Source: a virus
DNA: 64,000 nucleotides
Strand: one strand, 5' to 3'
Virus record (IMG/VR): IMGVR_UViG_3300037524_002067
Span: 90,344 to 154,343 of that record
Shown: positions 1 to 64,000 of the stretch, piece after piece
How positions within the stretch are numbered: the first letter of the stretch is position 1
How the letters are laid out: every line of letters starts with the position of its first letter
Made by a program: the position numbers and the translations under genes
The notes under the pieces: generated by a model
What the model saw: the letters and a program-made list of their open reading frames with translations, nothing else
What the model was told of the DNA's origin: nothing
Database searches by the model: none

Positions 1-1481
1 ATATCTGGATGAGCTTTTTCTATTTCATCAAACAATAAAATACAATATGGTCTATTTTTAACTTTCTCTGTAAGTTGCCCTTTATCTTCATGTCCAACAT
101 AACCAGGCGGTGAACCGATCAATTTATTTACAGAAAATTTTTCACCATATTCAGACATATCAAACCTCACAAAAGAATCATCAGTGTCAAACAAATATTT
201 TGACAAGACTTTTGCCAATTGTGTTTTACCAGTACCAGTTGGACCTAAAAAAAGAAAAGATATTGGTTTGTTTGGGTCTTGAATACCGAGCCTGGATCTT
301 TGTATTGCGTCTGTAATTTTATTTACAGCCCCATCTTGTCCAACAACTCTTTCTTTTATATAATTATCAAGATGCAACAATTTTTCGTTTTCTGAATCTG
401 TAATTTTGTTTAGCGGTATACCCATTTGTTTAGATACAATACTTGCAACATCCTCTATTTTTACATTAATTTTTGTTTGCTTTATTTTTTTCTGCCAAGC
501 AATATTCTCTTCTTCTATTTGTATTGTTAAATCTCTCACTAAATCTCTATATTTTGCTGCGCCTTCATAATCTTGTGTTCCAGCAGCTTCTCTTTTTTTT
601 GCTTCAGCCTCTTTTAATTCATTTTCTAATCGCTTTATTTCTTCTGATACTGTTGCGTTTGTAAGTTTAACCCTTGAACCGACTTCGTCCATTAAATCAA
701 TAGCTTTATCTGGAAAATTTCTCATTGTAATATACCTGTCAGATAATTCAACGCATTTTTCAATAACTTCATCAGAATAAGAAACACCATGATATTCTTC
801 GTATTTGTGTCTTATTTGTTTTAAAATTTCAACAGTCTCTTGAGTTGTAGGTATTTTAATATGTACTTTTTGAAATCTCCTATCTAAAGCACTATCGTTT
901 TCTATAACTTTTTTATATTCATCAGTTGTAGTTGCGCCTATGCACCTCATTTCACCTCTTGATAAAGCTGGTTTAATTATGTTTGCAGCGTCCATTGTAC
1001 CTGATGCTCCACCAGCACCTATAACATTGTGAATCTCATCTATAAAAACAATAACATCAGGGTTTTTCTGAATCTCTTTTATGATTTCCTCCATCCTTTG
1101 TTCAAATTCCCCTCTATACTTAGTCCCAGACACAATAGATGTTATGTTGAGTTCAATTATTCTTTTGTTAAACAACATCCTATCAACTTGTTTATTGTAT
1201 ATTCTCAAGGCGAGCCCTTCTACTATTGCTGTTTTTCCAACGCCAGGCTCTCCAACAAGTATTGCGTTATTCTTTTTCTTTTTGCTTAAAATTTGTATCG
1301 TTTGATCTATTTCTTCATCTCTTCCTATTACCAAATCAAGCTTACCAAGAGAAGCCAATTTTGTTAGATCTTTTCCAAAATTATCCAACACTGGAGTGTT
1401 AGATTTGCTTTTGCTTTTTAATCTATCCAACTTTTGGCTATCATCTTCCTCTTCGTTAAATGCCTTATTTTTGTTGTCCAT
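1..1481 (-). CDS. clpC: ClpC/ClpB-family AAA+ ATPase (partial, runs off window start; not in ORF track)
   Basis: Manual translation from ATG at 1481: [41 protein letters not shown] (Walker A), [15 protein letters not shown] (Walker B), [21 protein letters not shown]-like [11 protein letters not shown], second Walker [15 protein letters not shown]. Lacks the N-terminal Clp repeat domain. Confidence 0.95.
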
Positions 1482-1497
1482 ATTTTTTTATTTAAAT

Positions 1498-1701
1498 TTA
1501 GTTGTTTTTTGGTGATAACTCAATAAAATAAATATTGTTGTTATTTTTATCAGCGGAAATTGAAAGTATGTCAAACTTATTTGCTCCATGCAAATTTCTA
1601 ATCTCATCCCACAAATCGTCAAAACCTCGCCTTTCAATCTCGTTGGAAGTAACAGAATACACTATCTTTTCCAATGTCTCCTGTATTAACTCCATAACCA
1701 T
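1498..1701 (-). CDS. hypothetical protein (67 aa; start trimmed to ATG 1701 because the longer ORF crosses a terminator)
   Basis: ORF directly upstream of clpC, preceded by TATTTATT motif at 1712-1719. Confidence 0.55.
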   Translation of the reverse strand: MVMELIQETLEKIVYSVTSNEIERRGFDDLWDEIRNLHGANKFDILSISADKNNNNIYFIELSPKNN

Positions 1702-1756
1702 ATTTATTTTTAATAAATAATAGTATATTTTTTTCAAATAACAAAGTGTAACAATA

Positions 1757-1785
1757 AAAAACTCGACCTTTTTGGGGTCGAGTTT
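1757..1785 (-). terminator. intrinsic terminator after RadA-like gene
   Basis: Stem ACTCGACC/GGTCGAGT followed by a T-run on the minus strand. Confidence 0.8.
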
Positions 1786-1806
1786 AAATTTTTTTAAAAA
1801 ACACAA

Positions 1807-2709
1807 TTATAATTTGTATTTTTTATCTACTTTATCAATTAATTTTATAACCTCAATATTCATCTCCAATTCATTTAACTTCTTCTTAGACAGATTTGTT
1901 AAACCTTGGTTTATTTCGGTTTTTATTGATTTAAAACTTGAATGCTCTTTGTTTATTCCATTTATAAAAGAACTTAGAGTGTTTGCTAAACAATAATTTA
2001 AACTTTGCTTTACGCCCCTATCTGACCATTCTTGTTCAGTGTAAAACTTTATAACCTCATCACTTTCCACAAATTCATAAAAAAGTTTACATGTCCCATT
2101 GTCTCGATTTTTTGTTGTGTAAATAAATCGAGTGTTTTTCTTTTCTTGAAAAACCATGTGCATATGACAATCAGCTAAGTGTTTTATTCTGTTTACACCT
2201 GAAAAATCACCATCTTTATTTACCATACCAATAAGAATAGCTGTTCCACCAGTCTCATCCTTCCATTTTTTTAACTCACTTAACACGCGAAGTTCTGCAG
2301 CGTCATCTCCCAACCCATGAGAAGCAACAAAATCTGTGGCTGCAGTTTGAAGTGAATCTATGATAATGAATTTATAGTTACGTTTTTTTATTTCAGCCAT
2401 AAAATCCAAAAAATGAGGGTATTCTTTTTCGTCAGTTATATAAGCGTTTTTGTGGTCAATGCTTACTCTGCGAGTCTGTTTTGCAGCTGATTCACTCGAT
2501 GTTTCTCTCTCATATAAGGCTGTTGGGATATTTTTAAGACTTTTTTGAATAACTTTTGCCAAGGTTGTCTTACCAGCCCCAGAGGTACCTGTAAAAAATA
2601 TAACAGAACTCTGGAAACCACCATCAACAGACAACATGTTGTCAAGTTTTTCTATTCCAGTGAGTACGCCTGGTGTTGAATTTACGCTGATTGTGCTGTA
2701 ATTTTTCAT
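1807..2709 (-). CDS. RadA/Sms-like RecA-fold ATPase (ATPase domain only)
   Basis: TGIEKLDNML, Walker A GTSGAGKTT, Walker B IIIDSLQ, NKDGDFSG..IKHLAD, KNRD (cf. RadA KNRFG); no Zn finger or Lon domain. Confidence 0.8.
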   Translation of the reverse strand: MKNYSTISVNSTPGVLTGIEKLDNMLSVDGGFQSSVIFFTGTSGAGKTTLAKVIQKSLKNIPTALYERETSSESAAKQTRRVSIDHKNAYITDEKEYPHFLDFMAEIKKRNYKFIIIDSLQTAATDFVASHGLGDDAAELRVLSELKKWKDETGGTAILIGMVNKDGDFSGVNRIKHLADCHMHMVFQEKKNTRFIYTTKNRDNGTCKLFYEFVESDEVIKFYTEQEWSDRGVKQSLNYCLANTLSSFINGINKEHSSFKSIKTEINQGLTNLSKKKLNELEMNIEVIKLIDKVDKKYKL

Positions 2710-2730
2710 TTTCTTTTTGTTTTATAACTT

Positions 2731-2766
2731 GTTATACGTGTGTAAAAACAAAAAGGTTTCAAAAAA
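2731..2766 (-). promoter_or_regulatory. ECF-type promoter TGAAAC-N17-CGTATAAC
   Basis: Minus strand TTTTTGAAACCTTTTT...CGTATAAC; same elements and spacing recur at 35506-35540. Confidence 0.7.
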
Positions 2767-2773
2767 GCTTTTT

Positions 2774-4153
2774 TTAACAAAGAGGGGCAATTATTTTTTT
2801 AGCAGATTCATAGTCTTTTAATATAAAAGCCTTTTTATTCACTAAAAAATTGGACATATCTGTTATTTTAAACAAATTACATATAGTTAAAAAATCAGTT
2901 ACTTGTTTTTCGGTGCAATTTAAACCATAATCCTGTATAGACTTTAAAAAGTCTCTATATTTTGGCATCATATCACCAACACTAACTGATCCATATTTAA
3001 AAAGAACATCTAAAAAACTCATATAACTAGCATCTTTTAAAACAACACCTTGCGATTTTAAATCTTCTAAAATTTTTTGCTTTTCATTATAGTCTGACTT
3101 AATTTCTTCTGTTTTTAAAGGCTGAAATTCACCTTCTTGGTTTGCTACATAACTCATAACGACATCTGTTTTTTCTGGTTCATTCGTTGTGTGTTGATTT
3201 TTGTTTTCTTCTTTTAGTTCAAAATTTTCTGGAGCAATATTTGCTCCCTCATTTGCTCCCTCATTTGCTCCCTCATTTACAGTATCATTTACACCATCAT
3301 TTACAACATCATTTACAGGAGGTCCTTCTTTTTTTATTTTTTCTTTGTCTTCTCCAAACTCCCTTTCCAAAGCTATATTTGTTGCAACTATTAAAAAAAC
3401 AGCCATTGGATCAAAAACAAATATTAATAAAAGTATAAAAAAATTAACTACTTGATCCATGTCTCTACCAGTGAGTTTAGCTATATATTTAAGTGGTCCA
3501 ACTTCACCATTTACATCGTTGTTTTTAAGATTTAAAACCTCAAGATCTAAAGCTGTTGTTTCATTATACTTTCTTTGTGTTCTAGCGTTTAGTGAATCAA
3601 TTTCAACATTAACACTAAAAATCTCTTTGTTAGCTTGCTCTATTTGAGCCTCGACTCTTTTTGCAACACCAATCTGTCTTCTCCCGTATAAGCTATCCAG
3701 TCTTGATTCTTGTTGGCTTCTAAGATTTGTCAAAGATTTTATTCTATCAGACTTTAAATTTTTGCTTTCTTCTAATCTTTTTATTTCAGAAATTATAATT
3801 TCTTTTTTCTGGTTAACCATTTCAATTTGAGCGTCTATATTCTGAAGCTTTCCAGATGTTGTAGAGTATGCGTTTGATAAAAAGCCGTATATACCAGCAC
3901 TTGTTATTATCATAACAACTGCAACACCAATTACGAGATATGTTTTAAGGTGCCATTTTATTTTTTTCCAATACCTGTGTAAAAATGAAGCTGTAACTAT
4001 TTTTGCAAATTCCAAGGCGGATGCCATTATTATAACTTCTACTTTGGCACCACCAAATAATTTCGACAAACCAGTTACGGAAAAAAATGCAGCTGCTCCA
4101 GCTAATGACAAAGCTGCTAACGCAACTAAAAATGGGAATATATACTTTTTCAT
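2774..4153 (-). CDS. membrane-anchored coiled-coil protein
   Basis: Three N-terminal hydrophobic helices, long coiled coil, GPLKY motif, further TM helix (FFILLLIFVFDPMAVFLIVA), soluble C-terminal domain. Confidence 0.75.
   Translation of the reverse strand: MKKYIFPFLVALAALSLAGAAAFFSVTGLSKLFGGAKVEVIIMASALEFAKIVTASFLHRYWKKIKWHLKTYLVIGVAVVMIITSAGIYGFLSNAYSTTSGKLQNIDAQIEMVNQKKEIIISEIKRLEESKNLKSDRIKSLTNLRSQQESRLDSLYGRRQIGVAKRVEAQIEQANKEIFSVNVEIDSLNARTQRKYNETTALDLEVLNLKNNDVNGEVGPLKYIAKLTGRDMDQVVNFFILLLIFVFDPMAVFLIVATNIALEREFGEDKEKIKKEGPPVNDVVNDGVNDTVNEGANEGANEGANIAPENFELKEENKNQHTTNEPEKTDVVMSYVANQEGEFQPLKTEEIKSDYNEKQKILEDLKSQGVVLKDASYMSFLDVLFKYGSVSVGDMMPKYRDFLKSIQDYGLNCTEKQVTDFLTICNLFKITDMSNFLVNKKAFILKDYESAKKIIAPLC
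3239..3317. repeat. 12-bp tandem repeat encoding (V/A)N(D/E)x tetrapeptides
   Basis: ATTTGCTCCCTC x3 then ATTTACAnnATC x3 plus a partial copy. Confidence 0.9.
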
Positions 4154-4190
4154 TAAGTTGAAAAATAATAATTTTTAAATGAAAAACCAA

Positions 4191-4622
4191 TTATTTTTCA
4201 CCAGGTTGTAAATCTGTGTGTGTGTTATCGCCCAAACCATGTTTTATTTTAAAATCTGATATCATTTTTTGCAAAAAAGATGTTGGTCTTCCATGAGTTT
4301 CGTTGTTTGGTCTTAAATCTTCCAGGTGTTTTTTTGTCCACTTATTAACTTCACCCTCTGGGGTAATATAATCTTCGTAATTATGATACCAAGTATCTTC
4401 ATACCAAACATAAAGTGGATGGACTTCACCATATGAATAAGCAACATACATCTTTCCTAAATCACCCAAATCTTCACCATAAGTGTGAGATCCAACGAAA
4501 TTTCTGCGATTAGCAACCTCTTGGGAAGCTTGTTTATTCGTTATTCTCTCTTCGTCTAAATATGCCTCCATTGGAATATTAAGCAAAGATTCTCTTATTA
4601 TTTTTCTAATTAGATCTTTCAC
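4191..4622 (-). CDS. hypothetical, putative head-packaged protein
   Basis: N-terminal MKDLIRKIIRESL motif; TATTTATA 16 nt upstream. Confidence 0.7.
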   Translation of the reverse strand: MKDLIRKIIRESLLNIPMEAYLDEERITNKQASQEVANRRNFVGSHTYGEDLGDLGKMYVAYSYGEVHPLYVWYEDTWYHNYEDYITPEGEVNKWTKKHLEDLRPNNETHGRPTSFLQKMISDFKIKHGLGDNTHTDLQPGEK

Positions 4623-4638
4623 TCAAGTTTTTGTTTTA

Positions 4639-4646
4639 TATAAATA
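4639..4646 (-). promoter_or_regulatory. putative late promoter TATTTATA
   Basis: Recurrent motif upstream of gene starts. Confidence 0.55.
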
Positions 4647-4650
4647 TCTT

Positions 4651-4685
4651 AAAAAAAACCCCCAAAACATAATTTTGAGGGTTTT
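4651..4685 (-). terminator. intrinsic terminator after ssb
   Basis: Imperfect stem AAAACCC(C)CAAAA/TTTTG(A)GGGTTTT with T-run on the minus strand. Confidence 0.65.
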
Positions 4686-4702
4686 AAATATAGAGAATTT
4701 AA

Positions 4703-5167
4703 TTAAAAAGGTAGGTCTTCTTCATCTTGTGAATTAAATGCTTCATTTCCATTTGTATATGCGTTTGCTTGTTGAGCTGCCTGTGCAACACTATTGCTAA
4801 CACTCTCTGTTGGAGCATTGTTAGCACTAGAAGATCCTGGTCCTTTTGGAAACAATTTAATTTCATCAACTTTAATTTTTGTCCAATAGCTCACTTTTTC
4901 ATCTTTTTCACTTTTTCCATAAGTAATATATCCTTCGATATACACAAGCATTCCTTTTTTAACGAATTCAGATGCAAATTTTGATTTGCCATTCCAAAGC
5001 TCTATTGTATGCCACTCTACTTTTGTTTGTTTGTTACCATCTTTGTCTTTGTAAGAAGAATTGGTAGCCAACGAAAAAGTTGTTACCTGATTTTCACCTT
5101 GAAAAACTTTTGTTTTAGGGTCTTGACCCACTGATCCGATTAGGATTACTTTGTTTACTCCGTCCAT
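4703..5167 (-). CDS. ssb: single-stranded DNA-binding protein
   Basis: VNKVILIGSVGQDP, FSLATN, EWH, KKGMLVYIEG, acidic C-terminal tail EEDLPF. Confidence 0.96.
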   Translation of the reverse strand: MDGVNKVILIGSVGQDPKTKVFQGENQVTTFSLATNSSYKDKDGNKQTKVEWHTIELWNGKSKFASEFVKKGMLVYIEGYITYGKSEKDEKVSYWTKIKVDEIKLFPKGPGSSSANNAPTESVSNSVAQAAQQANAYTNGNEAFNSQDEEDLPF

Positions 5168-5240
5168 AATAGTGTAATTTTTATTTGTTTATAATGCTAT
5201 AATTTAAACACTAACACGTATAAAATAAAGTTTTTTTGGA

Positions 5241-5248
5241 TATTTATT
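5241..5248 (+). promoter_or_regulatory. putative late promoter TATTTATT
   Basis: Motif in sense orientation ahead of a plus-strand gene, so it follows gene orientation. Confidence 0.55.
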
Positions 5249-5273
5249 AAAAACACAGACAATTTTGTATCTT

Positions 5274-6959
5274 ATGCAAAAAAATTTAAAATCAATAATC
5301 AGAGAAGCTTTTAACGCGGCTTATCAACAATATAAAAAAAGCATTGTTAAAGAGGATACTTCAGCTGAAATGGCTGCAAGATTTGAACAAACCCCTGAAG
5401 GTAGAGCGCAAAAGGCAAAAGCTGATCAAGTTATTGATGTTCTAGATAATCAAAAAAGAGGTTGGGAAAAATACCACTGGGATCCTTCTGGAACTTCATC
5501 TTATGACAATTTAAACCACGCACAGTGGAACTATATAATAGAAACACTTTCAGAAAGAGCTAGATTAACAAAGGATCCAAAATACGCTCAAATATTTTCT
5601 AATATATATTCTGTGCTTCCAGTAAGAACTATTGATAGTGATGGCAACTCTATTTCTTCTAATTCGCCAGCATATAACTATTTCATAAACAACAGTGAAA
5701 TGTTGCGTGATATAGCAAGACAAAACCCAGATATGGCTTTTGAAGCTCTTGAAAACGCTTGGGGAAGAGCTTTTTATACAGATGAGTGGAATAAATTACT
5801 AGATTTATATCAATCAATGCCTGGGGCTAATTTTGGTAGCTTATTGGCAAACAATATTCGTCGTTGGACAAATGACCTTTTAAAATCTAAAAAAAACAAA
5901 CTAAGACGCGGAACTGGTTCTTTAGATGCCCCAAGCAACATAACTGGTAAATCAACTGATGTTGAAGGTGGTATTGAATCACAAGAAGACGATAGTATGG
6001 ATGACGAAGAACAAGTGGGTGGGCCAAAAAACGCTTTTGATGATGAAGAAAATGCGGAAGACAGCTTAGAAACTGGTTTGGATGCATACTCATCTGATGC
6101 AAACAACCTAGATGCCCTATCAAAAAGCAAAAAAGTAGCAGCTTTAAAGTTTCTAAAATTTCAAAAAGCCATTGATAAAATTTTGAACATATCACAGGCT
6201 CTTCCATTATCAAACAAACAACAACAAGGCGTTTTTGCTCTTAGCGAAATATTGAAAAACTTTAAAACATACGATGAAATCGCATCTGAATTTCCAGAAA
6301 AATTCTCAGATAAAGATGAACAAGGCAACGTTGTAAATGCGGAAGTTGCCGCTGTTAAATCAAGATTAAAAAGCATCTTGAATAAGATAGCAAAACCAAT
6401 GTTGGAACCATATGGCGTTACTCCTGATGTGTTTTCTGAAAAATCGTGGGAAAGCAAATATAATTTGCCAAATGACATAGTTGATCAAATTGTGAATCAA
6501 TTCAATGCTGTTTCAAAAGCTGGCACAACTGAAAAAAGACAATATACAAATGCGTTTATAGAATATGCTAAAAACCATTTAACACCAGAAGAAATAGCTG
6601 AAAAACCTATTCAAGGAGTTTACAAAAAAGAAAAAAGAAAAACATCTAGCGCAGATGCTGTAAAAGAAGCTATAATGAATTTAAATAAAAACCAAAAGTT
6701 TGAGGCTTTAGCTGACTCAATATTAAACGAATTTGGTTTTCCAATTGCTTTTGACTCTATTATTTGGTCAGATTATTGGAAAGCGGGAAAAGAACTTCAA
6801 AGTTTAGCTGGAGCAAAAAAGGAACCAGCTTTAGCAAAAGAAAAAGATCCAGAAAAAGATTTGTACCCTTTTCAAAGAGAGAGTTATGAAGCTTTTTTGG
6901 CAGAAAATTTTGATATAATTGTAAAGAAAGTATATGATAGATTAGAAAAGTTTTTATAA
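5274..6959 (+). CDS. divergent ECF-like sigma70-family factor, possibly virion-packaged
   Basis: Region 2-like NPDMAFEALENAW...LYQSMPGANFGSLLANNIRRWTNDLLKSKK, SLDAP, acidic linker, region 4-like ALPLSNKQQQGVFAL...TYDEIA...AVKSRLKSILNKI; N-terminal LKSIIRE; ATG 5274 preferred over TTG 5265. Confidence 0.6.
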   Translation: MQKNLKSIIREAFNAAYQQYKKSIVKEDTSAEMAARFEQTPEGRAQKAKADQVIDVLDNQKRGWEKYHWDPSGTSSYDNLNHAQWNYIIETLSERARLTKDPKYAQIFSNIYSVLPVRTIDSDGNSISSNSPAYNYFINNSEMLRDIARQNPDMAFEALENAWGRAFYTDEWNKLLDLYQSMPGANFGSLLANNIRRWTNDLLKSKKNKLRRGTGSLDAPSNITGKSTDVEGGIESQEDDSMDDEEQVGGPKNAFDDEENAEDSLETGLDAYSSDANNLDALSKSKKVAALKFLKFQKAIDKILNISQALPLSNKQQQGVFALSEILKNFKTYDEIASEFPEKFSDKDEQGNVVNAEVAAVKSRLKSILNKIAKPMLEPYGVTPDVFSEKSWESKYNLPNDIVDQIVNQFNAVSKAGTTEKRQYTNAFIEYAKNHLTPEEIAEKPIQGVYKKEKRKTSSADAVKEAIMNLNKNQKFEALADSILNEFGFPIAFDSIIWSDYWKAGKELQSLAGAKKEPALAKEKDPEKDLYPFQRESYEAFLAENFDIIVKKVYDRLEKFL

Positions 6960-6962
6960 AAA

Positions 6963-7214
6963 CTATTCTTGTTTCATAACTACTACCTCAAAATTTTCGT
7001 TATCTACTCTAACAATCTTGTTATCTTTATCAATTTTAAAAATATTAAGATTGCAATCAAAAAAAACTTTAGAGTAGTTCATATCAGTGCCTGACAATAT
7101 TTTGTTTTTAGAGATGTCCTTGATCCTTATTTGTAATCTATCTTTTTTAGGTGTTAAAACCTGTTCAAATAAAAAATTTACTTCTTTATAAAATTGTGTA
7201 TCGCTCATACACAA
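6963..7214 (-). CDS. hypothetical protein
   Basis: ORF tightly following the NUDIX gene; ATG at 7208 may be the start. Confidence 0.55.
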   Translation of the reverse strand: MCMSDTQFYKEVNFLFEQVLTPKKDRLQIRIKDISKNKILSGTDMNYSKVFFDCNLNIFKIDKDNKIVRVDNENFEVVVMKQE

Positions 7215-7220
7215 ATTTAG

Positions 7221-7664
7221 TTATTTTTTAGAGAAAAGACAAATTATGTCGTTAATTATGTCTAGTTTTTTTAAAAGTGTTTCTTTAAACCCAGACAAAA
7301 GACTCTCTGGTGTTTCGTTTGGAAAAAACCACCCAAAATCAATAGCTTCACCCTCAACTTCAATGTTTGGTGTGAATTCCTCATCAAAAACACCAGCAAA
7401 AGTATAAAAATCAATATGATTTGTTTTTTGAACGTGTAATGGTTTTTTGGACATTCTATATTTGCCAAGATACATACTTTCTTCTCTAAATTCTCGCTTA
7501 GCTGTATCTTTTGGAGATTTGTCTAAATCATTTTCAAATCCACCACCAAAACAAGCCCATTCTCCAGGTTGATCCTGGTCGTGACCGCGTCTTACCAAAA
7601 GAATTCTTCCAGTTTTTGGGCAAATAGGTAAAACACCAGCAGCTATTTGTTTTTGAGTTCGCAT
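7221..7664 (-). CDS. NUDIX hydrolase
   Basis: AAGVL..TGRILLVRR, WACFGGGFE..SPKDTAKREFREES Nudix box. Confidence 0.92.
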   Translation of the reverse strand: MRTQKQIAAGVLPICPKTGRILLVRRGHDQDQPGEWACFGGGFENDLDKSPKDTAKREFREESMYLGKYRMSKKPLHVQKTNHIDFYTFAGVFDEEFTPNIEVEGEAIDFGWFFPNETPESLLSGFKETLLKKLDIINDIICLFSKK

Positions 7665-7668
7665 ATTT

Positions 7669-7676
7669 AATAAATA
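7669..7676 (-). promoter_or_regulatory. putative late promoter TATTTATT
   Basis: 4 nt upstream of the NUDIX ATG. Confidence 0.45.
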
Positions 7677-7692
7677 TGCTAAAAAACAACTT

Positions 7693-9195
7693 TTAAAATA
7701 GCAGTGCCATAAAATAAATTTTATGCTTGGCGCGACTAACCGCTACGTAATGAATATTTCTAGGCTCAACATCATCTTCATCGCTCGGATCAAAAGTTAA
7801 CTTTTCTCTTTGTTTTTTTGTTAGATTTGAAGCTCCTGGGTTTGCGTCTAACAAATAAGGTGGTATAGAGTTTACTATAACAGTGGTATCAAATTCTCGA
7901 CCCTTTGATTTGTGTATAGTTGTAATAAATTTATTTGACTTCTTGTGCATTTCAATAAAGTGAATCAAATCATTAGGAGTTTCAAAATCATGCTTAAACA
8001 TATTTAGTTTTGTTTTAAGAGCTTGGTTTATTTCTCCAGCATGAAAACTCTTCACATCTGAAGAGGTGATGTAATTGGTATATTTAATTGGTATTTTTCT
8101 TTTTAACAATATTATCTCCAATTTTTTTATAACATCATTTGTTCTAACTAAAACAGCAACTTCTTCTGGTAATTGTAAAACCTCTATAAGTTCATCTATT
8201 GTTAACATCAATTTATTATCCACAAAACCATCCTCTTGACTATTAGCAGTAGCTTTAAGACCAGAAAACTGATTTGAATTCTTAACTATATTTTGATCGC
8301 TTCTGAAATTTACAGATAAAGACATTTCAATAGTCTCCCTTCTATTTTTAATCATTTCTTCTAACTTAGAGCAATTAGCCCCCGAATAAGAGTAAATGCT
8401 TTGATAACGGTCTCCTATCAGATAATAATGATTTGCGTTTAAAGCCAATAGCACCTGAAGCTGTATGGTTGACGTGTCTTGATATTCATCTACAAAAATA
8501 TAATCATATTTTCCGCGAAATTGTTTTAAATATTTATCTTCTCTAAACAAATCTCTAACTTCAATCAGCATATCAGAAAAATCCCTAGCTCTTTTTTCGC
8601 GAAGAAACAAATTATACTCACTTATGTAAGCTGGAACTTTTGATTTTATACCATCAGCGGATTGTAATTTAAAAGCAGCTATTGCAGATGCTAAATAATC
8701 AGCCTCATCATATAGTGTTCCTATAGTTTCGTAATAAAAATTTTTCGTAGCTTGATCTGCACTTGGACTTGGCTTATATTTATCTCTAAACCACTCTACA
8801 AATTGATAAAAAGTTGCTATCTGCTTAAATTTACCACACTTTGCTAAAACACCCATACAAAAAGAGTGTATAGTGGTAACCACAATGTCTTTGTTGCCAA
8901 TTCTTTTTATCAACTCTTCAGTCGCTGCTCTAGTAAACGAAAAAAATATAATGCGAGATGGGTCTACACCTCTTTTTAACAATTCTTTAAGCCTACCAAC
9001 ACAACTTGCTGTTTTTCCAGAGCCAGCTGTGGCTGCCAAAATTATAGATTTATCTTCTTTAAACTCTATAAATTCAGCTTGCTCTTTGGTATATTTTTTA
9101 TTTTCAACATTACCGAACTCAGTGCCTTCAAAAAGCGTAACTTGAGTTTCTGGTTGTGGTTGATTTTTCTTTATTGTTATACGTTTTTTTGCCAC
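7693..9195 (-). CDS. uvrD: UvrD/Rep-family SF1 helicase (compact)
   Basis: ATAGSGKT, FSFTRAA, TIHSF, VDEYQD, GDRYQSIY, NFRS, TIHKSKGREF, YVAVSRAK. Confidence 0.93.
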   Translation of the reverse strand: MAKKRITIKKNQPQPETQVTLFEGTEFGNVENKKYTKEQAEFIEFKEDKSIILAATAGSGKTASCVGRLKELLKRGVDPSRIIFFSFTRAATEELIKRIGNKDIVVTTIHSFCMGVLAKCGKFKQIATFYQFVEWFRDKYKPSPSADQATKNFYYETIGTLYDEADYLASAIAAFKLQSADGIKSKVPAYISEYNLFLREKRARDFSDMLIEVRDLFREDKYLKQFRGKYDYIFVDEYQDTSTIQLQVLLALNANHYYLIGDRYQSIYSYSGANCSKLEEMIKNRRETIEMSLSVNFRSDQNIVKNSNQFSGLKATANSQEDGFVDNKLMLTIDELIEVLQLPEEVAVLVRTNDVIKKLEIILLKRKIPIKYTNYITSSDVKSFHAGEINQALKTKLNMFKHDFETPNDLIHFIEMHKKSNKFITTIHKSKGREFDTTVIVNSIPPYLLDANPGASNLTKKQREKLTFDPSDEDDVEPRNIHYVAVSRAKHKIYFMALLF

Positions 9196-9198
9196 TAC

Positions 9199-10059
9199 TT
9201 ATTTTGCTTTTTCTAATTTTTCTTTGTATTTGTTCAAAATTCTTGTAAGCATTGATTTTGTATCGGCTGGCATTTTAGAAACGTTTATTAACCAATCATA
9301 ATATTGCATGTCTTTATAAAGAGATTCTCCGATTGGTTTACCTGGCTGTTCGCCATCTTTAGATGGTCCGTATTTTGTTCCAAAATTAAAAATTGGCACA
9401 CCCTTTTCATTCAATATGATATTACCCTCAATATCTAAAGACTTGATAGATTTATTGAAAACCTTGCTTATGCTCTCAACTGTTGGCTCTATTTTGTTTG
9501 TTGCTTTGGTCTTGTTGTCTGCCAACTCCTTGCCAGAATATTTATCCATCATGTCGTTTAACATTTCAACACACATATTGTTTGTTTCCTCAGAAGAAAT
9601 TGTTTCTATTTTTTTGTTACAGTAGAAACTGCATGCTGATTTAAAATCTCTTGGCTCCATTGTGTGATAAATCTTGGAAAGTTCTATTATTTCTCTTCCA
9701 ACTATATCAAATGGAACATTAACTCTATAAAACTCTTCCGACAATATTTTAAGATCAAAGTACTTTATATTAAATCCCGCAAAATCACACCCCTCTAAAA
9801 ATTTAGATATACCAGTTGCTGCTTCAGCAAAGGTTTTCGAGACTTTCAATTTTTCATTTGTAATACCAGTTATTCTAGTTATTTCATCAGATATTTCTAT
9901 ACCTGGATTAATAAATCTCGTACCAACCTGGGTTGTTCCATCTATGTTTACTTTTAAAATAGATATTTCTATTATCTTATCTGTTTTAACATCTAGACCA
10001 GTGGTTTGAACCTTTATGAATGCGATTGGTTTATTGTGTGTAATTTTTAGCTTTTCCAT
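9199..10059 (-). CDS. DnaQ/Pol III epsilon-like exonuclease, catalytic residues substituted
   Basis: FIKVQTTGLD (ExoI DxE becomes KxQ), INPG, ITGIT, AGFNIKYFD, C-terminal FNFGTKYG; ExoIII HxAxxD not seen. Confidence 0.8.
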   Translation of the reverse strand: MEKLKITHNKPIAFIKVQTTGLDVKTDKIIEISILKVNIDGTTQVGTRFINPGIEISDEITRITGITNEKLKVSKTFAEAATGISKFLEGCDFAGFNIKYFDLKILSEEFYRVNVPFDIVGREIIELSKIYHTMEPRDFKSACSFYCNKKIETISSEETNNMCVEMLNDMMDKYSGKELADNKTKATNKIEPTVESISKVFNKSIKSLDIEGNIILNEKGVPIFNFGTKYGPSKDGEQPGKPIGESLYKDMQYYDWLINVSKMPADTKSMLTRILNKYKEKLEKAK

Positions 10060-10068
10060 AGTGTATTT

Positions 10069-10329
10069 TTAAATCCAATTTCCAGTTATTTCTTTATTTA
10101 ACATTTCAATATCTTTGTCTTCCCACTCTTCCAATATCTCCTCTACAAAAACAACATCATCTTCTTTTGACCAAAATATTCTTATAATATTTGTGTCATC
10201 TATTGTTTTAAACAAAGATCTTGTTTTATCACCACAAATATACAACAATTTTTTACCAGCTTCAACAAAATGTCCATCTTTAAAAATTTTTTGTTCGCGA
10301 AGCTTAAAATACCTAGACAGTTTTTTCAC
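10069..10329 (-). CDS. hypothetical protein
   Basis: ORF overlapping the sigma gene stop by 4 nt. Confidence 0.6.
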   Translation of the reverse strand: MKKLSRYFKLREQKIFKDGHFVEAGKKLLYICGDKTRSLFKTIDDTNIIRIFWSKEDDVVFVEEILEEWEDKDIEMLNKEITGNWI

Positions 10330-11219
10330 GACGTTTTACAACTTAAAAACTCTCTTAATTTATTGCTTTTATTATATGCTCTCAATTTTTTAAGAGCCAA
10401 TTCTTTTATTTGTCTAACTCTTTCATTTGTAAGATTTAATTCATCGCCTATCTCTTTTAAGCCCAACTCTTTAGAGCCATTCAAACCAAAGTACATATTT
10501 AAAATTTGACTCTCTCTTTCAGTGAGAGTATTTAATACAGAATTTATTTCATGTTTTAAAGATTCACTGTTCAGTTTAATATCAATATCTTCCATTGTTT
10601 CTCCTGGTATTATATCAATCATCTCTGAATCTGAATCCTCGCTAATTTTTTGATCAATTGAAAAACATTTTGAACTATCTAAATACGATGTTTTAATCTC
10701 ATCAGATGTAAAATCAGTAATCGCCTGAAGCTCTGCTTGAGTTGGCTCTCTATCTAGCTGTTTAAACAACACCTCTGAAGCTTTGTTTATTTTGCCTATA
10801 ATATTTATCTTGTTAATTGGCAATCTCACCATGCTTCCATTTTCATATATGTATTGCATAATTGATTGACGAACCCACCAAACAGCATAAGAAATAAACT
10901 TGAACCCCTTTGAGGGATCAAATTTATCAACGGCCTTTATTAGCCCTATATTTCCTTCGTTGATCAAATCTTCTGCGGACACATTCCCATATTGGTATTC
11001 CTTTGCGATAGTCAAAACAAATTTCAAATTACACTCCACTAAGTCTTTTAATGCTTTTTGATCTCCTGATTTTGCTCTAATAGCTAACTTAATTTGATCG
11101 TCGCCACTTATATCTTCTATTTTTCTAAGATCTTTAAAATAATTTTTTAAGGATGTGCTACTTCCAGTAATTGAAAGGTCGCTGTGTCCTATTGCCATTT
11201 TTTTGCTTTTGTGCCCCAT
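10326..11219 (-). CDS. rpoD: RNA polymerase sigma70 factor, short RpoD/SigA type lacking region 1.1
   Basis: LVECNLKFV, DLINEGNIGLIKAVDKFDPSKGFKFISYAVWWVRQSI, VRLP, L.EIG..LNLTNERVRQIKELALKKLR. Confidence 0.95.
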   Translation of the reverse strand: MGHKSKKMAIGHSDLSITGSSTSLKNYFKDLRKIEDISGDDQIKLAIRAKSGDQKALKDLVECNLKFVLTIAKEYQYGNVSAEDLINEGNIGLIKAVDKFDPSKGFKFISYAVWWVRQSIMQYIYENGSMVRLPINKINIIGKINKASEVLFKQLDREPTQAELQAITDFTSDEIKTSYLDSSKCFSIDQKISEDSDSEMIDIIPGETMEDIDIKLNSESLKHEINSVLNTLTERESQILNMYFGLNGSKELGLKEIGDELNLTNERVRQIKELALKKLRAYNKSNKLREFLSCKTS

Positions 11220-11233
11220 GTGTGTGTTATTTT

Positions 11234-11518
11234 TTAATCATTCCAATTTAATTTTGCTATAAAACTTTGAAATTTTTTCCAGCTGTCTTCATTCAAAATG
11301 AACATTTCAGATTTTACAACATTTTCTTTAGATTCATCTAATCCAACCACAGTTAAAGATATGTGCCTTGTTTCTACGCCTCTTTCTTTAAAACTTTGAA
11401 GGTCTATTTCTAAAAACCCAGCGTCTGGACTACCAAGTTTACAATATGTTCCATTTTCTTCAAACACAACACTTGCATCTACTGTTATATCTGAGTTTTT
11501 GTTTTCGTTATTTTCCAT
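11234..11518 (-). CDS. hypothetical protein, first gene of the sigma-dnaQ-uvrD operon
   Basis: ORF downstream of a consensus promoter. Confidence 0.7.
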   Translation of the reverse strand: MENNENKNSDITVDASVVFEENGTYCKLGSPDAGFLEIDLQSFKERGVETRHISLTVVGLDESKENVVKSEMFILNEDSWKKFQSFIAKLNWND

Positions 11519-11546
11519 AAATTTTGTTGTTAAAAATAGTTACTAC

Positions 11547-11578
11547 CAAATATAATAATATTTTTAGTAACTAGCAAA
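11547..11578 (-). promoter_or_regulatory. Bacteroidetes-type primary-sigma promoter TTTG-N20-TATATTTG
   Basis: -33 TTTG at 11575-11578, -7 TATATTTG at 11547-11554, 20-nt spacer. Confidence 0.75.
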
Positions 11579-11794
11579 TTAAACTAGACGTTTTTTAAAT
11601 AAAAGCTAGACCAAACAACAAGCTAAAATTGCTATTCTTTGAGAAACGATGTTTGTGATAAATTTTTATATTTTTTATTACAGATGCCGATAAGGATCTA
11701 ATGGGGGATTCTTTTTTTTTCATACCAAGTAAGTGCTTCTTCAAAACCAAATAAATTTGTTTTCCAGGTTAAACCTGTGTTATTAATAGTAATT

Positions 11795-12142
11795 TTAAAA
11801 TCTATCTTTATATTTCAATATCTTTTGCATTTTTACAGCATCTAAAACAATACCCTGGCCACGATCAAGAACAATGTTGTATTCTTTAGAAATTGCGGTT
11901 TCAAGTTCTTCAAAACTCATTCTAGTTCCATTAATATCAAAACCTCTTTCAGAAAAAACAACCTCAAAAGGGTTTCCAGTACTTTTGTCAAAAACAACCT
12001 TTGTTGGCTTAACTGGTGGCTTTTCAGAAATGGGTTGAGCCAAACTAGGAGCTTCTATATCACCTTTTGCTTGCTCGCTCAAAACACTTCTCAATTGAAT
12101 CAAAAAACTAGATAATTCTTTATTTATATCCTTTGAATGCAT
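11795..12142 (-). CDS. hypothetical, putative head protein
   Basis: LRSVLSEQ motif; TATTTATA 4 nt upstream. Confidence 0.7.
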   Translation of the reverse strand: MHSKDINKELSSFLIQLRSVLSEQAKGDIEAPSLAQPISEKPPVKPTKVVFDKSTGNPFEVVFSERGFDINGTRMSFEELETAISKEYNIVLDRGQGIVLDAVKMQKILKYKDRF

Positions 12143-12146
12143 ATAC

Positions 12147-12154
12147 TATAAATA
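12147..12154 (-). promoter_or_regulatory. putative late promoter TATTTATA
   Basis: Lies between a terminator and the ATG. Confidence 0.55.
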
Positions 12155-12169
12155 GTGTGTAATTTTAAA

Positions 12170-12207
12170 AAAATAAGCCTGTTATAAAAATATAACAGGC
12201 TTATTTT
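12170..12207. terminator. intrinsic terminator (17-bp perfect stem)
   Basis: AAAATAAGCCTGTTATA / TATAACAGGCTTATTTT. Confidence 0.85.
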
Positions 12208-12223
12208 CAACAAAATAAAGCTT

Positions 12224-12421
12224 TTATTTGGTTAAATCACCTCTTGATTGCAAAAGCTTGTTTAACATCTCTTGTTGTTTTTGAAGTTCTTGCTTTTTTC
12301 TTAAAGCTAATTTAAGTTTTTTAGCACCTTTTTCGGATTGCGTTAGCTTTAATCTATCGCTTCTTTTTTTTCCTCTCTTAGCTTCTGCCCTTCTGGCTTC
12401 TATACTTTTTGGTTTTTTCAT
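12224..12421 (-). CDS. small basic protein
   Basis: K/R-rich, MKKPKSIEARRAEAKRGKKRS; start trimmed to ATG 12421. Confidence 0.6.
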   Translation of the reverse strand: MKKPKSIEARRAEAKRGKKRSDRLKLTQSEKGAKKLKLALRKKQELQKQQEMLNKLLQSRGDLTK

Positions 12422-12473
12422 GGTTTGTGTTTTTATAAAAATTAAACACAAGTCAAAATAAAACAAATAGTTT

Positions 12474-13244
12474 TTACAATTTTCTCATTGACGGTATTAA
12501 ATGAGCGTGAAAATCAATATTTGGAAAAGTTAATTCAACAGCATCTTGAACAGCTCTTAACCATTCCTCTCTATCTTCATAAAAATGAACTTCTTCCCAG
12601 TTGTTATCTTTAATAGATTGTAAAATAGTCTCAACTTTATATTTTTTTACAGAGCCATTTCCCCCTTTAAATAAATACAATCCAAAGTTTGGAAAAGGCA
12701 AACCTAAATCAAACAACCTTTTATCAACAACAGCTCTTAATTTTTCTGGTCTACCAGTTACAATCATTCTGTTTTTTGCTGCTTTATAGTCATTATAAAC
12801 TTTGCTATTTATATATCTACCAACAGTAGAGGGGTTATCGTGAAAACCAGAAATGTTGTTTATAACAACATGTCCATCTTCTTCTCCTATAGATCTAACC
12901 ACATCTTTTAAATAAGAGTCTTTTAATCCGTATTTAGACATACTTTCTGGTGTAAGCTCACTTATATAGCCAATATAATCTGTGGACAAAGGAGAGCTTG
13001 TTTTTGAGTCGTATAAGACTATAAAATCTCCAACAACCAAAAAATAAACCTCTTTTGAGAACACAATATAAAAAAAGGATTTTATTCTTTTCAACACCTC
13101 AATAAAATTTTTATCATGCTCATCAATACCTGGATATAAATCAAGTTTAACAACATTATTTTTGTCTACCATTGCAAAATCTGCAAATGTTGGAGTAAGT
13201 AAAATCGTGTCATCCAAATCGAATATATCAACTCTTTTTTTCAT
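12474..13244 (-). CDS. HAD-superfamily hydrolase (RNA-repair-type HAD-like)
   Basis: Motif I DIFDLDDT, IVTGR, K, FYEDR. Confidence 0.8.
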   Translation of the reverse strand: MKKRVDIFDLDDTILLTPTFADFAMVDKNNVVKLDLYPGIDEHDKNFIEVLKRIKSFFYIVFSKEVYFLVVGDFIVLYDSKTSSPLSTDYIGYISELTPESMSKYGLKDSYLKDVVRSIGEEDGHVVINNISGFHDNPSTVGRYINSKVYNDYKAAKNRMIVTGRPEKLRAVVDKRLFDLGLPFPNFGLYLFKGGNGSVKKYKVETILQSIKDNNWEEVHFYEDREEWLRAVQDAVELTFPNIDFHAHLIPSMRKL

Positions 13245-13291
13245 TTCCTAATTATAATTAGTTACAAAAATAGTCTTTAATAATCAAATAA

Positions 13292-13320
13292 AAAAACCAG
13301 ACCGTATTAGCCTGGTTTTT
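13292..13320 (-). terminator. intrinsic terminator after nrdJ
   Basis: AAAAACCAGGC..GTCTGGTTTTTT on the minus strand. Confidence 0.75.
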
Positions 13321-13337
13321 AAGTAAAAATTATAAAA

Positions 13338-16300
13338 TTAACCACATTTGCTCGTTCCACAAGATGCGCACTTGAGGCACCCCTCCGAAAAGATAATGCT
13401 ATCTTCTGCTCCGCAATTTGTGCAGTTTGCACCTTTAAGTTTAGTGCCTTCTGATATGTATTTTTTAATACCTCTAACTACACCAGCTTTCCACGTTGTC
13501 AACGCTTCCTCCCCAAGATTTAAACTCTCTACTAGATTAATTACATATGGTAATGGCATTCCATGTCTCAAGATACCAGAAATCATTTTGGCATAATTGT
13601 GATAATCATGGTTAAAAGCTTTTGAAAGGCCTTCGATGATCATTACGTCATCTGTTTTGTGGTTTATTATAAAATCATATCTTGACTCACCATCAATTTT
13701 TAATCTTCTTATAACACCATTTTCAATTGATTTTGGTATTTTAAATTCATCTTCTCTACCAGTAAAAATTTCATAAGGTCTACCCTCAAACAACCCAACA
13801 AAAGCTATCCACTTCTCGCCCTTGTTTGTGAATCTGTGAACATCAGCATCTAAAAACTTTGGTCTTTTAGGCGCATGACTATCTTCAAACATTTTTTCTT
13901 TTTGTTTTTCTTTCTTTTCTGTTTCACTTACAAGAACACCACTTCTAGAACCTTCTCTGTAAACAGTAACACCCTTACAACCACTTCTCCAACCAGTTTC
14001 ATAAACTTTAGCAACAGTTTCTTCTGAAATGTCTTCTGGCAAATTAACGGTAACAGAGATAGAGTGATCGACATGTTTTTGAACCATTCCCTGCATTTCC
14101 ACTTTTTTCACCCAATCAACATCGTTTGATGTTGCTTTATAGTAAGGAGATTTTTTAATAATTTTTTCAATGTCTTCTTTTGGCATATTTATAACCTCGT
14201 TAACGTTATAGCCATTTGCTTCAAGATAAACCAAAAACTTATGATGAAACACTGGATATTCTTGCCAAGAATCACCAACGCTATCTGTAAAATCAACTCT
14301 AGCATTTTTGTCATTTGGGTTTATCTTTCTCCTTCTCATGTACATAATCATGAAAGCTGGCTCAATACCAGAAGTTGTTTGAGTTAAAATAGATACCGAT
14401 CCAGTTGGCGCAATTGTTAGAAGAGCAATATTTCTTCTGCCATATTTTACCATATTCTCATATAATTCAGCATCCTCTTTTTTAATTCTGAGAATAAACG
14501 GATTGTTTTTTTCTTTTTCCCAATCATAAATAGGGAAAGCGCCTCTTTCTTTAGCCAACTCAACAGAGCTTGCGTATGCAGCAAGCTTTAAGTTTTTGTG
14601 AACTTTTTCAGCAAATTTATTTCCCTCATCGGTTCCATAAATAATACCAAGAGCAGCCATCATATCCCCCTCAGCAGTAACACCGAGACCAGTTCTTCTA
14701 CCTTGTATACACTTATTTTTTATATTTGTCCACAGTTTGATTTCTGCTCTTTTAATTTCTTCTTCCTCTGGATCGCTGTTTATTTTTCCTAATATCTTAT
14801 CAATTTTTTCTAACTCTAATTCAATAAGGTCATCCATTAAACGTTGAGCAATAACTACATGCTTTTTAAATAATTCAAAATTAAATTTGGCTTTATCTGT
14901 AAAAGGATTTTCAACATAAGAATAAAGATTTAAAATAAGCAATCGACATGAATCATTCGGACATAGTGTGATTTCACCACAATTATGAGTCACAATACCA
15001 TTTGCTTCAAACTTGTTAATGCCAGTTATTTGACAATCATACACATCTTCATATCCAGCTTCTACGATAGATTCTATTTCATCACAAAATCTTTCTCTAT
15101 ACAATCCTCTTAAATTTAAATTACTAATAGCCTCATTTAGTTTTTTGCTTTTTACCTCATCTTTAAAACCTATAACTTGATTAAAAATATCAACATTGTC
15201 TTTAGAAATAATCAATTCGTGTTGTGCATTAACAAAATAATCTTTTTGCCCACCTTTTCCATTTGGCATAGCCTTAAACCCGCCTGTTCTCCTATTTTCA
15301 TAGACACTGGAAATTATACCGAATCTTGATAACATTCTTTGTATTGAATATAGATTATTTAAATCAGAAGAGGCAAGTCTAACGTTAATTCCTTTTTCCA
15401 GATTATCATTTACTGTTCCATCAGCATCAAAAATTCCAGATATAAACCCTATTTGAAAATTGCTACTAGTTTTTTCTATTTTTTCAGATATATGCTTGTT
15501 GACAACCTCTAACTCCTTAGCAAGTTTAAACACTTCTGAACTGCCAATTCTTACCTTGTGCATTATTTCTTCGTTAAACAAATTATCCCCACTTCCTAAA
15601 TCGTTTCTGTGTTTAAAATTGTTTTTTATCAAAGAAATAGCGTATTCTTTCATTTCGTTCCTATTATCTCCCCAATACTCAAAAATAGCTCTCTTAGAAT
15701 CAAAAGTGCCATCTCCTATTAAATTACCAATAAGCCACCCCTGTTCTGAATTGCCAAAACCCTTCCAATTATTTTCTCTGTTGTTAGAGATATTTATTTT
15801 ATCTCCCACATTTAAGTATTTAACTTCACACCATTCTGTGTGTTTTTTATCTCTACTTATATCCACAACCCTTTCAAGCTCATGATTGTGAGTAGCTCTA
15901 ATTGAGTATCCTCTTTTGGTTTTTACTTCATAAACCTTTTTATGACCAGTTAGAAAAAAACCTTCTGCAGTAGAGGGAGACATAACCCCATCAACAATAG
16001 CATTAAATTGTTTTCCTAATAAATCTTTTACTTGACGTGGACCACAATCAGTTAAAATCCATGTGTCTCCTGGAATACAAGGGTTCGTGCTTGTTGTTTT
16101 AAAACCAAGATCAGCATAACAATCTGGAATTGACTCTCTAATAATTGTGTCCCAAAATAAAACACCTGGCTCCGCTCTTTTCCAGGCATTATGAATAACT
16201 TTTTTCCACAAAGGAGAGGCTTCAATCTCTTTTGTATATTTTGGGGTGTTCGAATCAATTGGATATTTTTGTGTAAACTTATTTTCTGACAATGCGGCTT

Positions 16301-17000
16301 TCATAAAATCATCAGAAACTCTTACTGACACATTTGCGCCAGTAACTTTTTTCTCATCCATTTTCGCGTCAATAAAAGCCTCTGAATCAGGGTGCACAAT
16401 AGAAATAGATTCCATAAGAGCCCCTCTTCTTCCGTCTTGCGCAACCTCTCTTGTAGAGTTAGAAAAACGTTCCATAAAAGGAACGACACCAGTTGATGTT
16501 AATGCTGAGTTTTTTACTGGCGTACCTTTTGGTCTAACAAAAGAAAGATCTAAGCCAACACCAGCCCTTCTTTTCATTAGTTGCACTAATTCCTGATCCA
16601 ACTTCAATATTCCACCATATGAATCAGAATCTTTGTCGTTGCCTATTACAAAACAATTTGACAATGATACATATTGAAAATCGTTACCGATTCCAGCCAT
16701 TGGACTCCCCTGAGGGACTAGATATTTAAAATCTTTTATCAAGCTGTATATCTCTTCCTCAGATAAAGGGTTTTCAAATTTTGATTCTGCTCTCGCAAAT
16801 TCTCTAGCTATTCTCTTGTGCATATCATCTGGTGTAAGCTCAAAAATATTCTCGTTAGAATCTTTTAAAGCATATTTATTTACCCAAACTTCTGCTGCCA
16901 AACTGTCTCCATTAAAGTATTTTAAAGACGCTTCTATAGCTTGTTCTCTTGTATAAATCTCTTGTTTTTTTTCTGTTTTTGTTAATGTATTTTGTTCCAT
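13338..17000 (-). CDS. nrdJ: class II (adenosylcobalamin) ribonucleotide reductase with intein
   Basis: SLSNCFV, QDGRRGALM, GANVSV, AEPGVLFWD, TNP[intein]CGE, RRTGLG, IAPTGS, TSGIEP, KGVTVYREGSR, C-terminal Zn ribbon CTNC..CASC. Confidence 0.95.
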   Translation of the reverse strand: MEQNTLTKTEKKQEIYTREQAIEASLKYFNGDSLAAEVWVNKYALKDSNENIFELTPDDMHKRIAREFARAESKFENPLSEEEIYSLIKDFKYLVPQGSPMAGIGNDFQYVSLSNCFVIGNDKDSDSYGGILKLDQELVQLMKRRAGVGLDLSFVRPKGTPVKNSALTSTGVVPFMERFSNSTREVAQDGRRGALMESISIVHPDSEAFIDAKMDEKKVTGANVSVRVSDDFMKAALSENKFTQKYPIDSNTPKYTKEIEASPLWKKVIHNAWKRAEPGVLFWDTIIRESIPDCYADLGFKTTSTNPCIPGDTWILTDCGPRQVKDLLGKQFNAIVDGVMSPSTAEGFFLTGHKKVYEVKTKRGYSIRATHNHELERVVDISRDKKHTEWCEVKYLNVGDKINISNNRENNWKGFGNSEQGWLIGNLIGDGTFDSKRAIFEYWGDNRNEMKEYAISLIKNNFKHRNDLGSGDNLFNEEIMHKVRIGSSEVFKLAKELEVVNKHISEKIEKTSSNFQIGFISGIFDADGTVNDNLEKGINVRLASSDLNNLYSIQRMLSRFGIISSVYENRRTGGFKAMPNGKGGQKDYFVNAQHELIISKDNVDIFNQVIGFKDEVKSKKLNEAISNLNLRGLYRERFCDEIESIVEAGYEDVYDCQITGINKFEANGIVTHNCGEITLCPNDSCRLLILNLYSYVENPFTDKAKFNFELFKKHVVIAQRLMDDLIELELEKIDKILGKINSDPEEEEIKRAEIKLWTNIKNKCIQGRRTGLGVTAEGDMMAALGIIYGTDEGNKFAEKVHKNLKLAAYASSVELAKERGAFPIYDWEKEKNNPFILRIKKEDAELYENMVKYGRRNIALLTIAPTGSVSILTQTTSGIEPAFMIMYMRRRKINPNDKNARVDFTDSVGDSWQEYPVFHHKFLVYLEANGYNVNEVINMPKEDIEKIIKKSPYYKATSNDVDWVKKVEMQGMVQKHVDHSISVTVNLPEDISEETVAKVYETGWRSGCKGVTVYREGSRSGVLVSETEKKEKQKEKMFEDSHAPKRPKFLDADVHRFTNKGEKWIAFVGLFEGRPYEIFTGREDEFKIPKSIENGVIRRLKIDGESRYDFIINHKTDDVMIIEGLSKAFNHDYHNYAKMISGILRHGMPLPYVINLVESLNLGEEALTTWKAGVVRGIKKYISEGTKLKGANCTNCGAEDSIIFSEGCLKCASCGTSKCG
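14982..16079 (-). mobile_element. intein with LAGLIDADG homing endonuclease in NrdJ (366 aa)
   Basis: Starts CIPGDTWILT, block B IRATHNH, LIGNLIGDG and FISGIFDADG, ends VYD..NGIVTHN followed by catalytic C of NPCGE. Confidence 0.95.
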
Positions 17001-17062
17001 ATTTTAATTTTTTAAAGGGGTAAAAATAAATAAAAGTAAATTTTGTTTTTTGTCGGTTTTTT

Positions 17063-18493
17063 TTATTTTATTCGGCTAGTAAGCATTATCTCGTTGATTG
17101 CTAAGTTGATATTATTTTCAGGAAAATTTTCGCTTTCTGTTGTTTTTTTATTTTTTTGATTTTTTTTCATCATTAAATCACCAGGTTGAACTTTTTTAAG
17201 CTCTATGTGTATTTTTCTTGTGTCAAATTCTGCTGGTAAATGGAAGCCGTCGTTGCCATTTCTGTTTTTAAGAATTCCTATAGTTGCCTTTTGTTCTAAT
17301 TTATCATCTGATGTTCTACCAATACCAATAACAACATCCGCCGCTCTTGCATTACCCAATGACTCACCAATGGTTTTTAATGATATTTCTTCTTGATCCA
17401 TACCCTCTCTGTTTGTTTGAGCAGCATTCCAAACTGGCACATTCAACTCAACCGCCATACCTCTGATTCCAATATAAATACTATCTAAAGAGTGTCTTTT
17501 TTCACTATAATTGTCTGTTGGCTTTAATAAATCCCCATAATCAATAAAAATAATATCTGGAATAAAACCTTCGTTTATTTGTAGCTGTTTTGTGTGTGAA
17601 ATAAGATTGGCTACAGTCGCTTGTCCAGTTGGGAAAGACTTAATAATTAAATCACCACCTATTTCTTTTAACTCTTCTATTTTTTCACAAATAACATCCG
17701 TGAACTCCCAAACTTCTTTAATTGGAATTTGATTAATACAAGAATCAAATCTATTTCCAACAGCTCCCTCAGAAAGCTCTAAAGTATAATACAAAACTTT
17801 TTTACCATTCAAAAAAGCTGTTGTTGCAAATTTAACCAACATCATTGATTTACCCCCACCAGTTGGCGCTAAAACAATACCCATTTCACCAGGCGATAAA
17901 CCATTACCTATATATTCATCTAGTGACGGCATTGCGGAAATAGGTTTTCTAAAATCACCTTTTAAACGTTTTTCAGCATCTTTTATATAGCTATGACCAC
18001 CCTGTTTTGGTTCACCAGCTCTAAGAGCTTCTTCAAGAGTGGCCTTCATGGAATCATAATTTTGCTTTCTCCAATCTGCCACCATTTTTTTAATACAATT
18101 TTTTACACTTCTTTCCTTAAAATATCTGTAAATAGAATCTTTGATATGTCTTGCATTTTCGGGTTTCGCTTTTTCAATGTTTTCTATAAGACCAATTAGA
18201 TGATCTTTTGTTAAACCTTTTTCTTTTTCGTTTATAATATCTCTTAACGTAGAAAAACTAGCTATTTCCTTATATTTAGAAAAAAATTTTAATTCATAAT
18301 CCAACAATATTTTCTGATAACTGTCGAAATAATCTACTTGAACTATATCTATTATTTGATTTGAAAACCCTTCTTTGTCAGTTATAAAAATATTTAAAAA
18401 CCTATTTTGATAATTAACATCAAATGGTGTAATATTATCTTCTTCTAAAAAAGAACTTATGTCTTCTGTTATATTGTTGTTATTGTTGTTCAT
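17063..18493 (-). CDS. DnaB/T4 gp41-like replicative helicase
   Basis: APTGGGKS, YYTLEL, IFIDYGDLL, AAQTNR, LKNRNG. Confidence 0.92.
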   Translation of the reverse strand: MNNNNNNITEDISSFLEEDNITPFDVNYQNRFLNIFITDKEGFSNQIIDIVQVDYFDSYQKILLDYELKFFSKYKEIASFSTLRDIINEKEKGLTKDHLIGLIENIEKAKPENARHIKDSIYRYFKERSVKNCIKKMVADWRKQNYDSMKATLEEALRAGEPKQGGHSYIKDAEKRLKGDFRKPISAMPSLDEYIGNGLSPGEMGIVLAPTGGGKSMMLVKFATTAFLNGKKVLYYTLELSEGAVGNRFDSCINQIPIKEVWEFTDVICEKIEELKEIGGDLIIKSFPTGQATVANLISHTKQLQINEGFIPDIIFIDYGDLLKPTDNYSEKRHSLDSIYIGIRGMAVELNVPVWNAAQTNREGMDQEEISLKTIGESLGNARAADVVIGIGRTSDDKLEQKATIGILKNRNGNDGFHLPAEFDTRKIHIELKKVQPGDLMMKKNQKNKKTTESENFPENNINLAINEIMLTSRIK

Positions 18494-18746
18494 TTTTATT
18501 TAAATCTTTATTCGCGTCTCTCCATATTCTTTCTTTGTGAACCTCGTTTATTTTCTCCTCTAATTTGTTGGTCATGTCTTTAAAAAAATAATACAATCTA
18601 AGATCCTCATCTTCAACTATACCAACAGCATAATCTGGAACATCTAACTTTGCTTCGTGTATTACTTTTTTGTTTAGTTCAAGTTTAAAAACAAATTCAT
18701 CTTTAGAATTTATTTCTTCTAATTTTTCCAAAATACCTTTACTCAT
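18480..18746 (-). CDS. hypothetical protein
   Basis: ORF overlapping both neighbours (operon coupling). Confidence 0.65.
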   Translation of the reverse strand: MSKGILEKLEEINSKDEFVFKLELNKKVIHEAKLDVPDYAVGIVEDEDLRLYYFFKDMTNKLEEKINEVHKERIWRDANKDLNKNEQQ

Positions 18747-19771
18747 TTTTCTTGGTTTATTTTATTACAATACTCTTTTTCTTTTGACATAATCATATAA
18801 AAAGGAGCTAAATAAAGCTCAATATTTTCCATGCCAACAAAACCCATTAAACCTTCTTTTGCCATCAATGTAATGGCGCTAGATATTTCTCTTGTGTTGT
18901 CTAGTGTTGCTTCTTTTATGTCCCTTACTAGTTGTTTTGCCTCTTGGTTTAAAAATGGCTTTTTAAGATTCATTAATTTAGCATTTCTGTACAAAATATA
19001 TTCAGCGCCTATAATTTTATCATAAATCTTTGATTTTGATTTCTTTTTGTCTTTTTTTGCTTCATAACATTCAGCAACCAACATTTTGTAGGTGTATTTT
19101 TCAGTTCTTAAACGCGGGAAGTGCTCAAACAATTTTTCTCTTGTTACGCCGCCTACTTTAGTTATTTCATCTGCTGAATCGCCGTCAAAACACTTCAATA
19201 ACAATTCATTTTCAACAATACATTTATAAGTTTCTTCGTACAACTTCTTATCTAAAACAAAAAAATGATCTGGGTTTATTATTTTTACCTTATCAGAAAT
19301 TAATTGTCTAAAATCTCCATCTCTGCTATAAATAAAAATTTCATCGTTTGTATTTTGCAAAATATATTCTGCTATCAAATCATCAGCCTCAATTAAATCC
19401 ACCTCCATTTGACGCACGAATAATTCGTCCAATATTCTGCTCAAAACAAATTTCTGTTTTAGTATTTCAAACCTCTCTTTTTCTTTGGGGTCGTTTGTTA
19501 TACCTTCGTTTTTAAGCATTTTTATTTCCTGATCGTAATTTTTTCTTTTAGATTTATATTGTGGATATATTTCCCACCTTAATCTACCAGCATTAAAACC
19601 ATCCCAGGCAACAACAACCCTGTCTGGTAGAAATTTGTTTATAACATCTTTGAGAGAATTAATAAAACCTATAATTCCTCCACAAAGCTCTCCATTGGAA
19701 TTTCTTACACCTTTTTGATAGTAAAAATTCCTTTTTAAATTCCAACTCCCATCCACTAATATCACTTTCAT
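18743..19771 (-). CDS. 5'-3' exonuclease / flap endonuclease (PolA 5' nuclease, T4 RNase H-like)
   Basis: ILVDG, VVAWDG, YKSKR, EADDLIA, SRDGDFRQL, GDSADEI..VGGV; start at ATG 19771. Confidence 0.92.
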   Translation of the reverse strand: MKVILVDGSWNLKRNFYYQKGVRNSNGELCGGIIGFINSLKDVINKFLPDRVVVAWDGFNAGRLRWEIYPQYKSKRKNYDQEIKMLKNEGITNDPKEKERFEILKQKFVLSRILDELFVRQMEVDLIEADDLIAEYILQNTNDEIFIYSRDGDFRQLISDKVKIINPDHFFVLDKKLYEETYKCIVENELLLKCFDGDSADEITKVGGVTREKLFEHFPRLRTEKYTYKMLVAECYEAKKDKKKSKSKIYDKIIGAEYILYRNAKLMNLKKPFLNQEAKQLVRDIKEATLDNTREISSAITLMAKEGLMGFVGMENIELYLAPFYMIMSKEKEYCNKINQEK

Positions 19772-19776
19772 TAACA

Positions 19777-19784
19777 CAAATATA
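19777..19784 (-). promoter_or_regulatory. -7 element TATATTTG, 5 nt before ATG
   Basis: TATATTTG-TGTTA-ATG, just downstream of the recA terminator; no -33 at consensus spacing. Confidence 0.55.
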
Positions 19785-19817
19785 ACAAAAAACCTAGACA
19801 AAATTAAAAATTTTAGG

Positions 19818-19842
19818 AAAAAAAAGGCGGAATATTTCCGCC
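19818..19842 (-). terminator. intrinsic terminator after recA
   Basis: GGCGGAA/TTCCGCC stem plus T8. Confidence 0.85.
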
Positions 19843-19872
19843 CATTTATTTTTATCTAGGTTTTTAAATTTA

Positions 19873-21021
19873 TCACTCCATTAAATCCTCTGGTTCAGCA
19901 CCATACGCTTCAACTGACTCCTCCACATCTTCGATTACATTCTCAAAAGATGAAATATCTCCATCAGCATTAGCCTCTCCAAGCAATTTTACAAAATAAT
20001 CCAAATTTTGAGTTTGATATTCTTTTATTGATTTTTCATTATCTAAAATATACCCAGTTGGTGTAACAATAATTTTTCCAGTTGTGCTTATGCCATTAAC
20101 ATGGTTTTTTTCCAGCTGAATTTTTACTCGTGATCCCCAGGTGATTTCTTTGCCCTTACTTTTTAACTTTATTTTATTAATACCAGATGAACTTATATTA
20201 CCAAAAGTGATAATAAAGGTAGCGTCATACCACATCGTTTTACCACCCTTGTTTTCCATTCTTGGTTGACCCATATGACTTTCTGGTTTTTGAGTCCACA
20301 CTTTGTTCACACAAACCAATGAATTTGTATATGGAGATTCAGCTTTTCTAGATGCTACAATTCTTTGATTAATACTTCCACCAAATTGAACAGACATGGC
20401 TCCAGCGTTCCACTCATTGTTGTTTTTCTGTTTCTCAACACTCATTTTACAAGGTAAAGATCCAACGCTATCCCAGAAAAATGCTAAATCAAATTTTAAT
20501 TTTCCAGCCTCCTGGTCATCTAGCGTTGAGTTGATAAATTCAGCTACATCTTCTATAGTTTTTAATTGAGCTCTATCCACATAAATAAAATCACCTCTAT
20601 GAGAAACTACTTGACCAGTTTTCTCATTCACAACTTCTTCAAATTCCAAACCAAGCATCCTAGCATGTTCCCAAGACCATTTCATTTCAGAGATTATGAA
20701 AACTGGTACTATACCCATTTTTTGAGCACTAACCGCAGCCTCTATCAAAGCTGTTGTTTTACTCGAATCAGAATGACCTCTCAATAAAGTAATGTGTCCA
20801 ATTGGAATACCTCTTACCCCAGTAACCTCACGGAATGCTGGAGACAAATCCATCCACTCTTGTGGTTTATATTCTGTTTTATCTAAACCTTTCGATTTTT
20901 TATAAGCCTCAAGACTCTCCATTCTTTTTGAAAGAACTTTGCTTTTACCATCTGATAAAGAAGGTTTCTTTGTAGTTTCTGCACTGCTTTTTTCTTCAGT
21001 TTCTTTTGCTTTTTTTGCCAT
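19873..21021 (-). CDS. recA: RecA/UvsX-like recombinase
   Basis: GIPIGHITLLRGHSDSSKTT, SEMKW, FFWDSVGS, NKGGK, KNHV. Confidence 0.85.
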   Translation of the reverse strand: MAKKAKETEEKSSAETTKKPSLSDGKSKVLSKRMESLEAYKKSKGLDKTEYKPQEWMDLSPAFREVTGVRGIPIGHITLLRGHSDSSKTTALIEAAVSAQKMGIVPVFIISEMKWSWEHARMLGLEFEEVVNEKTGQVVSHRGDFIYVDRAQLKTIEDVAEFINSTLDDQEAGKLKFDLAFFWDSVGSLPCKMSVEKQKNNNEWNAGAMSVQFGGSINQRIVASRKAESPYTNSLVCVNKVWTQKPESHMGQPRMENKGGKTMWYDATFIITFGNISSSGINKIKLKSKGKEITWGSRVKIQLEKNHVNGISTTGKIIVTPTGYILDNEKSIKEYQTQNLDYFVKLLGEANADGDISSFENVIEDVEESVEAYGAEPEDLME

Positions 21022-21175
21022 ATTTTTTTGTTTTAGTATTTTTCTTTTTAAAAAATAAGCTAGTTTTTATCAAATTCAAAAAAATACAGAGTTTTGTTTA
21101 TAAGTTATTTGTAACACGCTGATAAGTAAGCGTTTTAAATTTAATTTAAAAAAATAAATTTACAGATTAATGTCA

Positions 21176-21202
21176 ATAAAAAAGAGCGCCTAAAGCGCTC
21201 TT
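21176..21202 (-). terminator. intrinsic terminator
   Basis: AAGAGCGC/GCGCTCTT stem plus T-run. Confidence 0.85.
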
Positions 21203-21216
21203 AATATTTTTGGTGA

Positions 21217-21561
21217 TTATTTACCTTCACCACTTGGTGGGGCTGGTTTCCAGTCTAAGACTTTTTTACCACCTTCTTCTCTTGTTGTAAGATAAAATAT
21301 TTCTGGATTTTCTTGTTGTTGTCCGAAATTAACAGAGGCTTTGCAATTCTTACACTTAACGGTAACATATTTAAATTTGTTTTTTGCAATATGTGCGCTG
21401 AGCATAAGGTTATCGCTTTGACAAATTCCGCATTTATCCACATCATAAAAAGATAAATTTTTAGATGTCATTACTACATCAAACAAATTATCACCTTCAA
21501 CAGAAAATTGATGTGTTTCTTTTCCAATTTTTTTCTTTACATAATAAGTTATTTTTCCCAT
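21217..21561 (-). CDS. small zinc-ribbon protein
   Basis: CGIC and CKNC pairs. Confidence 0.7.
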   Translation of the reverse strand: MGKITYYVKKKIGKETHQFSVEGDNLFDVVMTSKNLSFYDVDKCGICQSDNLMLSAHIAKNKFKYVTVKCKNCKASVNFGQQQENPEIFYLTTREEGGKKVLDWKPAPPSGEGK

Positions 21562-21682
21562 AATCTTGTTTTTTTTAATTATTGTTTATTATAATAATAA
21601 TATATTATCATAAAAAATTCAATAAAAAAACGATAAAATTATAAACATATTTTTGTATTTTTCAAATAAAAATGTTCATATT

Positions 21683-23299
21683 TTAAACAATTTCTTTATA
21701 GTTATTACCCACGCTATAATCTACATTAAACAACATTCCATTGTGATATGAAAATAACTCTGTGAAATGATCTATTAAATTCATTTCTGAGGGGTGAAAA
21801 TCAAAAACCATAGAATCGTGCACTTGAAATAAAAATTGCGTTTTATATGGCTTTAAAAACTCTTTAACGAGAGCTATTTTATCAACAACAACTTCAGAAG
21901 CATAAGTTTGACAATAATTATTAAAGCTGGCAAAAACTTTATTAACTCTTATTATAGAACCCCAAGGATTAATCATATAGCCATTTATTTTACAATTTTC
22001 TATAATTTCTTTTGCTCTTTTAATGATTGGATTTAAAAAGTTTTTAACTTTTGCTAATTGATTATATGGGTCATCAAATCTTTCAGACAACCTATTAATC
22101 AGAAGTTCTTCTCCAGCTCCAAATATAATGGCGTGATTTATTAATTTTGAATAATTTCTTTCATCAGAACTAATGTCTGGTTTTTCAAACATTATACAAG
22201 CTGATTCAAAATGCAAATCCTTGTCATAATAATTTTTTATAAACTCTGGATCTTCGGATAAATACATTGCTATTTTTGACTCAAAAGAAATATAGTCAAA
22301 AACGACAATTTTACCTTCTTTAAATCTTGAAATTATTTTTTTTCTATCATCATTATTTTTCTCTAAGTTTTGTGGGTTATAATCTCCACGCGCCACTATT
22401 CTACCAGTTAAAGTTCTTTTGTTAGAATAATGTATTTTTGCCAACTTACACATATCTCTTAATTTAAAATTTAAAGGTTTATCTAAGTCTAAAGAAAAAG
22501 AAATTTCTCTATTAGACAACCAACAGGTAACCTTATCTCTTTCACACATTCGTGAATAAAACTTTTCCTCCTCAAAATCCAAAGAGATAGAAGCGTGCTT
22601 GTTTAGCATAAATGGAATATACTTTCCCATCTTAATGCCAGGTATTATATTAAAATACTCATCAGTTATTTCTACAGCACTTTTAACCCATATCAAAGAA
22701 TCTAGTGCAAACACATTTTTCAATCTATCTAAATTAACATAGTCGCATATGTTATTATATGAAAAACAAACAACTGTATATTTGTTCAATAAATCAGTTA
22801 AAATGTTTTTAAAACCCTTATCAACACAAGACAAAGATTTTATATTTATCACATAGTTTTTTTCATCATTGTAAACATACAAAGCGCCATCACAAAAATT
22901 TATATATAGTTTTTTTTGTGAGTTGATGTTCGAATTAAAAAATTCAAATAAATTTTCGTTGTTTAAAAAACAATCATATAAAATAAAATCTTTTGGCAAC
23001 CAACTTGTAACTGATTTTGAAAAAAAGGAGTCTATCTTTTTTGTAAACTCTTTTTCGTTTTCTTGTTTACTAAAAGACCACTCTAAATTTTGTTGAATAA
23101 TTGGGTTAAATATGTTTTGTTCTGGAAACTTTTCTTTTACAGTATTCCAACCAACAACCAAAGTGGGTAAATCGTAATAATCTTCCTGGTTAAAGTCATT
23201 TAATATTTTAACTGGATACTTTTCAAAGATCTGAGCAATTTGATCTAAATCTCTTTGATCCTTGGTTATAATATTACATATATGAAACAGCTTGCTCAC
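21683..23299 (-). CDS. family A DNA polymerase-like protein (divergent, compact)
   Basis: TLTGRI, NPQNL, motif A FDYISFESK, DLH, motif B RNYSKLINHAIIFG, NNYCQ, motif C QVHDSMVFD. Confidence 0.85.
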   Translation of the reverse strand: MSKLFHICNIITKDQRDLDQIAQIFEKYPVKILNDFNQEDYYDLPTLVVGWNTVKEKFPEQNIFNPIIQQNLEWSFSKQENEKEFTKKIDSFFSKSVTSWLPKDFILYDCFLNNENLFEFFNSNINSQKKLYINFCDGALYVYNDEKNYVINIKSLSCVDKGFKNILTDLLNKYTVVCFSYNNICDYVNLDRLKNVFALDSLIWVKSAVEITDEYFNIIPGIKMGKYIPFMLNKHASISLDFEEEKFYSRMCERDKVTCWLSNREISFSLDLDKPLNFKLRDMCKLAKIHYSNKRTLTGRIVARGDYNPQNLEKNNDDRKKIISRFKEGKIVVFDYISFESKIAMYLSEDPEFIKNYYDKDLHFESACIMFEKPDISSDERNYSKLINHAIIFGAGEELLINRLSERFDDPYNQLAKVKNFLNPIIKRAKEIIENCKINGYMINPWGSIIRVNKVFASFNNYCQTYASEVVVDKIALVKEFLKPYKTQFLFQVHDSMVFDFHPSEMNLIDHFTELFSYHNGMLFNVDYSVGNNYKEIV

Positions 23300-23304
23300 A
23301 GCTG

Positions 23305-23312
23305 CAAATATA
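23305..23312 (-). promoter_or_regulatory. -7 element TATATTTG, 5 nt before GTG
   Basis: TATATTTG-CAGCT-GTG. Confidence 0.55.
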
Positions 23313-23317
23313 CAAAA

Positions 23318-26300
23318 TTATAATAAATAAGAAGGTGAATTTTCGTATAAAATAACCCCAAACCTTCCAATATCGTGTAAAATATCTTTTATGTTTTGGT
23401 AGGCTCTTACCGTGCCCCCATTTGGGTCGTTAATATTATATGTACCATCGCTATTTTTACCAGTAATAACCATCCAATGTTGATTTCCGCCAACATACTT
23501 TGTTTGATTATCGCCTATTGCAGGTCTTCCATTTGCCTTGTTGTTTACCAAAGTGGTGCCTTTTGTTATGCTTCCACCAGGAGAAAATCTTGGCGGAATA
23601 TGAGATTTGCTCTCAAATAAAACTGGTATCTTTGCCGAAAGATATTTGTCAAGAAAAGCTTGATTAGCTTCTATGCCTCTTCTAACTGGTGTAAAACTAG
23701 CTTTTAAAATTTTGCTTGGATGTGCACTTCCAGGATTATCTCTTATGTATTGATTAATATTTCTTAATATTAAACCCCAATTAGATACAACACTATTATT
23801 ATTCCATCTAAATATTTGATCTGGTGTTATATTGCTTAATCCAGTCATGTACTTTGTAACCATTGCCAAAGATGTTATACAACAACCTCTAGAACCAATT
23901 GTATAACCATTACTGTCCCTATTGTTTGCCCACAATGTATTAGCTTGATTAAATATTGGGACTTTATTTGCACCATTTAATAAAACTGGATCAAACTCTA
24001 AATTATCTGCTGTTCTATTGTCATAAGACAAATCTTCGTCTTTCAATTTTACTGTATTATCAAAATCATCTTGTGTATAAGCTGTGAATTGCAAATTTGA
24101 AGTCTTAGACAAAGCTTCCAAAGTTTCTAAAGTAACTGGTTCAACGCCAGCAAATGTACCATTCTGAAAATCCATTCTCATCTTAATGCCCTCAGCAGTT
24201 GTAAACATATTGTTTGGTGAAATCGAATGTTTTACTCTCATTATTTGATACAGTCCGTTAAAGATAGGTAATGAGTTCAAATAAAAAAATTGCATTGGAA
24301 AAATTTGAGCATTACCAAGAATGTCTATGGTAGCCTTATAGCTTCTACCCTCCATAACAGATAACATAGAGCAATCTGTAGTCACTTTTTTGTTTTGATT
24401 TTCATTATCAACCAGTCTTTGTAGATTTATTATACTCTCTGCGGTTGGCTTATTTTCTTCAGTGCTTACATTTACACTTCTAACTATTTGATTGCCTGGG
24501 TCTCCAAACTTTATGTCTAAAGTGCCGTTTGGCAATCTATCAGATATATCATTAATTAGTGGCGCTTGAACATTATTTGAATTACTCAACTTAGATCTTG
24601 ACTCTGGTGTGGGAACAAATTGAACATAAAAAAAGTTTTTTATTCTTTGTTCACTAACTGGGTGTGGCGAAAATATTTCACGGGTTGTAAATAGTCCAGG
24701 GTCTCCTGGCATTGGAATGAACAAAAAATTGTTTTGAGAACAAATTTGCGTAATAGTTTGCAAAACTGTTGTACTGCCATTTGCTTTACTTAATGGATCA
24801 ATGTTTATTATTGCATTTTTTACATTAACATTTGACGATGTTCTTGATAAAGAATTTAGTGGGTACCCATAAAGAAAAGAGTTGTTTGCAGCCGCTTCAG
24901 CTGTATTGGATGTTATATCAAAATTTATATGGTTACTATATCTTGAAGACATGTCGCCAACTATTGCCCCTGGACTTATTTCCTCGGAGCTTTGATCGCT
25001 ATTTGCGTCATCTATTATCAAGACCTCCCATTGTTGATATAAAACATGCATTTGTTTATATAAAAGATCGCGTTGGTCGTTTGATTTGCCGAGAACATTG
25101 GATATTATCTGACTCTTTTTTTGCTTTATATTTTCTATGTTTGATTTTAATTTTCCGCAAATTCTTTTTATCCAAGCTCTATGAACCACACCCTCTTCTC
25201 CATAATAAAATGGTCCAAATACTAAATCGTTATCTGTATTTGGGTGATACACAACAGAAAAAGTTATATTTTTTGCTGGAGTTTGATTAGCTTGTGGTTG
25301 ATCTGGTGAACAATAAACATTTGGCACTAGAAAATAATTATTTACATCATCTGTTAATTCAGATGGGTTTTTGAAAAACTCTGCATTGTTAGTGTTAATT
25401 ATTTTCGAATAATCTAACAACAAGCCATCTTGTTGTTTTTCATTCATGCCTTCTACAACGGGTATCAATTCACCACTAGAATCTTCTATTGGATTAACAA
25501 CATTAACATAACCCAATGGCGATTTTTTTTGTTTTTGTTTTTCTAAATCATTTTTTATTTCAGAATCGCTACTTGCTGAATTTATTTGTTGAGTCTTTGT
25601 AGACTCTGGGCTCGATATTGCTACAAAAACGTATTTATTTCTAGAGTTTTTTGGTTTAAAATAAGCCAAACCATTATTTACAACCTTAATAGCCTGGAAG
25701 GATTTGGTATCTATAAAATTAGAATTTGTTGTGTCTATAGATTCAGTTGAGCCGCTTGGTTTTTTGTTAAACCATGAACTTAATTCTTTGCCCAACGTTG
25801 TATATGTTAAACCTTGTTGATTGCCGAATGTTCCATCCCAATTAGATGGTCTATCTATAACCACATTGTAATTTAACAATGCATCTGGAATTGGCTGCCC
25901 AGCTTGACTTAGATAATTCGTAAACCCAACATAAAGAGGCTCGCCAGGCTCAAGAGAACCAGTGTCATTTGGCTTTCTAAGATTTAAAGCGTTTTCAGTT
26001 AATAAATTATCCCAAAACGTGCAAAACCTTTCTAGTTTATCTAATTCAGAATCTTGTAGAGCTCCTAAAATATTGTCATCAATATTTTCCATTTCTGCAT
26101 CTACAAGACTAATTATATCATCTGATGTAGTGGCTCTATCTTTTCCAAGCAAAGTATCATAATCACCAGGCTTATTAGGATCTGGACTTCTTGTTAAATA
26201 AGCAACAATACCACCTCTAACCAAAATGTTTTGAATTATATTTTGAAAATATGGTTTATATGGATTTGGCCTTAAAGCCTCTAAGTTGTTTATTCTCTTT

Positions 26301-27694
26301 TTTATATATGACTCTCCAACATTTTCTAAAGCTCCACTATTTTCTGAAAGTCTATCTGTCGCGATACCTTCACTTATAGCGTTTATAAAATTATCAACAA
26401 AAGCCATTTCATATTCATCTGCACCAACATTTGCGTTGTTTTCTGAAATAGCTGGCTTTTCTTCTTGTTTGTCGTTAAACTTTAAAGGAAAGCTTTTACC
26501 TATTAAATTATTTGAAGTGTTGTCCCTGGTAGCTCTATTTTGATTATAACCCTGATACCCAGCCTCCAATATTCTGCCCATAATATAACCAGCATCTTCA
26601 GCTAACTGTCTAAATATTTCACCTATTGTTATTTTTTGTAATTGATTTTTGCTTGAATCATATGCTTTGGCTTTAATCGCTCTCTCTATTTTTAGCGCAT
26701 ATTCTGATAGAATAGATACACGCTCTGATATTTTTTGAGAATAAGATGAATCTCCAGTTAAAGCAACAAAGTCGGAAAAATATATATTTTCTGGTTTTAA
26801 ATCTCCAATAGTAGATGTTAACAATAAAAACTTATTTATTTTACCTATATTTTGACCATTTGTTGCAAATGACTTTATTTTAATATCATCACTAATGTCT
26901 CTATTTTTTACACCAATTGGCCTATAAACAATAATGGGTTTAAAACCATCTATAAATTGTTCTCCGACTTGACCAGTTATTGGTTCATCATAATTTATAA
27001 TTTTTGTAATATGTAAAGCATCATAAAGTCTTTGTGATTTTAAAAGACCAATTTGATTCATTAAAACATCAAACTCTTTTGTTGTTTCTTTAGTTTTTAT
27101 CTCTACTTGTTTACCAATTTTAATTAAATCAAAAACAGTTTGAACTTTTTCAAAATCCTCACTGTTCATGGTTTGTCTCTTCAAGGCTTTTACAGCTTTT
27201 AAATAAAGAAATGGAAGATCTGCCATAAACCCCCATTGATTTGGCACAAACTCACACTTTATGTTGTAACTTCCATCTGAAGGTTCGTATGTTGTTGTTG
27301 ATCTCTTCATATTCAACATCCACGTAGATGACCTACCCAATTCACCTTTAAATGTAAATAAGAACTTTGGTGGTGGCCAATTAAAGAGTACCGAATAATC
27401 AGCTTCATCACTATCAACGCCTTCAAGATCTAAAACACTACTTTTTGTCTTTCCAAAAGCTGTGTTTCCGTATAAATCTTTAAAAGTTATTGTAACAAGT
27501 GGTTGCATAGAAGTGTTAACTTCTATATCAATATTTGTTATTCCGAACCCAACGCTTTCTCTGTAAAATTCAACTCCAAATATTTTTTTTCCAGTAAAAT
27601 CTCTTTTTACACCATCAACAATAGCTTCTAACCTCACATCTATTGTAAGATCTTTTTGTGAAAATTGTGCAAGCGGAAATCTTTCTATTGACAT
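23318..27694 (-). CDS. large baseplate hub/tail protein with C-terminal C39-like peptidase domain
   Basis: N-terminal FGITNIDI..P.VTITFKD..WPPPKFLFTFKG; hub-type RSYKATIDILGNAQIFPMQFFYL..P.FNGLYQIMRVKHSI; C-terminal GCCITSLAM..HWMVITG..INDP. Confidence 0.7.
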   Translation of the reverse strand: MSIERFPLAQFSQKDLTIDVRLEAIVDGVKRDFTGKKIFGVEFYRESVGFGITNIDIEVNTSMQPLVTITFKDLYGNTAFGKTKSSVLDLEGVDSDEADYSVLFNWPPPKFLFTFKGELGRSSTWMLNMKRSTTTYEPSDGSYNIKCEFVPNQWGFMADLPFLYLKAVKALKRQTMNSEDFEKVQTVFDLIKIGKQVEIKTKETTKEFDVLMNQIGLLKSQRLYDALHITKIINYDEPITGQVGEQFIDGFKPIIVYRPIGVKNRDISDDIKIKSFATNGQNIGKINKFLLLTSTIGDLKPENIYFSDFVALTGDSSYSQKISERVSILSEYALKIERAIKAKAYDSSKNQLQKITIGEIFRQLAEDAGYIMGRILEAGYQGYNQNRATRDNTSNNLIGKSFPLKFNDKQEEKPAISENNANVGADEYEMAFVDNFINAISEGIATDRLSENSGALENVGESYIKKRINNLEALRPNPYKPYFQNIIQNILVRGGIVAYLTRSPDPNKPGDYDTLLGKDRATTSDDIISLVDAEMENIDDNILGALQDSELDKLERFCTFWDNLLTENALNLRKPNDTGSLEPGEPLYVGFTNYLSQAGQPIPDALLNYNVVIDRPSNWDGTFGNQQGLTYTTLGKELSSWFNKKPSGSTESIDTTNSNFIDTKSFQAIKVVNNGLAYFKPKNSRNKYVFVAISSPESTKTQQINSASSDSEIKNDLEKQKQKKSPLGYVNVVNPIEDSSGELIPVVEGMNEKQQDGLLLDYSKIINTNNAEFFKNPSELTDDVNNYFLVPNVYCSPDQPQANQTPAKNITFSVVYHPNTDNDLVFGPFYYGEEGVVHRAWIKRICGKLKSNIENIKQKKSQIISNVLGKSNDQRDLLYKQMHVLYQQWEVLIIDDANSDQSSEEISPGAIVGDMSSRYSNHINFDITSNTAEAAANNSFLYGYPLNSLSRTSSNVNVKNAIINIDPLSKANGSTTVLQTITQICSQNNFLFIPMPGDPGLFTTREIFSPHPVSEQRIKNFFYVQFVPTPESRSKLSNSNNVQAPLINDISDRLPNGTLDIKFGDPGNQIVRSVNVSTEENKPTAESIINLQRLVDNENQNKKVTTDCSMLSVMEGRSYKATIDILGNAQIFPMQFFYLNSLPIFNGLYQIMRVKHSISPNNMFTTAEGIKMRMDFQNGTFAGVEPVTLETLEALSKTSNLQFTAYTQDDFDNTVKLKDEDLSYDNRTADNLEFDPVLLNGANKVPIFNQANTLWANNRDSNGYTIGSRGCCITSLAMVTKYMTGLSNITPDQIFRWNNNSVVSNWGLILRNINQYIRDNPGSAHPSKILKASFTPVRRGIEANQAFLDKYLSAKIPVLFESKSHIPPRFSPGGSITKGTTLVNNKANGRPAIGDNQTKYVGGNQHWMVITGKNSDGTYNINDPNGGTVRAYQNIKDILHDIGRFGVILYENSPSYLL

Positions 27695-27996
27695 TACTTA
27701 TCTCTATTGTTTGCTATGTAATTTCTAATCTCTGTTAAGACATCCCTTAAAGGAAATGGCACTCTTAGTATTGTGTTATCTGGAATATCAAACTCATAAG
27801 AATATTCTGGATTTGCCCAAAGTATAATCCTGGTTAAAGTTTCATCTTCATATATTTCACCAGATATATAATCCAACCTCATTCTTTGAGAATGATATGT
27901 TATATATTTATCGGTTCTTCTTTTTGAAATCCTGACATCTGGCATATTCTTTAAAGTGTTGCCAACTTTTAAATCTCTATAAAAATCAAACGGCAT
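27694..27996 (-). CDS. baseplate wedge protein, gp53/LysM-like
   Basis: RLDYISGEIYED..RIILWANP..EFDIPDNTILRVP; position between tube-like and hub genes. Confidence 0.75.
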   Translation of the reverse strand: MPFDFYRDLKVGNTLKNMPDVRISKRRTDKYITYHSQRMRLDYISGEIYEDETLTRIILWANPEYSYEFDIPDNTILRVPFPLRDVLTEIRNYIANNRDK

Positions 27997-28010
27997 ATTT
28001 TGTTTTTTTA

Positions 28011-28018
28011 TATAAATA
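28011..28018 (-). promoter_or_regulatory. putative late promoter TATTTATA
   Basis: 14 nt upstream of ATG. Confidence 0.6.
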
Positions 28019-28056
28019 TTGCAATAAAACTTATTGCTAAAAACAGTTTTTTACAA

Positions 28057-28088
28057 ACAAAAACCGCCTACAATATATCGTAAACAGT
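28057..28088 (-). terminator. intrinsic terminator with G-U rich stem
   Basis: Minus strand ACTGTTTACGA/TTGTAGGCGGT pairs fully with wobble, followed by TTTTGTTT. Confidence 0.6.
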
Positions 28089-28102
28089 AAAAAAAACAAA
28101 GC

Positions 28103-31100
28103 TTATTTAATGGATCCAAGATTTTTACCTTTTGGGGCATAAAAACCGCTCACATCATCTGATAAAACTGGCAAACCATTTGATGAACCATAAGATCCAA
28201 CAAATTTAAAATTAATTGATACAGTTGCCCACATTGGTTGAACCCTTCCACCATCTAATGTCCATGGAGCGTTAGTCATATTAAAACTAACACTATCAAT
28301 AATAATATCGCTATCCCACCAATCTCCTAGCTTTATATGGCAAACTGGTGGTCTTGTAAATGAAAAACCAGAATTGCTTTTTGCCGAAGACGGCCTTGTT
28401 AATTTACCTAAAAAATCCATCTTGGTAACAAAATCAACTTTGTCGCCAGAAAAAAACGCTGGTTGAAATGCTAGATTTTTTACCATTGCGTTTATTCTTT
28501 GTTTTGTATCGCTTATAATACTTTCAGAAATACCAAAATTTGATGGGGTTGGGTTTGTTGATGTTTCATTATAAACATTGTAAATGTTTCCATTTGTTTC
28601 TGAATAGTTTGTTGGTCTGTTCTCCTGAGTAAAACTATTATTCACTGATTTCAACAAAGCGCTCTCTTCTCTTTTTAGTTCTTCTATATCTTTGTTGTTT
28701 ATGTCTTGAGTTCCAGGGTCATTTGTTGTTTTACCAAATTTTATAGCTGTTTCAATTTCCGCTTTTATCTCTTGTATTTTAGCATTTTTTTGCTCTGTTG
28801 AATTTTGAGCATATCTTTTATTTTTGTTTTGTATACTATCTCTATTTGTAAAGTGTGTTCCTTTTAAATCTTCTTCTGTTAATCTTATTGATTCCATGTT
28901 TGCACTTCCAAAATTAGTACCCAACAAAACTCCGTTTGAAAAATCTGTTAAAACAACAAAAGTTATAGTTCCCTCTCTTGATGAGTTGTTATATGTATAT
29001 ATAGACTCTGGTCTTCCAAGATAATTTATAGCATTCCAATTAGCAGCAAAACTTTCTGAATAATCTTGTATATATGGTGGGAAATAATACCCATCTCCAG
29101 AAGAATAATTCTGAATATAAAACAACACCTTTTTTGCACTTCCTGCGCTATAAGGATTGCTTACAGTATACCTCTGCCTAGAAATTCTTGGCTGAGCACC
29201 ATTCATACCAACAACAAACTCGGTTTGGTCTTGCACATTATAATTTCTTGAAAAAATTGAGTCTCTTGAGTCTCTTATTTTTCTTATTATACCTAAAACA
29301 CCCTTTGTACCAGCTTCAAATTCAGCATCCATCAATGGGTTTCCAGCTGTTGTTTTAGACATCAATTCATTGGCTGCAAAAACTTCTTCTGGGTTTTTAT
29401 AAGTATAATTACCACTTGGAGCTAATTGACTAAAATTCAAATTTCTAATAACAAAAGAGTTCGGCGTACTTGCCAACAAAGCCTGAAAACCTTCGTTTGT
29501 ATTAGTTTGCAATATGTTGTAATAATCGGCATTAAATGGTTGTATATCTTTTATATTATAATAGTTCCTTGATATGTTATAGTTTCTTATAGCATCTGTA
29601 ATATAACCATTTGTTGTACCATTCAACAATGTGGTTCCAAAAACAGAAGAAGTTGAAGTTCCATATATTGTTTGTAAAGATCTGTGTGTATTTATTGTTT
29701 CATTTGATGATTCTATCAAGAACTGATTTTGCTTCTCTTGAGCATATGTGTCAATTGATAGTATGCCTCTTATGTTTCTAGATAACAGTATTTGTCTTAA
29801 CAAAACACCTTGCAATAAAACGTTGGAAACACCCAAAAACGCAGATGTTCCTATACCTTCTATAACAACACCAAGTTGTTTAGAAGGTGTATTTTTCGAA
29901 AGATTATATTTTCTAAATCTTTCAGAATTCTCTTCAAGACTTGATATTGTTGGAACGTTTGCGGATAAAAGATCATCTCTAAAGTCGTTGGAGTAACTTT
30001 CTAAATCTATAGGACTTGAAATATTCGCAGAAATATTGCTATTATAAAAAGGAACTGAATCAGTTGCTAAGTCAGATGAACTTGGAACATTTGCAGCTAC
30101 ATTATCGTTATAGAACGGAACTGAATCAGTTGCTAAGTCAGATGAGCTTGGAACATTTGCAGCTACATTATCGTTATAGAACGGAACTGAATCAGTTGCT
30201 AAGTCAGATGAACTTGGAACATTTGCAGCTACATTATCGTTATAGAACGGAACTGAATCAGTTGCTAAGTCAGATGAACTTGGAACATTTGCAGCTACAT
30301 TGCTATTATAAAAAGGAACTGAATCAGTTGCTAAGTCAGATGAGCTTGGAACATTTGCAGCTACATTATCGTTATAGAACGGAACTGAATCAGTTGCTAA
30401 GTCAGATGAACTTGGAACATTTGCAGCTACATTGCTATTATAAAAAGGAACTGAATCAGTTGCAATATCAGAAGTGGCAGGTGTATTAAGAGAAAGGTTA
30501 TCTTTTAAATAGGTCTTTGAATCGCTCTCTATATCAGAAGTGGTAGGTGTATTAAGAGAAAGATTGTCTTTTAAATAGGTCTTTGAATCGCTCTCTATAT
30601 CAGAAGTGGTAGGTGTATTAAGAGAAAGATTTTTATATCTAATATCTTTAGATTCACTTTCTAAATCAGATGTAGTTGGAGTGTTTTTTGATAAATTGTT
30701 TTCCCTAAATTGTTTAGAATCATTTTCAATATCAGAAATTGTGTTAGTGTTTTTTGATACATTATTATATCTAAATTGTTCTGATTCTTTTTCAATGTCA
30801 GAAATTGTGCTAGTGTTTTTTGACACATTGTTATTTCTAAAAACTTGAGAGTCCTTCTCAATATCCGTTTGCGAGCTAACGTTTTGAGAAACATTTTTAT
30901 CTCTAAAATCTTTTGAATCTTTATCTATATCAGATTCGCTTTTCACGTTTAAAGAAATGTTTTTGTTAAAAAAACTCTCTGAATCAACTTCTAAATTTGT
31001 GTTTTTTGAAACATTAGAAGCAATGTTTTGATCTCTATAGAAAGATGAACTTGACTCTATATCTGACGCGCTTGTTGAATTAGATGATGTGTTATTTTCT

Positions 31101-31732
31101 CTAAATCTAACAGAATCTTTTTCAAGATCTGATCTTGATTCAACATTTAAAGATAAATTATTTCTTCTATATTCAGAAGAATCTTCTTCAATGTTTGATT
31201 CTGATTTTACATTTGCTGAAATGTTATTTTGCCTAAATGTATCATTGTTTAATTCTGCTTCATTTTGAGCATTTAAATTTGGTTTATTTTTAGAAGTATT
31301 ATTATTCCTAAAACCTTCTGAATCTTTTAATATATCGTTTTTTGAGGTTTCATTTTTGGATAATAAATCATCTCTAACAACAGCTGATCTTTTTAAAATC
31401 TGATCCGCTTCAGTTGTTATTTTATTTCTTGCAAGAATAGCTTTTCTAGTGTCTTCTGAAGCTTTTTCCAAAGAATAGTTTTGATAAATATTTTTAGCTA
31501 AAATAGCATCTCTTATAGATTGATTGTTTTTTTCTAAATCTGTAATAACTGGTATATTTTTAGCGACCAAAGCATCTCTTGTTTGCGGGTACAAAACATC
31601 ATAAACACTGTTTGGTGCAATAAGATTTTTTGACATAAGCCTTCTTCTTACATCGCTAGAAAATTCCTCGTAAAAAAACCTTAAGTTTTCTTCACTTATT
31701 TCACCCAGATTATTATCGTCAAAATAACTCAC
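28103..31732 (-). CDS. baseplate/tail-tube-initiator-like protein with long N-terminal 22-aa repeat region
   Basis: C-terminal YFPPYI..FAANWN..YLGRPESIYTYNNSSR and RPPVCHIKLGDW..IIIDSVSF..PW..QPMWATVSINF; located after the tape measure gene; GTG start. Confidence 0.7.
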   Translation of the reverse strand: MSYFDDNNLGEISEENLRFFYEEFSSDVRRRLMSKNLIAPNSVYDVLYPQTRDALVAKNIPVITDLEKNNQSIRDAILAKNIYQNYSLEKASEDTRKAILARNKITTEADQILKRSAVVRDDLLSKNETSKNDILKDSEGFRNNNTSKNKPNLNAQNEAELNNDTFRQNNISANVKSESNIEEDSSEYRRNNLSLNVESRSDLEKDSVRFRENNTSSNSTSASDIESSSSFYRDQNIASNVSKNTNLEVDSESFFNKNISLNVKSESDIDKDSKDFRDKNVSQNVSSQTDIEKDSQVFRNNNVSKNTSTISDIEKESEQFRYNNVSKNTNTISDIENDSKQFRENNLSKNTPTTSDLESESKDIRYKNLSLNTPTTSDIESDSKTYLKDNLSLNTPTTSDIESDSKTYLKDNLSLNTPATSDIATDSVPFYNSNVAANVPSSSDLATDSVPFYNDNVAANVPSSSDLATDSVPFYNSNVAANVPSSSDLATDSVPFYNDNVAANVPSSSDLATDSVPFYNDNVAANVPSSSDLATDSVPFYNDNVAANVPSSSDLATDSVPFYNSNISANISSPIDLESYSNDFRDDLLSANVPTISSLEENSERFRKYNLSKNTPSKQLGVVIEGIGTSAFLGVSNVLLQGVLLRQILLSRNIRGILSIDTYAQEKQNQFLIESSNETINTHRSLQTIYGTSTSSVFGTTLLNGTTNGYITDAIRNYNISRNYYNIKDIQPFNADYYNILQTNTNEGFQALLASTPNSFVIRNLNFSQLAPSGNYTYKNPEEVFAANELMSKTTAGNPLMDAEFEAGTKGVLGIIRKIRDSRDSIFSRNYNVQDQTEFVVGMNGAQPRISRQRYTVSNPYSAGSAKKVLFYIQNYSSGDGYYFPPYIQDYSESFAANWNAINYLGRPESIYTYNNSSREGTITFVVLTDFSNGVLLGTNFGSANMESIRLTEEDLKGTHFTNRDSIQNKNKRYAQNSTEQKNAKIQEIKAEIETAIKFGKTTNDPGTQDINNKDIEELKREESALLKSVNNSFTQENRPTNYSETNGNIYNVYNETSTNPTPSNFGISESIISDTKQRINAMVKNLAFQPAFFSGDKVDFVTKMDFLGKLTRPSSAKSNSGFSFTRPPVCHIKLGDWWDSDIIIDSVSFNMTNAPWTLDGGRVQPMWATVSINFKFVGSYGSSNGLPVLSDDVSGFYAPKGKNLGSIK
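30035..30463. repeat. 66-bp coding tandem repeat, 6.5 near-identical copies
   Basis: Unit encodes SSSDLATDSVPFYN(D/S)NVAANVP; degenerate 22-aa periodicity extends from about 29900 to 31560. Confidence 0.95.
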
Positions 31733-31745
31733 AAATTTGTTTATA

Positions 31746-31753
31746 TATAAATA
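31746..31753 (-). promoter_or_regulatory. putative late promoter TATTTATA
   Basis: 13 nt upstream of GTG. Confidence 0.6.
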
Positions 31754-31773
31754 TAGCGCATAAAAAAATAAAC

Positions 31774-34700
31774 TTATTTTAGCACCTTAGTGTCATTAAT
31801 TAAAAATTGTTGCAAATCTCTACCATTAAGTTTTAAATTTATTTCTATTTTTCTTGTTTCTCCATCACCTTGTTTTGCTGGAGCTACAGCTTGCACTCTT
31901 TGCGTTTCTGTCTCACTGGCTTTTTTCATGTTGTTGGCCATGCTCATAGAAACATCTTTTAATTTTTCAAGTTTTTCTATGTTTAATTTTTCGGCTGCTA
32001 CACTTAATTTTAAAACGCCATCTGCTGCTGAATTTAAGCTTTGGGCTAAAATAGAAATAGCTGGCGCAAGCAATGCTAATTCAGAAATTTGAGTAAACAT
32101 ACCACCACCAAACAAACTCATAACACCACCCATAGCAGTTGCTGCACCAAAAGCAACAAGAGCATAACTTAAAGCTCCAATTCCAGCTGCAACACTCAAC
32201 AAGTTACCACCGTCAATATCTGAAAAAGCACTAAAACCAGAAGATATTGCAGGCATAGCTTCAGCAACAGATTTGGCAGCTAAACCAAAAACCCAAAACG
32301 CTGCAGACATTACACCTAAAGCTAAGGAGCCAGACAATATCAAAGGCATTATAGCCCCTAAACCAACAACAGCAGCCGTTAAACCAATAATTGTAAGAGC
32401 TGCTATACCAAGCTCTTCCAGGCCTACGTCAGAAAATTTTCCAAGCGCCTCTCCCATTAACCACAAAGCTCCAGCCATAACGCCAAGAGCTAGAGCTCCC
32501 TTGATTATATCAGTAAAACTAACAGAGGTAAATGCTTTAAAAAAACCAGCAATAGCTTCTCCAACACCCCTAAACACATCTCCAATTATCCCCATTATAC
32601 CTTGAACTGCTGACCTTATGACATCAAAAAATCCTTTTACAGATTCAGAAATTCCTTTTAGTTTTTCAGCCATTGACTTGCCCTGAGAAACCTGAGAACT
32701 AAGACTACCAGAGCCAGTTCCAGATAATGACGCACCATCTTCTCCGCCAGTTGGTGTTCTTTTTAAAATTTTGTTAGCTACAGAAGAAATTTTATCTTTT
32801 GCTCCAGCAGCTAAAAGACTAATTACGCTTTTCCCAAATATGCCAGCAGCAATTAACATACCAGTTATAGCTAATTGCAAACCAGTCCCAAGACCCTCAA
32901 ACACATTGTTTAATTTTCCTATAGCTTGAAAAAATCCATTTAGGGTTTGGAAAATCCAACCAAGTGCTTCAAGTATTGGTTGAAATACTGTTAAAACTGA
33001 AAGTAAACTTTTTATAAAATTATCGAAAGATTGTTTAAGATCTTGATTTGCTTTATTTTGAGCTTCTAAAGTTTCTTTGTTGTCTTCCATTTTTTTCTTT
33101 AACATAGAAGCATCCATGTTTTGCAACTCTTCCAAAGATTCAATACCCATTTTCTTTGCCATATCGCTGCTTGCATCAAACTCTATTGTGCCATCCTTGT
33201 TTTTCTTCATCATATCAGCAATGCTTGATTTTGCAAACTCTCTGTCAGCCTCGTCCATGCTATCAATTAAGCCAGAAAACATGTTTGTTTTCTCTATGTC
33301 TTCTGCATTTTTTGCAATCATATTTTGAAGGCTTTCCATGGATTGACCAGTTGCCTCTGAAACCATTTGCAATCTATCAACATCAACTGGATCAAAAACA
33401 TATTTTTGTTGCTCTTCATCAAAATGACCAATATCTTTACCCATTGTAGTGAGTATTCTTTGTAGTTCTGCTGGACCTTTTCTTGCGGCAGACAATAAAT
33501 CCATTGGATTTATGTTGGAAAATGAGCCACCAGCTAATTGTAGTTCGGCGGCCATATCCATTGCGCCCTCTATACTTCTGGCTCTTTTAGCCATATCAAA
33601 AGTTTCATCAATATTCATCCTTAATCTTTCTGCTGTAACAGCCATTCTCATTAAAGATTTTTCCCCGCCAGTGAAACCCATTTCGCGCATCTTTTTGATG
33701 TTTTTGCTAATACCACCAAGCACTTTACTTGAGCTAACACCAAACATCCTAGCTTGTTGATCAGCCTCTTGCATAAAATCTTTTACTTGACCAGAACTCT
33801 CACCCATCCTCATTAATTCACCAGCTATTGTGGTGATATCTTCAGAGGCTGCTCCAGTAGCGCCAGCGATCATAGCAAAATCCTGAGTTGCTTTTGACAA
33901 CAAATTAAAATCTGTTGTTTTTAACTCTTTAGACATGTCTGCCATCATTTGACCAGCCTCTTCAACTCCAACACCATATTGTTGCACAGAAGTGGTTAAT
34001 CTTGAAAAAGCGTAAGCGTTTTCATCCATTCTTATGCTTGTTTCTTTTTGCACTTTATGCAAAACTGTATCAAACTCAGTTAAGGTGCCGAGCACCTCAT
34101 TTCTCATTCTTTTTCCAAGAGATACAAAAACTTTATCAAAAGCGTTGCCAAGTTGAAAAACCTCATTGGGTTTTAACATTTCTTCTTTTATCTTAGCCGC
34201 CATTTCAGCAGCTTCTGTCATGCCGTTATTTATATTTATAAGCTCTTGAGCATTTTCATGCATTAAAGCAACCGCTATCCTTTGTTCACTATTACTTTCT
34301 TCTATTATCTTTTTCCAATCAACTATGCCATCATTTAATTCTTGCTGCAATCTTATTTTTTCAGCCAAATCAATTATTGCGTTATCATCAAGATGTGATA
34401 AAGCTATGTTGTCTTTTCTTATTTCTCTTAATACATCATTGAGCTTCTCACTGTTTTTTAGAGTTTTTTTGCCATTGATTTCGTCAAACTCTGTAAATTT
34501 CGATATACCTTGTAAAGATCTAGTTAGTTTTTCAACCTGGTTTGGATCAATCATTTTTGCAAATTCCTCACCAGCCTGATTAAACTTTTGCTGTAATTTA
34601 TTTACAACATTAGACATTTCTTTTAATTCATCTGATGTCTTTGGAACTTCTTTAAAAAAATCAGCTCCATCAATTTTAAACAACTCAGAAGATATAGCCT

Positions 34701-34815
34701 TCCAAGATTCCTTAATGGTTTCAGCAGACTTATTTAAAGCCTTTTGTTTCTCAAGCATATCATTGAGAGCCTTTAAGGTTTTTTTATATTGATTTGATGA
34801 GTCGTCTGCTGCCAT
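31774..34815 (-). CDS. tape measure protein
   Basis: 1013 aa helical, A/M/G-rich, hydrophobic GA-rich C-terminal helices, ends IEINLKLNGRDL; tail-module context. Confidence 0.8.
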   Translation of the reverse strand: MAADDSSNQYKKTLKALNDMLEKQKALNKSAETIKESWKAISSELFKIDGADFFKEVPKTSDELKEMSNVVNKLQQKFNQAGEEFAKMIDPNQVEKLTRSLQGISKFTEFDEINGKKTLKNSEKLNDVLREIRKDNIALSHLDDNAIIDLAEKIRLQQELNDGIVDWKKIIEESNSEQRIAVALMHENAQELININNGMTEAAEMAAKIKEEMLKPNEVFQLGNAFDKVFVSLGKRMRNEVLGTLTEFDTVLHKVQKETSIRMDENAYAFSRLTTSVQQYGVGVEEAGQMMADMSKELKTTDFNLLSKATQDFAMIAGATGAASEDITTIAGELMRMGESSGQVKDFMQEADQQARMFGVSSSKVLGGISKNIKKMREMGFTGGEKSLMRMAVTAERLRMNIDETFDMAKRARSIEGAMDMAAELQLAGGSFSNINPMDLLSAARKGPAELQRILTTMGKDIGHFDEEQQKYVFDPVDVDRLQMVSEATGQSMESLQNMIAKNAEDIEKTNMFSGLIDSMDEADREFAKSSIADMMKKNKDGTIEFDASSDMAKKMGIESLEELQNMDASMLKKKMEDNKETLEAQNKANQDLKQSFDNFIKSLLSVLTVFQPILEALGWIFQTLNGFFQAIGKLNNVFEGLGTGLQLAITGMLIAAGIFGKSVISLLAAGAKDKISSVANKILKRTPTGGEDGASLSGTGSGSLSSQVSQGKSMAEKLKGISESVKGFFDVIRSAVQGIMGIIGDVFRGVGEAIAGFFKAFTSVSFTDIIKGALALGVMAGALWLMGEALGKFSDVGLEELGIAALTIIGLTAAVVGLGAIMPLILSGSLALGVMSAAFWVFGLAAKSVAEAMPAISSGFSAFSDIDGGNLLSVAAGIGALSYALVAFGAATAMGGVMSLFGGGMFTQISELALLAPAISILAQSLNSAADGVLKLSVAAEKLNIEKLEKLKDVSMSMANNMKKASETETQRVQAVAPAKQGDGETRKIEINLKLNGRDLQQFLINDTKVLK

Positions 34816-34828
34816 TTAAGCGTTTCTT

Positions 34829-34836
34829 AATAAATA
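34829..34836 (-). promoter_or_regulatory. putative late promoter TATTTATT
   Basis: 13 nt upstream of the tape measure ATG, directly after a terminator. Confidence 0.6.
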
Positions 34837-34842
34837 TAAAAT

Positions 34843-34875
34843 AAAAAAAAACCACCCCTAAAAGGAGTGGTTTTT
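34843..34875 (-). terminator. intrinsic terminator
   Basis: AAAAACCACTCC..GGGGTGGTTTTTTTTT on the minus strand. Confidence 0.8.
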
Positions 34876-34897
34876 GATTTAAAGTTTTATTAAAAAA

Positions 34898-35485
34898 CTA
34901 TTTAATCTTACCTTGAATATAACTGATTTTATCTGCGTTGTTTAATCCAGCCATTCTTGAATCAGCGAAACTTGCGGCTCTTTGGGTATTTGGCCCATAT
35001 GATTTACCACCATCTCTAAATGTATCCAACCTGGATGTACTATTTAAATATGCTGCAGCATCAGCTGAATTCATTCCAGCCATAACAGACTCTCTGTATC
35101 TAATAGCTTCTTCTATGTTGTTAAAGCTTCCACCTGTTTTTGTTCTATTCCAGTTTGCATACCATGGCCTTTCATGCATTAAAGCAATTCTTTCTCTATA
35201 TGTAAGGACCTGCAAAAGACCAACAACAAAAAATTTAATCAGCTTCCAAACAAACACCAATAGTGCACAAATAGTTAAAAATTCAGCCAAATCTTTTGGC
35301 ATATATTCCGAACCATGTGCAATCATCCACTTTTGTAAAGATTTAAGGTCTTTTTCTGTGTAATTAAACAAAAAATAAGAAGAAAACAATAGCCTTATTA
35401 GACCATGCAAGAGCTTTTCTTTTGAATTGAAGTTCACCTTTCCACCAAGCGGTTTAGATGATTGATATGTAGCTTTTTTATCCAT
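34898..35485 (-). CDS. membrane protein, stand-alone transcription unit
   Basis: Two hydrophobic segments; internal repeat S.MAG(M/L)N.AD...Y; own ECF-type promoter and terminator. Confidence 0.7.
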   Translation of the reverse strand: MDKKATYQSSKPLGGKVNFNSKEKLLHGLIRLLFSSYFLFNYTEKDLKSLQKWMIAHGSEYMPKDLAEFLTICALLVFVWKLIKFFVVGLLQVLTYRERIALMHERPWYANWNRTKTGGSFNNIEEAIRYRESVMAGMNSADAAAYLNSTSRLDTFRDGGKSYGPNTQRAASFADSRMAGLNNADKISYIQGKIK

Positions 35486-35505
35486 TTTAATTGGTTTCTT
35501 AACTG

Positions 35506-35540
35506 GTTATACGAAAAGAAACCAAAAAAGGTTTCAAAAA
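35506..35540 (-). promoter_or_regulatory. ECF-type promoter TGAAAC-N17-CGTATAAC
   Basis: TGAAAC at 35531-35536, CGTA at 35510-35513; same as 2731-2766. Confidence 0.7.
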
Positions 35541-37081
35541 TATTTATTCATTATTTTCCTAACCTGTTCTTTTAATTTAAACTGGTTTATATAATTTGGA
35601 TCAACAGATTGCCCTGGTTGTGATGGTTGAACTTGCTGTTCTTTGTTAGCTATTAACAAATCGGTTCCCAAAGCATCTTTAAGTTTATCAAAAATAAACT
35701 TTTTAGCTCCGCCATGTGGTTTTCCCAATTTTGTAGAAATATTATCAACAAAGAATTTAACGAAATTATTCACTCTAAACATGGAATCATATACGCTATC
35801 ATGTTTTTGTGTTTGTTGTAATTTTTGATTTTTATTCTTTTTATTTGATCCACTTTTCTGAGCAAGATGTGAACCAACTTTTCTGATAGATGATACACCT
35901 AAATTGGGTTGCATTTGACCAATTGGCCTACTTTTATTAGCTTCAGACAAATTTCCTTGGACATTATTAAAAATCTTTTTCAAATATACATATGGACCAT
36001 AACCATTTATTTCTTCGTATCTTATTGCTCTATTGATATTTTTTATATCTTGAGCAAATTGTCCACTTTTTATGCTGTTCAATATATTTTGATATTCATT
36101 AAATTCTTGCTCTGAAGAAAACATTAAATTAACAACAGTTTTTGCGTTTCCAATTAATCTACCCTTGTTATCTCTTAAACTCTTTATATTTAAACCAGGT
36201 ATATTTTTTAAATCAAATTGATAAAGTTTACCAGGTTCAAATTTTTCTGTAGCTGGTATATTAGCTGGCGTAGCAGTAAAAGTAGATTTGAATTTAGAAA
36301 CATATAATTCAACAATAGCATCTCCAGATGGTATTTCTATAAGGTTAGCTATATTTTTTGAGCTAATATCAACATCATATATGCCAGTATTCCAGCCATT
36401 TCTTATTTCTAACCACTCTACGTCTTTTACTGTGGTAGTGTTATTAAATCCATTTACAACTTGATATTTAAATTGAGAATTGTTTCCATCTAACCTTTTC
36501 AAAACTTTTATTGAAGAGTCGATGCCATTTCTTGTTCTAAACTGTATTATATAATCAACTGGAACAGTAATGATATTAAATTTGTCGCCAGTGTAACTTA
36601 TTGTATTTTTTAAGCCCAATATTCCACTACTTGAGTTGTAAATTGTCCCATCAATAAATGTTGTTGGGTGTGATTTATAGTTTGAATTTTGACCAACAAA
36701 GTCGCCTTTAAAGTAATCACCACTAAAAACGCCAACAAATCTTGTGCCTAAAAAACCACCTGATTTCCAATCGCCCTCAAAAAATGTGACAATTTGTTTG
36801 TCTAAATCAAAGTTAATCAATTTTGCATGAAACTCAGTTTCAGGAGAAACAACAAATTTTAATTTACTTCCTAACCAATCAAACTCCTCTAAATACTCTT
36901 TTGTGGCTGGCCAACTAATTGACTCAGCTGTGCTTTTTCCATAACCAAAATAATAAATTCCGTCTTTTTCAAAAAAAAGAGGATTTTTTATGTAATTATC
37001 TTTTTTGCCAAAACCAAAAAGTTCACTAAACACTTTGTCAGTGACATTTTTTTGTTTTTTAAACTCCTCTAAATGATCCAT
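35534..37081 (-). CDS. hypothetical, putative virion protein
   Basis: F/W-x-x-G repeats (FEGDWKSGGFLGTRFVGVFSGDYFKGDFVG); LSE/LKE motifs; late motif upstream. Confidence 0.65.
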   Translation of the reverse strand: MDHLEEFKKQKNVTDKVFSELFGFGKKDNYIKNPLFFEKDGIYYFGYGKSTAESISWPATKEYLEEFDWLGSKLKFVVSPETEFHAKLINFDLDKQIVTFFEGDWKSGGFLGTRFVGVFSGDYFKGDFVGQNSNYKSHPTTFIDGTIYNSSSGILGLKNTISYTGDKFNIITVPVDYIIQFRTRNGIDSSIKVLKRLDGNNSQFKYQVVNGFNNTTTVKDVEWLEIRNGWNTGIYDVDISSKNIANLIEIPSGDAIVELYVSKFKSTFTATPANIPATEKFEPGKLYQFDLKNIPGLNIKSLRDNKGRLIGNAKTVVNLMFSSEQEFNEYQNILNSIKSGQFAQDIKNINRAIRYEEINGYGPYVYLKKIFNNVQGNLSEANKSRPIGQMQPNLGVSSIRKVGSHLAQKSGSNKKNKNQKLQQTQKHDSVYDSMFRVNNFVKFFVDNISTKLGKPHGGAKKFIFDKLKDALGTDLLIANKEQQVQPSQPGQSVDPNYINQFKLKEQVRKIMNKYF

Positions 37082-37098
37082 AAATATAATTACTCAAT

Positions 37099-37106
37099 AA
37101 TAAATA
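37099..37106 (-). promoter_or_regulatory. putative late promoter TATTTATT
   Basis: 17 nt upstream of ATG. Confidence 0.5.
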
Positions 37107-37134
37107 TAGCGCAATTTAATAAAACGTAACAAAA

Positions 37135-38142
37135 TTAACGCTTATTTTTAGCCTTGGCTACAGCAGCTTTTTCGGCCTCATTCTTCTTTTGTATTTCTTC
37201 AGATAGTCTATTTATAAGCCAACGTCTTTCACCAACTGGCATTTTCTTGGCATCTGCTATTGATATACCGTTTCCATAATGTGTGAGTAAAAAAATTTCT
37301 TCTAAAACATTATTCATAAAAGAACTAGGTAATTTTAAAAAATCAGCGCCATCATTACCAAAATCAATCTTTGTTGTTTTGTCACATAGCGCACATTGAT
37401 ATTCTGTAGATGCGTTTATACCTGGAAGGTTATCAAAAACACACTTCCTTACATCTCTCGATTCTACCAATTTTAACGTAGAAATTTTTTTCAAAATACT
37501 AGCCTTGTCAGTTATACCACCTAAATCAGTAATATAAAAGCATAATTTTTCTATTGGATTTTTATTTTTTTTGTTAAATTCAAGTTCTTCAATATATGTC
37601 CTTGGGTGTATTTTTAATGGAATATTAAATTTTTCTGTAATCAAACTTATCTCTCCATTTTCGTTTGGATGGTGTTCAAGATCTTTTGATTTAAAACTAG
37701 ATATGGTTACTTTATGTTTGTCTTTGTTGCCGCAATGAGGACACTCAACATCTATTTCTATGCTGTCTCCATAAGAAAAAGCTCTTAAAAACATAGAAAT
37801 TGCCTGAACATCACAGGACAATATATCTTTTATATCAAAATCAGAATTTAAAACAACTTTAGACAAAACAAGAGGCATGGCTATATCTGCCTCGTGCATT
37901 ATCTCATTTGTAAGTATATATTCCTCATAATAGGTTATAAAACCTATCAAAAGAAATTTATTTTTGTTTTTGTAAAACTTCCCCTTAGATGGCAGGTTTA
38001 AGATCTCAAAAGGTCTTTCTTCAATTTGTTTGTTTGCTTGCTTTGTAGTTGTTTTTGCGAACTCAGCAAATTGAATTTTGTACTCCTCAAGCTCTTTTCT
38101 TAACTGCTTCAATTCTTCAAGTGAAAAAGCTTGCTCTTCCAT
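37135..38142 (-). CDS. T4 gp26-like baseplate hub assembly / tail chaperone protein with C-terminal gp51-like extension
   Basis: LPSKGKFY, E.ILT, D...I..FLR..SYG, CPHC, CALC, then EEIFLL..G..S..D...MPV.ERRWLI. Confidence 0.75.
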   Translation of the reverse strand: MEEQAFSLEELKQLRKELEEYKIQFAEFAKTTTKQANKQIEERPFEILNLPSKGKFYKNKNKFLLIGFITYYEEYILTNEIMHEADIAMPLVLSKVVLNSDFDIKDILSCDVQAISMFLRAFSYGDSIEIDVECPHCGNKDKHKVTISSFKSKDLEHHPNENGEISLITEKFNIPLKIHPRTYIEELEFNKKNKNPIEKLCFYITDLGGITDKASILKKISTLKLVESRDVRKCVFDNLPGINASTEYQCALCDKTTKIDFGNDGADFLKLPSSFMNNVLEEIFLLTHYGNGISIADAKKMPVGERRWLINRLSEEIQKKNEAEKAAVAKAKNKR

Positions 38143-38166
38143 TGTTTTATATGTATTACAATAAGA

Positions 38167-38997
38167 TTATTCTACATCTGGATAGAATAATCTATGTGTG
38201 ATTGGCACATCTTTGGTATCCACATGACCACAATTAGGACATTCAAAATCATAGCTTAAATCTAAACCTGGCTCAATTTGCCTATTGTATTCTCTAAAAA
38301 ACAAAGAGTCCTTTGTTGGCATCGCACTAATAAATTTGGAAATATACAGTTTATCTTTTTTTCCATTAACCTCCATAATTTGAAGCAAATATCTTTCAGT
38401 AATAACTTTTGAAACTTTTATACCACCAGTTTTTTTACCACCACCTTCAATTATCTTGGCAAGCCTCTTTTCGTCTGAACCTTTTAACAACCTAAATTTA
38501 ACCTCCATCTTTATTGTTGGAAGAATTACAGAATAAAGACCGTTTTCATCTGGCATTAATTCTAATTCTCTTTTTTTAAGTTTATTCAAATCCACTATTG
38601 GGTGATCTTCATGCCCACAAGAACTGCAGACAATTTTTCCAGGTTTGTAATCAGATCCGAAGCCAGTTTTTCTAAGTTCTATCAAAACATAATTTCTATC
38701 CCCAGAAACCATATCATCTGGTCTTAAATCTTGATCTATTATTGCGTTTTCCAACAAAACATCTAAAACCTTTCCACTTTTAATAAGATCAGTTGAAAAC
38801 AATATATTATCACCTTCTGCGGTTAAATATTTTATTTTTATACTTGATTTGCCGTTTTCGTAAAATTTGCCCAAAGATGGTAATTGCAACTCTTCAGTTG
38901 GTATTTTAAACTCTTCTTCAAAATCTTGAAAGTTTGAAGGTTTATGTCCATCATTTAAATTGGTGTTGCCAATAGTAATTTTTTCATTATTTTCCAT
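38167..38997 (-). CDS. T4 gp26-like baseplate hub assembly protein
   Basis: LPSLGKFY, GDRNYVLIELRKTGFG, CSSC, VKFRLL, CPNC, FYP. Confidence 0.8.
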   Translation of the reverse strand: MENNEKITIGNTNLNDGHKPSNFQDFEEEFKIPTEELQLPSLGKFYENGKSSIKIKYLTAEGDNILFSTDLIKSGKVLDVLLENAIIDQDLRPDDMVSGDRNYVLIELRKTGFGSDYKPGKIVCSSCGHEDHPIVDLNKLKKRELELMPDENGLYSVILPTIKMEVKFRLLKGSDEKRLAKIIEGGGKKTGGIKVSKVITERYLLQIMEVNGKKDKLYISKFISAMPTKDSLFFREYNRQIEPGLDLSYDFECPNCGHVDTKDVPITHRLFYPDVE

Positions 38998-39012
38998 AAT
39001 CTTTGTTTTACA

Positions 39013-39020
39013 GATAAATA
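39013..39020 (-). promoter_or_regulatory. putative late promoter variant TATTTATC
   Basis: 15 nt upstream of ATG. Confidence 0.45.
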
Positions 39021-39058
39021 ATAACCTAAAATTTTTCTAAAATAAAACGAATTTTATA

Positions 39059-39508
39059 TTAAATTGGAGATTGTAAAGGTGGTAAAACACTAGAAATGTT
39101 TTTTGTGTCCACATTTTTAGATAATTTAGCCTGTTTTTCTATTTCTTGTCGCTGTTTTTCTATTTCAGACTTCGCTTTTATTATGCCCTGTTTAGCTTTT
39201 TCCAGGTCTTTTAATTGCTTTTCTTTGTTTTTTAAGTTTTTTTCAGCCTCAGGGACCTCTCTTTCAAGGCCCTTTTTTTCTGGAGAATTAGCACTTAATT
39301 TATTTTTTAATTGATTCTTAGATTTAATTTCGCTATTTGAATTTGTTAAATCTATTTTTTGATTTTTTACAATGGCATCAATGTTTTCCAGATCAGAGCT
39401 TAATTGGGTACTAATATCATTTATTGTGTTGGTTATATCTTGACCCAAAACATCCTGTTCAAAAATTGTTTTAGCTACAATTTCTTTTATTATTCGCCTA
39501 ATTTTCAC
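39059..39508 (-). CDS. coiled-coil protein, putative head-packaged/scaffold-like
   Basis: MKIRRIIKEIV..IFEQ N-terminus; K/E/Q coiled coil. Confidence 0.65.
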   Translation of the reverse strand: MKIRRIIKEIVAKTIFEQDVLGQDITNTINDISTQLSSDLENIDAIVKNQKIDLTNSNSEIKSKNQLKNKLSANSPEKKGLEREVPEAEKNLKNKEKQLKDLEKAKQGIIKAKSEIEKQRQEIEKQAKLSKNVDTKNISSVLPPLQSPI

Positions 39509-39947
39509 CTTTTATGAGTTTTTTAAATTTATCTTTTACTTTGTCGTAGTTTTCTTTTAAATCAGATTCCCAAACTCTTTCTATTGAATACCCAACAACA
39601 TTAGCTAAACCATCTTTGTATATATCGTTTCTTTGGTTTTTCTTCTGCAATCCATTTAGTTTTTCAAACTTTTCTGGGTGACCATGCCAATAAACACCAT
39701 CTACTTCAACTATTAAACCAACGCTTGGAATATAAAAATCAAATATTTTATCTTTTATTACCTTTTGCGTTTCAAATTTTACATTTAATTCTTTTAACAA
39801 CTGAGAAAACTTCCTTTCAGGCCAAGTCATGTTTTCAACATTCTGTTTTGCGTTTTTTTTAAGCATTGAAACGTTTCCTAGTGCCTGTCTTTTTAATCTG
39901 TTTATTTCTTTTTTTATTCTCTTAGACTTCACCTTAGTTATAAACAA
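39498..39947 (-). CDS. Vsr/DUF559-like endonuclease
   Basis: T.PE, FDFYIP..LIVEVDGVYWHG, ND..KD, GY.I.RVWE; TTG start. Confidence 0.85.
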   Translation of the reverse strand: MFITKVKSKRIKKEINRLKRQALGNVSMLKKNAKQNVENMTWPERKFSQLLKELNVKFETQKVIKDKIFDFYIPSVGLIVEVDGVYWHGHPEKFEKLNGLQKKNQRNDIYKDGLANVVGYSIERVWESDLKENYDKVKDKFKKLIKGEN

Positions 39948-39965
39948 TTTTTTTTTAAACTTTTT

Positions 39966-40006
39966 TATAAATATGCCTAAAAATATATAAAAATCACATA
40001 TTTATA
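39966..40006. promoter_or_regulatory. divergent pair of putative late promoters
   Basis: TATTTATA on minus (39966-39973) and on plus (39999-40006), each facing its own gene. Confidence 0.6.
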
Positions 40007-40016
40007 AACAAAAAAA

Positions 40017-40241
40017 GTGAAGCCTAAGAGAAAAAAAACAAACTTGCCTTCTAATAACAAGAAGAAATCAACAGCTTCTTCGAGTAAAGGCTCTATTAAA
40101 AAAAGCGCCTATAAATTAGATGACAAAAAAATAGCTTCAATTTCAGAAAAAATAAAAAAAATAAACACAAAATTCGAGACTCTTATCGAAGAATGTAAAA
40201 GCGCCTTGTGCAAATTAAATAACAAATTGGAAGTCGTTTAA
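40017..40241 (+). CDS. small basic protein
   Basis: K/S-rich ORF, GTG start 10 nt after TATTTATA. Confidence 0.55.
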   Translation: MKPKRKKTNLPSNNKKKSTASSSKGSIKKSAYKLDDKKIASISEKIKKINTKFETLIEECKSALCKLNNKLEVV

Positions 40242-40246
40242 ATATT

Positions 40247-40642
40247 ATGGAACAACAAAACCCAGATAGAGTCTTAGATTTAATTTTAAGCCAACTTGAG
40301 AAACTAAATATAAACCAAGAAAAATTATCTCAAGAAATACAAAAAACAAACCTAGAGTTAGCTAAAATAGGCAACTTACAAGGAACCGTTGATAGCTTTG
40401 AGGAATGGAAAATATCTATAGAAAGAGTATTAAATGCAGAGGATTTAAAAGAAATCAAAAAATTCTTTTCAAACAATTATTCAATAAACGCAGAAATAAC
40501 CGATCTCTATAACATAACCAAAGAGCTCAGAGACTCAGTTGAAGATTACAAAAAATTTAAAGTTAGAGCCATGACAATAGTTTCTGTGCTGTCTTTTATA
40601 TTTGGAACAGCAATTACAATACTTGTTAAGCTTATTCATTAG
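40247..40642 (+). CDS. coiled-coil protein with C-terminal TM helix (holin/antiholin-like candidate)
   Basis: Coiled coil then AMTIVSVLSFIFGTAITILV. Confidence 0.6.
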   Translation: MEQQNPDRVLDLILSQLEKLNINQEKLSQEIQKTNLELAKIGNLQGTVDSFEEWKISIERVLNAEDLKEIKKFFSNNYSINAEITDLYNITKELRDSVEDYKKFKVRAMTIVSVLSFIFGTAITILVKLIH

Positions 40643-41069
40643 AAGCTTTTTTTGCCAATTCATCAACTCTTTTTGAAAAACTATCAGAAACTCTTTTTAT
40701 TTTAACAAATTCAATACAGCTTGATTTTTGTAACTCTATTAATTCTAACCAAAGCTCCTTATTTAAAACTGGCTTTTTTTCAGAATTAATCCAGTTGTTG
40801 TTATTCCACTTTTCTATCCAATTGTCTAAAAAAGCGTTTACCACATAAGCGCTATCTGAAAACAGCCTAGCTTTAAGACCTTTATATTCTTTTAATGAGT
40901 TTATAGCTTGTATAGCGGCTATCATTTCACATTTATTGTTTGTGGTATTTAAAAGAGATCCACTCTGCTCTAAAATAATCTTTTCATCTTTTATAATTAA
41001 AAAAGACCAACCTCCCTTTCCAGTTTTTTGATTACACGCCCCATCGGTGTAAATTTTTAGATCTTCCAT
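40632..41069 (-). CDS. rnhA: ribonuclease HI
   Basis: IYTDGAC, GGW, TTNNKCEM, SDSAYV, W..NNW, V.NKELW, VDELA. Confidence 0.92.
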   Translation of the reverse strand: MEDLKIYTDGACNQKTGKGGWSFLIIKDEKIILEQSGSLLNTTNNKCEMIAAIQAINSLKEYKGLKARLFSDSAYVVNAFLDNWIEKWNNNNWINSEKKPVLNKELWLELIELQKSSCIEFVKIKRVSDSFSKRVDELAKKASNE

Positions 41070-41072
41070 TTT

Positions 41073-44000
41073 TTATATATCCACCTTGGTTAGTTTTGTT
41101 CCTTTTATTATGTTTATAAATCCGTTTTGGTTTTTTTCAAACTTTGTAGCATAAATACACCCAGGATTTAATATTGGTTTTATTTGATCGCACATTGGGG
41201 AGAAAACTCTTAAATTTTGATTTGTTATACCATCTCCAATTTTTAATATTAAGTATTTTGCCCCATTTTTTGTTGTTGATTCACTTATACTTTCCAATAA
41301 AAAATAATACCACCCATCATTCTCAAACTCGACGATGTTTTCAATTGGTTTTTTTGATATACTTTTTATTTTTTCTTTTATTTCTGCTATTCGTTTAATT
41401 TTTTCCAAATCAAAACTACAAACCTCCAAAAAACTTGCTCTTTTTTCCTCTTCTGTTGTTTTTGGGAAATCGTGACTTTGATTTGTTAAATTAAACTCTT
41501 CTCCACCCATATCAAACATAAATATTTGTTTAGCGTCTACCTTTTTTCTTTTTTTCTTTTCTTTTAAAGACAACAAATATTGTCTTGAATCTGACCAAGA
41601 GTCAAACACACCAGCTTTAACACAAGAGCCAAAACTTGTTTTGTTAAATTTAGAAAAAGGCAACTCAAAAAATTCTGCCATTGTAATTGTTTCTAATTTT
41701 TTGTTTCTGCTAAGCAATAAATCTTGTAATTCTTGGTGAGCTATATCTCCAACGCCATTTATTGCTGAAAAGCCCATAGATATTTCTTTGTCGCCTGTCA
41801 TTGTCCAATGCCAACCAGACTTTAAAGAAGGTGGTTTAATAACAATGCCCTGAATCATTGCGGCAGCTATAGCTGATGTAAGCCAAGCTTTTGTTTTGTC
41901 TTTATCGTTAAATGTTTTTGGGTGATTAAAAAGTGCTGTGTAAAATTCGGTTGTATAATAATGCTTTAAAAACAGTGTGCGCATAGCCAAATAAGAATAG
42001 GCGGCTGCGTGACTTTTATTAAAAGAATAACCTATGTATTTAACAATATAATCTTTTATTTTGTCAACATCATTAGTATTATATCCTTGCTTTGCAGCTC
42101 CTTCTAAAAATTTATTCCAATATTTTTCAAACTCAGCATAATTTGCTTTTTCTTTATTAGTAAGTGTTTCACCAGCATTCTTCTTTTTAATTGCAGGGCT
42201 AGCTTTATCCATATACCTCCTAAGCATATCTCCCTCTCCAAGTGTCATCCCCCCAATTCTATGAGCTATAAACATAAGCTGCTCTTGATAAACCAAAACT
42301 CCATTTGTTTTACTTAAAATTGGTTCCAACGCTGGGTGAACATACTTTATATCTTTTGGATTAAATTTGTTTTTTATAAATTCCTCGTGGGCTTTAATCT
42401 CCATTGGTCCTGGTCTAAACAAAGCGTTTGCAGCAACCAACTCTTCAAAGTTCTCTGTAAACATTTTTTTTATCATACCATTCATTCCAGCACTTTCAAA
42501 CTGAAAAATACCATTGTTCATACCAAGCCTTAATTCATGAAATAAGTTTTTGTCGTTTATATCTATATTTTTTACCTGCTTAGAAACATCTATACCCTTC
42601 TTTTCTTTCACAAGCTGTATAGCCTCTTTAATCACATTTAATGTTTCTATTTTTAATCTATCAAGTTTTAATATCAAAAGTTCAGATAAATCTTTACCTG
42701 ATTTATCTGCCTCTTGAAACGCTGTTACAATGCTTTTTTGTTTTGCTACAATGTTTACTGGAACATATTCCCAACAAGGTCCTGGAGTGATAACAATACC
42801 AGCTGCGTGTTGTCCTATTCCCTTTACATTTCCTTGTAGTTTCAAAGTTTCATTCATGATAACTTTATGAGCTGGATTTGTTAGCCACGCTCTAACACGC
42901 TCACTGCAATTTGGATCTTTTGGGTAATTTACAAACCAATCTTTTAAAGAATATTCTACCTTATCCCAATTTGGCATTGCCTTTGTCACATATTCAACAT
43001 CAGAATCTTGAGTTGTATACTCCTCTCCAAAGTGAGCTCTTACAACATCTTTTAACGTATTTTTTTCACTAAAAGTTGTAAAAGTCGAAACGTTTATAAC
43101 TCTGTTTCTTCCGTATTTTTCATACAAAAACTGATCAGTAATATGATCGGTGTCTTTTTCAAAATCTACATCAATATCAGGCATACCTGATCTTGTAGGA
43201 TTCATAAATCTTTCAAAATATAAATCAAATCTTATTGGATCAATATCTGTAATGCCAAGACAAAAAGAAAGCAGACAACCACAAGCAGAACCTCGACCAG
43301 GCCCAATTGAGTAACCCTTACTCGTATAATCATTAATTAGTTCCCAATAAACCAAAAAATAATCTAGAGCACCTTTTTCCTCTATGACTTTAAGTTCAAA
43401 AGCTAATCTGTCATAATATTCTTTTTCTTTTTCTGGTGTTATTAAAACTAGACCATTTTCTTTATACTCTTTTATTTTTTGTTTTAATTTAAAAAGAGAC
43501 AATCTTGTTATAATTTCCTTTGTATTTCTTGTGTTAAAAACCTCTTCAACTTTCGGAGAGGCTTCATACACAGGAAATTTACTTGTTTTTGTATCAAAAT
43601 CAAAACTACATTTTTCAGCGACTTTTAAAGTGTTGCTTAAGCATAAATCAACAAACTCTTCTGGATAATTATAACCAAATTTTTTATTAAAAATATGAAA
43701 GTCATCTACGTTGGCATAAAATAAATTTCTTGTGCTTAACTTAAAAGCCATTTCGCTCAACTTCTCTTTTCTGTTGATAGCTATTAGGGTATCTTGCAAT
43801 ATGTCTTCTCCAGGAAAAGCATAATGTACATCATTAGTAAGTATAGGCATAAGACTATACTTCTGTATCATTCTAATAAGCCAATTGTTGTAGATCTTCT
43901 GCCCATCAAACTCATTAAACTGCAACTCTGCTACAATATTATCCCCAAATTCTCTCATTAAAATTTTAAGATACTCTTCGGCCTCTTTTTCTTTGCCAGC

Positions 44001-44624
44001 TCTAACCATTTGAGACATTTCACTAACCGCGCAAGATGTGGTAATAAACAATCCGTTTTTGTTTTCAATTAACCAATCAGTTTTTATTCTACCACGCCTG
44101 TAAAATCCTTCCGTAAAAGATCTATAAACTAACTTATTTAAGTTCACAAAACCATCTTGGTTCATTACAAAAATAGATTGATGACTTGAACCGCCCTCGT
44201 GCTTTTTTGCGTCCTCGAAATCACCCATTTGATTGTTTACATATGCCTCAAGACCTATAATAGGTTTTATGCCAGCAGCTTTACATTTTTTCCAAAACTC
44301 AAAAGTGCCTGAAACTGTACCATGGTCGGTTATTGCGATTGCTGGATGATTATATTCCTTGGCTAACTTTACATAATCATCCATGTTACCAGCACCATCG
44401 AGAATAGAGTGATAACTGTGGAGGTGACAATGAACCATTGGTCTTTTTTTCCTGTCCAATTCTAGCTTTTGCACCTCTTTTTTTAACGCATCTCTCTTCT
44501 CTTGAAACAACTCTGTGGCGTATCCCTCGTTGGTTTTAGCCAATTGCGTAAACTCATCTGTGTACACGTGTTGTTTGCCACAGTTACAGTTTTTTTGATT
44601 ACATATTTGGTTTTGATATTCCAT
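41073..44624 (-). CDS. dnaE: DNA polymerase III alpha subunit with intact PHP domain
   Basis: HCHLHSYHSILDG, AITDHG, GLEAY, TNDVHY, GPGRGSA, FERFMNP.R..MPDIDVDF, QHAAG, GIFQFES, YQEQ, YSFNKSHA. Confidence 0.96.
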   Translation of the reverse strand: MEYQNQICNQKNCNCGKQHVYTDEFTQLAKTNEGYATELFQEKRDALKKEVQKLELDRKKRPMVHCHLHSYHSILDGAGNMDDYVKLAKEYNHPAIAITDHGTVSGTFEFWKKCKAAGIKPIIGLEAYVNNQMGDFEDAKKHEGGSSHQSIFVMNQDGFVNLNKLVYRSFTEGFYRRGRIKTDWLIENKNGLFITTSCAVSEMSQMVRAGKEKEAEEYLKILMREFGDNIVAELQFNEFDGQKIYNNWLIRMIQKYSLMPILTNDVHYAFPGEDILQDTLIAINRKEKLSEMAFKLSTRNLFYANVDDFHIFNKKFGYNYPEEFVDLCLSNTLKVAEKCSFDFDTKTSKFPVYEASPKVEEVFNTRNTKEIITRLSLFKLKQKIKEYKENGLVLITPEKEKEYYDRLAFELKVIEEKGALDYFLVYWELINDYTSKGYSIGPGRGSACGCLLSFCLGITDIDPIRFDLYFERFMNPTRSGMPDIDVDFEKDTDHITDQFLYEKYGRNRVINVSTFTTFSEKNTLKDVVRAHFGEEYTTQDSDVEYVTKAMPNWDKVEYSLKDWFVNYPKDPNCSERVRAWLTNPAHKVIMNETLKLQGNVKGIGQHAAGIVITPGPCWEYVPVNIVAKQKSIVTAFQEADKSGKDLSELLILKLDRLKIETLNVIKEAIQLVKEKKGIDVSKQVKNIDINDKNLFHELRLGMNNGIFQFESAGMNGMIKKMFTENFEELVAANALFRPGPMEIKAHEEFIKNKFNPKDIKYVHPALEPILSKTNGVLVYQEQLMFIAHRIGGMTLGEGDMLRRYMDKASPAIKKKNAGETLTNKEKANYAEFEKYWNKFLEGAAKQGYNTNDVDKIKDYIVKYIGYSFNKSHAAAYSYLAMRTLFLKHYYTTEFYTALFNHPKTFNDKDKTKAWLTSAIAAAMIQGIVIKPPSLKSGWHWTMTGDKEISMGFSAINGVGDIAHQELQDLLLSRNKKLETITMAEFFELPFSKFNKTSFGSCVKAGVFDSWSDSRQYLLSLKEKKKRKKVDAKQIFMFDMGGEEFNLTNQSHDFPKTTEEEKRASFLEVCSFDLEKIKRIAEIKEKIKSISKKPIENIVEFENDGWYYFLLESISESTTKNGAKYLILKIGDGITNQNLRVFSPMCDQIKPILNPGCIYATKFEKNQNGFINIIKGTKLTKVDI

Positions 44625-44864
44625 TTAATCAATCAACTCACCTAAATCAATGTTGTGTTCATTAAACAACTCATTAATTCTTTCAAAAACAAAGTCTAGA
44701 ACTTCATCTTTTGTCAAATGATCCATTCTATCTTCGCATTCCCTTCTAAGGTTGCATGAAATTTGAAATAATACGAAAGTCATATTAAGAGATTTTACAC
44801 ACCGCATATGAGCTTTTCTATCTTCTGGATTGTCTAAATCAAATTTTAATTGTGCTTTTGCCAT
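44625..44864 (-). CDS. hypothetical protein
   Basis: ORF abutting the dnaE start. Confidence 0.7.
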   Translation of the reverse strand: MAKAQLKFDLDNPEDRKAHMRCVKSLNMTFVLFQISCNLRRECEDRMDHLTKDEVLDFVFERINELFNEHNIDLGELID

Positions 44865-44968
44865 ATTTACAATACGAAAATAGTCAAAAACCTAAATAAA
44901 AGCAAATTTTTTAAGATTAATAGAAAAATTATCTAAAAAAAACAGTAAAAAACTAGATAAAAACAAGC

Positions 44969-45217
44969 TTAATACTCGCTATCGAAATCCTGTCTAGTTT
45001 TCAATATTTTACGAGAAAGCTCTGGCAAAGCATAATTCTTTAATCTAGATATTTTACCCCTAGCTCTTACACCTCTAATTTTAAACTTTTTTGGTCCAAG
45101 AAATTCATTGATATCGTTTTCAATATCGGCTATAATTTCTTTTATTTTTGCCAAATCATACTTTATTTTATAAGTGTCATTGATATTATAAAGATCATCA
45201 AACTTCATCGCTTTCAT
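44969..45217 (-). CDS. histone H1-like (Hc1-type) small DNA-binding protein
   Basis: KIKEII..IE.D...F...K..GVRARGK resembles the Bacteroidetes Hc1-like GNK.AG.RARK pattern. Confidence 0.5.
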   Translation of the reverse strand: MKAMKFDDLYNINDTYKIKYDLAKIKEIIADIENDINEFLGPKKFKIRGVRARGKISRLKNYALPELSRKILKTRQDFDSEY

Positions 45218-47447
45218 TTTTTAATTCATCCACACCTTTATTTTCTGAAACATCTTCAGTACTTGATTCGAAAAGATTGTTTTGTGAATCTTCAATTTCT
45301 GTTTCAAACAAATGATTTTCAACATCAATATTTTCTTCTTCAAAAATTGGATTATCTGAATTTTCAAAATCATCAACCACTTCGCTTACAATCTTTGGTT
45401 TAAAAAGGTTTTCCAAAGTTGTCATCATGTCTTGAGTTTGATTTATAAGCTTTTCATTATTTGTAAAAAGTGTATCTTTTTCAGATTCTATCTTTTCTTG
45501 AATAATGCCTGGCTCTGTTTCTTCTTTTTCAATTGAATCAATACTATTTTGAATTCTCTCAAATAACTTTTTAGTTCTGAAATTCAATTTCTTGTTATTG
45601 TTTATTAAAATAGAATCAACCTCCTCTTTTTTATCTTCGCCAAGTAAATCGTCAAGATAATTACCAAATCTATCATCAGATTCTTTAAGTAATTTTTTCA
45701 ACAATCTATTTTTACCCTCTGATAAAGGAGCTTCTTCTGGTTCTGTTTCGCCAGTTGGAGTCTCAGGTGTTTCAGCACCAACCTCTTCAGCTCCTGGAGT
45801 TCCGCCAAGTTCTTCCCCACCAATTTCTTCTTCACCTGGTAAACCAGCCCCCATATCCATTCCACCACCTCCAAGCAAACTGCTGGTAGCGCCACCGCCA
45901 CCACCACCCATATCACCGCCAGTTTCTTCAGAAGGCTTAGCAACAGCACCTGGTATTTCATATTTGGCATCAAGATCAGCAAACAAACCAATTTTTTTGT
46001 AAGTGTCAACACCAGAGTCAATCTCGGCAAATATTTTCTTCTCAATTTTTTTCTGTTTAAGAATTAATTTAATCTCTTGCTTAGAAAAACCAAGAATATT
46101 TTCCATTACCCAAGTCCAAGATGTAAACGAAGTTGCATCTGGTTTATAATATTCATTCGCCACCTCAAGTCTTGCCTTTTGAGTTTCAAGTTTCAACAAC
46201 TCTTGTTGTGTAGATGGGTTTGTAAGTGTTAAAGTAAAATTATCAATGTCATCTTTAAATCCTGCAAAATATAAATGGATATTAACAATTCTACGGAGCT
46301 CCATTAAAAAAATCTCCTGAATCCCATTTATTGTTCTGGCGAATCTAAGATCTGCCTGAGAAAGAGTGCTTCCACCTGGCATTGATTCAGCATAATTCAA
46401 ATATGCTTTTGGAACTTGCAAAGAAGCAAATAATTTGTTTTGTAAGTATTCAATATCTTGAATGTCAGAAAGATTACTTGCACCTGGCAATGTGTCAATC
46501 CTAGATGACTTATCACCCCTAATCGGAATAAAATAATCCTCTGTAATGTTCATTGGATTATACTTCATATTGATATTTCCAGTTCTTGAGTCTACTATTG
46601 GTTGCTTCTTTAACTGGTTTTGTATTTTTTGAACATATGTTTTTACATCTCCATCTTCTAGATTACCAACTTCAATATAAAATACTCTTCTTTCAGGAGC
46701 TCTTGTAATACGATAAACCAACATTGAATCTTCTGCGAGCTGTAATTGTTTCCACAATTTTCTTGCTGGATCCAAAATTGAACGTCCGTATGGTATCTTC
46801 ATGGTATCCTCAATAAGTCTAAAGTGAGCTATTTGCCACTCTTCGAAATATTCATTTACCATATCATATCTAAATCTTACAGCTCCAGGTTTTCCATCAT
46901 AACCATCTTCCCTATGCACATCTTCTGGACGCAAAGTTTGGAAATCATATATCCCCTCATCTTTGTCAATATGAAGATGGACAAAATAATCTCCATATTT
47001 TACAAGATCGCGAATCCACAATTTTGCATTAAACTCTATACTTAACCTCTTGTGAAGAAGATCTTTTATAACCTCTTTTATTCTTGAGTTGTCTGAATAA
47101 ATTTCAATAATATCTCCACCAGCTGATCTAGTAAGCGCCTCGTCTCTAATTATATTAAGAGCTGCAGCAATCTCTGGCGACATGTCCATAGCTCTATAAT
47201 CCTGATAAGCCTGCAATCTATCAGTGTCAAAATAAAGCGTTTTTTGATACAGGTTGTGAGCCATCTTGTTCACCTGCCAATCTAAAAATTGCTGTTGAAT
47301 GTTTTCTATGCTGTTATCAGTAACTGTTCCAACAAAACTCGTTGGGGTTCCAGGTATTTGAGCAACTCTTTTCTTTCCACCATTTATAGCGTCTAAAACA
47401 CCCTGAAAAATGTTATCTTGTTTGTTATTTTGTTGATTATCTGCCAT
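45198..47447 (-). CDS. portal protein (T4 gp20-like) with long acidic C-terminal extension
   Basis: YRAMD.SPEIAAAL, PYGRSILDPARK.WKQL.L.EDSMLVYRITRAPERRVFYIEVGN, EDYFIP.RG, IDTLPG. Confidence 0.95.
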   Translation of the reverse strand: MADNQQNNKQDNIFQGVLDAINGGKKRVAQIPGTPTSFVGTVTDNSIENIQQQFLDWQVNKMAHNLYQKTLYFDTDRLQAYQDYRAMDMSPEIAAALNIIRDEALTRSAGGDIIEIYSDNSRIKEVIKDLLHKRLSIEFNAKLWIRDLVKYGDYFVHLHIDKDEGIYDFQTLRPEDVHREDGYDGKPGAVRFRYDMVNEYFEEWQIAHFRLIEDTMKIPYGRSILDPARKLWKQLQLAEDSMLVYRITRAPERRVFYIEVGNLEDGDVKTYVQKIQNQLKKQPIVDSRTGNINMKYNPMNITEDYFIPIRGDKSSRIDTLPGASNLSDIQDIEYLQNKLFASLQVPKAYLNYAESMPGGSTLSQADLRFARTINGIQEIFLMELRRIVNIHLYFAGFKDDIDNFTLTLTNPSTQQELLKLETQKARLEVANEYYKPDATSFTSWTWVMENILGFSKQEIKLILKQKKIEKKIFAEIDSGVDTYKKIGLFADLDAKYEIPGAVAKPSEETGGDMGGGGGGATSSLLGGGGMDMGAGLPGEEEIGGEELGGTPGAEEVGAETPETPTGETEPEEAPLSEGKNRLLKKLLKESDDRFGNYLDDLLGEDKKEEVDSILINNNKKLNFRTKKLFERIQNSIDSIEKEETEPGIIQEKIESEKDTLFTNNEKLINQTQDMMTTLENLFKPKIVSEVVDDFENSDNPIFEEENIDVENHLFETEIEDSQNNLFESSTEDVSENKGVDELKNESDEV

Positions 47448-47490
47448 ATAAGATTATTATTTAATTAAAAATATGTATTAAAAACATAAT

Positions 47491-47498
47491 TATAAATA
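47491..47498 (-). promoter_or_regulatory. putative late promoter TATTTATA
   Basis: Upstream of portal. Confidence 0.55.
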
Positions 47499-47505
47499 GT
47501 TAAAG

Positions 47506-49653
47506 TTATTTTGTTAACCAACTTAAGTCGTCATCATCTTCTGTATCTCCATTTCCAAAAAATAAACCACCACTTCCGCTTGGTATATCAATATCTTTAC
47601 GCGGCACTTTAACCTCATCTTTTACAACACCAAACGAAGAATTTGTTGAAAAAGACATTGCATCCAACATGTTTTTATACATATTTTTTGTTGCTGAAAC
47701 GTTGTTGTATTCTGTATTTCTTATGTAAAGAGCTATACCATACGCCATTAACAAGTCATCATTATAGCCTTTTTCGGCCTCTGGTTTATCTCCATTCATT
47801 ATAAAAGTCGACATTTCAGCAACCAACCTTTGAGAATGAATGATAATGCCACCCTCTCTTAGATGCTCTACTATAGATTTTACAACAGCTGGTCTGGAAG
47901 TTTTTGTAGATTGAAACCCTGGTATTTCTACACCCAAATCTACCTTATAATCATAAGGTCTAACATGCATTTCTTGCGTGTTTTTAGAGTAAAACAACCT
48001 TTTGTATTGAAGTTTATCTCTAAGGTCATAACCAACGCCCAAACCAAATGAATTGGCCTCCACAACAACAAATGCATTATTATAAGTCCTTCCAACCCAA
48101 TCAATCAGATATGGAAATAAATCTACACCTATTCTTTCTCTAAATTCAGCAACCTGTTCTAATGTTTCTACATCAAGAACCTGTATTGTAGAGTAGTCTT
48201 TTCCATCACCCCTGGCAACGTCAACTCCGACTATATATGATCTACCTGGTTCTGGCTTTTTAAACACATGAAAGTTTGTTTCGTTTGTTACAAATGAACC
48301 AGCTTGAGGTGTGCCTTTGTATAAATAATCATATTTGATAAAAAGATTAGGCTTTTTATTCCTAGTCATTTTATCATATCTTTCAATAATAGCACCATCT
48401 ATCGCTAAATATTTTGATCCTTCGAAAGATAAATCTAATTCTTGTGCAATCTTTACACTGTCATATCCAAGACGCTTACATTGTTCTTCATACCAAGGGC
48501 TCCATGGTATATCTTTACCAGTAGTAATATCTTTTCTCCACTCCAAACCTTCTGATGATTGAGGGTTCTCTGTCCAATGAACACTCATATCATTAAAATC
48601 ATTTTCACCATTTATTGCGTCTATCCATGTTTTATGATATAACCCACCAGTTCCATTTGGTGTTGATATCATTATACATTTACCTTTTGTTGCAGATAAA
48701 GCCATACCAGCTCCCATCCAAATATCTTCATCGTCTTTTATAAAAGCAGTTTCATCAAGAACCAACATTGTCAAAGATTCTCCACGACCAGCGTTTGGAG
48801 AACTAGCCTTGGCCTCTACCCAAGAACCATTTGAAAATTCTAACTTTTTTTGATTATCTGTTGCTTTACTTTCTGGGCGCAACCAAGATGGAGTGTTATC
48901 TATAAATTGTTTTACAGTTGCCAAGAAACGTATTGCTCCAGCCCCATCGTTAGCGATAATTAAAATTCTTTCTTCATATCTGAACATCAATCTCCAAGCC
49001 ACATACCCTGCAGTTATAACACTGAGACCTGTATTGTGTACCAATATACCATCTGTAAAAAAATTTTCATTTTTTTCTACAGTTACGTCATAGCATGTTT
49101 TTTTTGATGTTTTTTTAATTTGTTTAACTAAAATTGTTTTATGATTTTTACCTTCTTTTTTAATTAAGGGATCCCCATCAACAATTTCATCTCCTCGTTT
49201 TAAATCTTTGGCTCTAATCCAATCTTGTCTATTTATAACCCACAATGGGTGATTTTCTCCAACTTCAATTTTTTTACCATTATCAAACGATATGTTTACA
49301 CATTGCCTTTTTCCGCTACACCATGAATCGACAATTTTATCTTTTTCTAATTTATTTGTTTTTAAATTATAAGAATATACCAGGTCACCAACCTTAAAAT
49401 TCTGAATAGCTTTAGGACCATCTGGAGTGTCCACTAAGGTATCTGTAGGTAAGCACTGTCTGCTTTTTAATATAATATTGTTTTGATATTTGTGAAAATC
49501 TTGAACACACTTTTTTTGGTAATCAAAACACTCCATTTTGGTAACCTTTTTCAACTTTGCGTTGTAAACGTGACCATATGTATTTAAATAATACAATGGG
49601 TCCATTGCGCACTTTACCTTCTCTTTAAATCTTTGTTCTTTGGTCAAAGTCAT
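47506..49653 (-). CDS. terL: terminase large subunit (T4 gp17-like) with mini-intein
   Basis: KSRQ[intein]TGLS, GRGES..LVLDETAF, ISTPNG, QELDLSF, GVDVARGDGKDYS, VEAN, YNDDLLMA. Confidence 0.95.
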   Translation of the reverse strand: MTLTKEQRFKEKVKCAMDPLYYLNTYGHVYNAKLKKVTKMECFDYQKKCVQDFHKYQNNIILKSRQCLPTDTLVDTPDGPKAIQNFKVGDLVYSYNLKTNKLEKDKIVDSWCSGKRQCVNISFDNGKKIEVGENHPLWVINRQDWIRAKDLKRGDEIVDGDPLIKKEGKNHKTILVKQIKKTSKKTCYDVTVEKNENFFTDGILVHNTGLSVITAGYVAWRLMFRYEERILIIANDGAGAIRFLATVKQFIDNTPSWLRPESKATDNQKKLEFSNGSWVEAKASSPNAGRGESLTMLVLDETAFIKDDEDIWMGAGMALSATKGKCIMISTPNGTGGLYHKTWIDAINGENDFNDMSVHWTENPQSSEGLEWRKDITTGKDIPWSPWYEEQCKRLGYDSVKIAQELDLSFEGSKYLAIDGAIIERYDKMTRNKKPNLFIKYDYLYKGTPQAGSFVTNETNFHVFKKPEPGRSYIVGVDVARGDGKDYSTIQVLDVETLEQVAEFRERIGVDLFPYLIDWVGRTYNNAFVVVEANSFGLGVGYDLRDKLQYKRLFYSKNTQEMHVRPYDYKVDLGVEIPGFQSTKTSRPAVVKSIVEHLREGGIIIHSQRLVAEMSTFIMNGDKPEAEKGYNDDLLMAYGIALYIRNTEYNNVSATKNMYKNMLDAMSFSTNSSFGVVKDEVKVPRKDIDIPSGSGGLFFGNGDTEDDDDLSWLTK
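49033..49455 (-). mobile_element. mini-intein (141 aa, no endonuclease) in the terminase Walker A
   Basis: CLPTDTLVDT..GENHPL..CYDVTVEKNENFFTDGILVHN followed by Thr. Confidence 0.93.
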
Positions 49654-49677
49654 GCTTTTCTACCTTATTTGTTTGAT

Positions 49678-49685
49678 AATAAATA
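49678..49685 (-). promoter_or_regulatory. putative late promoter TATTTATT
   Basis: Upstream of terL. Confidence 0.5.
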
Positions 49686-49699
49686 GGTTGTAATTTTTA

Positions 49700-50356
49700 T
49701 TAATACTTTACAATCATCCAAGCCACAGTAGATGTATCATTTATATCTGGAGAGACTATATCAAAACTTGTATTGTTCACAATATTATCTACATAAACTG
49801 GTTGTGCTATTGGCGCACCAGCAAAATTTTGTATCGTTAAAAAAACAAGAGAATCTGAAGAGTTTATTTCTGAAGTTGATACTGTTACTGAACCAGAACT
49901 TAACGTTGCAACACCAACACTAGCTCCGCTTCTGAGTTTTAAATTACCGCCAGCTAAAATTGTAGATGTTCCTCCACTTACATTTCCAGACAATGTGATT
50001 GTATTAAAACTTGGAGAAGCTACTATACTTACAGATGGCGAATTTGCTGTTCCACCAGTTGATATGTTAGAGCCACCCTGAACTCTTGTTGAATACCTGT
50101 CAATTATTGTTAACATATTTGTGCTACCAGAATATATTGTTCCACCAGAAAGTGTACCACCAGAAAAAGATACAGCAGTTACTAAATTAAAATTGCTGGC
50201 TCCAATAGGTAAAAATATAGAGTTTAAATTCGTTGTTCCAGAATAAAATGTAGAAGCTGAAAATGTCGTAGCAGACATTGAGGATGATTTAACAGAACCA
50301 CTCAGAGATAAACTACCCTCAATCCTTTCAGCTATTATATTTGGTTGTGTGCTCAT
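49700..50356 (-). CDS. tail fibre-like S/G/T-rich protein
   Basis: SATTFS..YSG.TN and RVQGGSNI.TGGT..SPSFN modules shared with neighbours. Confidence 0.65.
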   Translation of the reverse strand: MSTQPNIIAERIEGSLSLSGSVKSSSMSATTFSASTFYSGTTNLNSIFLPIGASNFNLVTAVSFSGGTLSGGTIYSGSTNMLTIIDRYSTRVQGGSNISTGGTANSPSVSIVASPSFNTITLSGNVSGGTSTILAGGNLKLRSGASVGVATLSSGSVTVSTSEINSSDSLVFLTIQNFAGAPIAQPVYVDNIVNNTSFDIVSPDINDTSTVAWMIVKY

Positions 50357-50373
50357 TTATAATATAAATATGT

Positions 50374-52431
50374 TTAATGTTTTAAAAGATTTGTAAAAAA
50401 TGGATATTGTGTTGCTTTACCGTTATTATATAATTGTGTAACCTCACCCTCGGTCAACTCTCTATCCCAAACTGCAACCTCATCTATAGTTGCATCTACC
50501 AAATACGTATTTCCCATGTCTGCATTAATAACAAGAGTTCCTATAGATGTATAATCATTTGTTGTAGTAACGATATCATTCCACTTACCATCATTTAACC
50601 CAGTAAAAACGGTTAATGTTTCTGCAACACCATTTACGTACATTGTATATAATATCCCATTTGACTGAAAAACTACATGATACCAAACACCAGTTGTTAA
50701 GTTGGTTGATCCATGAACTAAATTTAAAAAACTAGCTGCTGCATCTCTTGCTGCAATCCAAAATCTAAAATTACCACCACCAACATCAAAAGTTTGGATA
50801 CCAAATAATGCTTGATTGCTGTCTCCTCCATATCCATATATATATTCTGTGTTGCCTAAAGAATTAAATTTTACCCAACAAGAAATAGTACCCTGTGACG
50901 AATTTGCTACTTTTCCAGGAATTAGTATTTTGCTTGTTGTTCCATTAAAACTTGCACTTTGCCCTATTTTACCAGATATATAACTAACATTAGTATCAGT
51001 GCCATTATTTGAGTTAATAGCATCGTTTGAATCGCCATCCAACTTCCAATACGAAATAAGTCCTTGTGCTAAAGATGCGTTGTTTGTAATTGGTAATTTT
51101 TGAAATGGGTGTGATCTTCCCACGCCATTATTATACAAACTCAATATATCTCTTTGAGTTAATGTTCTGTGCCAAAAACCAACCTCATCAATTAAGCCTT
51201 GAAAAAATAAACCCCCCGCATAATCTCCAGGTGCACCAATTGCCATATTATAAATAGAATCTTGTAGAGTGTAGTTAAAAGGTAATGTGTCACCTAAAAA
51301 ACCATCTTTATAAAAATCTAAAAAATTACCTCTTCTAGTTACAGAAATAAAATGCCAATCTGTGTCAGAAATAGCAACAGAAGATGCGTTTATAACAATT
51401 ATACCATCATAAATATTAAATGTTAAATTGTTAAGATTGTTTATTTCAAAATTAAAAGAGAGAGTGTTATCAGCTCCAAAAGCATTAACCTGACAAAACA
51501 CAACATGTCTAACTCCAGTCACATCTCTTTTTACCCAAGCACAAATTCCAAAATTTCTTGTTCCCAAAAAATAATCATTAGAATCTCCAACTTTTATAAC
51601 AGAGGTCGCCCCATCAAATCTTGCACATTCACCCACTTTTCCGCTTTCATAAATTATGTTCGTATCAACTCCATTTTTTAAACCAAAAATATCATTTGAA
51701 TTGCCATTTAATTTCCAATAAGCGACCAAATTTTCTTCAAGATTTGTTGTGCTATTAACAAGTGTTTTTTCAAAAGAATATTGTCTACCAATACCATTGT
51801 TATAAAGTTTAAAAACTTCATCTGAAGACAATGCTCTGTTCCACACTCCAACTTCATCAATTTGTCCATCCCAGTAACCAACATAGGAATCTTGTCTGTT
51901 ACCAACAACAAAACTTGTTCCATTTGTGTTTATTGGTACTATAAAATTTCCAGTTAATCTTAAAGTTCCATTTAGATAATAAGAGTATTTTGATCCATCT
52001 AAAGTAAAACATATAAAAGACCACTCATTTAGCACAGCAAGATCTTGAATTGGTACAGTTAAATTGTTATCGCCATTATAACCATCTGAAAATATATAAT
52101 ATAAACCAGAAATTTCTGTTTGATATAAACAAAAAGATTGATTTGGTGGCGAAGAAGAGTTTCCAGCATAAATTATTATTCCATTTGGTCCAGTATAACT
52201 TACTGGAAATACCCATGCACTATAAGTTCTTGATTGACCTCCAGTTGGTAATCCATTGCCAGGTGAAGATATATAACTAGATGCCCCATCAAAACTTGCA
52301 CAATCTTTTAATTTACCATTTGTATAAACTATATTTGTGTCTGAGCCATTGTTAATGCTCAAAGAATCATTTGAATCTCCGTCAAGTTTCCAATATAAGA
52401 CTAAACCATCTCTTAAATTCATATTATACAA
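50374..52431 (-). CDS. triple LamG/concanavalin-like lectin domain protein
   Basis: Three repeats of L..YWKL.G.S.D...G.DTN..Y..GK...A.F.G ... IDEV..W.R.L....LYNNG. Confidence 0.85.
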   Translation of the reverse strand: MYNMNLRDGLVLYWKLDGDSNDSLSINNGSDTNIVYTNGKLKDCASFDGASSYISSPGNGLPTGGQSRTYSAWVFPVSYTGPNGIIIYAGNSSSPPNQSFCLYQTEISGLYYIFSDGYNGDNNLTVPIQDLAVLNEWSFICFTLDGSKYSYYLNGTLRLTGNFIVPINTNGTSFVVGNRQDSYVGYWDGQIDEVGVWNRALSSDEVFKLYNNGIGRQYSFEKTLVNSTTNLEENLVAYWKLNGNSNDIFGLKNGVDTNIIYESGKVGECARFDGATSVIKVGDSNDYFLGTRNFGICAWVKRDVTGVRHVVFCQVNAFGADNTLSFNFEINNLNNLTFNIYDGIIVINASSVAISDTDWHFISVTRRGNFLDFYKDGFLGDTLPFNYTLQDSIYNMAIGAPGDYAGGLFFQGLIDEVGFWHRTLTQRDILSLYNNGVGRSHPFQKLPITNNASLAQGLISYWKLDGDSNDAINSNNGTDTNVSYISGKIGQSASFNGTTSKILIPGKVANSSQGTISCWVKFNSLGNTEYIYGYGGDSNQALFGIQTFDVGGGNFRFWIAARDAAASFLNLVHGSTNLTTGVWYHVVFQSNGILYTMYVNGVAETLTVFTGLNDGKWNDIVTTTNDYTSIGTLVINADMGNTYLVDATIDEVAVWDRELTEGEVTQLYNNGKATQYPFFTNLLKH

Positions 52432-53278
52432 ATGCTAATCTTCTCCACACATTATCTTCAACTGCAATGAATAAATAATTGTTGTTATAATGTTTTTGAC
52501 CCTTATATGTGTCTGTGATTGCAGCCCCTATATAGTCTCCAGTTATATTCCAATTTGATAATGTTTCCAGAGCTACTGTTGTTGCGCCAGATATCAACCA
52601 AGCCTCTACTATATCACTAACTGCAGTAAATGTTCCACCAGTGTTAACTTGAACAAGTCTATCTGTTGATCCAGTCAATGATTGAGATTGAATTGTATAA
52701 CCAGAAACAGTTGTTCCAGAAATACTTGAGGCTCTAAATGTGGTCCCTGTAAATGTTGATGCTGATAGTGTTGACACTCTTACAACTCCAGTACCTTCCA
52801 CTCTCATTCTTTCTAAATTATTTGTGCCAATAGAAATTGGAGAGTTTACTGTTGTACCAAAAACAAAACCAATTAAACTAGTTGTCGAAATTTCATAAGC
52901 ACCATTACCTAATGGATTTCCAAAATTTGAATCTCCTGTTCTGGTATAAATAATTGAACCATAGACTCCGTTATTTAGTGTAATTCCTCCAGTTCCAAAA
53001 TAATTTGGTGTTGTACTTGGTGTAAAAGCGATTCTGTTTAATGGGGCTTCATATATAAAATTGCTAGAGCCAGATAAGCCAGACAATGTAGAGCCAAACA
53101 ACACTTGTGTTGGCTGTGCAAATGTCGATCCTGTTGTAGCAAAAATTGCTCCCAAATTTGTTCCACCTGAATAAAAAGTTGCAGCAGAAATAGAGGTTGC
53201 ATAAATTGTTCCTGAAGACAAGTTTATTCTTGAATTACTTTTGATGTTTAAGCCATCTATGTTTTCTAAATTTGGCAT
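52424..53278 (-). CDS. tail fibre/adaptor protein
   Basis: SGGT modules, TNNLERMRV, C-terminal GQ..Y...YLFIA..DN.W.R. Confidence 0.65.
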   Translation of the reverse strand: MPNLENIDGLNIKSNSRINLSSGTIYATSISAATFYSGGTNLGAIFATTGSTFAQPTQVLFGSTLSGLSGSSNFIYEAPLNRIAFTPSTTPNYFGTGGITLNNGVYGSIIYTRTGDSNFGNPLGNGAYEISTTSLIGFVFGTTVNSPISIGTNNLERMRVEGTGVVRVSTLSASTFTGTTFRASSISGTTVSGYTIQSQSLTGSTDRLVQVNTGGTFTAVSDIVEAWLISGATTVALETLSNWNITGDYIGAAITDTYKGQKHYNNNYLFIAVEDNVWRRLAFV

Positions 53279-53279
53279 C

Positions 53280-56036
53280 TTATATTAATGTGTCTTTATA
53301 TATATTATAATTAGCTGTTATTTCCTCAACAGAAAGAGCTCTGTTAAAAATTTGTACATTGGATATTTTTCCTAAAAAATATCTATCTGGAGATATATTT
53401 CCAGCAGCTATTTTTAACACCTCAGTATTAGACCCTATTGTTCCAGAGGTATCTGTTGTTATTGTATGGGGCTGCAATACTCCATTAAAATATATTTTTC
53501 CATAATCACTGGGGAGAGTTCCATCATAAACCAATACAATATTTACCCAAGTGTTTAATGGCAATTGTGTGGTTGTTGTAATATCGTAATTTGCTAAACC
53601 AACAAATTCACCAGCAACAACGCTAACAAATGGTAATGTAGAATAAAATCCACCAACCAGCAACGAAATTCCCAAAGCGCCATTGCTTTTACTAATCAAA
53701 TAAGAAGCGTAATTATTTTCAGAATCTAATGCCAAATCTTCTACGTTAACCCAAACACTCCAAGTCATTTTTACATTTGGGCCACTTAAATAAGAGTCCA
53801 ATATATTTCCACAATTTACATACTGATTAGTTCCATTAAAATTAAAGTTCCCATCGACACCAGAACTGTGGGTTGGCGAATTTATCAATGTGCCATTATT
53901 TCCATTTCCAGATATATCTTTCCAAACATTGCCACTTCCAGGATAACTAATTAACTTTGTTGCATCTTGCCACAACAACAAACCGTGTGGAGTTATTTTA
54001 TTTTCATGACTTAATATTGTTTTTGTTGATTGATAAAATGGATATTGAAACCCTCTTCCCTGATTGTAAAGTGATGATATTTCTTCTTGTGTAAGTCTCC
54101 TATTCCAAATTGCAACTTCATCTAATTTTGTATCTAGATAAGCAGTGTATGCACCAAAATATCCAATAGAATCAAAATTGACAGATGTCGTATAAGTACC
54201 TGTTGCCCCAGCTGATACGCCGTTTACATAAAATTGTATAGTTCCAGAAGAATTAATTGTGCAAGCCACATGTGTCCATTCACCTGCGGTTAAAAAACCG
54301 CTTGATGCTGATGATACATTAGAAGAAAATAAAATATAAGGTGTTCCAATATTGCTATAATTTACCAAACCATATGATGTAGAACTCAAAATACCTCCCA
54401 AACCAGAATATGGCCCCGTACCATCATCTCTTGGTATAATCCAAAAACTAAACGTATATTCATTTGGGTATGCCACTGTAAATGCTGGTATATCTATTTT
54501 TGAACTAATCCCATCAAAACTTGCTCCTAAATTTATTTTTCCAGATGAGTAAACCATATCTGTATCTGTGCCATTATTTCCAGCAACAGAATCAATTGAA
54601 TTCCCGTCTAATTTATAATATCTTTGAATTTTTTCAATATTAAAAGGGTATTCACGACCTGTTCCTGAATTATACAAAAAAGTTCTTTCTTCTGCGGTTA
54701 ATAATCTTCTCCAAAAACCAACACCATTTATACTTCCATTAATAAAGGCTTGACCATCATAAGAACCAAATTCAAAAGGTCCATTGCCGACATATACGCC
54801 CGTTGAATGAGTTGTTGAATCTATTGTGCCATTATTAACCTGTATATTAATTGTGTTATTTATAGAATCATGCCAAACTACAATAAAATACCAAGTACTT
54901 GTAGATGGTGATCCAAACGAGTCAGCTTGCACCGCACTTTGTGTAGATCCATCGCTACTTATTTCTAATCTAAATCTATCGTTAGTATAGTTATACCACA
55001 AAATATATTCTTTGTTGTTGGTTGTATATTTCCATTTCCCAACAATTCCATTTCCATAAACTGGATCTGTTTTCGATGTTAAATTTACCCAAGCAGAGAT
55101 TGTAAAATCAATATCACCAGTAGATAAATAAATATTACTTGGCACAGTTATTTTACTAGTGCTTCCATTGAATGTAGCATATTCATTTGTAGGGTATGTG
55201 ATAGCTGTATCAGCTCCATTATTTGTACCAACTGCATCTACAGAATTTCCATCTAATCTCCAATAAGCAGTTAACCCATTAAAGATTGATGGTTTTTTTT
55301 CAAGGTGTGTTATTTTCGAATTGTATGGATAAGAACTTGTATATAACTGTACAACTTCTTCTTGTGTAAGCGCTCTACTCCAAACTCCAACCTCGTCAAT
55401 TCTATTGTTTGCTGGGTTGGTTGAGTCTCCATTAAATACTCCAAGTCTTATTGGATCATTTCCAGAGGTTGTTGTTGTATTTATGGCTCCAATATAACCA
55501 GCGGTTTGATTAACTCCATTTATATAAATTTTAGCTCTTGTAATTTCTGTTGGTTGAGAACCATCAAAGACACAACAAACGTGATACCAAACATCTGCTG
55601 ACAATACAACATTGGTGTATGTTACATTTCCACCAGGATCAGCAAGAGAGTTGCAAAGAAAAAAATAAATACCATAATTACCACCAAAACTACTGGTAGA
55701 AGCTTGAGTTACAGCCCAAGATCCTTGAGTTCCATATGCCCACTTAGAAATTATTCTTTGTAAATTTGAAATTGATTTAAATTTAACCCAACAACTCACA
55801 CTAAATCTGCTTGCGTTATTTAAAACTGGAATATCAGAACCCAACACAATATAACTTGTTGGGTTTGCATTAAAATCTGCAGCCTTACCAAATTTACCTT
55901 GAGCATAACCAACATTAACATCTGTCCCATCGTTTGATCCAACTGAGTCAATAGAATTATCATCTAACTTCCAAAAAGACTCTAGTCCAACCAACAAATT
56001 TGGATATGTTCTTATGTTATTTCTTGCTAAAATCAT
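53280..56036 (-). CDS. quadruple LamG/concanavalin-like lectin domain protein
   Basis: Three W(K/R)LD..S.D.VG.N.G type LamG repeats plus a fourth SYPGSG..W.DISGN.N.GTL type domain. Confidence 0.85.
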   Translation of the reverse strand: MILARNNIRTYPNLLVGLESFWKLDDNSIDSVGSNDGTDVNVGYAQGKFGKAADFNANPTSYIVLGSDIPVLNNASRFSVSCWVKFKSISNLQRIISKWAYGTQGSWAVTQASTSSFGGNYGIYFFLCNSLADPGGNVTYTNVVLSADVWYHVCCVFDGSQPTEITRAKIYINGVNQTAGYIGAINTTTTSGNDPIRLGVFNGDSTNPANNRIDEVGVWSRALTQEEVVQLYTSSYPYNSKITHLEKKPSIFNGLTAYWRLDGNSVDAVGTNNGADTAITYPTNEYATFNGSTSKITVPSNIYLSTGDIDFTISAWVNLTSKTDPVYGNGIVGKWKYTTNNKEYILWYNYTNDRFRLEISSDGSTQSAVQADSFGSPSTSTWYFIVVWHDSINNTINIQVNNGTIDSTTHSTGVYVGNGPFEFGSYDGQAFINGSINGVGFWRRLLTAEERTFLYNSGTGREYPFNIEKIQRYYKLDGNSIDSVAGNNGTDTDMVYSSGKINLGASFDGISSKIDIPAFTVAYPNEYTFSFWIIPRDDGTGPYSGLGGILSSTSYGLVNYSNIGTPYILFSSNVSSASSGFLTAGEWTHVACTINSSGTIQFYVNGVSAGATGTYTTSVNFDSIGYFGAYTAYLDTKLDEVAIWNRRLTQEEISSLYNQGRGFQYPFYQSTKTILSHENKITPHGLLLWQDATKLISYPGSGNVWKDISGNGNNGTLINSPTHSSGVDGNFNFNGTNQYVNCGNILDSYLSGPNVKMTWSVWVNVEDLALDSENNYASYLISKSNGALGISLLVGGFYSTLPFVSVVAGEFVGLANYDITTTTQLPLNTWVNIVLVYDGTLPSDYGKIYFNGVLQPHTITTDTSGTIGSNTEVLKIAAGNISPDRYFLGKISNVQIFNRALSVEEITANYNIYKDTLI

Positions 56037-57394
56037 TATCCTCTTATCATTCTTATAAAATAATTATCTGCCATTGCCACATAAAAATAAGCCGCATCAT
56101 GATACATTTGACCTTGATATGTGTTGGTTATTGTTGGTCCTGTATAAACGCCAGAAACTGTCCAGTTTGTTGTTGTAGTGAGTAAAGAGATTGCTGTTGG
56201 ATCATCTACAATAGCTCCAATTATTTCTTTAGAAGCACTCATTGTTCCACCTGAGTTCACTTCTACCATTCTGGTTGTACCAGTAGCACCAGACAAATAA
56301 TTAACACCCAAATCAGAGTTAAACCTGGTTACTCCACTCTCATTATATATATCTCCGTGAGTCGGAGATGTAACAGTTGAGCCAGAACGAAGTCTTAATT
56401 GCGCCAATGTTGTTGTGGAAGAAAGTATATCAACTCTTGCTAAAGCTGCCACGTTTGCGCCAACCATTAAATTACCGTGACTTAATGTTATACCCGTATT
56501 TACATTTTGATTGATTATTGTATCAAAACCATCCACACAAAATCTTAAACCATTGCCATCAACTCTAAGCTCTGGTCTAAACCCATTATAATCTCCTCCA
56601 ATTCTCATATAGTTGCCAGAAATCATCTGTATTGGTGTTCCAACCAAAGAAAGTTGACCACTAGAACTTAATTGACCATAACCAGATGCTGCAACCAGAG
56701 ATATTGATGTGCCATAGCCACTATTTAAAGTTAAAATACTAATTGTAGCACTTGGAGTAAATGTAAAATAACTCGAACCCGATACACCTGAAGAACTTGA
56801 ACCAAATGCCACTTGCTGTGTTGGCAAATAAGTAGAACCAGTTGTTGCAAACAAAGAGGACAAATTTGTGCTCCCAGAAAAAAAAGTTCCACCGCTCACA
56901 GTCGTTGCGCTTAAACTTGTTGCTGTTACTCCAGCAAATTGTCCTGAACCAGAAAGAAATAAGTTGTTAAATGAAGGGGATGCGATAACAGAAACTGTTG
57001 GAGCGTTTCCTGTTCCACCAGTTGCAATATTGCTTCCTGCTTGTACTCTTGTAGAGAATCTATCAATTACTGTATTTAAATTTGTTGTGCCAGAATATAT
57101 TGTACCACCACTTATAGTGCCACCAGAAAATGTTGTTGATGTTGTTATTGCGAATTGACCTGTTCCAGAAAATGTCAAATTATTAAATGATGGTGATGCA
57201 ACAACGTTTACAATTGGTGCAACCACAGTGCCACCAGTTGTAATATTTGAACCTTGTCTTACATATGTTGTGCTACCACTACCACCGCCAGTCCCACCAG
57301 ATACAAGCTGAAAATTATAATTAATTGCGCTTAATACATCTGAGTAACGATATCCTGGATTATCGCGTAATTCTATGTAAACAATATCCGACAT
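56036..57394 (-). CDS. tail fibre/adaptor protein
   Basis: Two Q.GSNI.TGGT..P...ASPSFNNL repeats; C-terminus paralogous to 52424-53278. Confidence 0.65.
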   Translation of the reverse strand: MSDIVYIELRDNPGYRYSDVLSAINYNFQLVSGGTGGGSGSTTYVRQGSNITTGGTVVAPIVNVVASPSFNNLTFSGTGQFAITTSTTFSGGTISGGTIYSGTTNLNTVIDRFSTRVQAGSNIATGGTGNAPTVSVIASPSFNNLFLSGSGQFAGVTATSLSATTVSGGTFFSGSTNLSSLFATTGSTYLPTQQVAFGSSSSGVSGSSYFTFTPSATISILTLNSGYGTSISLVAASGYGQLSSSGQLSLVGTPIQMISGNYMRIGGDYNGFRPELRVDGNGLRFCVDGFDTIINQNVNTGITLSHGNLMVGANVAALARVDILSSTTTLAQLRLRSGSTVTSPTHGDIYNESGVTRFNSDLGVNYLSGATGTTRMVEVNSGGTMSASKEIIGAIVDDPTAISLLTTTTNWTVSGVYTGPTITNTYQGQMYHDAAYFYVAMADNYFIRMIRG

Positions 57395-57400
57395 TTATCT

Positions 57401-57709
57401 TTATAAACCTATATAAATATTTTGTTCAAACTCACTGTCTGGCCTTACATTGTACACATCTGAGACAAACACAACATTTGTTGATAGGTTTTTAACATAT
57501 AGTTGATAAATGCCAGTTGAATCAAAATTCCACGAAGCAGTAAACATGCCAGTATAAGCATCAGAAAGCGCAATATTTACAGTAGTTGCTGTATATGTTG
57601 ATCCGCTTTTATACAAAACATATGAAAAAGTCGCAGAAGAAACTGGAACGTTATCTGCGTTTAATGATAAAATTTGTTCGTAAATTGTTTGCCCAGTTCT
57701 GTAATTCAT
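57401..57709 (-). CDS. hypothetical beta-rich virion protein
   Basis: Ig-like pattern (G.Y.L); TATTTATG at 57728-57735 upstream. Confidence 0.6.
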   Translation of the reverse strand: MNYRTGQTIYEQILSLNADNVPVSSATFSYVLYKSGSTYTATTVNIALSDAYTGMFTASWNFDSTGIYQLYVKNLSTNVVFVSDVYNVRPDSEFEQNIYIGL

Positions 57710-57746
57710 AAACCAATACCTTTTTTACATAAATAGGTATTAATTA

Positions 57747-58280
57747 TTATTGTCCAGCCAATATTAAAGCTTGATTATCACCTGCAATATCATTAGTGTT
57801 TACAACGACATTACCCATTGTGTTTGCAGACATTATGGAAGATGTTTTTGACGTAGTCCAAACTTCTTGAGCAATTTGAGCTGGTGTTCCCAAACTAAGT
57901 GTATCAATTAAGTTTGATGTTTGTAAACGTATGGCAACATTATAACTACCAACTGTTGGAATTACTGCAACAGATCCATCCCTGGTGTATATATTTCCTA
58001 AAATAGTCAAAGAGTGATTGCCTTCATATGGCCTTATTTTCCATCCATTTTCCAAGAAAAAAGTTGTACCAAGTGATAATGTGTCACTAATTGGGTCACC
58101 ACCGATTGCGCTTATTGCTTGTAAATATTTGGTATTGTCACCTGTATCTCCGCTAAAGTCTCCTTGGTTTGACAACCATTCCTTCCAATCGCTGTAAATG
58201 TTTTTTTTAACGTCAATAGTTGTAACGCCGCTGTTAATAATGATAAGTTTATTTGGTCCGTCGAATGTAACTAAAGCCAT
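57747..58280 (-). CDS. putative virion structural protein
   Basis: VTFDG.NKLI, IYSDWKEW, GGDP, FFLENGW; resembles the N-terminus of 59123-60616. Confidence 0.7.
   Translation of the reverse strand: MALVTFDGPNKLIIINSGVTTIDVKKNIYSDWKEWLSNQGDFSGDTGDNTKYLQAISAIGGDPISDTLSLGTTFFLENGWKIRPYEGNHSLTILGNIYTRDGSVAVIPTVGSYNVAIRLQTSNLIDTLSLGTPAQIAQEVWTTSKTSSIMSANTMGNVVVNTNDIAGDNQALILAGQ
58212..58280 (-). repeat. diverged direct repeat, copy 2 (5' 23 codons of the structural gene)
   Basis: 52/69 nt and 19/23 aa identical to 58997-59065 by manual alignment. Confidence 0.9.
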
Positions 58281-58282
58281 AA

Positions 58283-59065
58283 TTATATTTTTTTAATTGT
58301 CCAACCACCTTGTGTGCTTTTCTGAGTTCCTCTTAAAATATTTTTAAAAAGACACACTTTTATATTGTTTTCTCTATAAAATTTAGACATGTTTTTTATT
58401 AAAAATATTTCACCTGAAGGTGATGATATTTTATATAACACATTTGCTCTTCTTTCGTTTCCAAAGTTGTTTAACCTTACAATGTCTCCAATTTTTTTAG
58501 ATCTTTTTTTACCTTTTCCTGGGTTTATATATCCAGGGCTATTAGTAAATAATAGCATTTTAATTCTTTGTTCCTCTCTTTTTTTTGCAGTCCATCTTTT
58601 TTTAGATGATTCTCTCATCTTTTTTTTAGAATCCTCAGATACAATTTTTAACTTAAGATATACTTGTCTATCACGTCTAGCTTGTTCAAAATCTAAATCA
58701 TTTTCTATAACTCGATTTTTACCAGTTTTCATCATGGTAAAAGCAAAGCACAAAAATCTTGTAAAAATGTGGTTTTTTCCAAAGTTCTTTTTAAAAGAGA
58801 GCCACAATAATTTGTGTGCACAATAATGTTCTTTGGCTGATAAGTTTATTAATAAATTATTATTGCCAAAAACACATTTTGGAAAAATGTGGTGTTTTTC
58901 ATAATAATCTACAAGCGTGTTGTCTTTATTTTTATTTTTTATTAAATCAAAATACTCAATTAATTCGTCGTTTTTAAAGCTAAAAGTTGTAAAAAAATCA
59001 ATGGAGGTTACACCACTGTTGATGATAATAAGTTTATTTGGTCCATTGAATGAGACTTTTGCCAT
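58283..59065 (-). mobile_element. free-standing HNH homing endonuclease (NUMOD-type DNA-binding tail) fused to a duplicated N-terminus of the downstream gene
   Basis: YYEKHHIFPKC..G.N..LINLSAKEHY.AH.LL HNH core; SEDSKKKMRES and NPGKGKKRS NUMOD3-like; C-terminal SPSGE..GGW. Confidence 0.85.
58997..59065 (-). repeat. diverged direct repeat, copy 1 (fused to HNH)
   Basis: MAKVSFNGPNKLIIINSGVTSID versus MALVTFDGPNKLIIINSGVTTID. Confidence 0.9.
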
Positions 59066-59122
59066 TGTAAATTCATTTTAATAAAATATAAAGATTTCGA
59101 AATTAAAATCAATGATTTTTTA

Positions 59123-60616
59123 TTAAGTGTTAGAGTAGTTACGCTCAAGAGCAGATACCAACGAGAACGAGTTTGCATTCGATCTAATAATGGTACCAGT
59201 TGTTGACACGTATTGACCAGTCGATAAACCTAAAGCTACAATTGTAACGTCAGCTGTTGTACCAGATGTTCTACCACCCTGAGTATTACCATCATAATCG
59301 AAGTCAAAGTTTACAAATGTAACACCACTACAAGTTCCAGTAATAGGATTTCCAGAGTTGTCGTTAACAATTATAGCATTTGATGTTCCGAAGTTTCCTC
59401 CTGGGTTTGTTGTAAAATACATCTTGAAAATTGAAAAGTTGTCATTGGTCAAGTTTTCATTGAATGAAATTGAACCAGCTGCAACGAATGGGAATGTATG
59501 TAAAACACCAAACACATCATAAAACTCAATCGCGTTTGTATCGGTTGAATTAAAGTTGTCAATGTATACACCATCCTCTGTAACTAAAGTATCACCCACG
59601 AAACGCAACAAAGCATCAGCTGTTTTACCACTAACATTTCCAAAAGGAGGTCCAGCATATCCTGAGTTAATGTTACCAGGTTTTCTTAATTGTCTTTGAG
59701 TAAATTCATAAATCTCCTCTTTGGAGCCAGTATTACCACTTATAATTTTATTAAATGCGTAATATGATCCACCAATATTTCGTTCCCCAGTATAAGCTGA
59801 CCAAGCTGTTGACTGTAAAGCTCTAGAACCCCCACCAGATGTATGGGCGGATATAGAGATATACCATCTATTATCTACAGAGTCTTTTACAACATGATGA
59901 AAACCATAAACCTGAGATGTTGCCCATGTAGTAAAACCACTACCCTTAAGATAGTTGATTGACATACCAGTATAAGGCGAAAGAGTATCAACATCATTAT
60001 CTGTAGCTTCAATTTTTAAGTCAGTAGAGTTACCCAACGGAAACGCATAAACCTGGTACGTAACAGTACTTTGACCAATATCTGCCAAAGCAGATTGATC
60101 ATACAAGTTTTGATATTCACGTACAAATATTTTAAAGAAATTTCTATAGTCTGTGATTGTAGATCCAGAGTTATAAATCTGAACAGCTTGGTTAACCGCC
60201 CCTGTTAAAACCACGTTTGTAGAACCAGAATTTGCATTTTGTTGATAATAAACCTGGCTACCATCAACAATGCTACCCAAAGTGATTACACCCATATATT
60301 CTTCTATAGAGTTGTTAGAGGAGTCTTTATATGCCCAACCACCATCTCTAACCAATTCTCTTGTGGTTCCACCAGAGAAATTCCATCCGTTAATAAAGTC
60401 AAACTTCTGCTCCGTAATCGCAATTAATGGAAATGGAAACTTAATTAAGTTAGAGTCGTTTTTCCATTCTTCTTTTGTAAAAGAATATATGGCTTGCATA
60501 GTTACACCATCATTGCTTAAGTTTCCAAGTTTAGACAACAATATTCTTTTTGTCGCCGTATCAAACGTTATTTCTACACCTTGATTTAATGAATCTGGAT
60601 CTGTTATTTTTGCCAT
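59123..60616 (-). CDS. putative virion structural protein
   Basis: 497 aa beta-rich, T/S/G/N-rich; late motif at 60648-60655. Confidence 0.7.
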   Translation of the reverse strand: MAKITDPDSLNQGVEITFDTATKRILLSKLGNLSNDGVTMQAIYSFTKEEWKNDSNLIKFPFPLIAITEQKFDFINGWNFSGGTTRELVRDGGWAYKDSSNNSIEEYMGVITLGSIVDGSQVYYQQNANSGSTNVVLTGAVNQAVQIYNSGSTITDYRNFFKIFVREYQNLYDQSALADIGQSTVTYQVYAFPLGNSTDLKIEATDNDVDTLSPYTGMSINYLKGSGFTTWATSQVYGFHHVVKDSVDNRWYISISAHTSGGGSRALQSTAWSAYTGERNIGGSYYAFNKIISGNTGSKEEIYEFTQRQLRKPGNINSGYAGPPFGNVSGKTADALLRFVGDTLVTEDGVYIDNFNSTDTNAIEFYDVFGVLHTFPFVAAGSISFNENLTNDNFSIFKMYFTTNPGGNFGTSNAIIVNDNSGNPITGTCSGVTFVNFDFDYDGNTQGGRTSGTTADVTIVALGLSTGQYVSTTGTIIRSNANSFSLVSALERNYSNT

Positions 60617-60673
60617 TTCTTAATTTTTTTTGATTTGAAATCTTACTAATAAATAGATAATAATTTGTGTTTT

Positions 60674-62938
60674 TTAAGGATTCAAATAATTTCTATCAAT
60701 TTGTTGTTGTATTGGTATACTAACCCCATTTGAACCCAATGTTATGTCTTCAAGAAGTATATATTGATATCCCAAATTGTGAATAACAATATCAACAGTT
60801 GTGTCTCCAGTGTAATTGTAATTATATGTAAATGTATCTGTGCTATTTTCAACACCAGCCAATTCAACATAGGATGGTTTACTAAACACTCTCACCTCAC
60901 TATTTATTTGCAAATCTGTTAACTCTAACGTTTTTGCGTTGTTTATAACTGTTGTTCCACCACTAACATTAATAAAAGTACCTGGGTTTGCACCATTAAT
61001 AGCTTCAATAGTAAGTGTTCCACCTGTTGAAGCGTTTTCTATATCATATGTATTACCAGCAAAAAGGTTTCCATCCATAGTTACACTTCCTGAAAAAGTA
61101 AACCTTATAGCTTTATTGTTGTCAGAAAATGTACAATTTGTTACACTAGCAAACTCAGTTGCGGAAGTTACAATAAGAGCTCTTTCATCAATACATGAAG
61201 AAATAGTGCAATTATCTAAAATCATACCTCTTAAATTAAACTCACCACAAGAGTTAAAAATAGTGTTAGATAGAGTGATGCCAGATCTTGGATTTATTGG
61301 TTTTGCACCAATAACCTGAAGACCCGAAAAATCATATGTAGCAGCTAAACTAGATCCTGAATGAAAACCCCAATGATATGGAGACAAAGAAGAAATAACA
61401 GAGTTTCTATGTTTAATTGTATCACTAGGACCAGCCCAATATGTAATTCCAGCTACACCATTAGCTGAACAATAATTAACCTGAGAAGTGGTTCTATTAT
61501 AAATCCTTGGAAATTCTATAGCAGTTGCATCCAAATCTAAATATGTAGTTTCAGTACCACCACTACCTATTCTAATTGGTTGATATATGATGGCTTGAGA
61601 ACCACCTTGTTGAACCACTGATTTTCTTTCATGCCCATCTGATGCTGCAAGTACTATTCCAGGTATGTTAATTGGTGTACCAGAACTTCCACCACAAATT
61701 GTTGTTGTATCTAATACCCATAAAGAATAAAAATCCCAAATAGTTGTTCCAACACCACCACCAGAAACAGCAAAACCGAATACGTCTATTGCTGAAAAGT
61801 TTGTCGAACCAGTTGTCTGCAATAAACCACTTGTGTTTAAAGAGTTTATAATCAAAGGCACATCTCGCTGATATCCAAAAGGTGTTCCTTTTCCATGAAC
61901 ATGCCAGGTTGACCAGTTAGATGTTGTAGATCTCATTCCAAAAAGTATTCCCTTTCTAGCTGTAGCTGGTCCAATATTTTGAATTTGACCAGGTGTGGAA
62001 GGTCCAGTGTGAACAAGCACATTTTTACCAGTTACGTTTACGTTATTTGCTACAGCTAAGTCCAAAGCTACACCTGCCCAGTTTTTAGAGTTTGAAATTG
62101 AAGTTACACGCGCAGCAGAGTGATAAGAGTTAATACCAACGTCGGTTTGTGCAGCAAGAGTAGCGTCAGCTGCTGTAACACCACAAATACTAATATAAAA
62201 GTTGGTATCAAAAGTGGTGGCCATTGCAGCATTACCATTATAAGCTGTAGTCCCATTAATTGGATCTACATATATTGAAGAGTCTGATGCGCAAAAAGCA
62301 GGAATTTCAGTAGCGCCAGAAGATGGTGGCGCAACCTGTAAAGCTAATTTTACCCCAGAACCAGTAGCAATAACAGAGCAAGTTACATTAGAAGCGGTGT
62401 TTCCTGTTTGAGTTTTATATCCCCAACCAATACCAGAAGATTGAGCTGTACCATCTTCTCCGTTTAATAAAGAAACAGGTCCCTCTATAATAGATGGAAC
62501 ACTAACTACCGAATTACTTACAGCGTATATTATTAAACTATTTGCTACTGTTGTTGTAATTACTGGTAATTGATATTTTGAAACTGCTCCTTGTGAGGCC
62601 ATAGCATACCTTGCTGTTGGTCCAAAAGGATTTGTCACATTTACGTCTCTTATAGAAACAATAGAACCGTTAAAAGTTTCTGCAACAGTTGTTTGGAATG
62701 GGCTTTCTTCTGGTTCATTTGCGGTTGCTATTTTATAAAGGACTGCTAATTGAGATGTGTTTGTTGCTGCAGATAAAAGAACCCAACCGCTACTTCCAGA
62801 CCAAACACCAGCACCTGTATCGACGGCTATAATTGCTAATAACAAATCACTTTGCTGATACGAAGGTGTAGGAATAGCAAAAAACGTTCCTGCTGTGGAA
62901 GTCTGCAAATTAGATGAAAAACCTACGATTTTAGGCAT
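60674..62938 (-). CDS. putative virion protein with C-terminal beta-helix-like region
   Basis: Repeated N.IF/NCTI/NCTF/N.F.GN pattern; ends RNYLNP; late motif at 62952-62959. Confidence 0.65.
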   Translation of the reverse strand: MPKIVGFSSNLQTSTAGTFFAIPTPSYQQSDLLLAIIAVDTGAGVWSGSSGWVLLSAATNTSQLAVLYKIATANEPEESPFQTTVAETFNGSIVSIRDVNVTNPFGPTARYAMASQGAVSKYQLPVITTTVANSLIIYAVSNSVVSVPSIIEGPVSLLNGEDGTAQSSGIGWGYKTQTGNTASNVTCSVIATGSGVKLALQVAPPSSGATEIPAFCASDSSIYVDPINGTTAYNGNAAMATTFDTNFYISICGVTAADATLAAQTDVGINSYHSAARVTSISNSKNWAGVALDLAVANNVNVTGKNVLVHTGPSTPGQIQNIGPATARKGILFGMRSTTSNWSTWHVHGKGTPFGYQRDVPLIINSLNTSGLLQTTGSTNFSAIDVFGFAVSGGGVGTTIWDFYSLWVLDTTTICGGSSGTPINIPGIVLAASDGHERKSVVQQGGSQAIIYQPIRIGSGGTETTYLDLDATAIEFPRIYNRTTSQVNYCSANGVAGITYWAGPSDTIKHRNSVISSLSPYHWGFHSGSSLAATYDFSGLQVIGAKPINPRSGITLSNTIFNSCGEFNLRGMILDNCTISSCIDERALIVTSATEFASVTNCTFSDNNKAIRFTFSGSVTMDGNLFAGNTYDIENASTGGTLTIEAINGANPGTFINVSGGTTVINNAKTLELTDLQINSEVRVFSKPSYVELAGVENSTDTFTYNYNYTGDTTVDIVIHNLGYQYILLEDITLGSNGVSIPIQQQIDRNYLNP

Positions 62939-62982
62939 TGTTTTATTTTTTTATAAATATTGTTAATTAAATTTTTTATATG

Positions 62983-63552
62983 TTATGTGCTCACAGTCCA
63001 ACCAGTAATTTTATTTTGAGAGTTTCTATTAAATTGAAAATTTCTTATTCCAAGAGCTCCATTATCTTTGGTAAGTCCAGTAATTGAATTATTTGCATCT
63101 CTTCCTATTATAATTAATGTTCCTTTTGGTGTAACCACGCTATCAATTATTGTAGATCCACTTATTGTACCAGAACCAATTGCTGAATTAAAATTTGAAA
63201 CTCCACTTACGTAAACATTATCTATTGTTAAACCAGTTATGTTAATTGTAGGTTTTGATAATGTGCCACCAGTAAAAGTATTCAAACCAGATTGAACAAG
63301 AGTAGTTAAACCTGTAACAATATTGTCATTAAAAATATTGGTTATTACAGTAGATAAACTATTGGCACCAGAAAATATGGTGTTAGCCGATAAATCACCA
63401 AGAATTTGAACATCGCCGCTAATAGTATCTCCAGTTGAATTTACAAAAAGATCATGTACAGATATTAAATCTGGACCAATATATATTGTAGTAGAACTAA
63501 ATGTATTAGAACTAAAACTATCAACAATTATTTGATCTACGTGTAAACTCAT
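62983..63552 (-). CDS. tail fibre-like protein
   Basis: GDTISGD, LSANTIFSG, VQSGLNTFTGGT module. Confidence 0.6.
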   Translation of the reverse strand: MSLHVDQIIVDSFSSNTFSSTTIYIGPDLISVHDLFVNSTGDTISGDVQILGDLSANTIFSGANSLSTVITNIFNDNIVTGLTTLVQSGLNTFTGGTLSKPTINITGLTIDNVYVSGVSNFNSAIGSGTISGSTIIDSVVTPKGTLIIIGRDANNSITGLTKDNGALGIRNFQFNRNSQNKITGWTVST

Positions 63553-63558
63553 TTTTTA

Positions 63559-63999
63559 TTATCTATAACCTTCCCCTATTTCACAACAAGACCAAAAAAC
63601 ACTAGAAGAAAAAGCTGTGGTTGAATTTGAATTTATAGTAAAACCACTAGCTGTTCTTGATTCTATTGACCAAGTTCTATTTATTTCTCCAGTCACATTA
63701 ATTGAATATAAATTATTTGGAAATGGAGTTGTAAAAGTCACCGATGATTTTCTTGGACTTCCAACAAATGTACTTCCAGATAATAATCCAGCTTTCTGTA
63801 ATAAATATCCATTTTTTTGATGGAATAAATTATGAATATTTGTAGAACCTGAATATATTGACCCTCCAGATATTGTTGTTGCAGAAACAGATGATAATGT
63901 TGCAGCAGAAATATTAACAGTTGGGGCGGCGCTTGTTCCACCTGTATATGTATTTAAACCTGGTTGCACCAATGTGGAAGAACCAGAACCAGTTGCTTG
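63559..63999 (-). CDS. tail fibre protein, C-terminal part (5' end outside window)
   Basis: Frame open to window end; VQPGLNTYTGGT module and C-terminal VTFTTPF...YSI.....T.SGFTI.....V.W (gp53-C/H-lectin-like tip). Confidence 0.7.
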   Translation of the reverse strand, partial: QATGSGSSTLVQPGLNTYTGGTSAAPTVNISAATLSSVSATTISGGSIYSGSTNIHNLFHQKNGYLLQKAGLLSGSTFVGSPRKSSVTFTTPFPNNLYSINVTGEINRTWSIESRTASGFTINSNSTTAFSSSVFWSCCEIGEGYR

Positions 64000-64000
64000 G

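Follow-up and report, generated by a model that had tools for sequence, protein, structure and literature searches.

The window (the whole 64,000-nt stretch of phage DNA analysed) carries two putative bipartite promoters of one class, here termed class A, each ahead of a gene on the minus strand, together with genes for two sigma-like proteins (Table 1). On the minus strand, site 1 reads TTTTTGAAACCTTTTTGTTTTTACACACGTATAAC, with TGAAAC at 2761-2756 and CGTATAAC at 2738-2731, and site 2 reads TTTTTGAAACCTTTTTTGGTTTCTTTTCGTATAACC, with TGAAAC at 35536-35531 and CGTATAAC at 35513-35506; the -35 TGAAAC of site 2 overlaps the stop codon TGA of the ORF upstream. The geometry reported in the initial annotation was reproduced: the TGAAAC-to-CGTA gap is exactly 17 nt at both sites, CGTATAAC lies 21 nt (ATG 2709) and 20 nt (ATG 35485) from the start codon, where about 20 nt had been given, and each gene has a terminator of its own in the form of a strong hairpin (-13.8 kcal/mol, z -4.5, behind the first gene; -16.9 kcal/mol, z -5.5, behind the second). 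TGAAAC-N16-18-CGTA matches the window twice, against 0.16 matches expected.

Table 1. Promoter-like elements, genes and terminators of the window discussed in the text.
Feature	Coordinates	Strand	Basis or remarks
Intrinsic terminator of ATPase gene	1757..1785	-	10-bp G+C-rich stem and U-run
300-aa RadA/KaiC-like P-loop ATPase, downstream of site 1	1807..2709	-	Pfam, NCBIfam
Class A promoter site 1 (putative)	2731..2766	-	T-tract, -35, 17-nt T-rich spacer, -10
TATTTATTA element, class-B-like, upstream of cryptic sigma gene	5241..5249	+	T-tract precedes
Cryptic sigma-like protein, 561 aa, candidate reader of class A	5274..6959	+	predicted structure, profile comparison
SigmaA-like factor, 297 aa, rival reader of class A	10326..11219	-	regions 2, 3 and 4; no region 1.1
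Host-type promoter TTTG-N20-TATATTTG, heading operon with sigmaA-like gene	11547..11578	-	pattern scan
Intrinsic terminator of 195-aa gene	34843..34875	-	13-bp stem and U-run
195-aa protein with hydrophobic stretch, downstream of site 2	34898..35485	-	no family match
Class A promoter site 2 (putative)	35506..35540	-	-35, 17-nt spacer, -10

The 300-aa protein matched the Pfam KaiC-type ATPase (4e-11) and NCBIfam RadA/Sms (8e-17, under the curated cut-off). The site 1 element also precedes the ATPase orthologue in L015, L017, L018, L111, and L113, with divergent spacers. Searches of Pfam, PHROG, and NCBIfam returned no match for the 195-aa protein; it has weak orthologues in G008 and G004, which are preceded by equivalents of site 2 (TGTAAC-N16-CGTATAC and GAAC-N16-CGTATAAG, respectively), again with diverging spacers. 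The -10 box of the relatives is often CGTATAAT.

Scanning of the 154-kb record (CheckV completeness 59%) uncovered further copies of the motif. TG[ACT]AAC-N16/17-CGTATAA occurs 17 times in strict form, against 0.025 expected from Markov simulations, and 16 of these copies are intergenic though non-coding sequence makes up only 9% of the record. Every intergenic copy points the same way as the gene or tRNA array that follows it. Allowing one variant base (three near-matches added) and removing the one copy within a gene gave a family of 19 sites, 18 of them on the coding minus strand and one on the plus strand ahead of a plus-strand gene. Both sites of the initial annotation are thereby real members, but two was an undercount, and such sites are not peculiar to two stand-alone genes, as class A also lies ahead of tRNA arrays and of numerous small genes.

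The class A consensus is tTTTG(A/T/C)AAC(C/T)TTT, about 12 nt, and (t)CGTATAA(c/a). The AAC-to-CGT spacing is 16 nt, occasionally 17 (15 and 4 of the 19 sites, respectively), sites 1 and 2 both having 17, and the element lies 5-35 nt ahead of start codons. The presence of TG[ACT]AAC in 19/19 sites is a selection criterion; the T-tract that follows the -35 box was not selected for, and T occupies positions +7 to +10 in 14-18 of the 19 sites. The two boxes also predict each other: without exception, an intergenic TG[ACT]AAC[CT]T on the sense strand has (C/T)GTATAA behind it at N16/17, and a -35 box is present for nearly all intergenic sense-strand CGTATAA. Four copies before tRNA arrays are clear paralogous repeats, while the remaining copies have unrelated flanking sequences. 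Ahead of tRNA arrays, class A sites are overlapped by TTTG/TAnnTTTG promoters, forming composite promoters.

ECF promoters of B. subtilis have a -35 box tGAAACnTTTt, with CGTA as the -10 box of sigma-W (PMC5758882), and a CGT -10 box is the hallmark of ECF promoters in Flavobacterium (PMC9723704). Class A shares the AAC -35 box with T-tract, the CGT(A) -10 box and the 16-17 nt spacer. The earlier assignment of the two sites to the ECF type, unlike Bacteroidota housekeeping promoters, agrees with this, the sites matching tGAAACnTTTt/CGTA and not TTTG/TAnnTTTG. A pattern scan with TTTG-N19-21-TAnnTTTG matched neither site 1 nor site 2 and did match the promoter of the sigmaA-like operon, which is kept in L015, L016, and L029. 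The initial suggestion that class A is the early promoter class gained no support; the host-type promoters found head genes other than those behind sites 1 and 2, this operon being an example. The sequence evidence supports class A as a recurrent, conserved bipartite element of the ECF (group 4) sigma-W type, and sites 1 and 2 as two of about 20 predicted promoters of sigma-W-like type that this large phage of Bacteroidota carries.

Two proteins encoded in the window are potential readers of these promoters. The 297-aa sigmaA-like factor, the sole Pfam-recognisable sigma in the record, has Pfam regions r2, r3, and r4, is RpoD/RpoS-like (222 bits), and has its nearest cellular relatives among Bacteroidota/FCB sigmaA (41-47% identity). 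The other, a cryptic sigma-like protein of 561 aa (residue numbers refer to the 564-codon TTG frame starting at 5265), had no match in Pfam, PHROG or NCBIfam and was absent from the TIGR02937 matches in the genome; none of 51 members of its family matched a sigma Pfam or TIGR02937 model at E up to 0.1. The family comprises 55 representative clusters, all without a family name. The predicted layout of the 561-aa protein comprises an N-terminal extension of 85 residues, a sigma2-like domain (~85-216), an acidic disordered linker of 55 residues (228-282), sigma4-like helices within 283-495, and a C-terminal extension.

In its AF2 model (pLDDT 81.5 overall, >90 over residues 40-210), the cryptic protein has a sigma domain 2 fold, with modest Z values. 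About 25 of the best 50 VIA-align matches were sigma factors, aligned to residues ~85-216, namely T4 gp55 (7d7d_F, Z 7.0, 115 residues aligned), SigI6 (Z 6.1, rmsd 3.0), sigmaE region 2 (Z 5.7), and SigW (Z 5.5) among others, Z-scores that are modest for helical domains. Foldseek gave no matches. Profile comparison by hhalign aligned the protein with phage ECF sigmas over regions 2.2-2.4 (E 7e-5) and gave a null result against the sigmaA-like family. For the C-terminal model the best match was sigma4 of the ECF sigma SigL (Z 5.3, 75 aligned), and about 17 of the best 50 matches were sigma4 (Z 4.2-5.3), level with unrelated helical proteins; the sigma4-like helices are interrupted by insertions, and the hhalign probability for sigma4 was 13%. 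The initial description of a cryptic sigma is borne out as far as a divergent sigma-like protein, by structure and a weak profile match, but not by any sigma model.

At 561 aa the protein exceeds the compact two-domain size of ECF sigmas, which span about 170-250 aa and have neither region 3 nor region 1.1. Its gene is a solitary one on the plus strand, without signs of autoregulation or a co-transcribed anti-sigma gene, and unlike typical autoregulated ECF genes it has no class A (AAC/CGT) motif upstream. It is preceded by TATTTATTA, of an element class found ahead of structural genes; cTATTTATTAgAAAA upstream of the gene is kept in L015, L029, and L030.

The survey covered 49 IMG/VR records that encode a sigmaA-like factor. 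Among them, the motif-rich relatives G005, G004, and G007 have the cryptic sigma but lack a canonical ECF sigma. The more distant phage G001 has 38 motif copies, no cryptic sigma and two canonical ECF sigmas, one in an operon consisting of a class A promoter, a 71-aa membrane ORF and the ECF sigma. In 13 complete phage genomes with a sigmaA-like factor only, the motif is at the background (control) level. Contigs of the cryptic-sigma clade contained no canonical ECF sigma in ~450 kb, as judged by ECF-sized TIGR02937 matches (G000, G004, G005, G006, G007, and G008, partly overlapping). Co-occurrence of motif and cryptic sigma family, as initially proposed, holds in so far as the two are found together in relatives, but G006 and G008 have the ORF and no strict CGTATAA copy (G008 has CGTATAC at the one site read). 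The co-occurrence may also reflect ancestry alone, because the phages with the cryptic sigma are closely related.

Just upstream of the window lies a PrsW-family gene (G000:87428-87937; it scores 66.3 bits where the cut-off is 23.5), the site-1 protease component of a sigma-W/RsiW/PrsW module. It adjoins a gene for a ClpB/ClpC-like ATPase that extends into the window at 3-1481, and PrsW also occurs in G004, G005, and G007, the relatives rich in the motif. The phage PrsW fits equally well with reading of class A by a host ECF sigma.

In the reading we favour, sites 1 and 2 would be working promoters of a phage-specific class A, to which a phage-supplied ECF-type sigma would steer the host core RNA polymerase. 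The candidate reader would be the very divergent sigma2/sigma4-like protein, and the PrsW protease and Clp-type ATPase may be part of the same control module. What the analysis demonstrates is the motif with its statistics, placement and conservation, a sigma-like fold, and the way these are jointly distributed over phages; transcription start at class A, the identity of the reading sigma and the timing are inferred. That class A is read by a phage-supplied ECF-type sigma, with the 561-aa protein as best candidate, has in our estimate an even chance of being right; the link of the cryptic sigma to the class A sites is plausible and about equally balanced.

Alternatively, a host ECF sigma analogous to sigma-W might be freed by the phage and read class A, in which case phage PrsW would cleave the anti-sigma of the host, and the Clp-type ATPase of the phage would help to clear the remnant; we judge this reader unlikely, and the proteolytic route likewise. 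In its favour are the PrsW gene beside the Clp-type gene and the recurrence of PrsW in motif-rich relatives; B. subtilis PrsW frees sigma-W by site-1 cleavage of RsiW, and Bacteroidota have many ECF sigmas. The CGT -10 box class also exists in Flavobacterium (PMC9723704). However, most PrsW-bearing phage records also encode an ECF-like factor of their own (the cryptic family in G000, G004, G005, and G007, ECF-type sigmas in G012 and G035), which counts against a host ECF sigma because such a factor would be needless if the host sigma were used. The motif-richest phage, G001, lacks PrsW in the 72% sampled, yet has its two ECF genes.

It is improbable, in our view, that class A is read by a canonical ECF sigma which the phage encodes in the 41% of its genome left unsampled, the 561-aa protein having another role. 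The 59% completeness of the record leaves room for such a gene, and G001 pairs the motif with two ordinary ECF sigmas, but the six clade records contain no ECF-sized TIGR02937 match in their ~450 kb. The sigmaA-like factor, as the only recognisable sigma of the record, could instead read class A as a variant housekeeping promoter, the -35 box being the TTG of T-tract/TGnAAC and the -10 box TATAA(T); each element of this reading has a slim chance. The factor keeps equivalents of the TTG-contacting residues E585, R588, and Q589 and has N at the position of R584, where host sigmaA keeps R (E. coli numbering), and the CGTATAAT box frequent in relatives would suit it. Against this, the TTG-to-TATAA distance is 22-23 nt compared with 19-21 in Bacteroidota and E. 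coli promoters, the invariant AAC and CG are left unexplained, and the 13 complete genomes plus many fragments have sigmaA-like factors without the motif; a TAnnT-type box, the TATTTATA class for example, suits the Bacteroidota-like residues of regions 2.4/3.0 better. That class A is some other recurrent intergenic signal and no promoter, for instance a site bound by a regulator or a repeat that spread through duplication, is very improbable, since the paralogy of the four tRNA-array copies is offset by unrelated flanks elsewhere, strict two-box architecture, fixed spacing, strict sense orientation, placement close to start codons and conservation of orthologous sites with divergent spacers.

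Among the uncultured huge phages of Bacteroidota, which are abundant, this record offers a concrete regulatory map of three promoter classes, two phage sigma-like proteins and one PrsW protease. We tentatively suggest, at somewhat less than even chances, that the 561-aa protein founds a sigma-70 branch invisible to sequence models, a giant sigma of ECF-like kind with which huge phages of Bacteroidota read about 20 sigma-W-type promoters per genome. If so, its targets would be tRNA arrays, a recombination ATPase and membrane proteins, a three-sigma programme would lead from host sigmaA-type promoters via the phage sigmaA-like factor to the cryptic ECF-like factor, and the PrsW/Clp pair may control release of the latter. 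Reading of class A by the 561-aa protein would add to the sigma-70 family a form overlooked by current annotation and mean that the phage uses ECF promoter logic on a genome scale; reading by a host ECF sigma would mean that an envelope-stress switch is hijacked by proteolysis, a different takeover route. Either way, the class A consensus is already usable for annotating transcription units in this phage group.

Among known systems, class A resembles the sigma-W promoters of B. subtilis in the -35 box tGAAACnTTTt, the -10 box CGTA(TA) and the 16-17 nt spacer, and the phage-encoded PrsW-family protease and Clp-type ATPase recall the sigma-W/RsiW/PrsW pathway. In contrast to sigma-W, the setting is a Bacteroidota phage and not a Firmicute chromosome, the -10 box is longer, with CGTATAA invariant, and the candidate sigma is a Pfam-invisible 561-aa protein, no sigma-W orthologue having been found in the record. 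The phage protein phiEco32 gp36 is reportedly an ECF-family (group-4-like) sigma. Phage 7-11 and relatives use an ECF-family sigma of their own to redirect host RNAP to phage promoters (PMC5333181 and PMC4331800, cited there); these promoters reportedly have an extended -10 box and lack a recognisable -35 box (PMC5333181). Compared with both systems, class A has the full AAC/CGT bipartite promoter, and the candidate sigma is ~3x larger, with long extensions. Bacteroidota housekeeping promoters (TTTG/TAnnTTTG) also occur in this phage, sites 1 and 2 being without the TAnnTTTG box. G001 has the same promoter type (GAACATTT-N-CGTATAAC) in its 38 copies, but ordinary 211-213-aa ECF sigmas with Sigma70_r2 and r4_2, of which the window phage has none in the sampled sequence. 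T4 gp55, a late sigma and the top structural match of the sigma2-like domain, is like the 561-aa protein a very divergent phage sigma-like protein missed by ordinary sequence models. It lacks a sigma4 and recognises one -10-like box (TATAAATA) together with gp33 and gp45, whereas the -35 box of class A promoters is strong; the TATTTATA class of the phage, with its single box, would be a closer analogue of T4 late promoters than class A.

We identified 17 copies of the bipartite motif TG[ACT]AAC-N16/17-CGTATAA (class A) in the 154,343 bp record, where Markov simulations gave 0.025 on average, and 19 sites when one variant base was permitted and one copy within a gene was left out. All 19 sites lie within the non-coding 9% of the record, 18 on the coding minus strand and one on the plus strand ahead of a plus-strand gene. 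The −35 and −10 boxes imply each other: each intergenic sense-strand TG[ACT]AAC[CT]T has (C/T)GTATAA behind it, and a −35 box is present at nearly every intergenic sense-strand CGTATAA. Fifteen sites have a 16-nt spacer and four a spacer of 17 nt; a T-tract comes after AAC and an A-rich tract 8–11 nt past CGTATAA. The genes downstream are small membrane-like ORFs, an ATPase, and leaders of tRNA arrays. The initial annotation had described two matching minus-strand TGAAAC-N17-CGTATAAC sites about 20 nt before an ATG, each gene closed by a terminator, and had proposed a scan of the whole genome; the sequence read-out agrees exactly, and the further intergenic copies exist. The gene behind site 1 encodes a 300-aa RadA/KaiC-like ATPase and that behind site 2 a 195-aa protein without known family, and both genes end in a hairpin and U-run (z-scores of −4.5 and −5.5 versus shuffles).

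Both boxes of site 1 are kept before the ATPase orthologue in five related phages (loci L015, L017, L018, L111, and L113; protein identity 57–66% where measured), with TGAAAC, TGCAAC, GGAACC, or TGTAAC as −35 and CGTATAAT as −10, while the spacers have diverged. Site 2 recurs before the 195-aa orthologue as TGTAAC-N16-CGTATAC in the related record G008 and as GAAC-N16-CGTATAAG in G004. Boxes that are kept at orthologous genes while spacers diverge are the footprint that would be expected of a functional bipartite element.

ECF promoters of B. subtilis have the −35 box tGAAACnTTTt and the −10 box CGTA (sigma-W) or CGTC or CGAC (sigma-M, sigma-X) (PMC5758882), and a Flavobacterium ECF class is likewise marked by a CGT −10 box (PMC9723704). 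The phage consensus agrees with B. subtilis ECF promoters, sigma-W promoters in particular, in sequence and spacing, so that the SigW-type reading first given to TGAAAC...CGTA is supported at the level of sequence. Its claimed distinctness from the Bacteroidetes housekeeping consensus was borne out as well: class A does not fit TTTG-N19-21-TAnnTTTG, and a housekeeping-type promoter is unlikely with a spacing of 22–23 versus 19–21 nt.

The Bacteroidota-type promoter itself occurs elsewhere in the phage, heading a few operons, and fits a putative Bacteroidota host and host-driven early transcription. Ahead of tRNA arrays, this host-type promoter and class A overlap at several sites and so form composite promoters. 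Four paralogous composites consist of CTTG-N20-TAnCTTTG overlapping TGAAAC-N16-CGTATAAA, then TATTTA(T/A)A, with a short ORF and a tRNA array behind each. A third class, (c/a)TATTTATA(a), stands 4–19 nt ahead of many start codons, including those of portal and virion genes; it is promoter-like, with a T-rich tract upstream and without a −35 box, and reads as the T4 late box TATAAATA in reverse complement. Thirty-eight of its 70 genome copies fall inside the non-coding 9%; raw counts were rejected as evidence, as those in related loci equal expectation at 30% GC and placement alone is informative. The region upstream of the cryptic sigma gene contains no class A promoter and carries a conserved cTATTTATTAgAAAA element of the class preceding structural genes. 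Class A may be early, as the initial annotation proposed and perhaps by way of a packaged factor, or it may be late. We also noted cTATTATTTATTAAAAA upstream of the Clp-like ATPase gene, similar to TATTTATTA before the cryptic sigma gene.

Features of the phage and its relatives (window positions, except those prefixed G000, the whole record, or L, loci cut from records)
Feature	Position	Strand	Remark
Class A site 1	2761-2731	-	TGAAAC, 17 nt, CGTATAAC; ATG 21 nt further on
Class A site 2	35536-35506	-	TGAAAC, 17 nt, CGTATAAC; ATG 20 nt further on
Cryptic sigma gene	5274-6959	+	561 aa
SigmaA-like factor gene	10326-11219	-	297 aa
Host-type promoter of operon with sigmaA-like gene	11547-11578	-	perfect copy; kept in relatives
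Further TTTG-N19-21-TAnnTTTG promoters	G000:85994, 40531, 39310		
Composite promoters	G000:1554, 28950, 55032, 77470		L024-L027; outside window
(c/a)TATTTATA(a) copies	62952, 57412, 50363, 47491, 39966, 40006(+), 31746, 28011, 12147, 4639		motif ends
Region with cTATTATTTATTAAAAA	1482-1756	-	upstream of Clp-like ATPase gene
ClpB/ClpC-like double AAA+ ATPase	3-1481	-	beside PrsW gene, runs into window
PrsW-family membrane protease	G000:87428-87937	-	about 2.4 kb before window
Ribonucleotide reductase large subunit	13338-17000	-	split by intein with LAGLIDADG endonuclease
Portal	45198-47447		
Large terminase	47506-49653		
tRNA with anticodon CUA	G000:81480-81552	-	L028:1480-1552; ARAGORN call tRNA-Pyl
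ECF operon of G001	L130:3560-3920	-	class A promoter, 71-aa ORF, 211-aa ECF sigma

The record, of which the window comprises bases 90344–154343, derives from a tailed phage with a G+C content of about 31%, about 80% of its genes on the minus strand, and an estimated completeness of 59% (CheckV). Other window genes encode baseplate-hub and virion proteins, DnaE, PolA, DnaB, a RecA-like protein, SSB, and UvrD. The ribonucleotide reductase orthologues of L015 and L029 (858–861 aa) lack the intein. The part preceding the window carries 37 tRNA genes, one of them with a CUA anticodon; this tRNA may suppress amber codons, a hint that TAG is recoded during part of the cycle. No cultured phage is close, and 20 kb compared by megablast with cultured phages gave no match. 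Neither the sigma nor the ATPase retrieved anything useful when used singly in pattern searches of IMG/VR, and a metagenome scan yielded three loci only.

The sigmaA-like factor contains sigma regions 2, 3, and 4 and is a bona fide sigma factor. Its nearest cellular relatives, at 41–47% full-length identity, are primary sigmas of Bacteroidota/FCB, whose peculiar region 2.4/3.0 residues it shares, which points to a putative Bacteroidota host. Unlike these primary sigmas, it has N at the residue corresponding to E. coli R584. Contigs as long as 538 kb carry close homologues (P0010, P0018), and a sigma of 74% identity occurs on contigs of about 540 kb; one contig with a homologue is labelled Candidatus Paceibacterota in a public MAG and is probably a mis-binned phage contig. 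Weak region-4 matches came from two other proteins of the phage, neither of them a sigma factor: one, at about 75.6 kb of G000, is an HNH endonuclease whose N-terminus holds a helix-turn-helix, and the other, of 257 aa, has two such motifs.

The cryptic ORF has no match in Pfam, PHROG, or NCBIfam; its family comprises 55 representative clusters, and a Pfam scan of 51 members gave no sigma-model match. Neither an AlphaFold model computed from 51 sequences (mean pLDDT 81.5) nor a separate model of residues 283–520 (pLDDT 83.6) gave a significant Foldseek match in the PDB. About half of the best 50 VIA-align rows for the full model were sigma factors, all at residues ~85–216 (T4 gp55, Z 7.0; sigB, pro-sigmaK, SigI6, RpoS region 2, AlgU, sigmaE region 2, SigW, SigC, CnrH, SigK, and BldN). 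The best match of the C-terminal model was sigma4 of ECF SigL (Z 5.3), with about 17 other sigma4 domains among the matches listed, at scores not above those of unrelated helical proteins. In hhalign against five canonical phage ECF sigmas, residues 153–225 aligned with ECF regions 2.2–2.4 (E 7e-5, probability 63%) and residues 395–450 weakly with region 4; the comparison with the sigmaA-like family was null. A sigma2-like domain is thus well supported and a sigma4-like domain plausible, and by sequence criteria the protein falls outside the ECF group.

Forty-nine IMG/VR records with a sigmaA-like factor were each searched for the motif, TIGR02937, the cryptic family, and PrsW. Four phages combine the motif with the cryptic sigma and have no canonical ECF: the phage under study (within its sampled sequence), G005 (11 motif copies, none in the control), G004 (4, none), and G007 (4, one). 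Two further records have the motif without the cryptic sigma, the 47-kb fragment G002 (9, one; no canonical ECF) and the distant relative G001 (38, one), which has two canonical ECFs. One of these, of 211 aa, shares an operon with a class A promoter and a 71-aa membrane ORF, a candidate minimal anti-sigma; this is the classic autoregulated layout. Co-occurrence of the motif with the cryptic ORF, a check that the initial annotation had called for, is seen in the first four phages but not in G006 and G008, which encode the ORF and have no strict copy (G008 has CGTATAC at the single site read). In 13 complete genomes with sigmaA-like factors alone, the motif is at control level. This distribution argues against reading of class A by the sigmaA-like factor and for an ECF-type factor as its probable reader, and suggests that in the cryptic-sigma clade the cryptic ORF may take the place of a canonical ECF, the motif association being one among close kin, hence not independent, and the record incomplete.

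That the cryptic ORF reads class A is our best single hypothesis, which we hold about as readily as we doubt it. PrsW, which in Bacillus initiates the proteolysis that frees sigma-W, is also encoded in G004, G005, and G007, and in G012 and G035, both with ECF-type sigmas. The phage protease could be part of a phage-internal ECF module or could release a host ECF; both fit, and a host ECF freed in this way thus stays alive as the reader, although we consider it rather unlikely. A canonical phage ECF in the unsampled part of the incomplete genome is improbable, and reading by the sigmaA-like factor, against which the 13 motif-poor genomes speak, is equally doubtful. A non-promoter signal is very improbable. 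Phage-borne ECF sigmas are already known (PMC5333181); new, if the cryptic ORF is the reader, would be a giant ECF sigma of huge Bacteroidota phages that sequence models miss and that is coupled to PrsW and to promoters of sigma-W type.

Follow-up and report, generated by a model that had tools for sequence, protein, structure and literature searches.

A lone plus-strand gene of a large, uncultured, T4-superfamily-like myovirus encodes a 561-residue protein whose N-terminal part is predicted to fold as a sigma2 domain, and we see about an even chance that this protein is a highly divergent sigma-like transcription factor, made by a phage that encodes no RNA polymerase in the known part of its genome. 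The protein also begins with a short tag that recurs on unrelated proteins of the same genome.

A small phage-only family with a fixed genomic place

The gene is a real, single, long plus-strand open reading frame. The original prediction had described an isolated open reading frame at 5241-6959; the reading frame stands, but its start does not, as position 5241 opens a TATTTATT motif and the coding sequence begins at ATG 5274 and ends, stop codon included, at 6959. The ATG was chosen because M-x-N-x-L opens all 22 homologues, and TTG 5265 was rejected since the homologues start at the ATG. Positions refer to the window (the whole 64,000-nt stretch of DNA that was analysed), and residue numbers count from the ATG. 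The features are as follows.

5241..5248, plus strand: TATTTATT promoter-like motif, 33 nt before the start codon, of the genome-wide (A/C)TATTTAT(A/T) class
5274..6959, plus strand: coding sequence of the sigma-like protein, 561 aa, backed by conservation of family and synteny
5274..5354, plus strand: conserved N-terminal helix, aa 1-27, a candidate targeting propeptide judged by family conservation and by the occurrence of its tag on other proteins
5451..5918, plus strand: predicted sigma2-like helical domain, aa about 60-215, from AlphaFold (pLDDT about 80-92) and VIA-align
5919..5960, plus strand: linear motif S-L-D-A-P-x-x-x-T-G-K-S-x-D at the exit of the sigma2-like domain, conserved and modelled as disordered
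5916..6119, plus strand: acidic disordered linker, aa 215-282, pLDDT < 50
6120..6818, plus strand: basic all-helical C-terminal domain, aa 283-515, pI 9.1, model pLDDT 84.5
6867..6953, plus strand: conserved C-terminal amphipathic helix, aa 532-560, consensus F-(I/L)-A-E-N-L-D-x-I-M-E-R-V-Y-K-R-L
4191..4622, minus strand: neighbouring 143-aa gene with the same tag (M-K-D-L-I-R-K-I-I-R-E) and its own TATTTAT motif

Twenty-five homologues were found among 1.84 billion representatives, and the family is small and confined to phages. Family and synteny are retained down to 25% identity: the SSB/NUDIX/UvrD block is conserved, the gene is the only one on the plus strand there, and it keeps a fixed place between SSB and NUDIX/UvrD. 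A tblastn search of 50,697 phage records gave no match, and a scan of the family alignment against IMG/VR gave no result. The terminase of the phage is T4-superfamily-like, and the virus record is 59% complete, with 41% of the genome missing. A search for close cultured relatives with virion proteomes, made through the 143-aa tagged neighbour and a tagged ADP-ribosyltransferase, found none that was close.

The N-terminal domain is predicted to adopt a sigma2 fold

Sequence methods are silent on this protein. Pfam and PHROGs searches returned no match, and neither did Pfam for all 22 family members, including Sigma70_r2 (PF04542) and Sigma70_ECF at E <= 1. The sole match of PF04542 in a six-frame search of the genome at E <= 10 was the gene at 10326-11219, and PF08281 at E <= 10 gave no match on the gene of the 561-aa protein. 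Probabilities from hhalign were 0.07% against T4 gp55 and <= 0.1% against both the sigma-70 of the stretch and a 40-sequence primary-sigma profile. Searches of PDB sequences with phmmer and hmmsearch yielded chance matches only, among them a rejected fructose-2,6-bisphosphatase match (E 0.018) over the YDEIA segment. Foldseek found nothing in the PDB with the whole model or the C-terminal domain and nothing significant in BFVD, where the sigma factor of Tenacibaculum phage PTm1 ranked 15th (E 0.12).

Structure prediction and exhaustive structural comparison point to a sigma2 domain. First, an AlphaFold model built from 22 homologues (a shallow alignment) reached pLDDT values of about 80-92 over aa 60-210, with about 85-90 for the N-terminal domain, and helices 82-99, 152-168, and 187-213 lie within this confidently modelled domain. 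Invariant Trp163, Phe167, and Phe187 sit in helices that align to sigma regions 2.1-2.4. Second, when VIA-align was used to compare the predicted model with 48,161 PDB representatives, the best 16 rows were all sigma factors, and all 19 rows restricted to the N-terminal domain (aa about 60-215) were sigma2 domains (Z 4.3-7.2). These rows span sigma groups 1 to 4 plus gp55, and include T4 gp55, pro-sigmaK, sigmaE region 2, SigW, SigI6, AlgU, and RpoS as well as SigC, SigK, CnrH, and sigmaH. Rank 1 was T4 gp55 (7d7d_F; Z 7.2, rmsd 2.8 A, 109 residues); as rank 2 scored Z 6.1, a difference of only about one unit, gp55 and the bacterial sigmas are nearly tied as the nearest fold. Third, the C-terminal domain served as an internal control for a non-specific result, giving a mixed helical list in the same search, and the homogeneous sigma2 list thus distinguishes the N-terminal domain from a generic helical bundle. 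Finally, of 30 hits obtained with language-model features of the N-terminal part, 3 belong to a viral Sigma70_r2 cluster (score 0.92); we take this as a lead only.

These results bear on an unlikely alternative, in which the protein is not a transcription factor at all: its helical bundle would merely resemble sigma2, or the model would be biased toward a common fold, and the protein would act inside the head, in ejection, or in association with replication. The silence of sequence and profile methods and of Foldseek favors that reading, as does the position of the gene between SSB and helicase genes, and Z scores of 5-7 fall within the range where the tool warns of common helical arrangements. 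For a helical domain such scores are not high, and the model behind them is itself predicted from a shallow alignment. A chance resemblance is nevertheless hard to reconcile with an N-terminal list made up entirely of sigma2 domains from groups 1 to 4 and gp55 beside a mixed C-terminal one. Moreover, the structure-based alignment reproduced a pairing proposed independently in the original prediction, that of AW.R.F and NFG..L with the helices of regions 2.1-2.4. The segments that it had called region 1.2-like and region 2-like both fall in the confidently modelled domain, whose structural neighbors are all sigma2. We therefore favor a sigma2 fold for aa about 60-215, as predicted from the model.

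How much further the likeness extends is less clear-cut. "ECF-like" is plausible for the sigma2-like part, since the ECF factors SigW, AlgU, SigK, sigmaH, and BldN are 15-19% identical to it in structure-based alignments, but the sigma4 part of that label is unproven. Similarly, of the sigma2/sigma4 fold for which a structural check had been proposed, VIA-align on the AlphaFold model supports the sigma2 half, whereas Foldseek and profile searches returned nothing. "Cryptic, highly divergent sigma-like" remains a fair description of a protein with a sigma2-like fold and an acidic linker behind it on which sequence methods say nothing.

The linker and the C-terminal domain

The sigma2-like domain is left through a conserved motif, SLDAP..TGKS.D, in which Pro220, Gly225, Lys226, and Asp229 are present in at least 90% of the 22 homologues. 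There follows, as had been noticed from the sequence, an acidic stretch, modelled as disordered, that varies in length and sequence across homologues; in this protein its 68 residues (aa 215-282) include 21 Asp/Glu and 2 Lys/Arg (pI 4.05).

The basic C-terminal domain contains two HTH-like units, at aa 310-372 (YDEIA..VKSRL) and aa 418-445 (TPEEIAE). The pattern LP..QQ.VFAL..YDEIA..VKSRL, which had suggested a region 4-like HTH, is indeed present, but Pfam found such a domain in none of the 22 family members and fold searches with the C-terminal domain were ambiguous: the top VIA-align row was a DH domain (Z 5.1), and 8 of 50 rows were sigma4-type HTHs (Z 4.1-4.6). At least six extra residues separate the YDEIA helix from the S-(R/K)-L helix of the putative sigma4 HTH in every homologue. 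Language-model features of this part were nearest to Sigma70_r4/GerE clusters (0.80-0.83), again a lead only. In sigma factors the sigma4 HTH contacts the -35 element and the beta flap. The sigma4 likeness of the C-terminal domain is unproven, and two-element promoter recognition is unsupported because sigma4 is not established.

With good support confined to the sigma2 fold, the protein might instead be a sigma mimic, an inhibitor or decoy whose sigma2-like domain displaces host sigmas at the beta-prime clamp helices without promoter specificity, shutting off host transcription as the remainder of the protein makes other contacts. The phage already has a complete sigma-70-type factor for its promoters, and the proteins that share the N-terminal tag (below) are enzymes of host takeover or anti-defence, not regulators, both of which would suit a decoy; a phage protein that displaces host initiation factors by structural mimicry is described in a 2026 preprint (10.64898/2026.10.05.756390). 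However, a decoy would have no need for a conserved basic domain of about 240 residues, a linker motif, and a C-terminal helix, and the genome has phage-specific promoter classes without an assigned reader. We regard the decoy reading as very unlikely.

If the protein is instead the sigma-like factor that we favor, the sigma2-like domain would dock on the beta-prime clamp helices of the host enzyme, as ECF sigmas and T4 gp55 do, the acidic linker would thread the RNA exit channel along the route of the sigma2-sigma4 linker, and the basic C-terminal domain would add contacts with DNA or the flap. The host core enzyme would then be redirected to a phage promoter class, TATTTAT[AT] or, less likely, GAAAC-N16-CGTATAA.

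Promoter-like motifs and the sigma-70 gene

The genome has at least two phage-specific promoter-like classes, TATTTAT[AT] and the ECF-type GAAAC-N16-CGTATAA. The former stands, for example, upstream of 47506-49653, and a copy of the latter is at 2735-2760. In all five related contigs (L002, L003, L013, L014, and L017, of which the last three are the nearest), a motif of the form (A/C)TATTTAT(A/T) precedes the homologous gene by 32-54 nt. The exact 8-mer TATTTATT occurs 24 times in the 64,000-nt stretch against an expectation of 16.7, a count also reached in 7 of 100 shuffles and so not significant; TATTTAT is enriched only by position and strand, as 43 of the 126 copies of TATTTAT[AT] in the genome are found no more than 80 nt upstream of open reading frames on the sense strand. 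The class covers about 40 genes. It precedes portal, terminase, and other structural genes, and also NUDIX, RNR, and ClpB-like genes. The motif that had been described as standing before structural genes is therefore present here and conserved in relatives, but it is not restricted to structural genes, and late expression of the sigma-like protein is a conjecture from this single motif, which non-structural genes share. A factor that reads TATTTAT would lie behind its own promoter class, so that a separate trigger would be needed.

GAAAC..CGTATAA was sought in the loci of relatives that carry the 561-aa family and was not found. Its reader could instead be a host ECF sigma that a PrsW-like protease of the phage sets free.

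The bona fide sigma-70 gene at 10326-11219 means that the phage already has sigma-based control. DxDGD was not found in six frames of the 59%-complete record, which therefore contains no multisubunit RNA polymerase, and such a phage enzyme was rejected as the partner of the sigma-like protein on these grounds. The record contains no canonical ECF sigma; weak Sigma70_r4_2 matches elsewhere, considered as hidden ECF sigmas, belong to an HTH-HNH endonuclease and an IS1595-like transposase.

An N-terminal tag is shared with unrelated proteins

The N-terminal helix contains the tag, L-K-S-I-I-R-E, at aa 5-11, and another conserved site, (L/I/V)-x-E, at aa 25-27. The form L-x-x-(I/L)-(I/V)-R-E is retained in 19 of 20 homologues that have their N-terminus. 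The tag occurs on at least nine proteins of the genome that are unrelated. Apart from the sigma-like protein, they include an ART-PolyVal ADP-ribosyltransferase (PF18760, 2.7e-19), a protein that combines ArdC-N with an M78 peptidase (1.6e-10), a probable 2H phosphoesterase (scoring below cut-off, with two H-x-T motifs), and four or more ORFans. N-terminal enrichment of the tag is 14-fold for a loose pattern, and a strict pattern gave 3 hits there and none at 41,440 internal positions. The tag closes with I-R-E, I-K-E, L-K-E, I-Q-E, or I-S-E, all of the form (L/I)-x-E, on each of the nine proteins, and in most of them the residue after the glutamate (P1') is Ala or Ser.

The tag is portable across ART-PolyVal homologues, as it is present on at least 27 of 120 that come from other contigs, whereas others begin directly with the ART domain. 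It is conserved across relatives in two families, those of the 561-aa and the 143-aa proteins; homologues of the latter on L002, L013, L014, and L017 keep the tag, followed by a variable stretch and then by a conserved L-D-E-E-R-I-T-N-K. Tagged genes tend to be single units with a TATTTAT motif of their own (7 of 9, vs 37 of 167; p = 0.001).

The original prediction had seen the protein as bracketed by cleavage motifs, LKSIIRE/IVKE at one end and FLAE at the other. The N-terminal tag is conserved, but FLAE was rejected as a conserved cleavage site, its glutamate being replaced by Lys, Asn, Gln, or Asp in many homologues. Nor can generic (I/L)-x-E counts serve as evidence for head-protease sites, as had been argued: [LI]xE occurs 1.2 times per 100 aa in the 561-aa protein vs 1.25 in the proteome, which is chance density.

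Possible delivery in the virion

From the parallel with the capsid targeting sequence of T4, we infer that the tag may sort its proteins, most likely into the prohead. T4 Alt is an ADP-ribosyltransferase that is packaged and injected. T4 internal proteins have only a capsid targeting sequence in common (PMC3012670), head proteins of giant phages carry short N-terminal propeptides of 20-24 residues (PMC10052503), and for proteins of the tagged kinds, among them ArdC and polyvalent proteins, transfer along with phage or plasmid DNA has been shown or predicted (PMC5512222). Packaging of the sigma-like protein in virions is a coherent but tentative idea, to which we give less than an even chance; it gains circumstantial support from the tag that the protein shares with the ART-PolyVal, ArdC-N/metallopeptidase, and probable 2H phosphoesterase proteins, and from the TATTTAT enrichment of tagged genes.

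The fuller scenario, that of the original prediction and possible but doubtful, is that the protein is expressed late from TATTTAT, sorted into the prohead by its tag, trimmed by a head protease after Glu11 or Glu27, and injected, whereupon it would direct host core RNA polymerase to the first phage promoters, for example GAAAC-N16-CGTATAA. The parallels with injected Alt, with mobile ArdC/polyvalent proteins, and with the T4 targeting sequence and giant-phage propeptides speak for it, as do the identities of the tagged proteins (the four or more ORFans among them), the portability of the tag on ART-PolyVal homologues, the Ala or Ser at P1', the T4-superfamily-like terminase, and the TATTTAT motif that tagged genes have in common with portal, terminase, and other structural genes. 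Several observations weigh on the other side. Neither a gp21-type protease (PF03420) nor a gp23-type capsid protein (PF07068) was matched at E <= 1 in the 59%-complete record, where no capsid gene of another type was identified either. TATTTAT also precedes NUDIX and RNR genes, GAAAC..CGTATAA was not found in the relatives' loci with the gene family and may have a host ECF sigma as its reader, the gene sits within the replication module and away from head genes, and the tag could have another purpose.

It is somewhat unlikely that the phage packages and injects a sigma-like specificity subunit in place of a whole polymerase, with the tag marking cargo as a capsid-loading signal. In that case a tag of the form (L/I)-(R/K)-K-(I/F)-I-(R/K)-E would mark as further cargo an Alt-like ART, an ArdC-like protein, and a 2H phosphoesterase, and a capsid-loading tag would be widespread on polyvalent-type effectors of uncultured phages. 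Virion delivery would then be a new strategy of host takeover, in which the specificity subunit is brought along and the host core enzyme borrowed, intermediate between T4, which injects the modifier Alt, and N4, phiKZ, and crAss phages, which inject a polymerase. The tag would, if these readings are true, be a simple handle for predicting a co-regulated effector set in uncultured large phages, and that set (ADP-ribosyltransferase, ArdC-like protein, phosphoesterase, and sigma-like protein) may be injected cargo. Likewise, an initiation factor visible solely by structure prediction would mean that Pfam-based surveys of phage sigmas miss a class.

Comparison with known systems

Virion RNA polymerases of N4, phiKZ-like, and crAss-like phages would be comparable only if packaging is true, in that transcription machinery enters with the DNA and frees early genes from host initiation factors; those phages inject a complete polymerase, whereas here it would be a specificity subunit for the host core only. 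The phage initiation factors phiKZ gp68 and AR9 gp226 are alike by description in lacking sequence similarity to sigma, and structural homology to sigma has been reported for gp68 (review PMC13282480). Unlike the protein studied here, they serve phage multisubunit non-virion polymerases, of which this record has none (no DxDGD).

Among group 4 (ECF) sigmas, SigW, sigmaE/AlgU, SigK, sigmaH, and CnrH match the sigma2-like domain at Z 5.1-6.0 over 84-97 aligned residues with 15-19% identity. They share with the 561-aa protein the order of sigma2, linker, and a second, helical DNA-binding-like domain, and the genome has an ECF-type promoter-like class in GAAAC-N16-CGTATAA. The differences are that the 561-aa protein is unmatched by Pfam Sigma70_r2 and r4_2, is about three times longer, has a linker of 68 residues where ECF sigmas have about 20-30, and has an enlarged turn (at least 6 residues) in a putative sigma4 HTH that fold searches did not confirm.

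T4 offers two points of comparison. For the tag, the counterpart is the capsid targeting sequence of T4 IPI-III, with Alt: in both phages a short N-terminal (I/L)-x-E peptide is common to unrelated proteins (PMC3012670; PMC5512222), and the tagged set here includes an ADP-ribosyltransferase and anti-restriction-type proteins. The tag sequence differs, however, T4-type protease and capsid genes were not found in the record, and the tagged set is putative cargo. With respect to the sigma-like domain, the late sigma factor gp55 is 185 aa long, consists of sigma2 only, and acts with gp33 and the gp45 clamp; in contrast, the 561 aa of the present protein also include an acidic linker, a basic domain of about 240 aa, and an N-terminal tag. 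To our knowledge the product of T4 gene 55 is not packaged, and we know of no sigma-like protein among T4 cargo. Both proteins are phage-encoded, and ordinary sequence searches recognise neither as a sigma. In structure, gp55 (PDB 7D7C/7D7D, chain F) is the best match to aa 68-220, with 109 of 137 residues aligned; identity in that alignment is 4%, in keeping with the negligible hhalign probability. The two phages are further alike in having a T4-superfamily terminase and a single-element A/T-rich motif on many structural genes, and TATTTAT[AT] is the reverse complement of the T4 motif TATAAATA.

Genomic context of the sigma-like gene

Genes in the window, which forms the final 64 kb of the viral record, lie nearly all on the minus strand, and the sigma-like gene is its sole long plus-strand ORF. 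The original prediction placed this gene at 5241–6959; the long plus-strand ORF stood, but 5241 is the position of the TATTTATT motif. The frame opens at TTG 5265, which was ruled out as the start codon because every homologue begins where ATG 5274 lies (M-x-N-x-L), giving a CDS of 5274–6959 and a 561-aa product.

Neighborhood of the sigma-like gene
One flank: ClpB-like AAA protein, KaiC-like ATPase, 459-aa ORFan, 143-aa ORFan, SSB
Other flank: 83-aa ORF, NUDIX, UvrD-like helicase, RNase T-like exonuclease, sigma-70-type gene (10326–11219)
Farther genes: RNR, DnaB, recombinase, DNA polymerases, baseplate, portal, terminase (~27% identity to terminases of Vi01-like and T4-like phages)

Rather than a stray ORF, the sigma-like gene belongs to the core of a single phage lineage. 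Searched exhaustively with HMMER, 1.84 billion representatives yielded only 25 relatives of its product, all on metagenomic contigs, and five relative contigs keep the order SSB (−), sigma-like gene (+), 81-aa gene, NUDIX, UvrD, RNase T, sigma-70 gene (−), down to 25% identity.

The large-subunit RNR gene (13338–17000, −) encodes 1220 residues here, compared to 857–860 in related contigs L013, L014, and L017, and residues 298–679 match a helicase-annotated PHROG, which points to sequence inserted in the gene, for example an intein or mobile element. Three very large minus-strand ORFs, at 23318–27694, 28103–31732, and 31774–34815 (1458, 1209, and 1013 aa), lack PHROG matches, and among them only the 1458-aa ORF has a Pfam match, a C39-like peptidase domain at its end.

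The N-terminal domain is predicted to adopt a sigma2 fold

The sigma-like protein had no match in Pfam or PHROGs, none of 22 aligned family members matched a sigma family at E ≤ 1, and PDB sequence searches gave chance matches only. Sigma70_r2 and Sigma70_r4_2, searched against all six frames of the genome (E ≤ 10), did not recover the gene; they did recover the gene at 10326–11219 and two unrelated HTH proteins. These two weak Sigma70_r4_2 matches are mobile elements and were rejected as a hidden ECF sigma: one is a 257-aa repeated-HTH protein that carries an HNH nuclease, the other an IS1595-like transposase.

G000:C1:27366–28139 (−), HTH-HNH element (whole-record coordinates)
G000:C1:9591–10547 (−), IS1595-like element

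Alignment of the sigma-like protein by hhalign with T4 gp55, the window's sigma factor, or a profile of 40 primary sigmas gave probabilities of 0.2% or less. An AlphaFold model built from 22 homologues comprised the following parts.

aa 2–24, N-terminal helix
~aa 30–213, N-domain (pLDDT mostly 80–92)
aa 215–282, disordered stretch
aa 283–513, second helical domain
aa 532–560, C-terminal helix

Foldseek found nothing with the whole model. When the model was compared with 48,161 PDB representatives by VIA-align, the best 16 rows were all sigma factors, and the rows confined to residues ~48–220 were sigma2 domains in 19 of 19 cases, drawn from every sigma group. T4 gp55 (chain identity verified) matched over 109 residues with an rmsd of 2.8 Å and a Z of 7.2, and the Z values of the N-domain matches are modest, of a size that helical models frequently get by chance according to the tool's own warning. 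The other 18 were pro-sigmaK, sigmaE region 2, SigW, SigI6, ShbA, AlgU, RpoS, SigC, SigK, CnrH, SigE, sigmaH, HrdB, sigmaA domain 2, EcfG-type RpoE, sigmaL, sigma28, and BldN. We read the N-domain as sigma2-like because this list is homogeneous, whereas the same run on the C-terminal domain returned a mixed list led by DH domains and designed bundles.

In the structure-based alignment, identity was 15–19% to several ECF sigmas and 4% to gp55. Helix 152–168 (A-L-E-N-A-W-G-R-A-F) aligned with the region 2.1–2.2 helices and helix 187–213 (F-G-S-L-L-A-N-N-I-R-R-W...) with the region 2.3–2.4 helices, reproducing the region 2-like pairing that had been proposed from sequence. Trp163, Phe167, and Phe187 are invariant across the family. 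A weak, separate lead came from language-model features, in which a viral Sigma70_r2 cluster was among the neighbors of the N-terminal part. Thus, the profile searches and Foldseek suggested for detecting a sigma fold were negative and VIA-align of the predicted structure was positive, supporting the sigma-like reading at the level of fold and for sigma2 only.

Linker and C-terminal domain

Both a SLDAP motif and an acidic linker, noted in the original prediction, are present. A conserved linear motif, S-L-D-A-P-x-x-x-T-G-K-S-x-D, immediately follows the sigma2-like domain and is succeeded by a variable, disordered, and strongly acidic stretch (D/E 21, K/R 2). In ECF sigmas, the sigma2–sigma4 linker passes through the RNA exit channel. 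By position and charge, the acidic linker would fit there, although it is two to three times longer than its ECF counterpart.

With a pI of 9.1, the C-terminal domain is basic, and it contains the predicted region 4-like pattern L-P..Q-Q..V-F-A-L..Y-D-E-I-A..V-K-S-R-L as well as a second similar unit (..T-P-E-E-I-A-E). In every homologue, however, the Y-D-E-I-A helix and the S-(R/K)-L helix are separated by a stretch that exceeds its sigma4 counterpart by six residues or more. Modeled alone, the domain reached a pLDDT of 84.5; Foldseek found nothing with it, VIA-align gave sigma4-type folds in 8 of 50 rows (Z 4.1–4.6), ranked under unrelated folds, and its language-model neighbors were Sigma70_r4/GerE clusters with scores of only 0.80–0.83.

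A complete sigma-70-type gene and comparison with known systems

The gene at 10326–11219 (−), which lies five genes from the sigma-like gene and which all relatives have, encodes a complete sigma-70-type protein (297 aa; regions 2, 3, and 4). Its product is 60–86% identical to ~290-aa proteins labeled 'RNA polymerase primary sigma factor', some of them on contigs of 390–540 kb, so the primary sigma carried by the phage is near-host-like. No frame of the viral record contains a DxDGD motif, and hence nothing points to a multisubunit RNA polymerase of the phage. Ordinary sigma homologues are common in jumbo phages that lack an RNA polymerase of their own (PMC13282480), and this phage has one as well.

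T4 gp55 is a divergent phage initiation factor revealed only by structure, and phiKZ gp68 is another (PMC13282480). What is new here is the modeled architecture, in which a sigma2-like domain is followed by a long acidic linker, a large basic domain, and a C-terminal helix; the complete lack of sequence signal for sigma; and an N-terminal tag common to unrelated proteins. The original observation was right for the most part.

An N-terminal tag shared by unrelated proteins

A search pattern based on L-K-S-I-I-R-E, the N-terminal tag of the sigma-like protein, revealed that at least eight further, unrelated proteins of the genome begin at their very N-terminus with the same type of peptide.

Tagged proteins and genes
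Window 4191–4622, 143-aa neighbor
Window 39059–39508, 149-aa coiled-coil protein, baseplate region
929 aa, ART-PolyVal ADP-ribosyltransferase domain (PF18760, 2.7e-19)
432 aa, ArdC-N and M78 peptidase domains
~150 aa, probable 2H phosphoesterase (two H-x-T motifs, sub-threshold LigT/2H match)
634, 214, and 176 aa, three proteins
G000:C1, tagged genes at 32137–34926, 77566–78864, 70495–70956, 15831–17735, 42300–42944, 71968–72498

The consensus of eight further tags is (L/I)-(R/K)-K-(I/F)-I-(R/K/Q)-E. Across 183 ORFs, a strict pattern had three hits within the first 11 positions compared to zero in 41,440 internal positions, and a loose pattern was enriched 14-fold at N-termini. Codons differ among the copies, indicating conservation at the protein level. 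In the sigma-like family, the tag is kept in 19 of 20 N-termini and a second (L/I/V)-x-E follows ~15 residues later; in the 143-aa family, the tag precedes a variable stretch and then a conserved domain. At least 27 of 120 ART protein homologues on other contigs begin with the same peptide type (e.g., M-K-E-L-R-N-Y-I-R-K-L-L-E-E and M-D-L-R-K-Y-I-R-K-I-L-S-E), whereas others begin directly at the ART domain, and the tag thus looks like a portable module that extends beyond this phage. TATTTAT[AT] lies within 80 nt of 7 of 9 tagged genes compared to 37 of 167 other genes (Fisher p = 0.001). The tagged proteins are a candidate co-sorted effector set.

Is the sigma-like protein packaged? Generic (I/L)-x-E sites, proposed as prohead-protease sites, proved uninformative, as the seven [LI]-x-E sites (1.2 per 100 aa) match the proteome mean of 1.25, and this support for packaging is lost; the glutamate of the C-terminal F-L-A-E, taken as a bracketing site, is not conserved. 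The T4 ADP-ribosyltransferase Alt is packaged and injected. T4 internal proteins are mutually unrelated apart from their capsid targeting sequence (PMC3012670), T4 propeptides direct proteins to the prohead core, and head proteins of giant phages have N-terminal propeptides that can be as short as 20–24 residues (PMC10052503). By analogy with these systems, the most economical reading of the tag is a cargo-sorting signal, which would place the sigma-like protein in the virion. Against this reading, the sigma-like gene is located in the replication block, and the record, which is incomplete (154,343 bp; CheckV completeness 59%), yielded neither a gp21-type protease nor a gp23-type capsid gene; the N-terminal amphipathic helix may also serve another role. 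Late expression and packaging, as originally predicted, are an inference, with real but indirect support from the tag. Packaging itself seems possible, if somewhat doubtful, and packaging together with action as a sigma factor seems unlikely. In a limited literature search, no virion-delivered sigma factor was found to have been described.

Promoter-like motifs

The 8-mer TATTTATT as such was not enriched (24 observed, 16.7 expected). For TATTTAT[AT], 43 of 126 genome copies are located on the sense strand no more than 80 nt upstream of an ORF, in the extended form (A/C)TATTTAT(A/T) with an A-rich stretch after it, and the motif occurs 32–54 nt upstream of the sigma-like homologue in five of five relatives. 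This clustering and conservation argue for a real, conserved, promoter-like element. It had been described as preceding structural genes, and it does precede portal, terminase, and several large structural-region genes; the description is only partly true, as it also precedes NUDIX, RNR, and a ClpB-like gene. A TATTTAT motif is also found upstream of the 1013-aa ORF. At the NUDIX gene (7221–7664, −), the motif lies at −12, ending ~4 nt before the start codon, and is at the same place in five of five relatives (L002, L003, L013, L014, and L017); either the mRNA is leaderless or the start codon is wrongly annotated.

A second class, GAAAC-N15-18-CGTATAA, resembles ECF-type promoters. All nine copies are on the minus (coding) strand and have the extended CGTATAA; none was found at the relatives' loci.

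Window: 2735–2760 (−), 35510–35535 (−)
G000:C1: 1557–1581, 3397–3421, 15803–15827, 28953–28977, 55035–55059, 70467–70491, 77473–77497

Copies directly downstream of three tagged genes restart the next unit. A PrsW-like protease gene (PF13367, 1.9e-19) lies ~2.4 kb before the window at G000:C1:87428–87937 (−) (locus L021) and is also found on related contig L013. PrsW acts in Bacillus as the site-1 protease by which SigW is released. The phage might therefore activate a host ECF sigma, an alternative reader of the GAAAC..CGTATAA elements.

Follow-up and report, generated by a model that had tools for sequence, protein, structure and literature searches.

How can a homing endonuclease gene lie within the coding sequence of a conserved gene and leave that gene whole? 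To our knowledge, homing endonucleases are usually said to survive in genes only by way of a self-splicing intron, of an intein, or of a split of the gene into working halves. The question is raised by a 64,000-nt stretch of phage DNA (hereafter the window), in which an HNH ORF opens with a second version of the first 23 codons of the gene that follows it. The virus record holding the window measures 154 kb, and its carrier is a large wetland phage.

Anatomy of the locus

All genes of the locus lie on the minus strand. A 497-aa gene (59123-60616) is followed by a 57-nt leader (59066..59122), a 260-aa HNH ORF (58283-59065), a spacer of 2 nt, the complete 177-aa gene that we call the target (57747-58280) and a 102-aa ORF, after which come large tail-fibre-like ORFs with Laminin_G_3 domains, on the same strand and in the same region of the window. 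The HNH ORF is a composite. Its first 23 codons (copy 1, MAKVSFNGPNKLIIINSGVTSID, 58997..59065) are those of the target gene, fused in frame to the nuclease. They are followed by a 9-codon linker, FFTTFSFKN (58970..58996), absent from both the target gene and HNH relatives, and then by the predicted Mob-type HNH endonuclease body (residues 33-260 plus TAA, 58283..58969), which comprises the HNH motif (58805-58900) and a C-terminal module common to HNH relatives (about 58286-58459). The ORF stops with TAA and, 2 nt further on, the ATG of the 177-aa gene restarts in a frame other than that of the HNH ORF. From this ATG the target reads through copy 2, its functional first 23 codons (MALVTFDGPNKLIIINSGVTTID, 58212..58280), and into its remainder (codons 24-177, 57747..58211), a homologue of Syn5 gp55.

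The earlier note on this DNA had reported that the two 23-codon copies share 19/23 residues and only 52/69 bases, and that a gap of 2 nt separates the HNH stop from the intact gene; recomputing both gave identical figures. Similarity is lost at codon 24-25. The 17 base differences between the copies comprise 12 synonymous and 5 nonsynonymous changes (K3L, which counts twice, S5T, N7D and S21T). To place this likeness in its genomic context, we compared the N-termini of the 307 ORFs of the 154-kb genome: copy 1 and copy 2 form the only pair above 15/25 identical residues (19/25), the second-best pair being two adjacent paralogues at 15/25. Since no other pair exceeds that value, the N-terminal likeness of the HNH ORF and the 177-aa gene is not due to chance. 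Synonymous sites between the copies are saturated while dN is only about 0.10, a combination that makes the lateral arrival of one copy likelier than a recent duplication in place. It argues that each copy was a working gene start while the two diverged in separate genomes, a conclusion firmer than any on which of them is native. Codon usage was uninformative on this last point (summed log relative codon frequency of -16.2 for copy 1 and -12.4 for copy 2).

An insert of this kind could be an intron, an intein or an assembly artefact, and its location inside a coding sequence is the one thing that speaks for such a reading. The earlier note had seen no room for an intron core and no intein motifs, and this was borne out. 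All but 2 nt of the insert are coding, and Rfam returned no intron family at E values up to 10. Intein features are likewise absent: the insert ends in TAA, the frame changes, Phe stands at residue 24 and a C-terminal His-Asn is missing. Protein splicing is impossible because the insert ends in a stop codon and the gene restarts in another frame. The downstream gene, moreover, aligns end to end with its homologues and is complete without splicing. As for an artefact, which the earlier note had named as a possible refutation, nine contigs of separate assemblies, one of them a 190-kb NCBI contig, show the two-gene layout, and the nuclease ORF likewise lies immediately upstream of a 99%-identical variant of the 177-aa gene. 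In an independent DNA run, contigs span both junctions with zero mismatches. No joint that skips the nuclease occurs in the contigs of four sequencing runs over the region, which showed neither an empty allele nor a spliced RNA. Contigs from RNA libraries, which may stem from DNA carry-over, reach the start of copy 1 with its leader and a part of the HNH ORF, but not the HNH-to-gene junction. We give the intron, intein or artefact reading practically no credence.

The nuclease and its captured start

The HNH ORF matched phrog_655, annotated 'homing endonuclease', over residues 37-206 (E 4.7e-25). Among named phage records, its best full-length match (85% of the query) was MobE of Aeromonas phage Aeh1, at 27.6% identity; against Pfam, the HNH protein matched no model at E 0.1. 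Aligned with its relatives, it shows E56, K57, H58, H59, E79, H80 and H84 as invariant residues, indicating an intact catalytic motif. Residues from about 203 to 260 align with a module that recurs in the relatives, several of which carry NUMOD3 (PF07460); the query itself has no Pfam match. We classify the protein from its sequence as a predicted Mob-type HNH homing endonuclease of the free-standing type (T4 MobA-E / Aeh1 MobE group). An exhaustive HMMER search gave 2799 relatives, the nearest of them 33-37% identical, and among these there was no sister copy or close relative of this nuclease, so that no other insertion of the element attests to its movement. The nuclease body also has a GC content of 26%, compared to 36% in both flanking genes, and is compositionally foreign.

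Where the nuclease proper begins can be read from these relatives. In the alignment and in BLASTP they begin to align at about query residue 33-37, and in most of the best 149 of the 2799 relatives residue 6-7 corresponds to query residue 37-38. The EKHH motif, where it could be located in relatives, usually lies at position 20-39, versus 56 in the window's ORF. Because relatives start about six residues before the point aligned with residue 37, residues 1-32 of the HNH ORF are an add-on, made of the 23 captured codons and the 9-codon linker. The reading frame holds no substitute start: ATG, GTG and TTG are all absent from codon 2 to codon 86, codon 87 is already past the HNH motif, and an in-frame TAA four codons upstream of the copy-1 ATG closes the frame on the other side. 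With no start codon in that interval, a complete nuclease can be made only from the captured resident ATG, as the earlier note had proposed in stating that the ORF uses the resident start. The nuclease has lost its own start or never had one.

Ordinary versions of such genes exist. The second Mob-type gene of the same genome (L039:1588-2328, 246 aa) is free-standing, with its own MNY start and intergenic spacers, and the relative P0123 is likewise a free-standing Mob-type gene with its own MNY start and intergenic spacers. A further HNH relative with a long N-terminal extension, P0186, was considered as a second captured start and rejected, its extension being a mere overlap with the upstream gene.

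The target gene, its empty alleles and the polarity of the copies

The 177-aa protein has 448 homologues, with phage records that include Syn5 gp55 (32.5% identity), S-TIP28, Maribacter phage Panino and virus Rctr197k. Its N-terminus, V-T-F-D-G-P-N-K-L-I-I, is among the best conserved parts of the family, and homing endonucleases tend to target conserved sequence of this kind. In an AlphaFold model of the target (pLDDT 78), strands at residues 4-7, 12-15 and 21-23 precede a helix that runs from residue 24, with pLDDT values of 88-94 around the strands and the start of the helix; the break point after codon 23 falls exactly on this strand/helix boundary. Structural and domain searches were less informative. 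Foldseek of the model against the PDB gave no match at E <= 0.001; a VIA wide search reached a best Z of 3.2, for C-terminal helices only, and yielded no convincing solved fold; Pfam gave only a sub-threshold match to DUF7265 and PHROGs none. Syn5 gp55 has been tentatively assigned to the capsid knob density (PMC4102127), an assignment that a later AlphaFold refit failed to support (PMC9207676). The place of the target among tail-fibre-like genes suggests that it is a virion protein.

Two relatives of the locus are free of the HNH ORF: L001, a viral contig whose target protein is 86% identical, and L011, a 186-kb metagenome contig (84%). In both, a homologue of the 497-aa gene is followed by a conserved leader and then directly by the target gene, with no nuclease between. 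The leader of the window, between the 497-aa gene and the copy-1 ATG, aligns with those of the two relatives, and all three share an identical, long AT-rich block. This 57-nt segment is the upstream region of the resident gene itself and now serves the HNH ORF. The rebuilt gene, in turn, takes its leader from the nuclease. The end of the HNH ORF (TIKKI, TAA) and the 2-nt spacer (58281..58300) form an A-rich stretch, and at positions -14..-3 of the rebuilt gene 9/12 bases are A, given by the last codons of the HNH ORF. Shine-Dalgarno sites precede only 7/95 genes of this genome and its leaders are A-rich at -14..-3, a type that the end of the HNH ORF matches.

The distribution of the nuclease is sporadic: outside this phage, none of about 55 target-family loci carries a nuclease at this site. 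Every sequenced copy of this phage does carry it, and no matched empty allele is known. Across the protein database and the viral and metagenome contigs, no nuclease-free relative exceeds 86% identity, and the protein database matches to the target drop from 99% (nuclease-bearing) straight to 84%. Small ORFs upstream of the target gene in L061 and L062 were considered as remnants of a duplicate and turned out to be unrelated genes.

The earlier note had predicted that in HNH-free relatives the gene start would match copy 1 joined to the downstream body, with copy 2 being foreign. The first half of this prediction agrees with what we found, since leader and gene start are collinear in the empty alleles and copy 1 is closer to them, with 62/69 and 59/69 bases identical to L001 and L011, respectively, versus 54/69 and 56/69 for copy 2. 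On the second half the comparison is less telling: the DNA of L001 and L011 is only about 80% identical to the window, flank identity ranges from 44 to 64 per 69 nt, and the 54-56/69 of copy 2 lies within this local background and is no outlier. Of the 17 sites that differ between the copies, L001 has the copy-1 base at 12 and the copy-2 base at 4, and L011 at 9 and 6, respectively. These splits are at best borderline; the synonymous sites involved number only about 16, and copy-2-specific changes are not in significant excess. In terms of dS, copy 1 lies at 0.32 and 0.55 from L001 and L011, and copy 2 at 1.43 and 0.87. The copy-2-specific changes cluster at codons 2-4 and 17-23 and are densest in the latter (6/21 bases before the junction), and over the ten codons after the junction 28/30 bases are identical to L011. 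Identity over codons 4-23 was uninformative in about 35 more distant family members. Taken together, the comparison fits copy 1 being the displaced native start, and copy 2 having either entered together with the nuclease or diverged under selection; we favour this polarity over its reverse. As a side observation, the more distant P0004/L060 has 'ALVTF' and TTA GTT as in copy 2, a stretch too short to count.

Proposed route of invasion, rivals and known systems

The explanation that we consider probable as a whole starts from what the anatomy shows: a Mob-like HNH gene interrupts a conserved virion-module gene after codon 23 and has borrowed its start, and a diverged spare set of 23 codons keeps the invaded gene whole. 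To this the explanation adds spread by break repair, a copy 2 recoded for protection and a native copy 1. Under this reading, the cassette of nuclease and spare gene start would spread into uninterrupted alleles by repair of nuclease-induced breaks. The nuclease would nick or cut such alleles near the junction, and repair would copy the nuclease together with copy 2 between two homology arms, leader plus copy 1 on the left and the gene body on the right. The native start, now displaced, would be copy 1; copy 2 would have arrived together with the nuclease. The synonymous differences of copy 2, densest in the seven codons before the junction, would stop the rebuilt gene from being cut again. 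The same divergence could serve the element in two further ways, by lowering the pairing between repeats that would delete the nuclease and by disfavouring the pairing of the broken recipient end with copy 2, which would amount to repair without copying of the nuclease. A single transcript would yield both proteins: ordinary initiation at the old (copy-1) start would give the nuclease, and initiation or re-initiation at the new (copy-2) start the structural protein.

The polarity could be the reverse, with copy 2 and the gene body native, and with a foreign copy 1, from an L001-like donor, fused to the nuclease before it landed just upstream of the resident ATG. Copy 2 and the gene body lie at equal synonymous distances from the relatives (0.87-1.43 and 1.0-1.1, respectively), as one continuous lineage would have it; the boundaries of an insertion flanked by repeats are ambiguous by the length of the repeat; and over codons 4-23 L011 ties, matching 50/60 bases of each copy. 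Against this, copy 1 is continuous with the leader that is conserved in the empty alleles. The segment is also synonymously conserved between these alleles (dS between L001 and L011 of 0.32 over the first 23 codons and 0.90 over the rest of the gene), a conservation that would be expected of a native start and that copy 2 lacks. In the fungal precedent discussed below (PMC3630166), too, the native copy is the displaced one. We judge the reverse polarity unlikely.

The arrangement might instead be an accidental by-product, in which a single illegitimate insertion gave rise to an in-place duplication of 69 nt whose copies drifted apart, leaving an immobile nuclease and a recoding that protects nothing. 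The lack of a second copy or close relative of the nuclease anywhere would suit such an accident, as would its presence in every sampled genome of this phage, where it is perhaps fixed. Yet a drifting tag under no constraint should not have spared its amino acids while synonymous sites became saturated, and neutral decay over that time should have broken the ORF, whereas its 260 codons still encode intact catalytic residues and an intact C-terminal module; we find this account quite improbable. Very improbable, in our view, is a functional fusion, in which the 23-residue segment, with its three predicted short beta-strands, is kept to dock the nuclease to the partner or virion site that the target protein uses. 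The coincidence of the break point with the structural boundary in the model would be in line with it, and copy 1 does keep F6 and G8, two residues that vary little or not at all in the target family. It has, however, N7 where relatives usually have D, and the need for a start codon and a leader explains the fusion more simply.

Returning to the reading we prefer, that of a borrowed start and a spare one, it can be extended to a natural 'cut and rescue' unit. The nuclease would recognise the target around codons 17-30, where synonymous sites are conserved, the 69-nt recoded patch would be its immunity determinant, and the fusion to a start would be a general, widespread and so far undescribed route of Mob-type genes into intron-less phage coding sequences, mirroring the fungal mitochondrial 3' version. 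We put this extension forward tentatively, with less than even confidence. Synthetic 'Cleave and Rescue' gene-drive elements combine a nuclease against a needed gene with a recoded, uncuttable version of that target. If our interpretation holds, the locus follows the same logic of nuclease plus recoded target; it differs in being a natural element, in recoding only the first 23 codons and in relying on homing repair rather than on the killing of non-carriers.

What the locus adds is a candidate fourth route for a homing endonuclease to persist in a gene, here in a phage, by taking over the gene start and leader and supplying a spare start. If the recoded patch does confer resistance, this would account for the targeting of conserved structural genes by nucleases that lack an intron, it would give a natural precedent for designs that pair a nuclease with a recoded rescue, and it would offer a signature (a nuclease fused to a short, diverged duplicate of an N-terminus) with which to find such elements and to correct phage annotations. 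The literature that we searched, the coverage of which was incomplete, held no description from a phage of the capture of a 5' end by a nuclease.

The closest relatives by family are the T4-type Mob and Seg genes. Within coding regions these split the invaded gene, as Aeh1 mobE does in nrdA and T4 mobA in the topoisomerase gene 39/60 (PMC2988022). The locus shares with this 'intronless homing' the nuclease family, a promoter-less cassette that depends on resident expression signals, a conserved target and a sporadic distribution. In the T4-type cases, however, the invaded gene becomes two polypeptides that reassemble, whereas at our locus a duplicated and diverged 5' segment makes the gene whole again as a single piece, and the nuclease is translationally fused to the displaced start. 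A 2010 review of T4-type homing endonucleases makes no mention of duplications (PMC2988022). In 'fractured genes', host genes are described as split by a free-standing endonuclease gene lying between split-intein halves (PMC2677866). They resemble the locus in having a homing-type endonuclease gene within a coding region and no intron, but they need protein splicing in trans (PMC2677866), while the locus lacks intein motifs and its target gene is unsplit, being restored by a duplicate.

The strongest parallel is found in fungal mitochondria, where mobile ORFs (mORFs) carry a foreign C-terminus of the invaded gene and leave the native one stranded downstream, as in atp6 of Allomyces macrogynus and in atp6, atp9, cox2 and nad3 of Glomus sp. 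(PMC3630166). There, as in the window, an intron-less endonuclease gene lies in a coding sequence, flanked by two diverged copies of a gene end, of which one keeps the gene whole and the other is displaced, and the endonuclease is in phase with a fragment of the gene. The differences concern the end that is captured and the type of nuclease. In the window it is the 5' end and not the 3' end, so that the nuclease takes the promoter-proximal start and leader and not a C-terminal extension; and its nuclease is an HNH protein of predicted Mob type in a phage, whereas those of the fungal mORFs are GIY-YIG or LAGLIDADG enzymes. In the fungal mORFs the displaced copy is the closer one to relatives, and the locus points in the same direction (90/86% for copy 1 vs 78/81% for copy 2), with a contrast between native and inserted copies that is much weaker than, for example, that of Glomus (98% vs 71%).

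The position upstream of the target gene

In three more distant relatives, namely the L061 and L062 loci and the contig of protein P0005, an unrelated ORF of 50-65 aa lies between the gene homologous to the 497-aa gene and the target gene (76-273 in L061 and 445-597 in L062). These small ORFs end only 1-4 nt before the ATG of the target, and the intergenic position 5' of this gene seems to be an insertion spot that is used repeatedly. Many homologues of the target family (among others, those of L002, L003, L015, L018, L044, and L045) carry an N-terminal extension of 20-30 residues that is rich in W, F, and Y (e.g.: ...NYGGWQFWEAY...) and precedes the conserved VTFDGPNKLI start. The extension may represent an additional domain, or a start called upstream.

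Secondary structures around the insertion point

A terminator-like element (58989-59018, minus strand) is located exactly at the junction between the nuclease and copy 1, the target gene's first 23 codons fused to it. Its stem of 6 bp, which has little stability (-6.7 kcal/mol, z -1.25), and loop of 8 nt are followed by seven T. By analogy with what has been proposed for T4 mobE, this element could damp expression of the nuclease, or it could be there by chance. Folding of the empty allele of L001, a nuclease-free relative, revealed a stable hairpin at codons 13-27 (L001:4036-4081, plus strand; -13.1 kcal/mol, z -3.3), whose arms come from an inverted repeat on both sides of what would become the insertion point. 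This hairpin is conserved neither in L011, also nuclease-free, nor in copy 1 or copy 2 (the repeat opening the intact target gene) of the window.

Other genes elsewhere in the phage genome

Outside the window, the same phage genome (G000) encodes a second Mob-type HNH gene on the plus strand (L039:1588-2328, equivalent to G000:C1:69087-69827). Its product of 246 aa begins with MNYKKHY, a start of its own, and shares 35% identity with the window's nuclease in the HNH domain. With its neighbours on the opposite strand, this gene is free-standing, an ordinary arrangement. Also outside the window and on the plus strand, two adjacent paralogues of 116-117 aa (G000:C1:18712-19062 and 19148-19501) are identical at 15 of 25 N-terminal residues; this tandem duplication has no connection with the nuclease/target-gene finding.

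Translation signals and composition

Genes without Shine-Dalgarno sites and with A-rich leaders are the typical pattern of Bacteroidota hosts. Across the whole of G000 (GC content 32%), most genes lack a Shine-Dalgarno site, which was found in just 7 of the 95 long ORFs, and leaders are A-rich at positions -14 to -3 (e.g.: 57710-57735 in the window).
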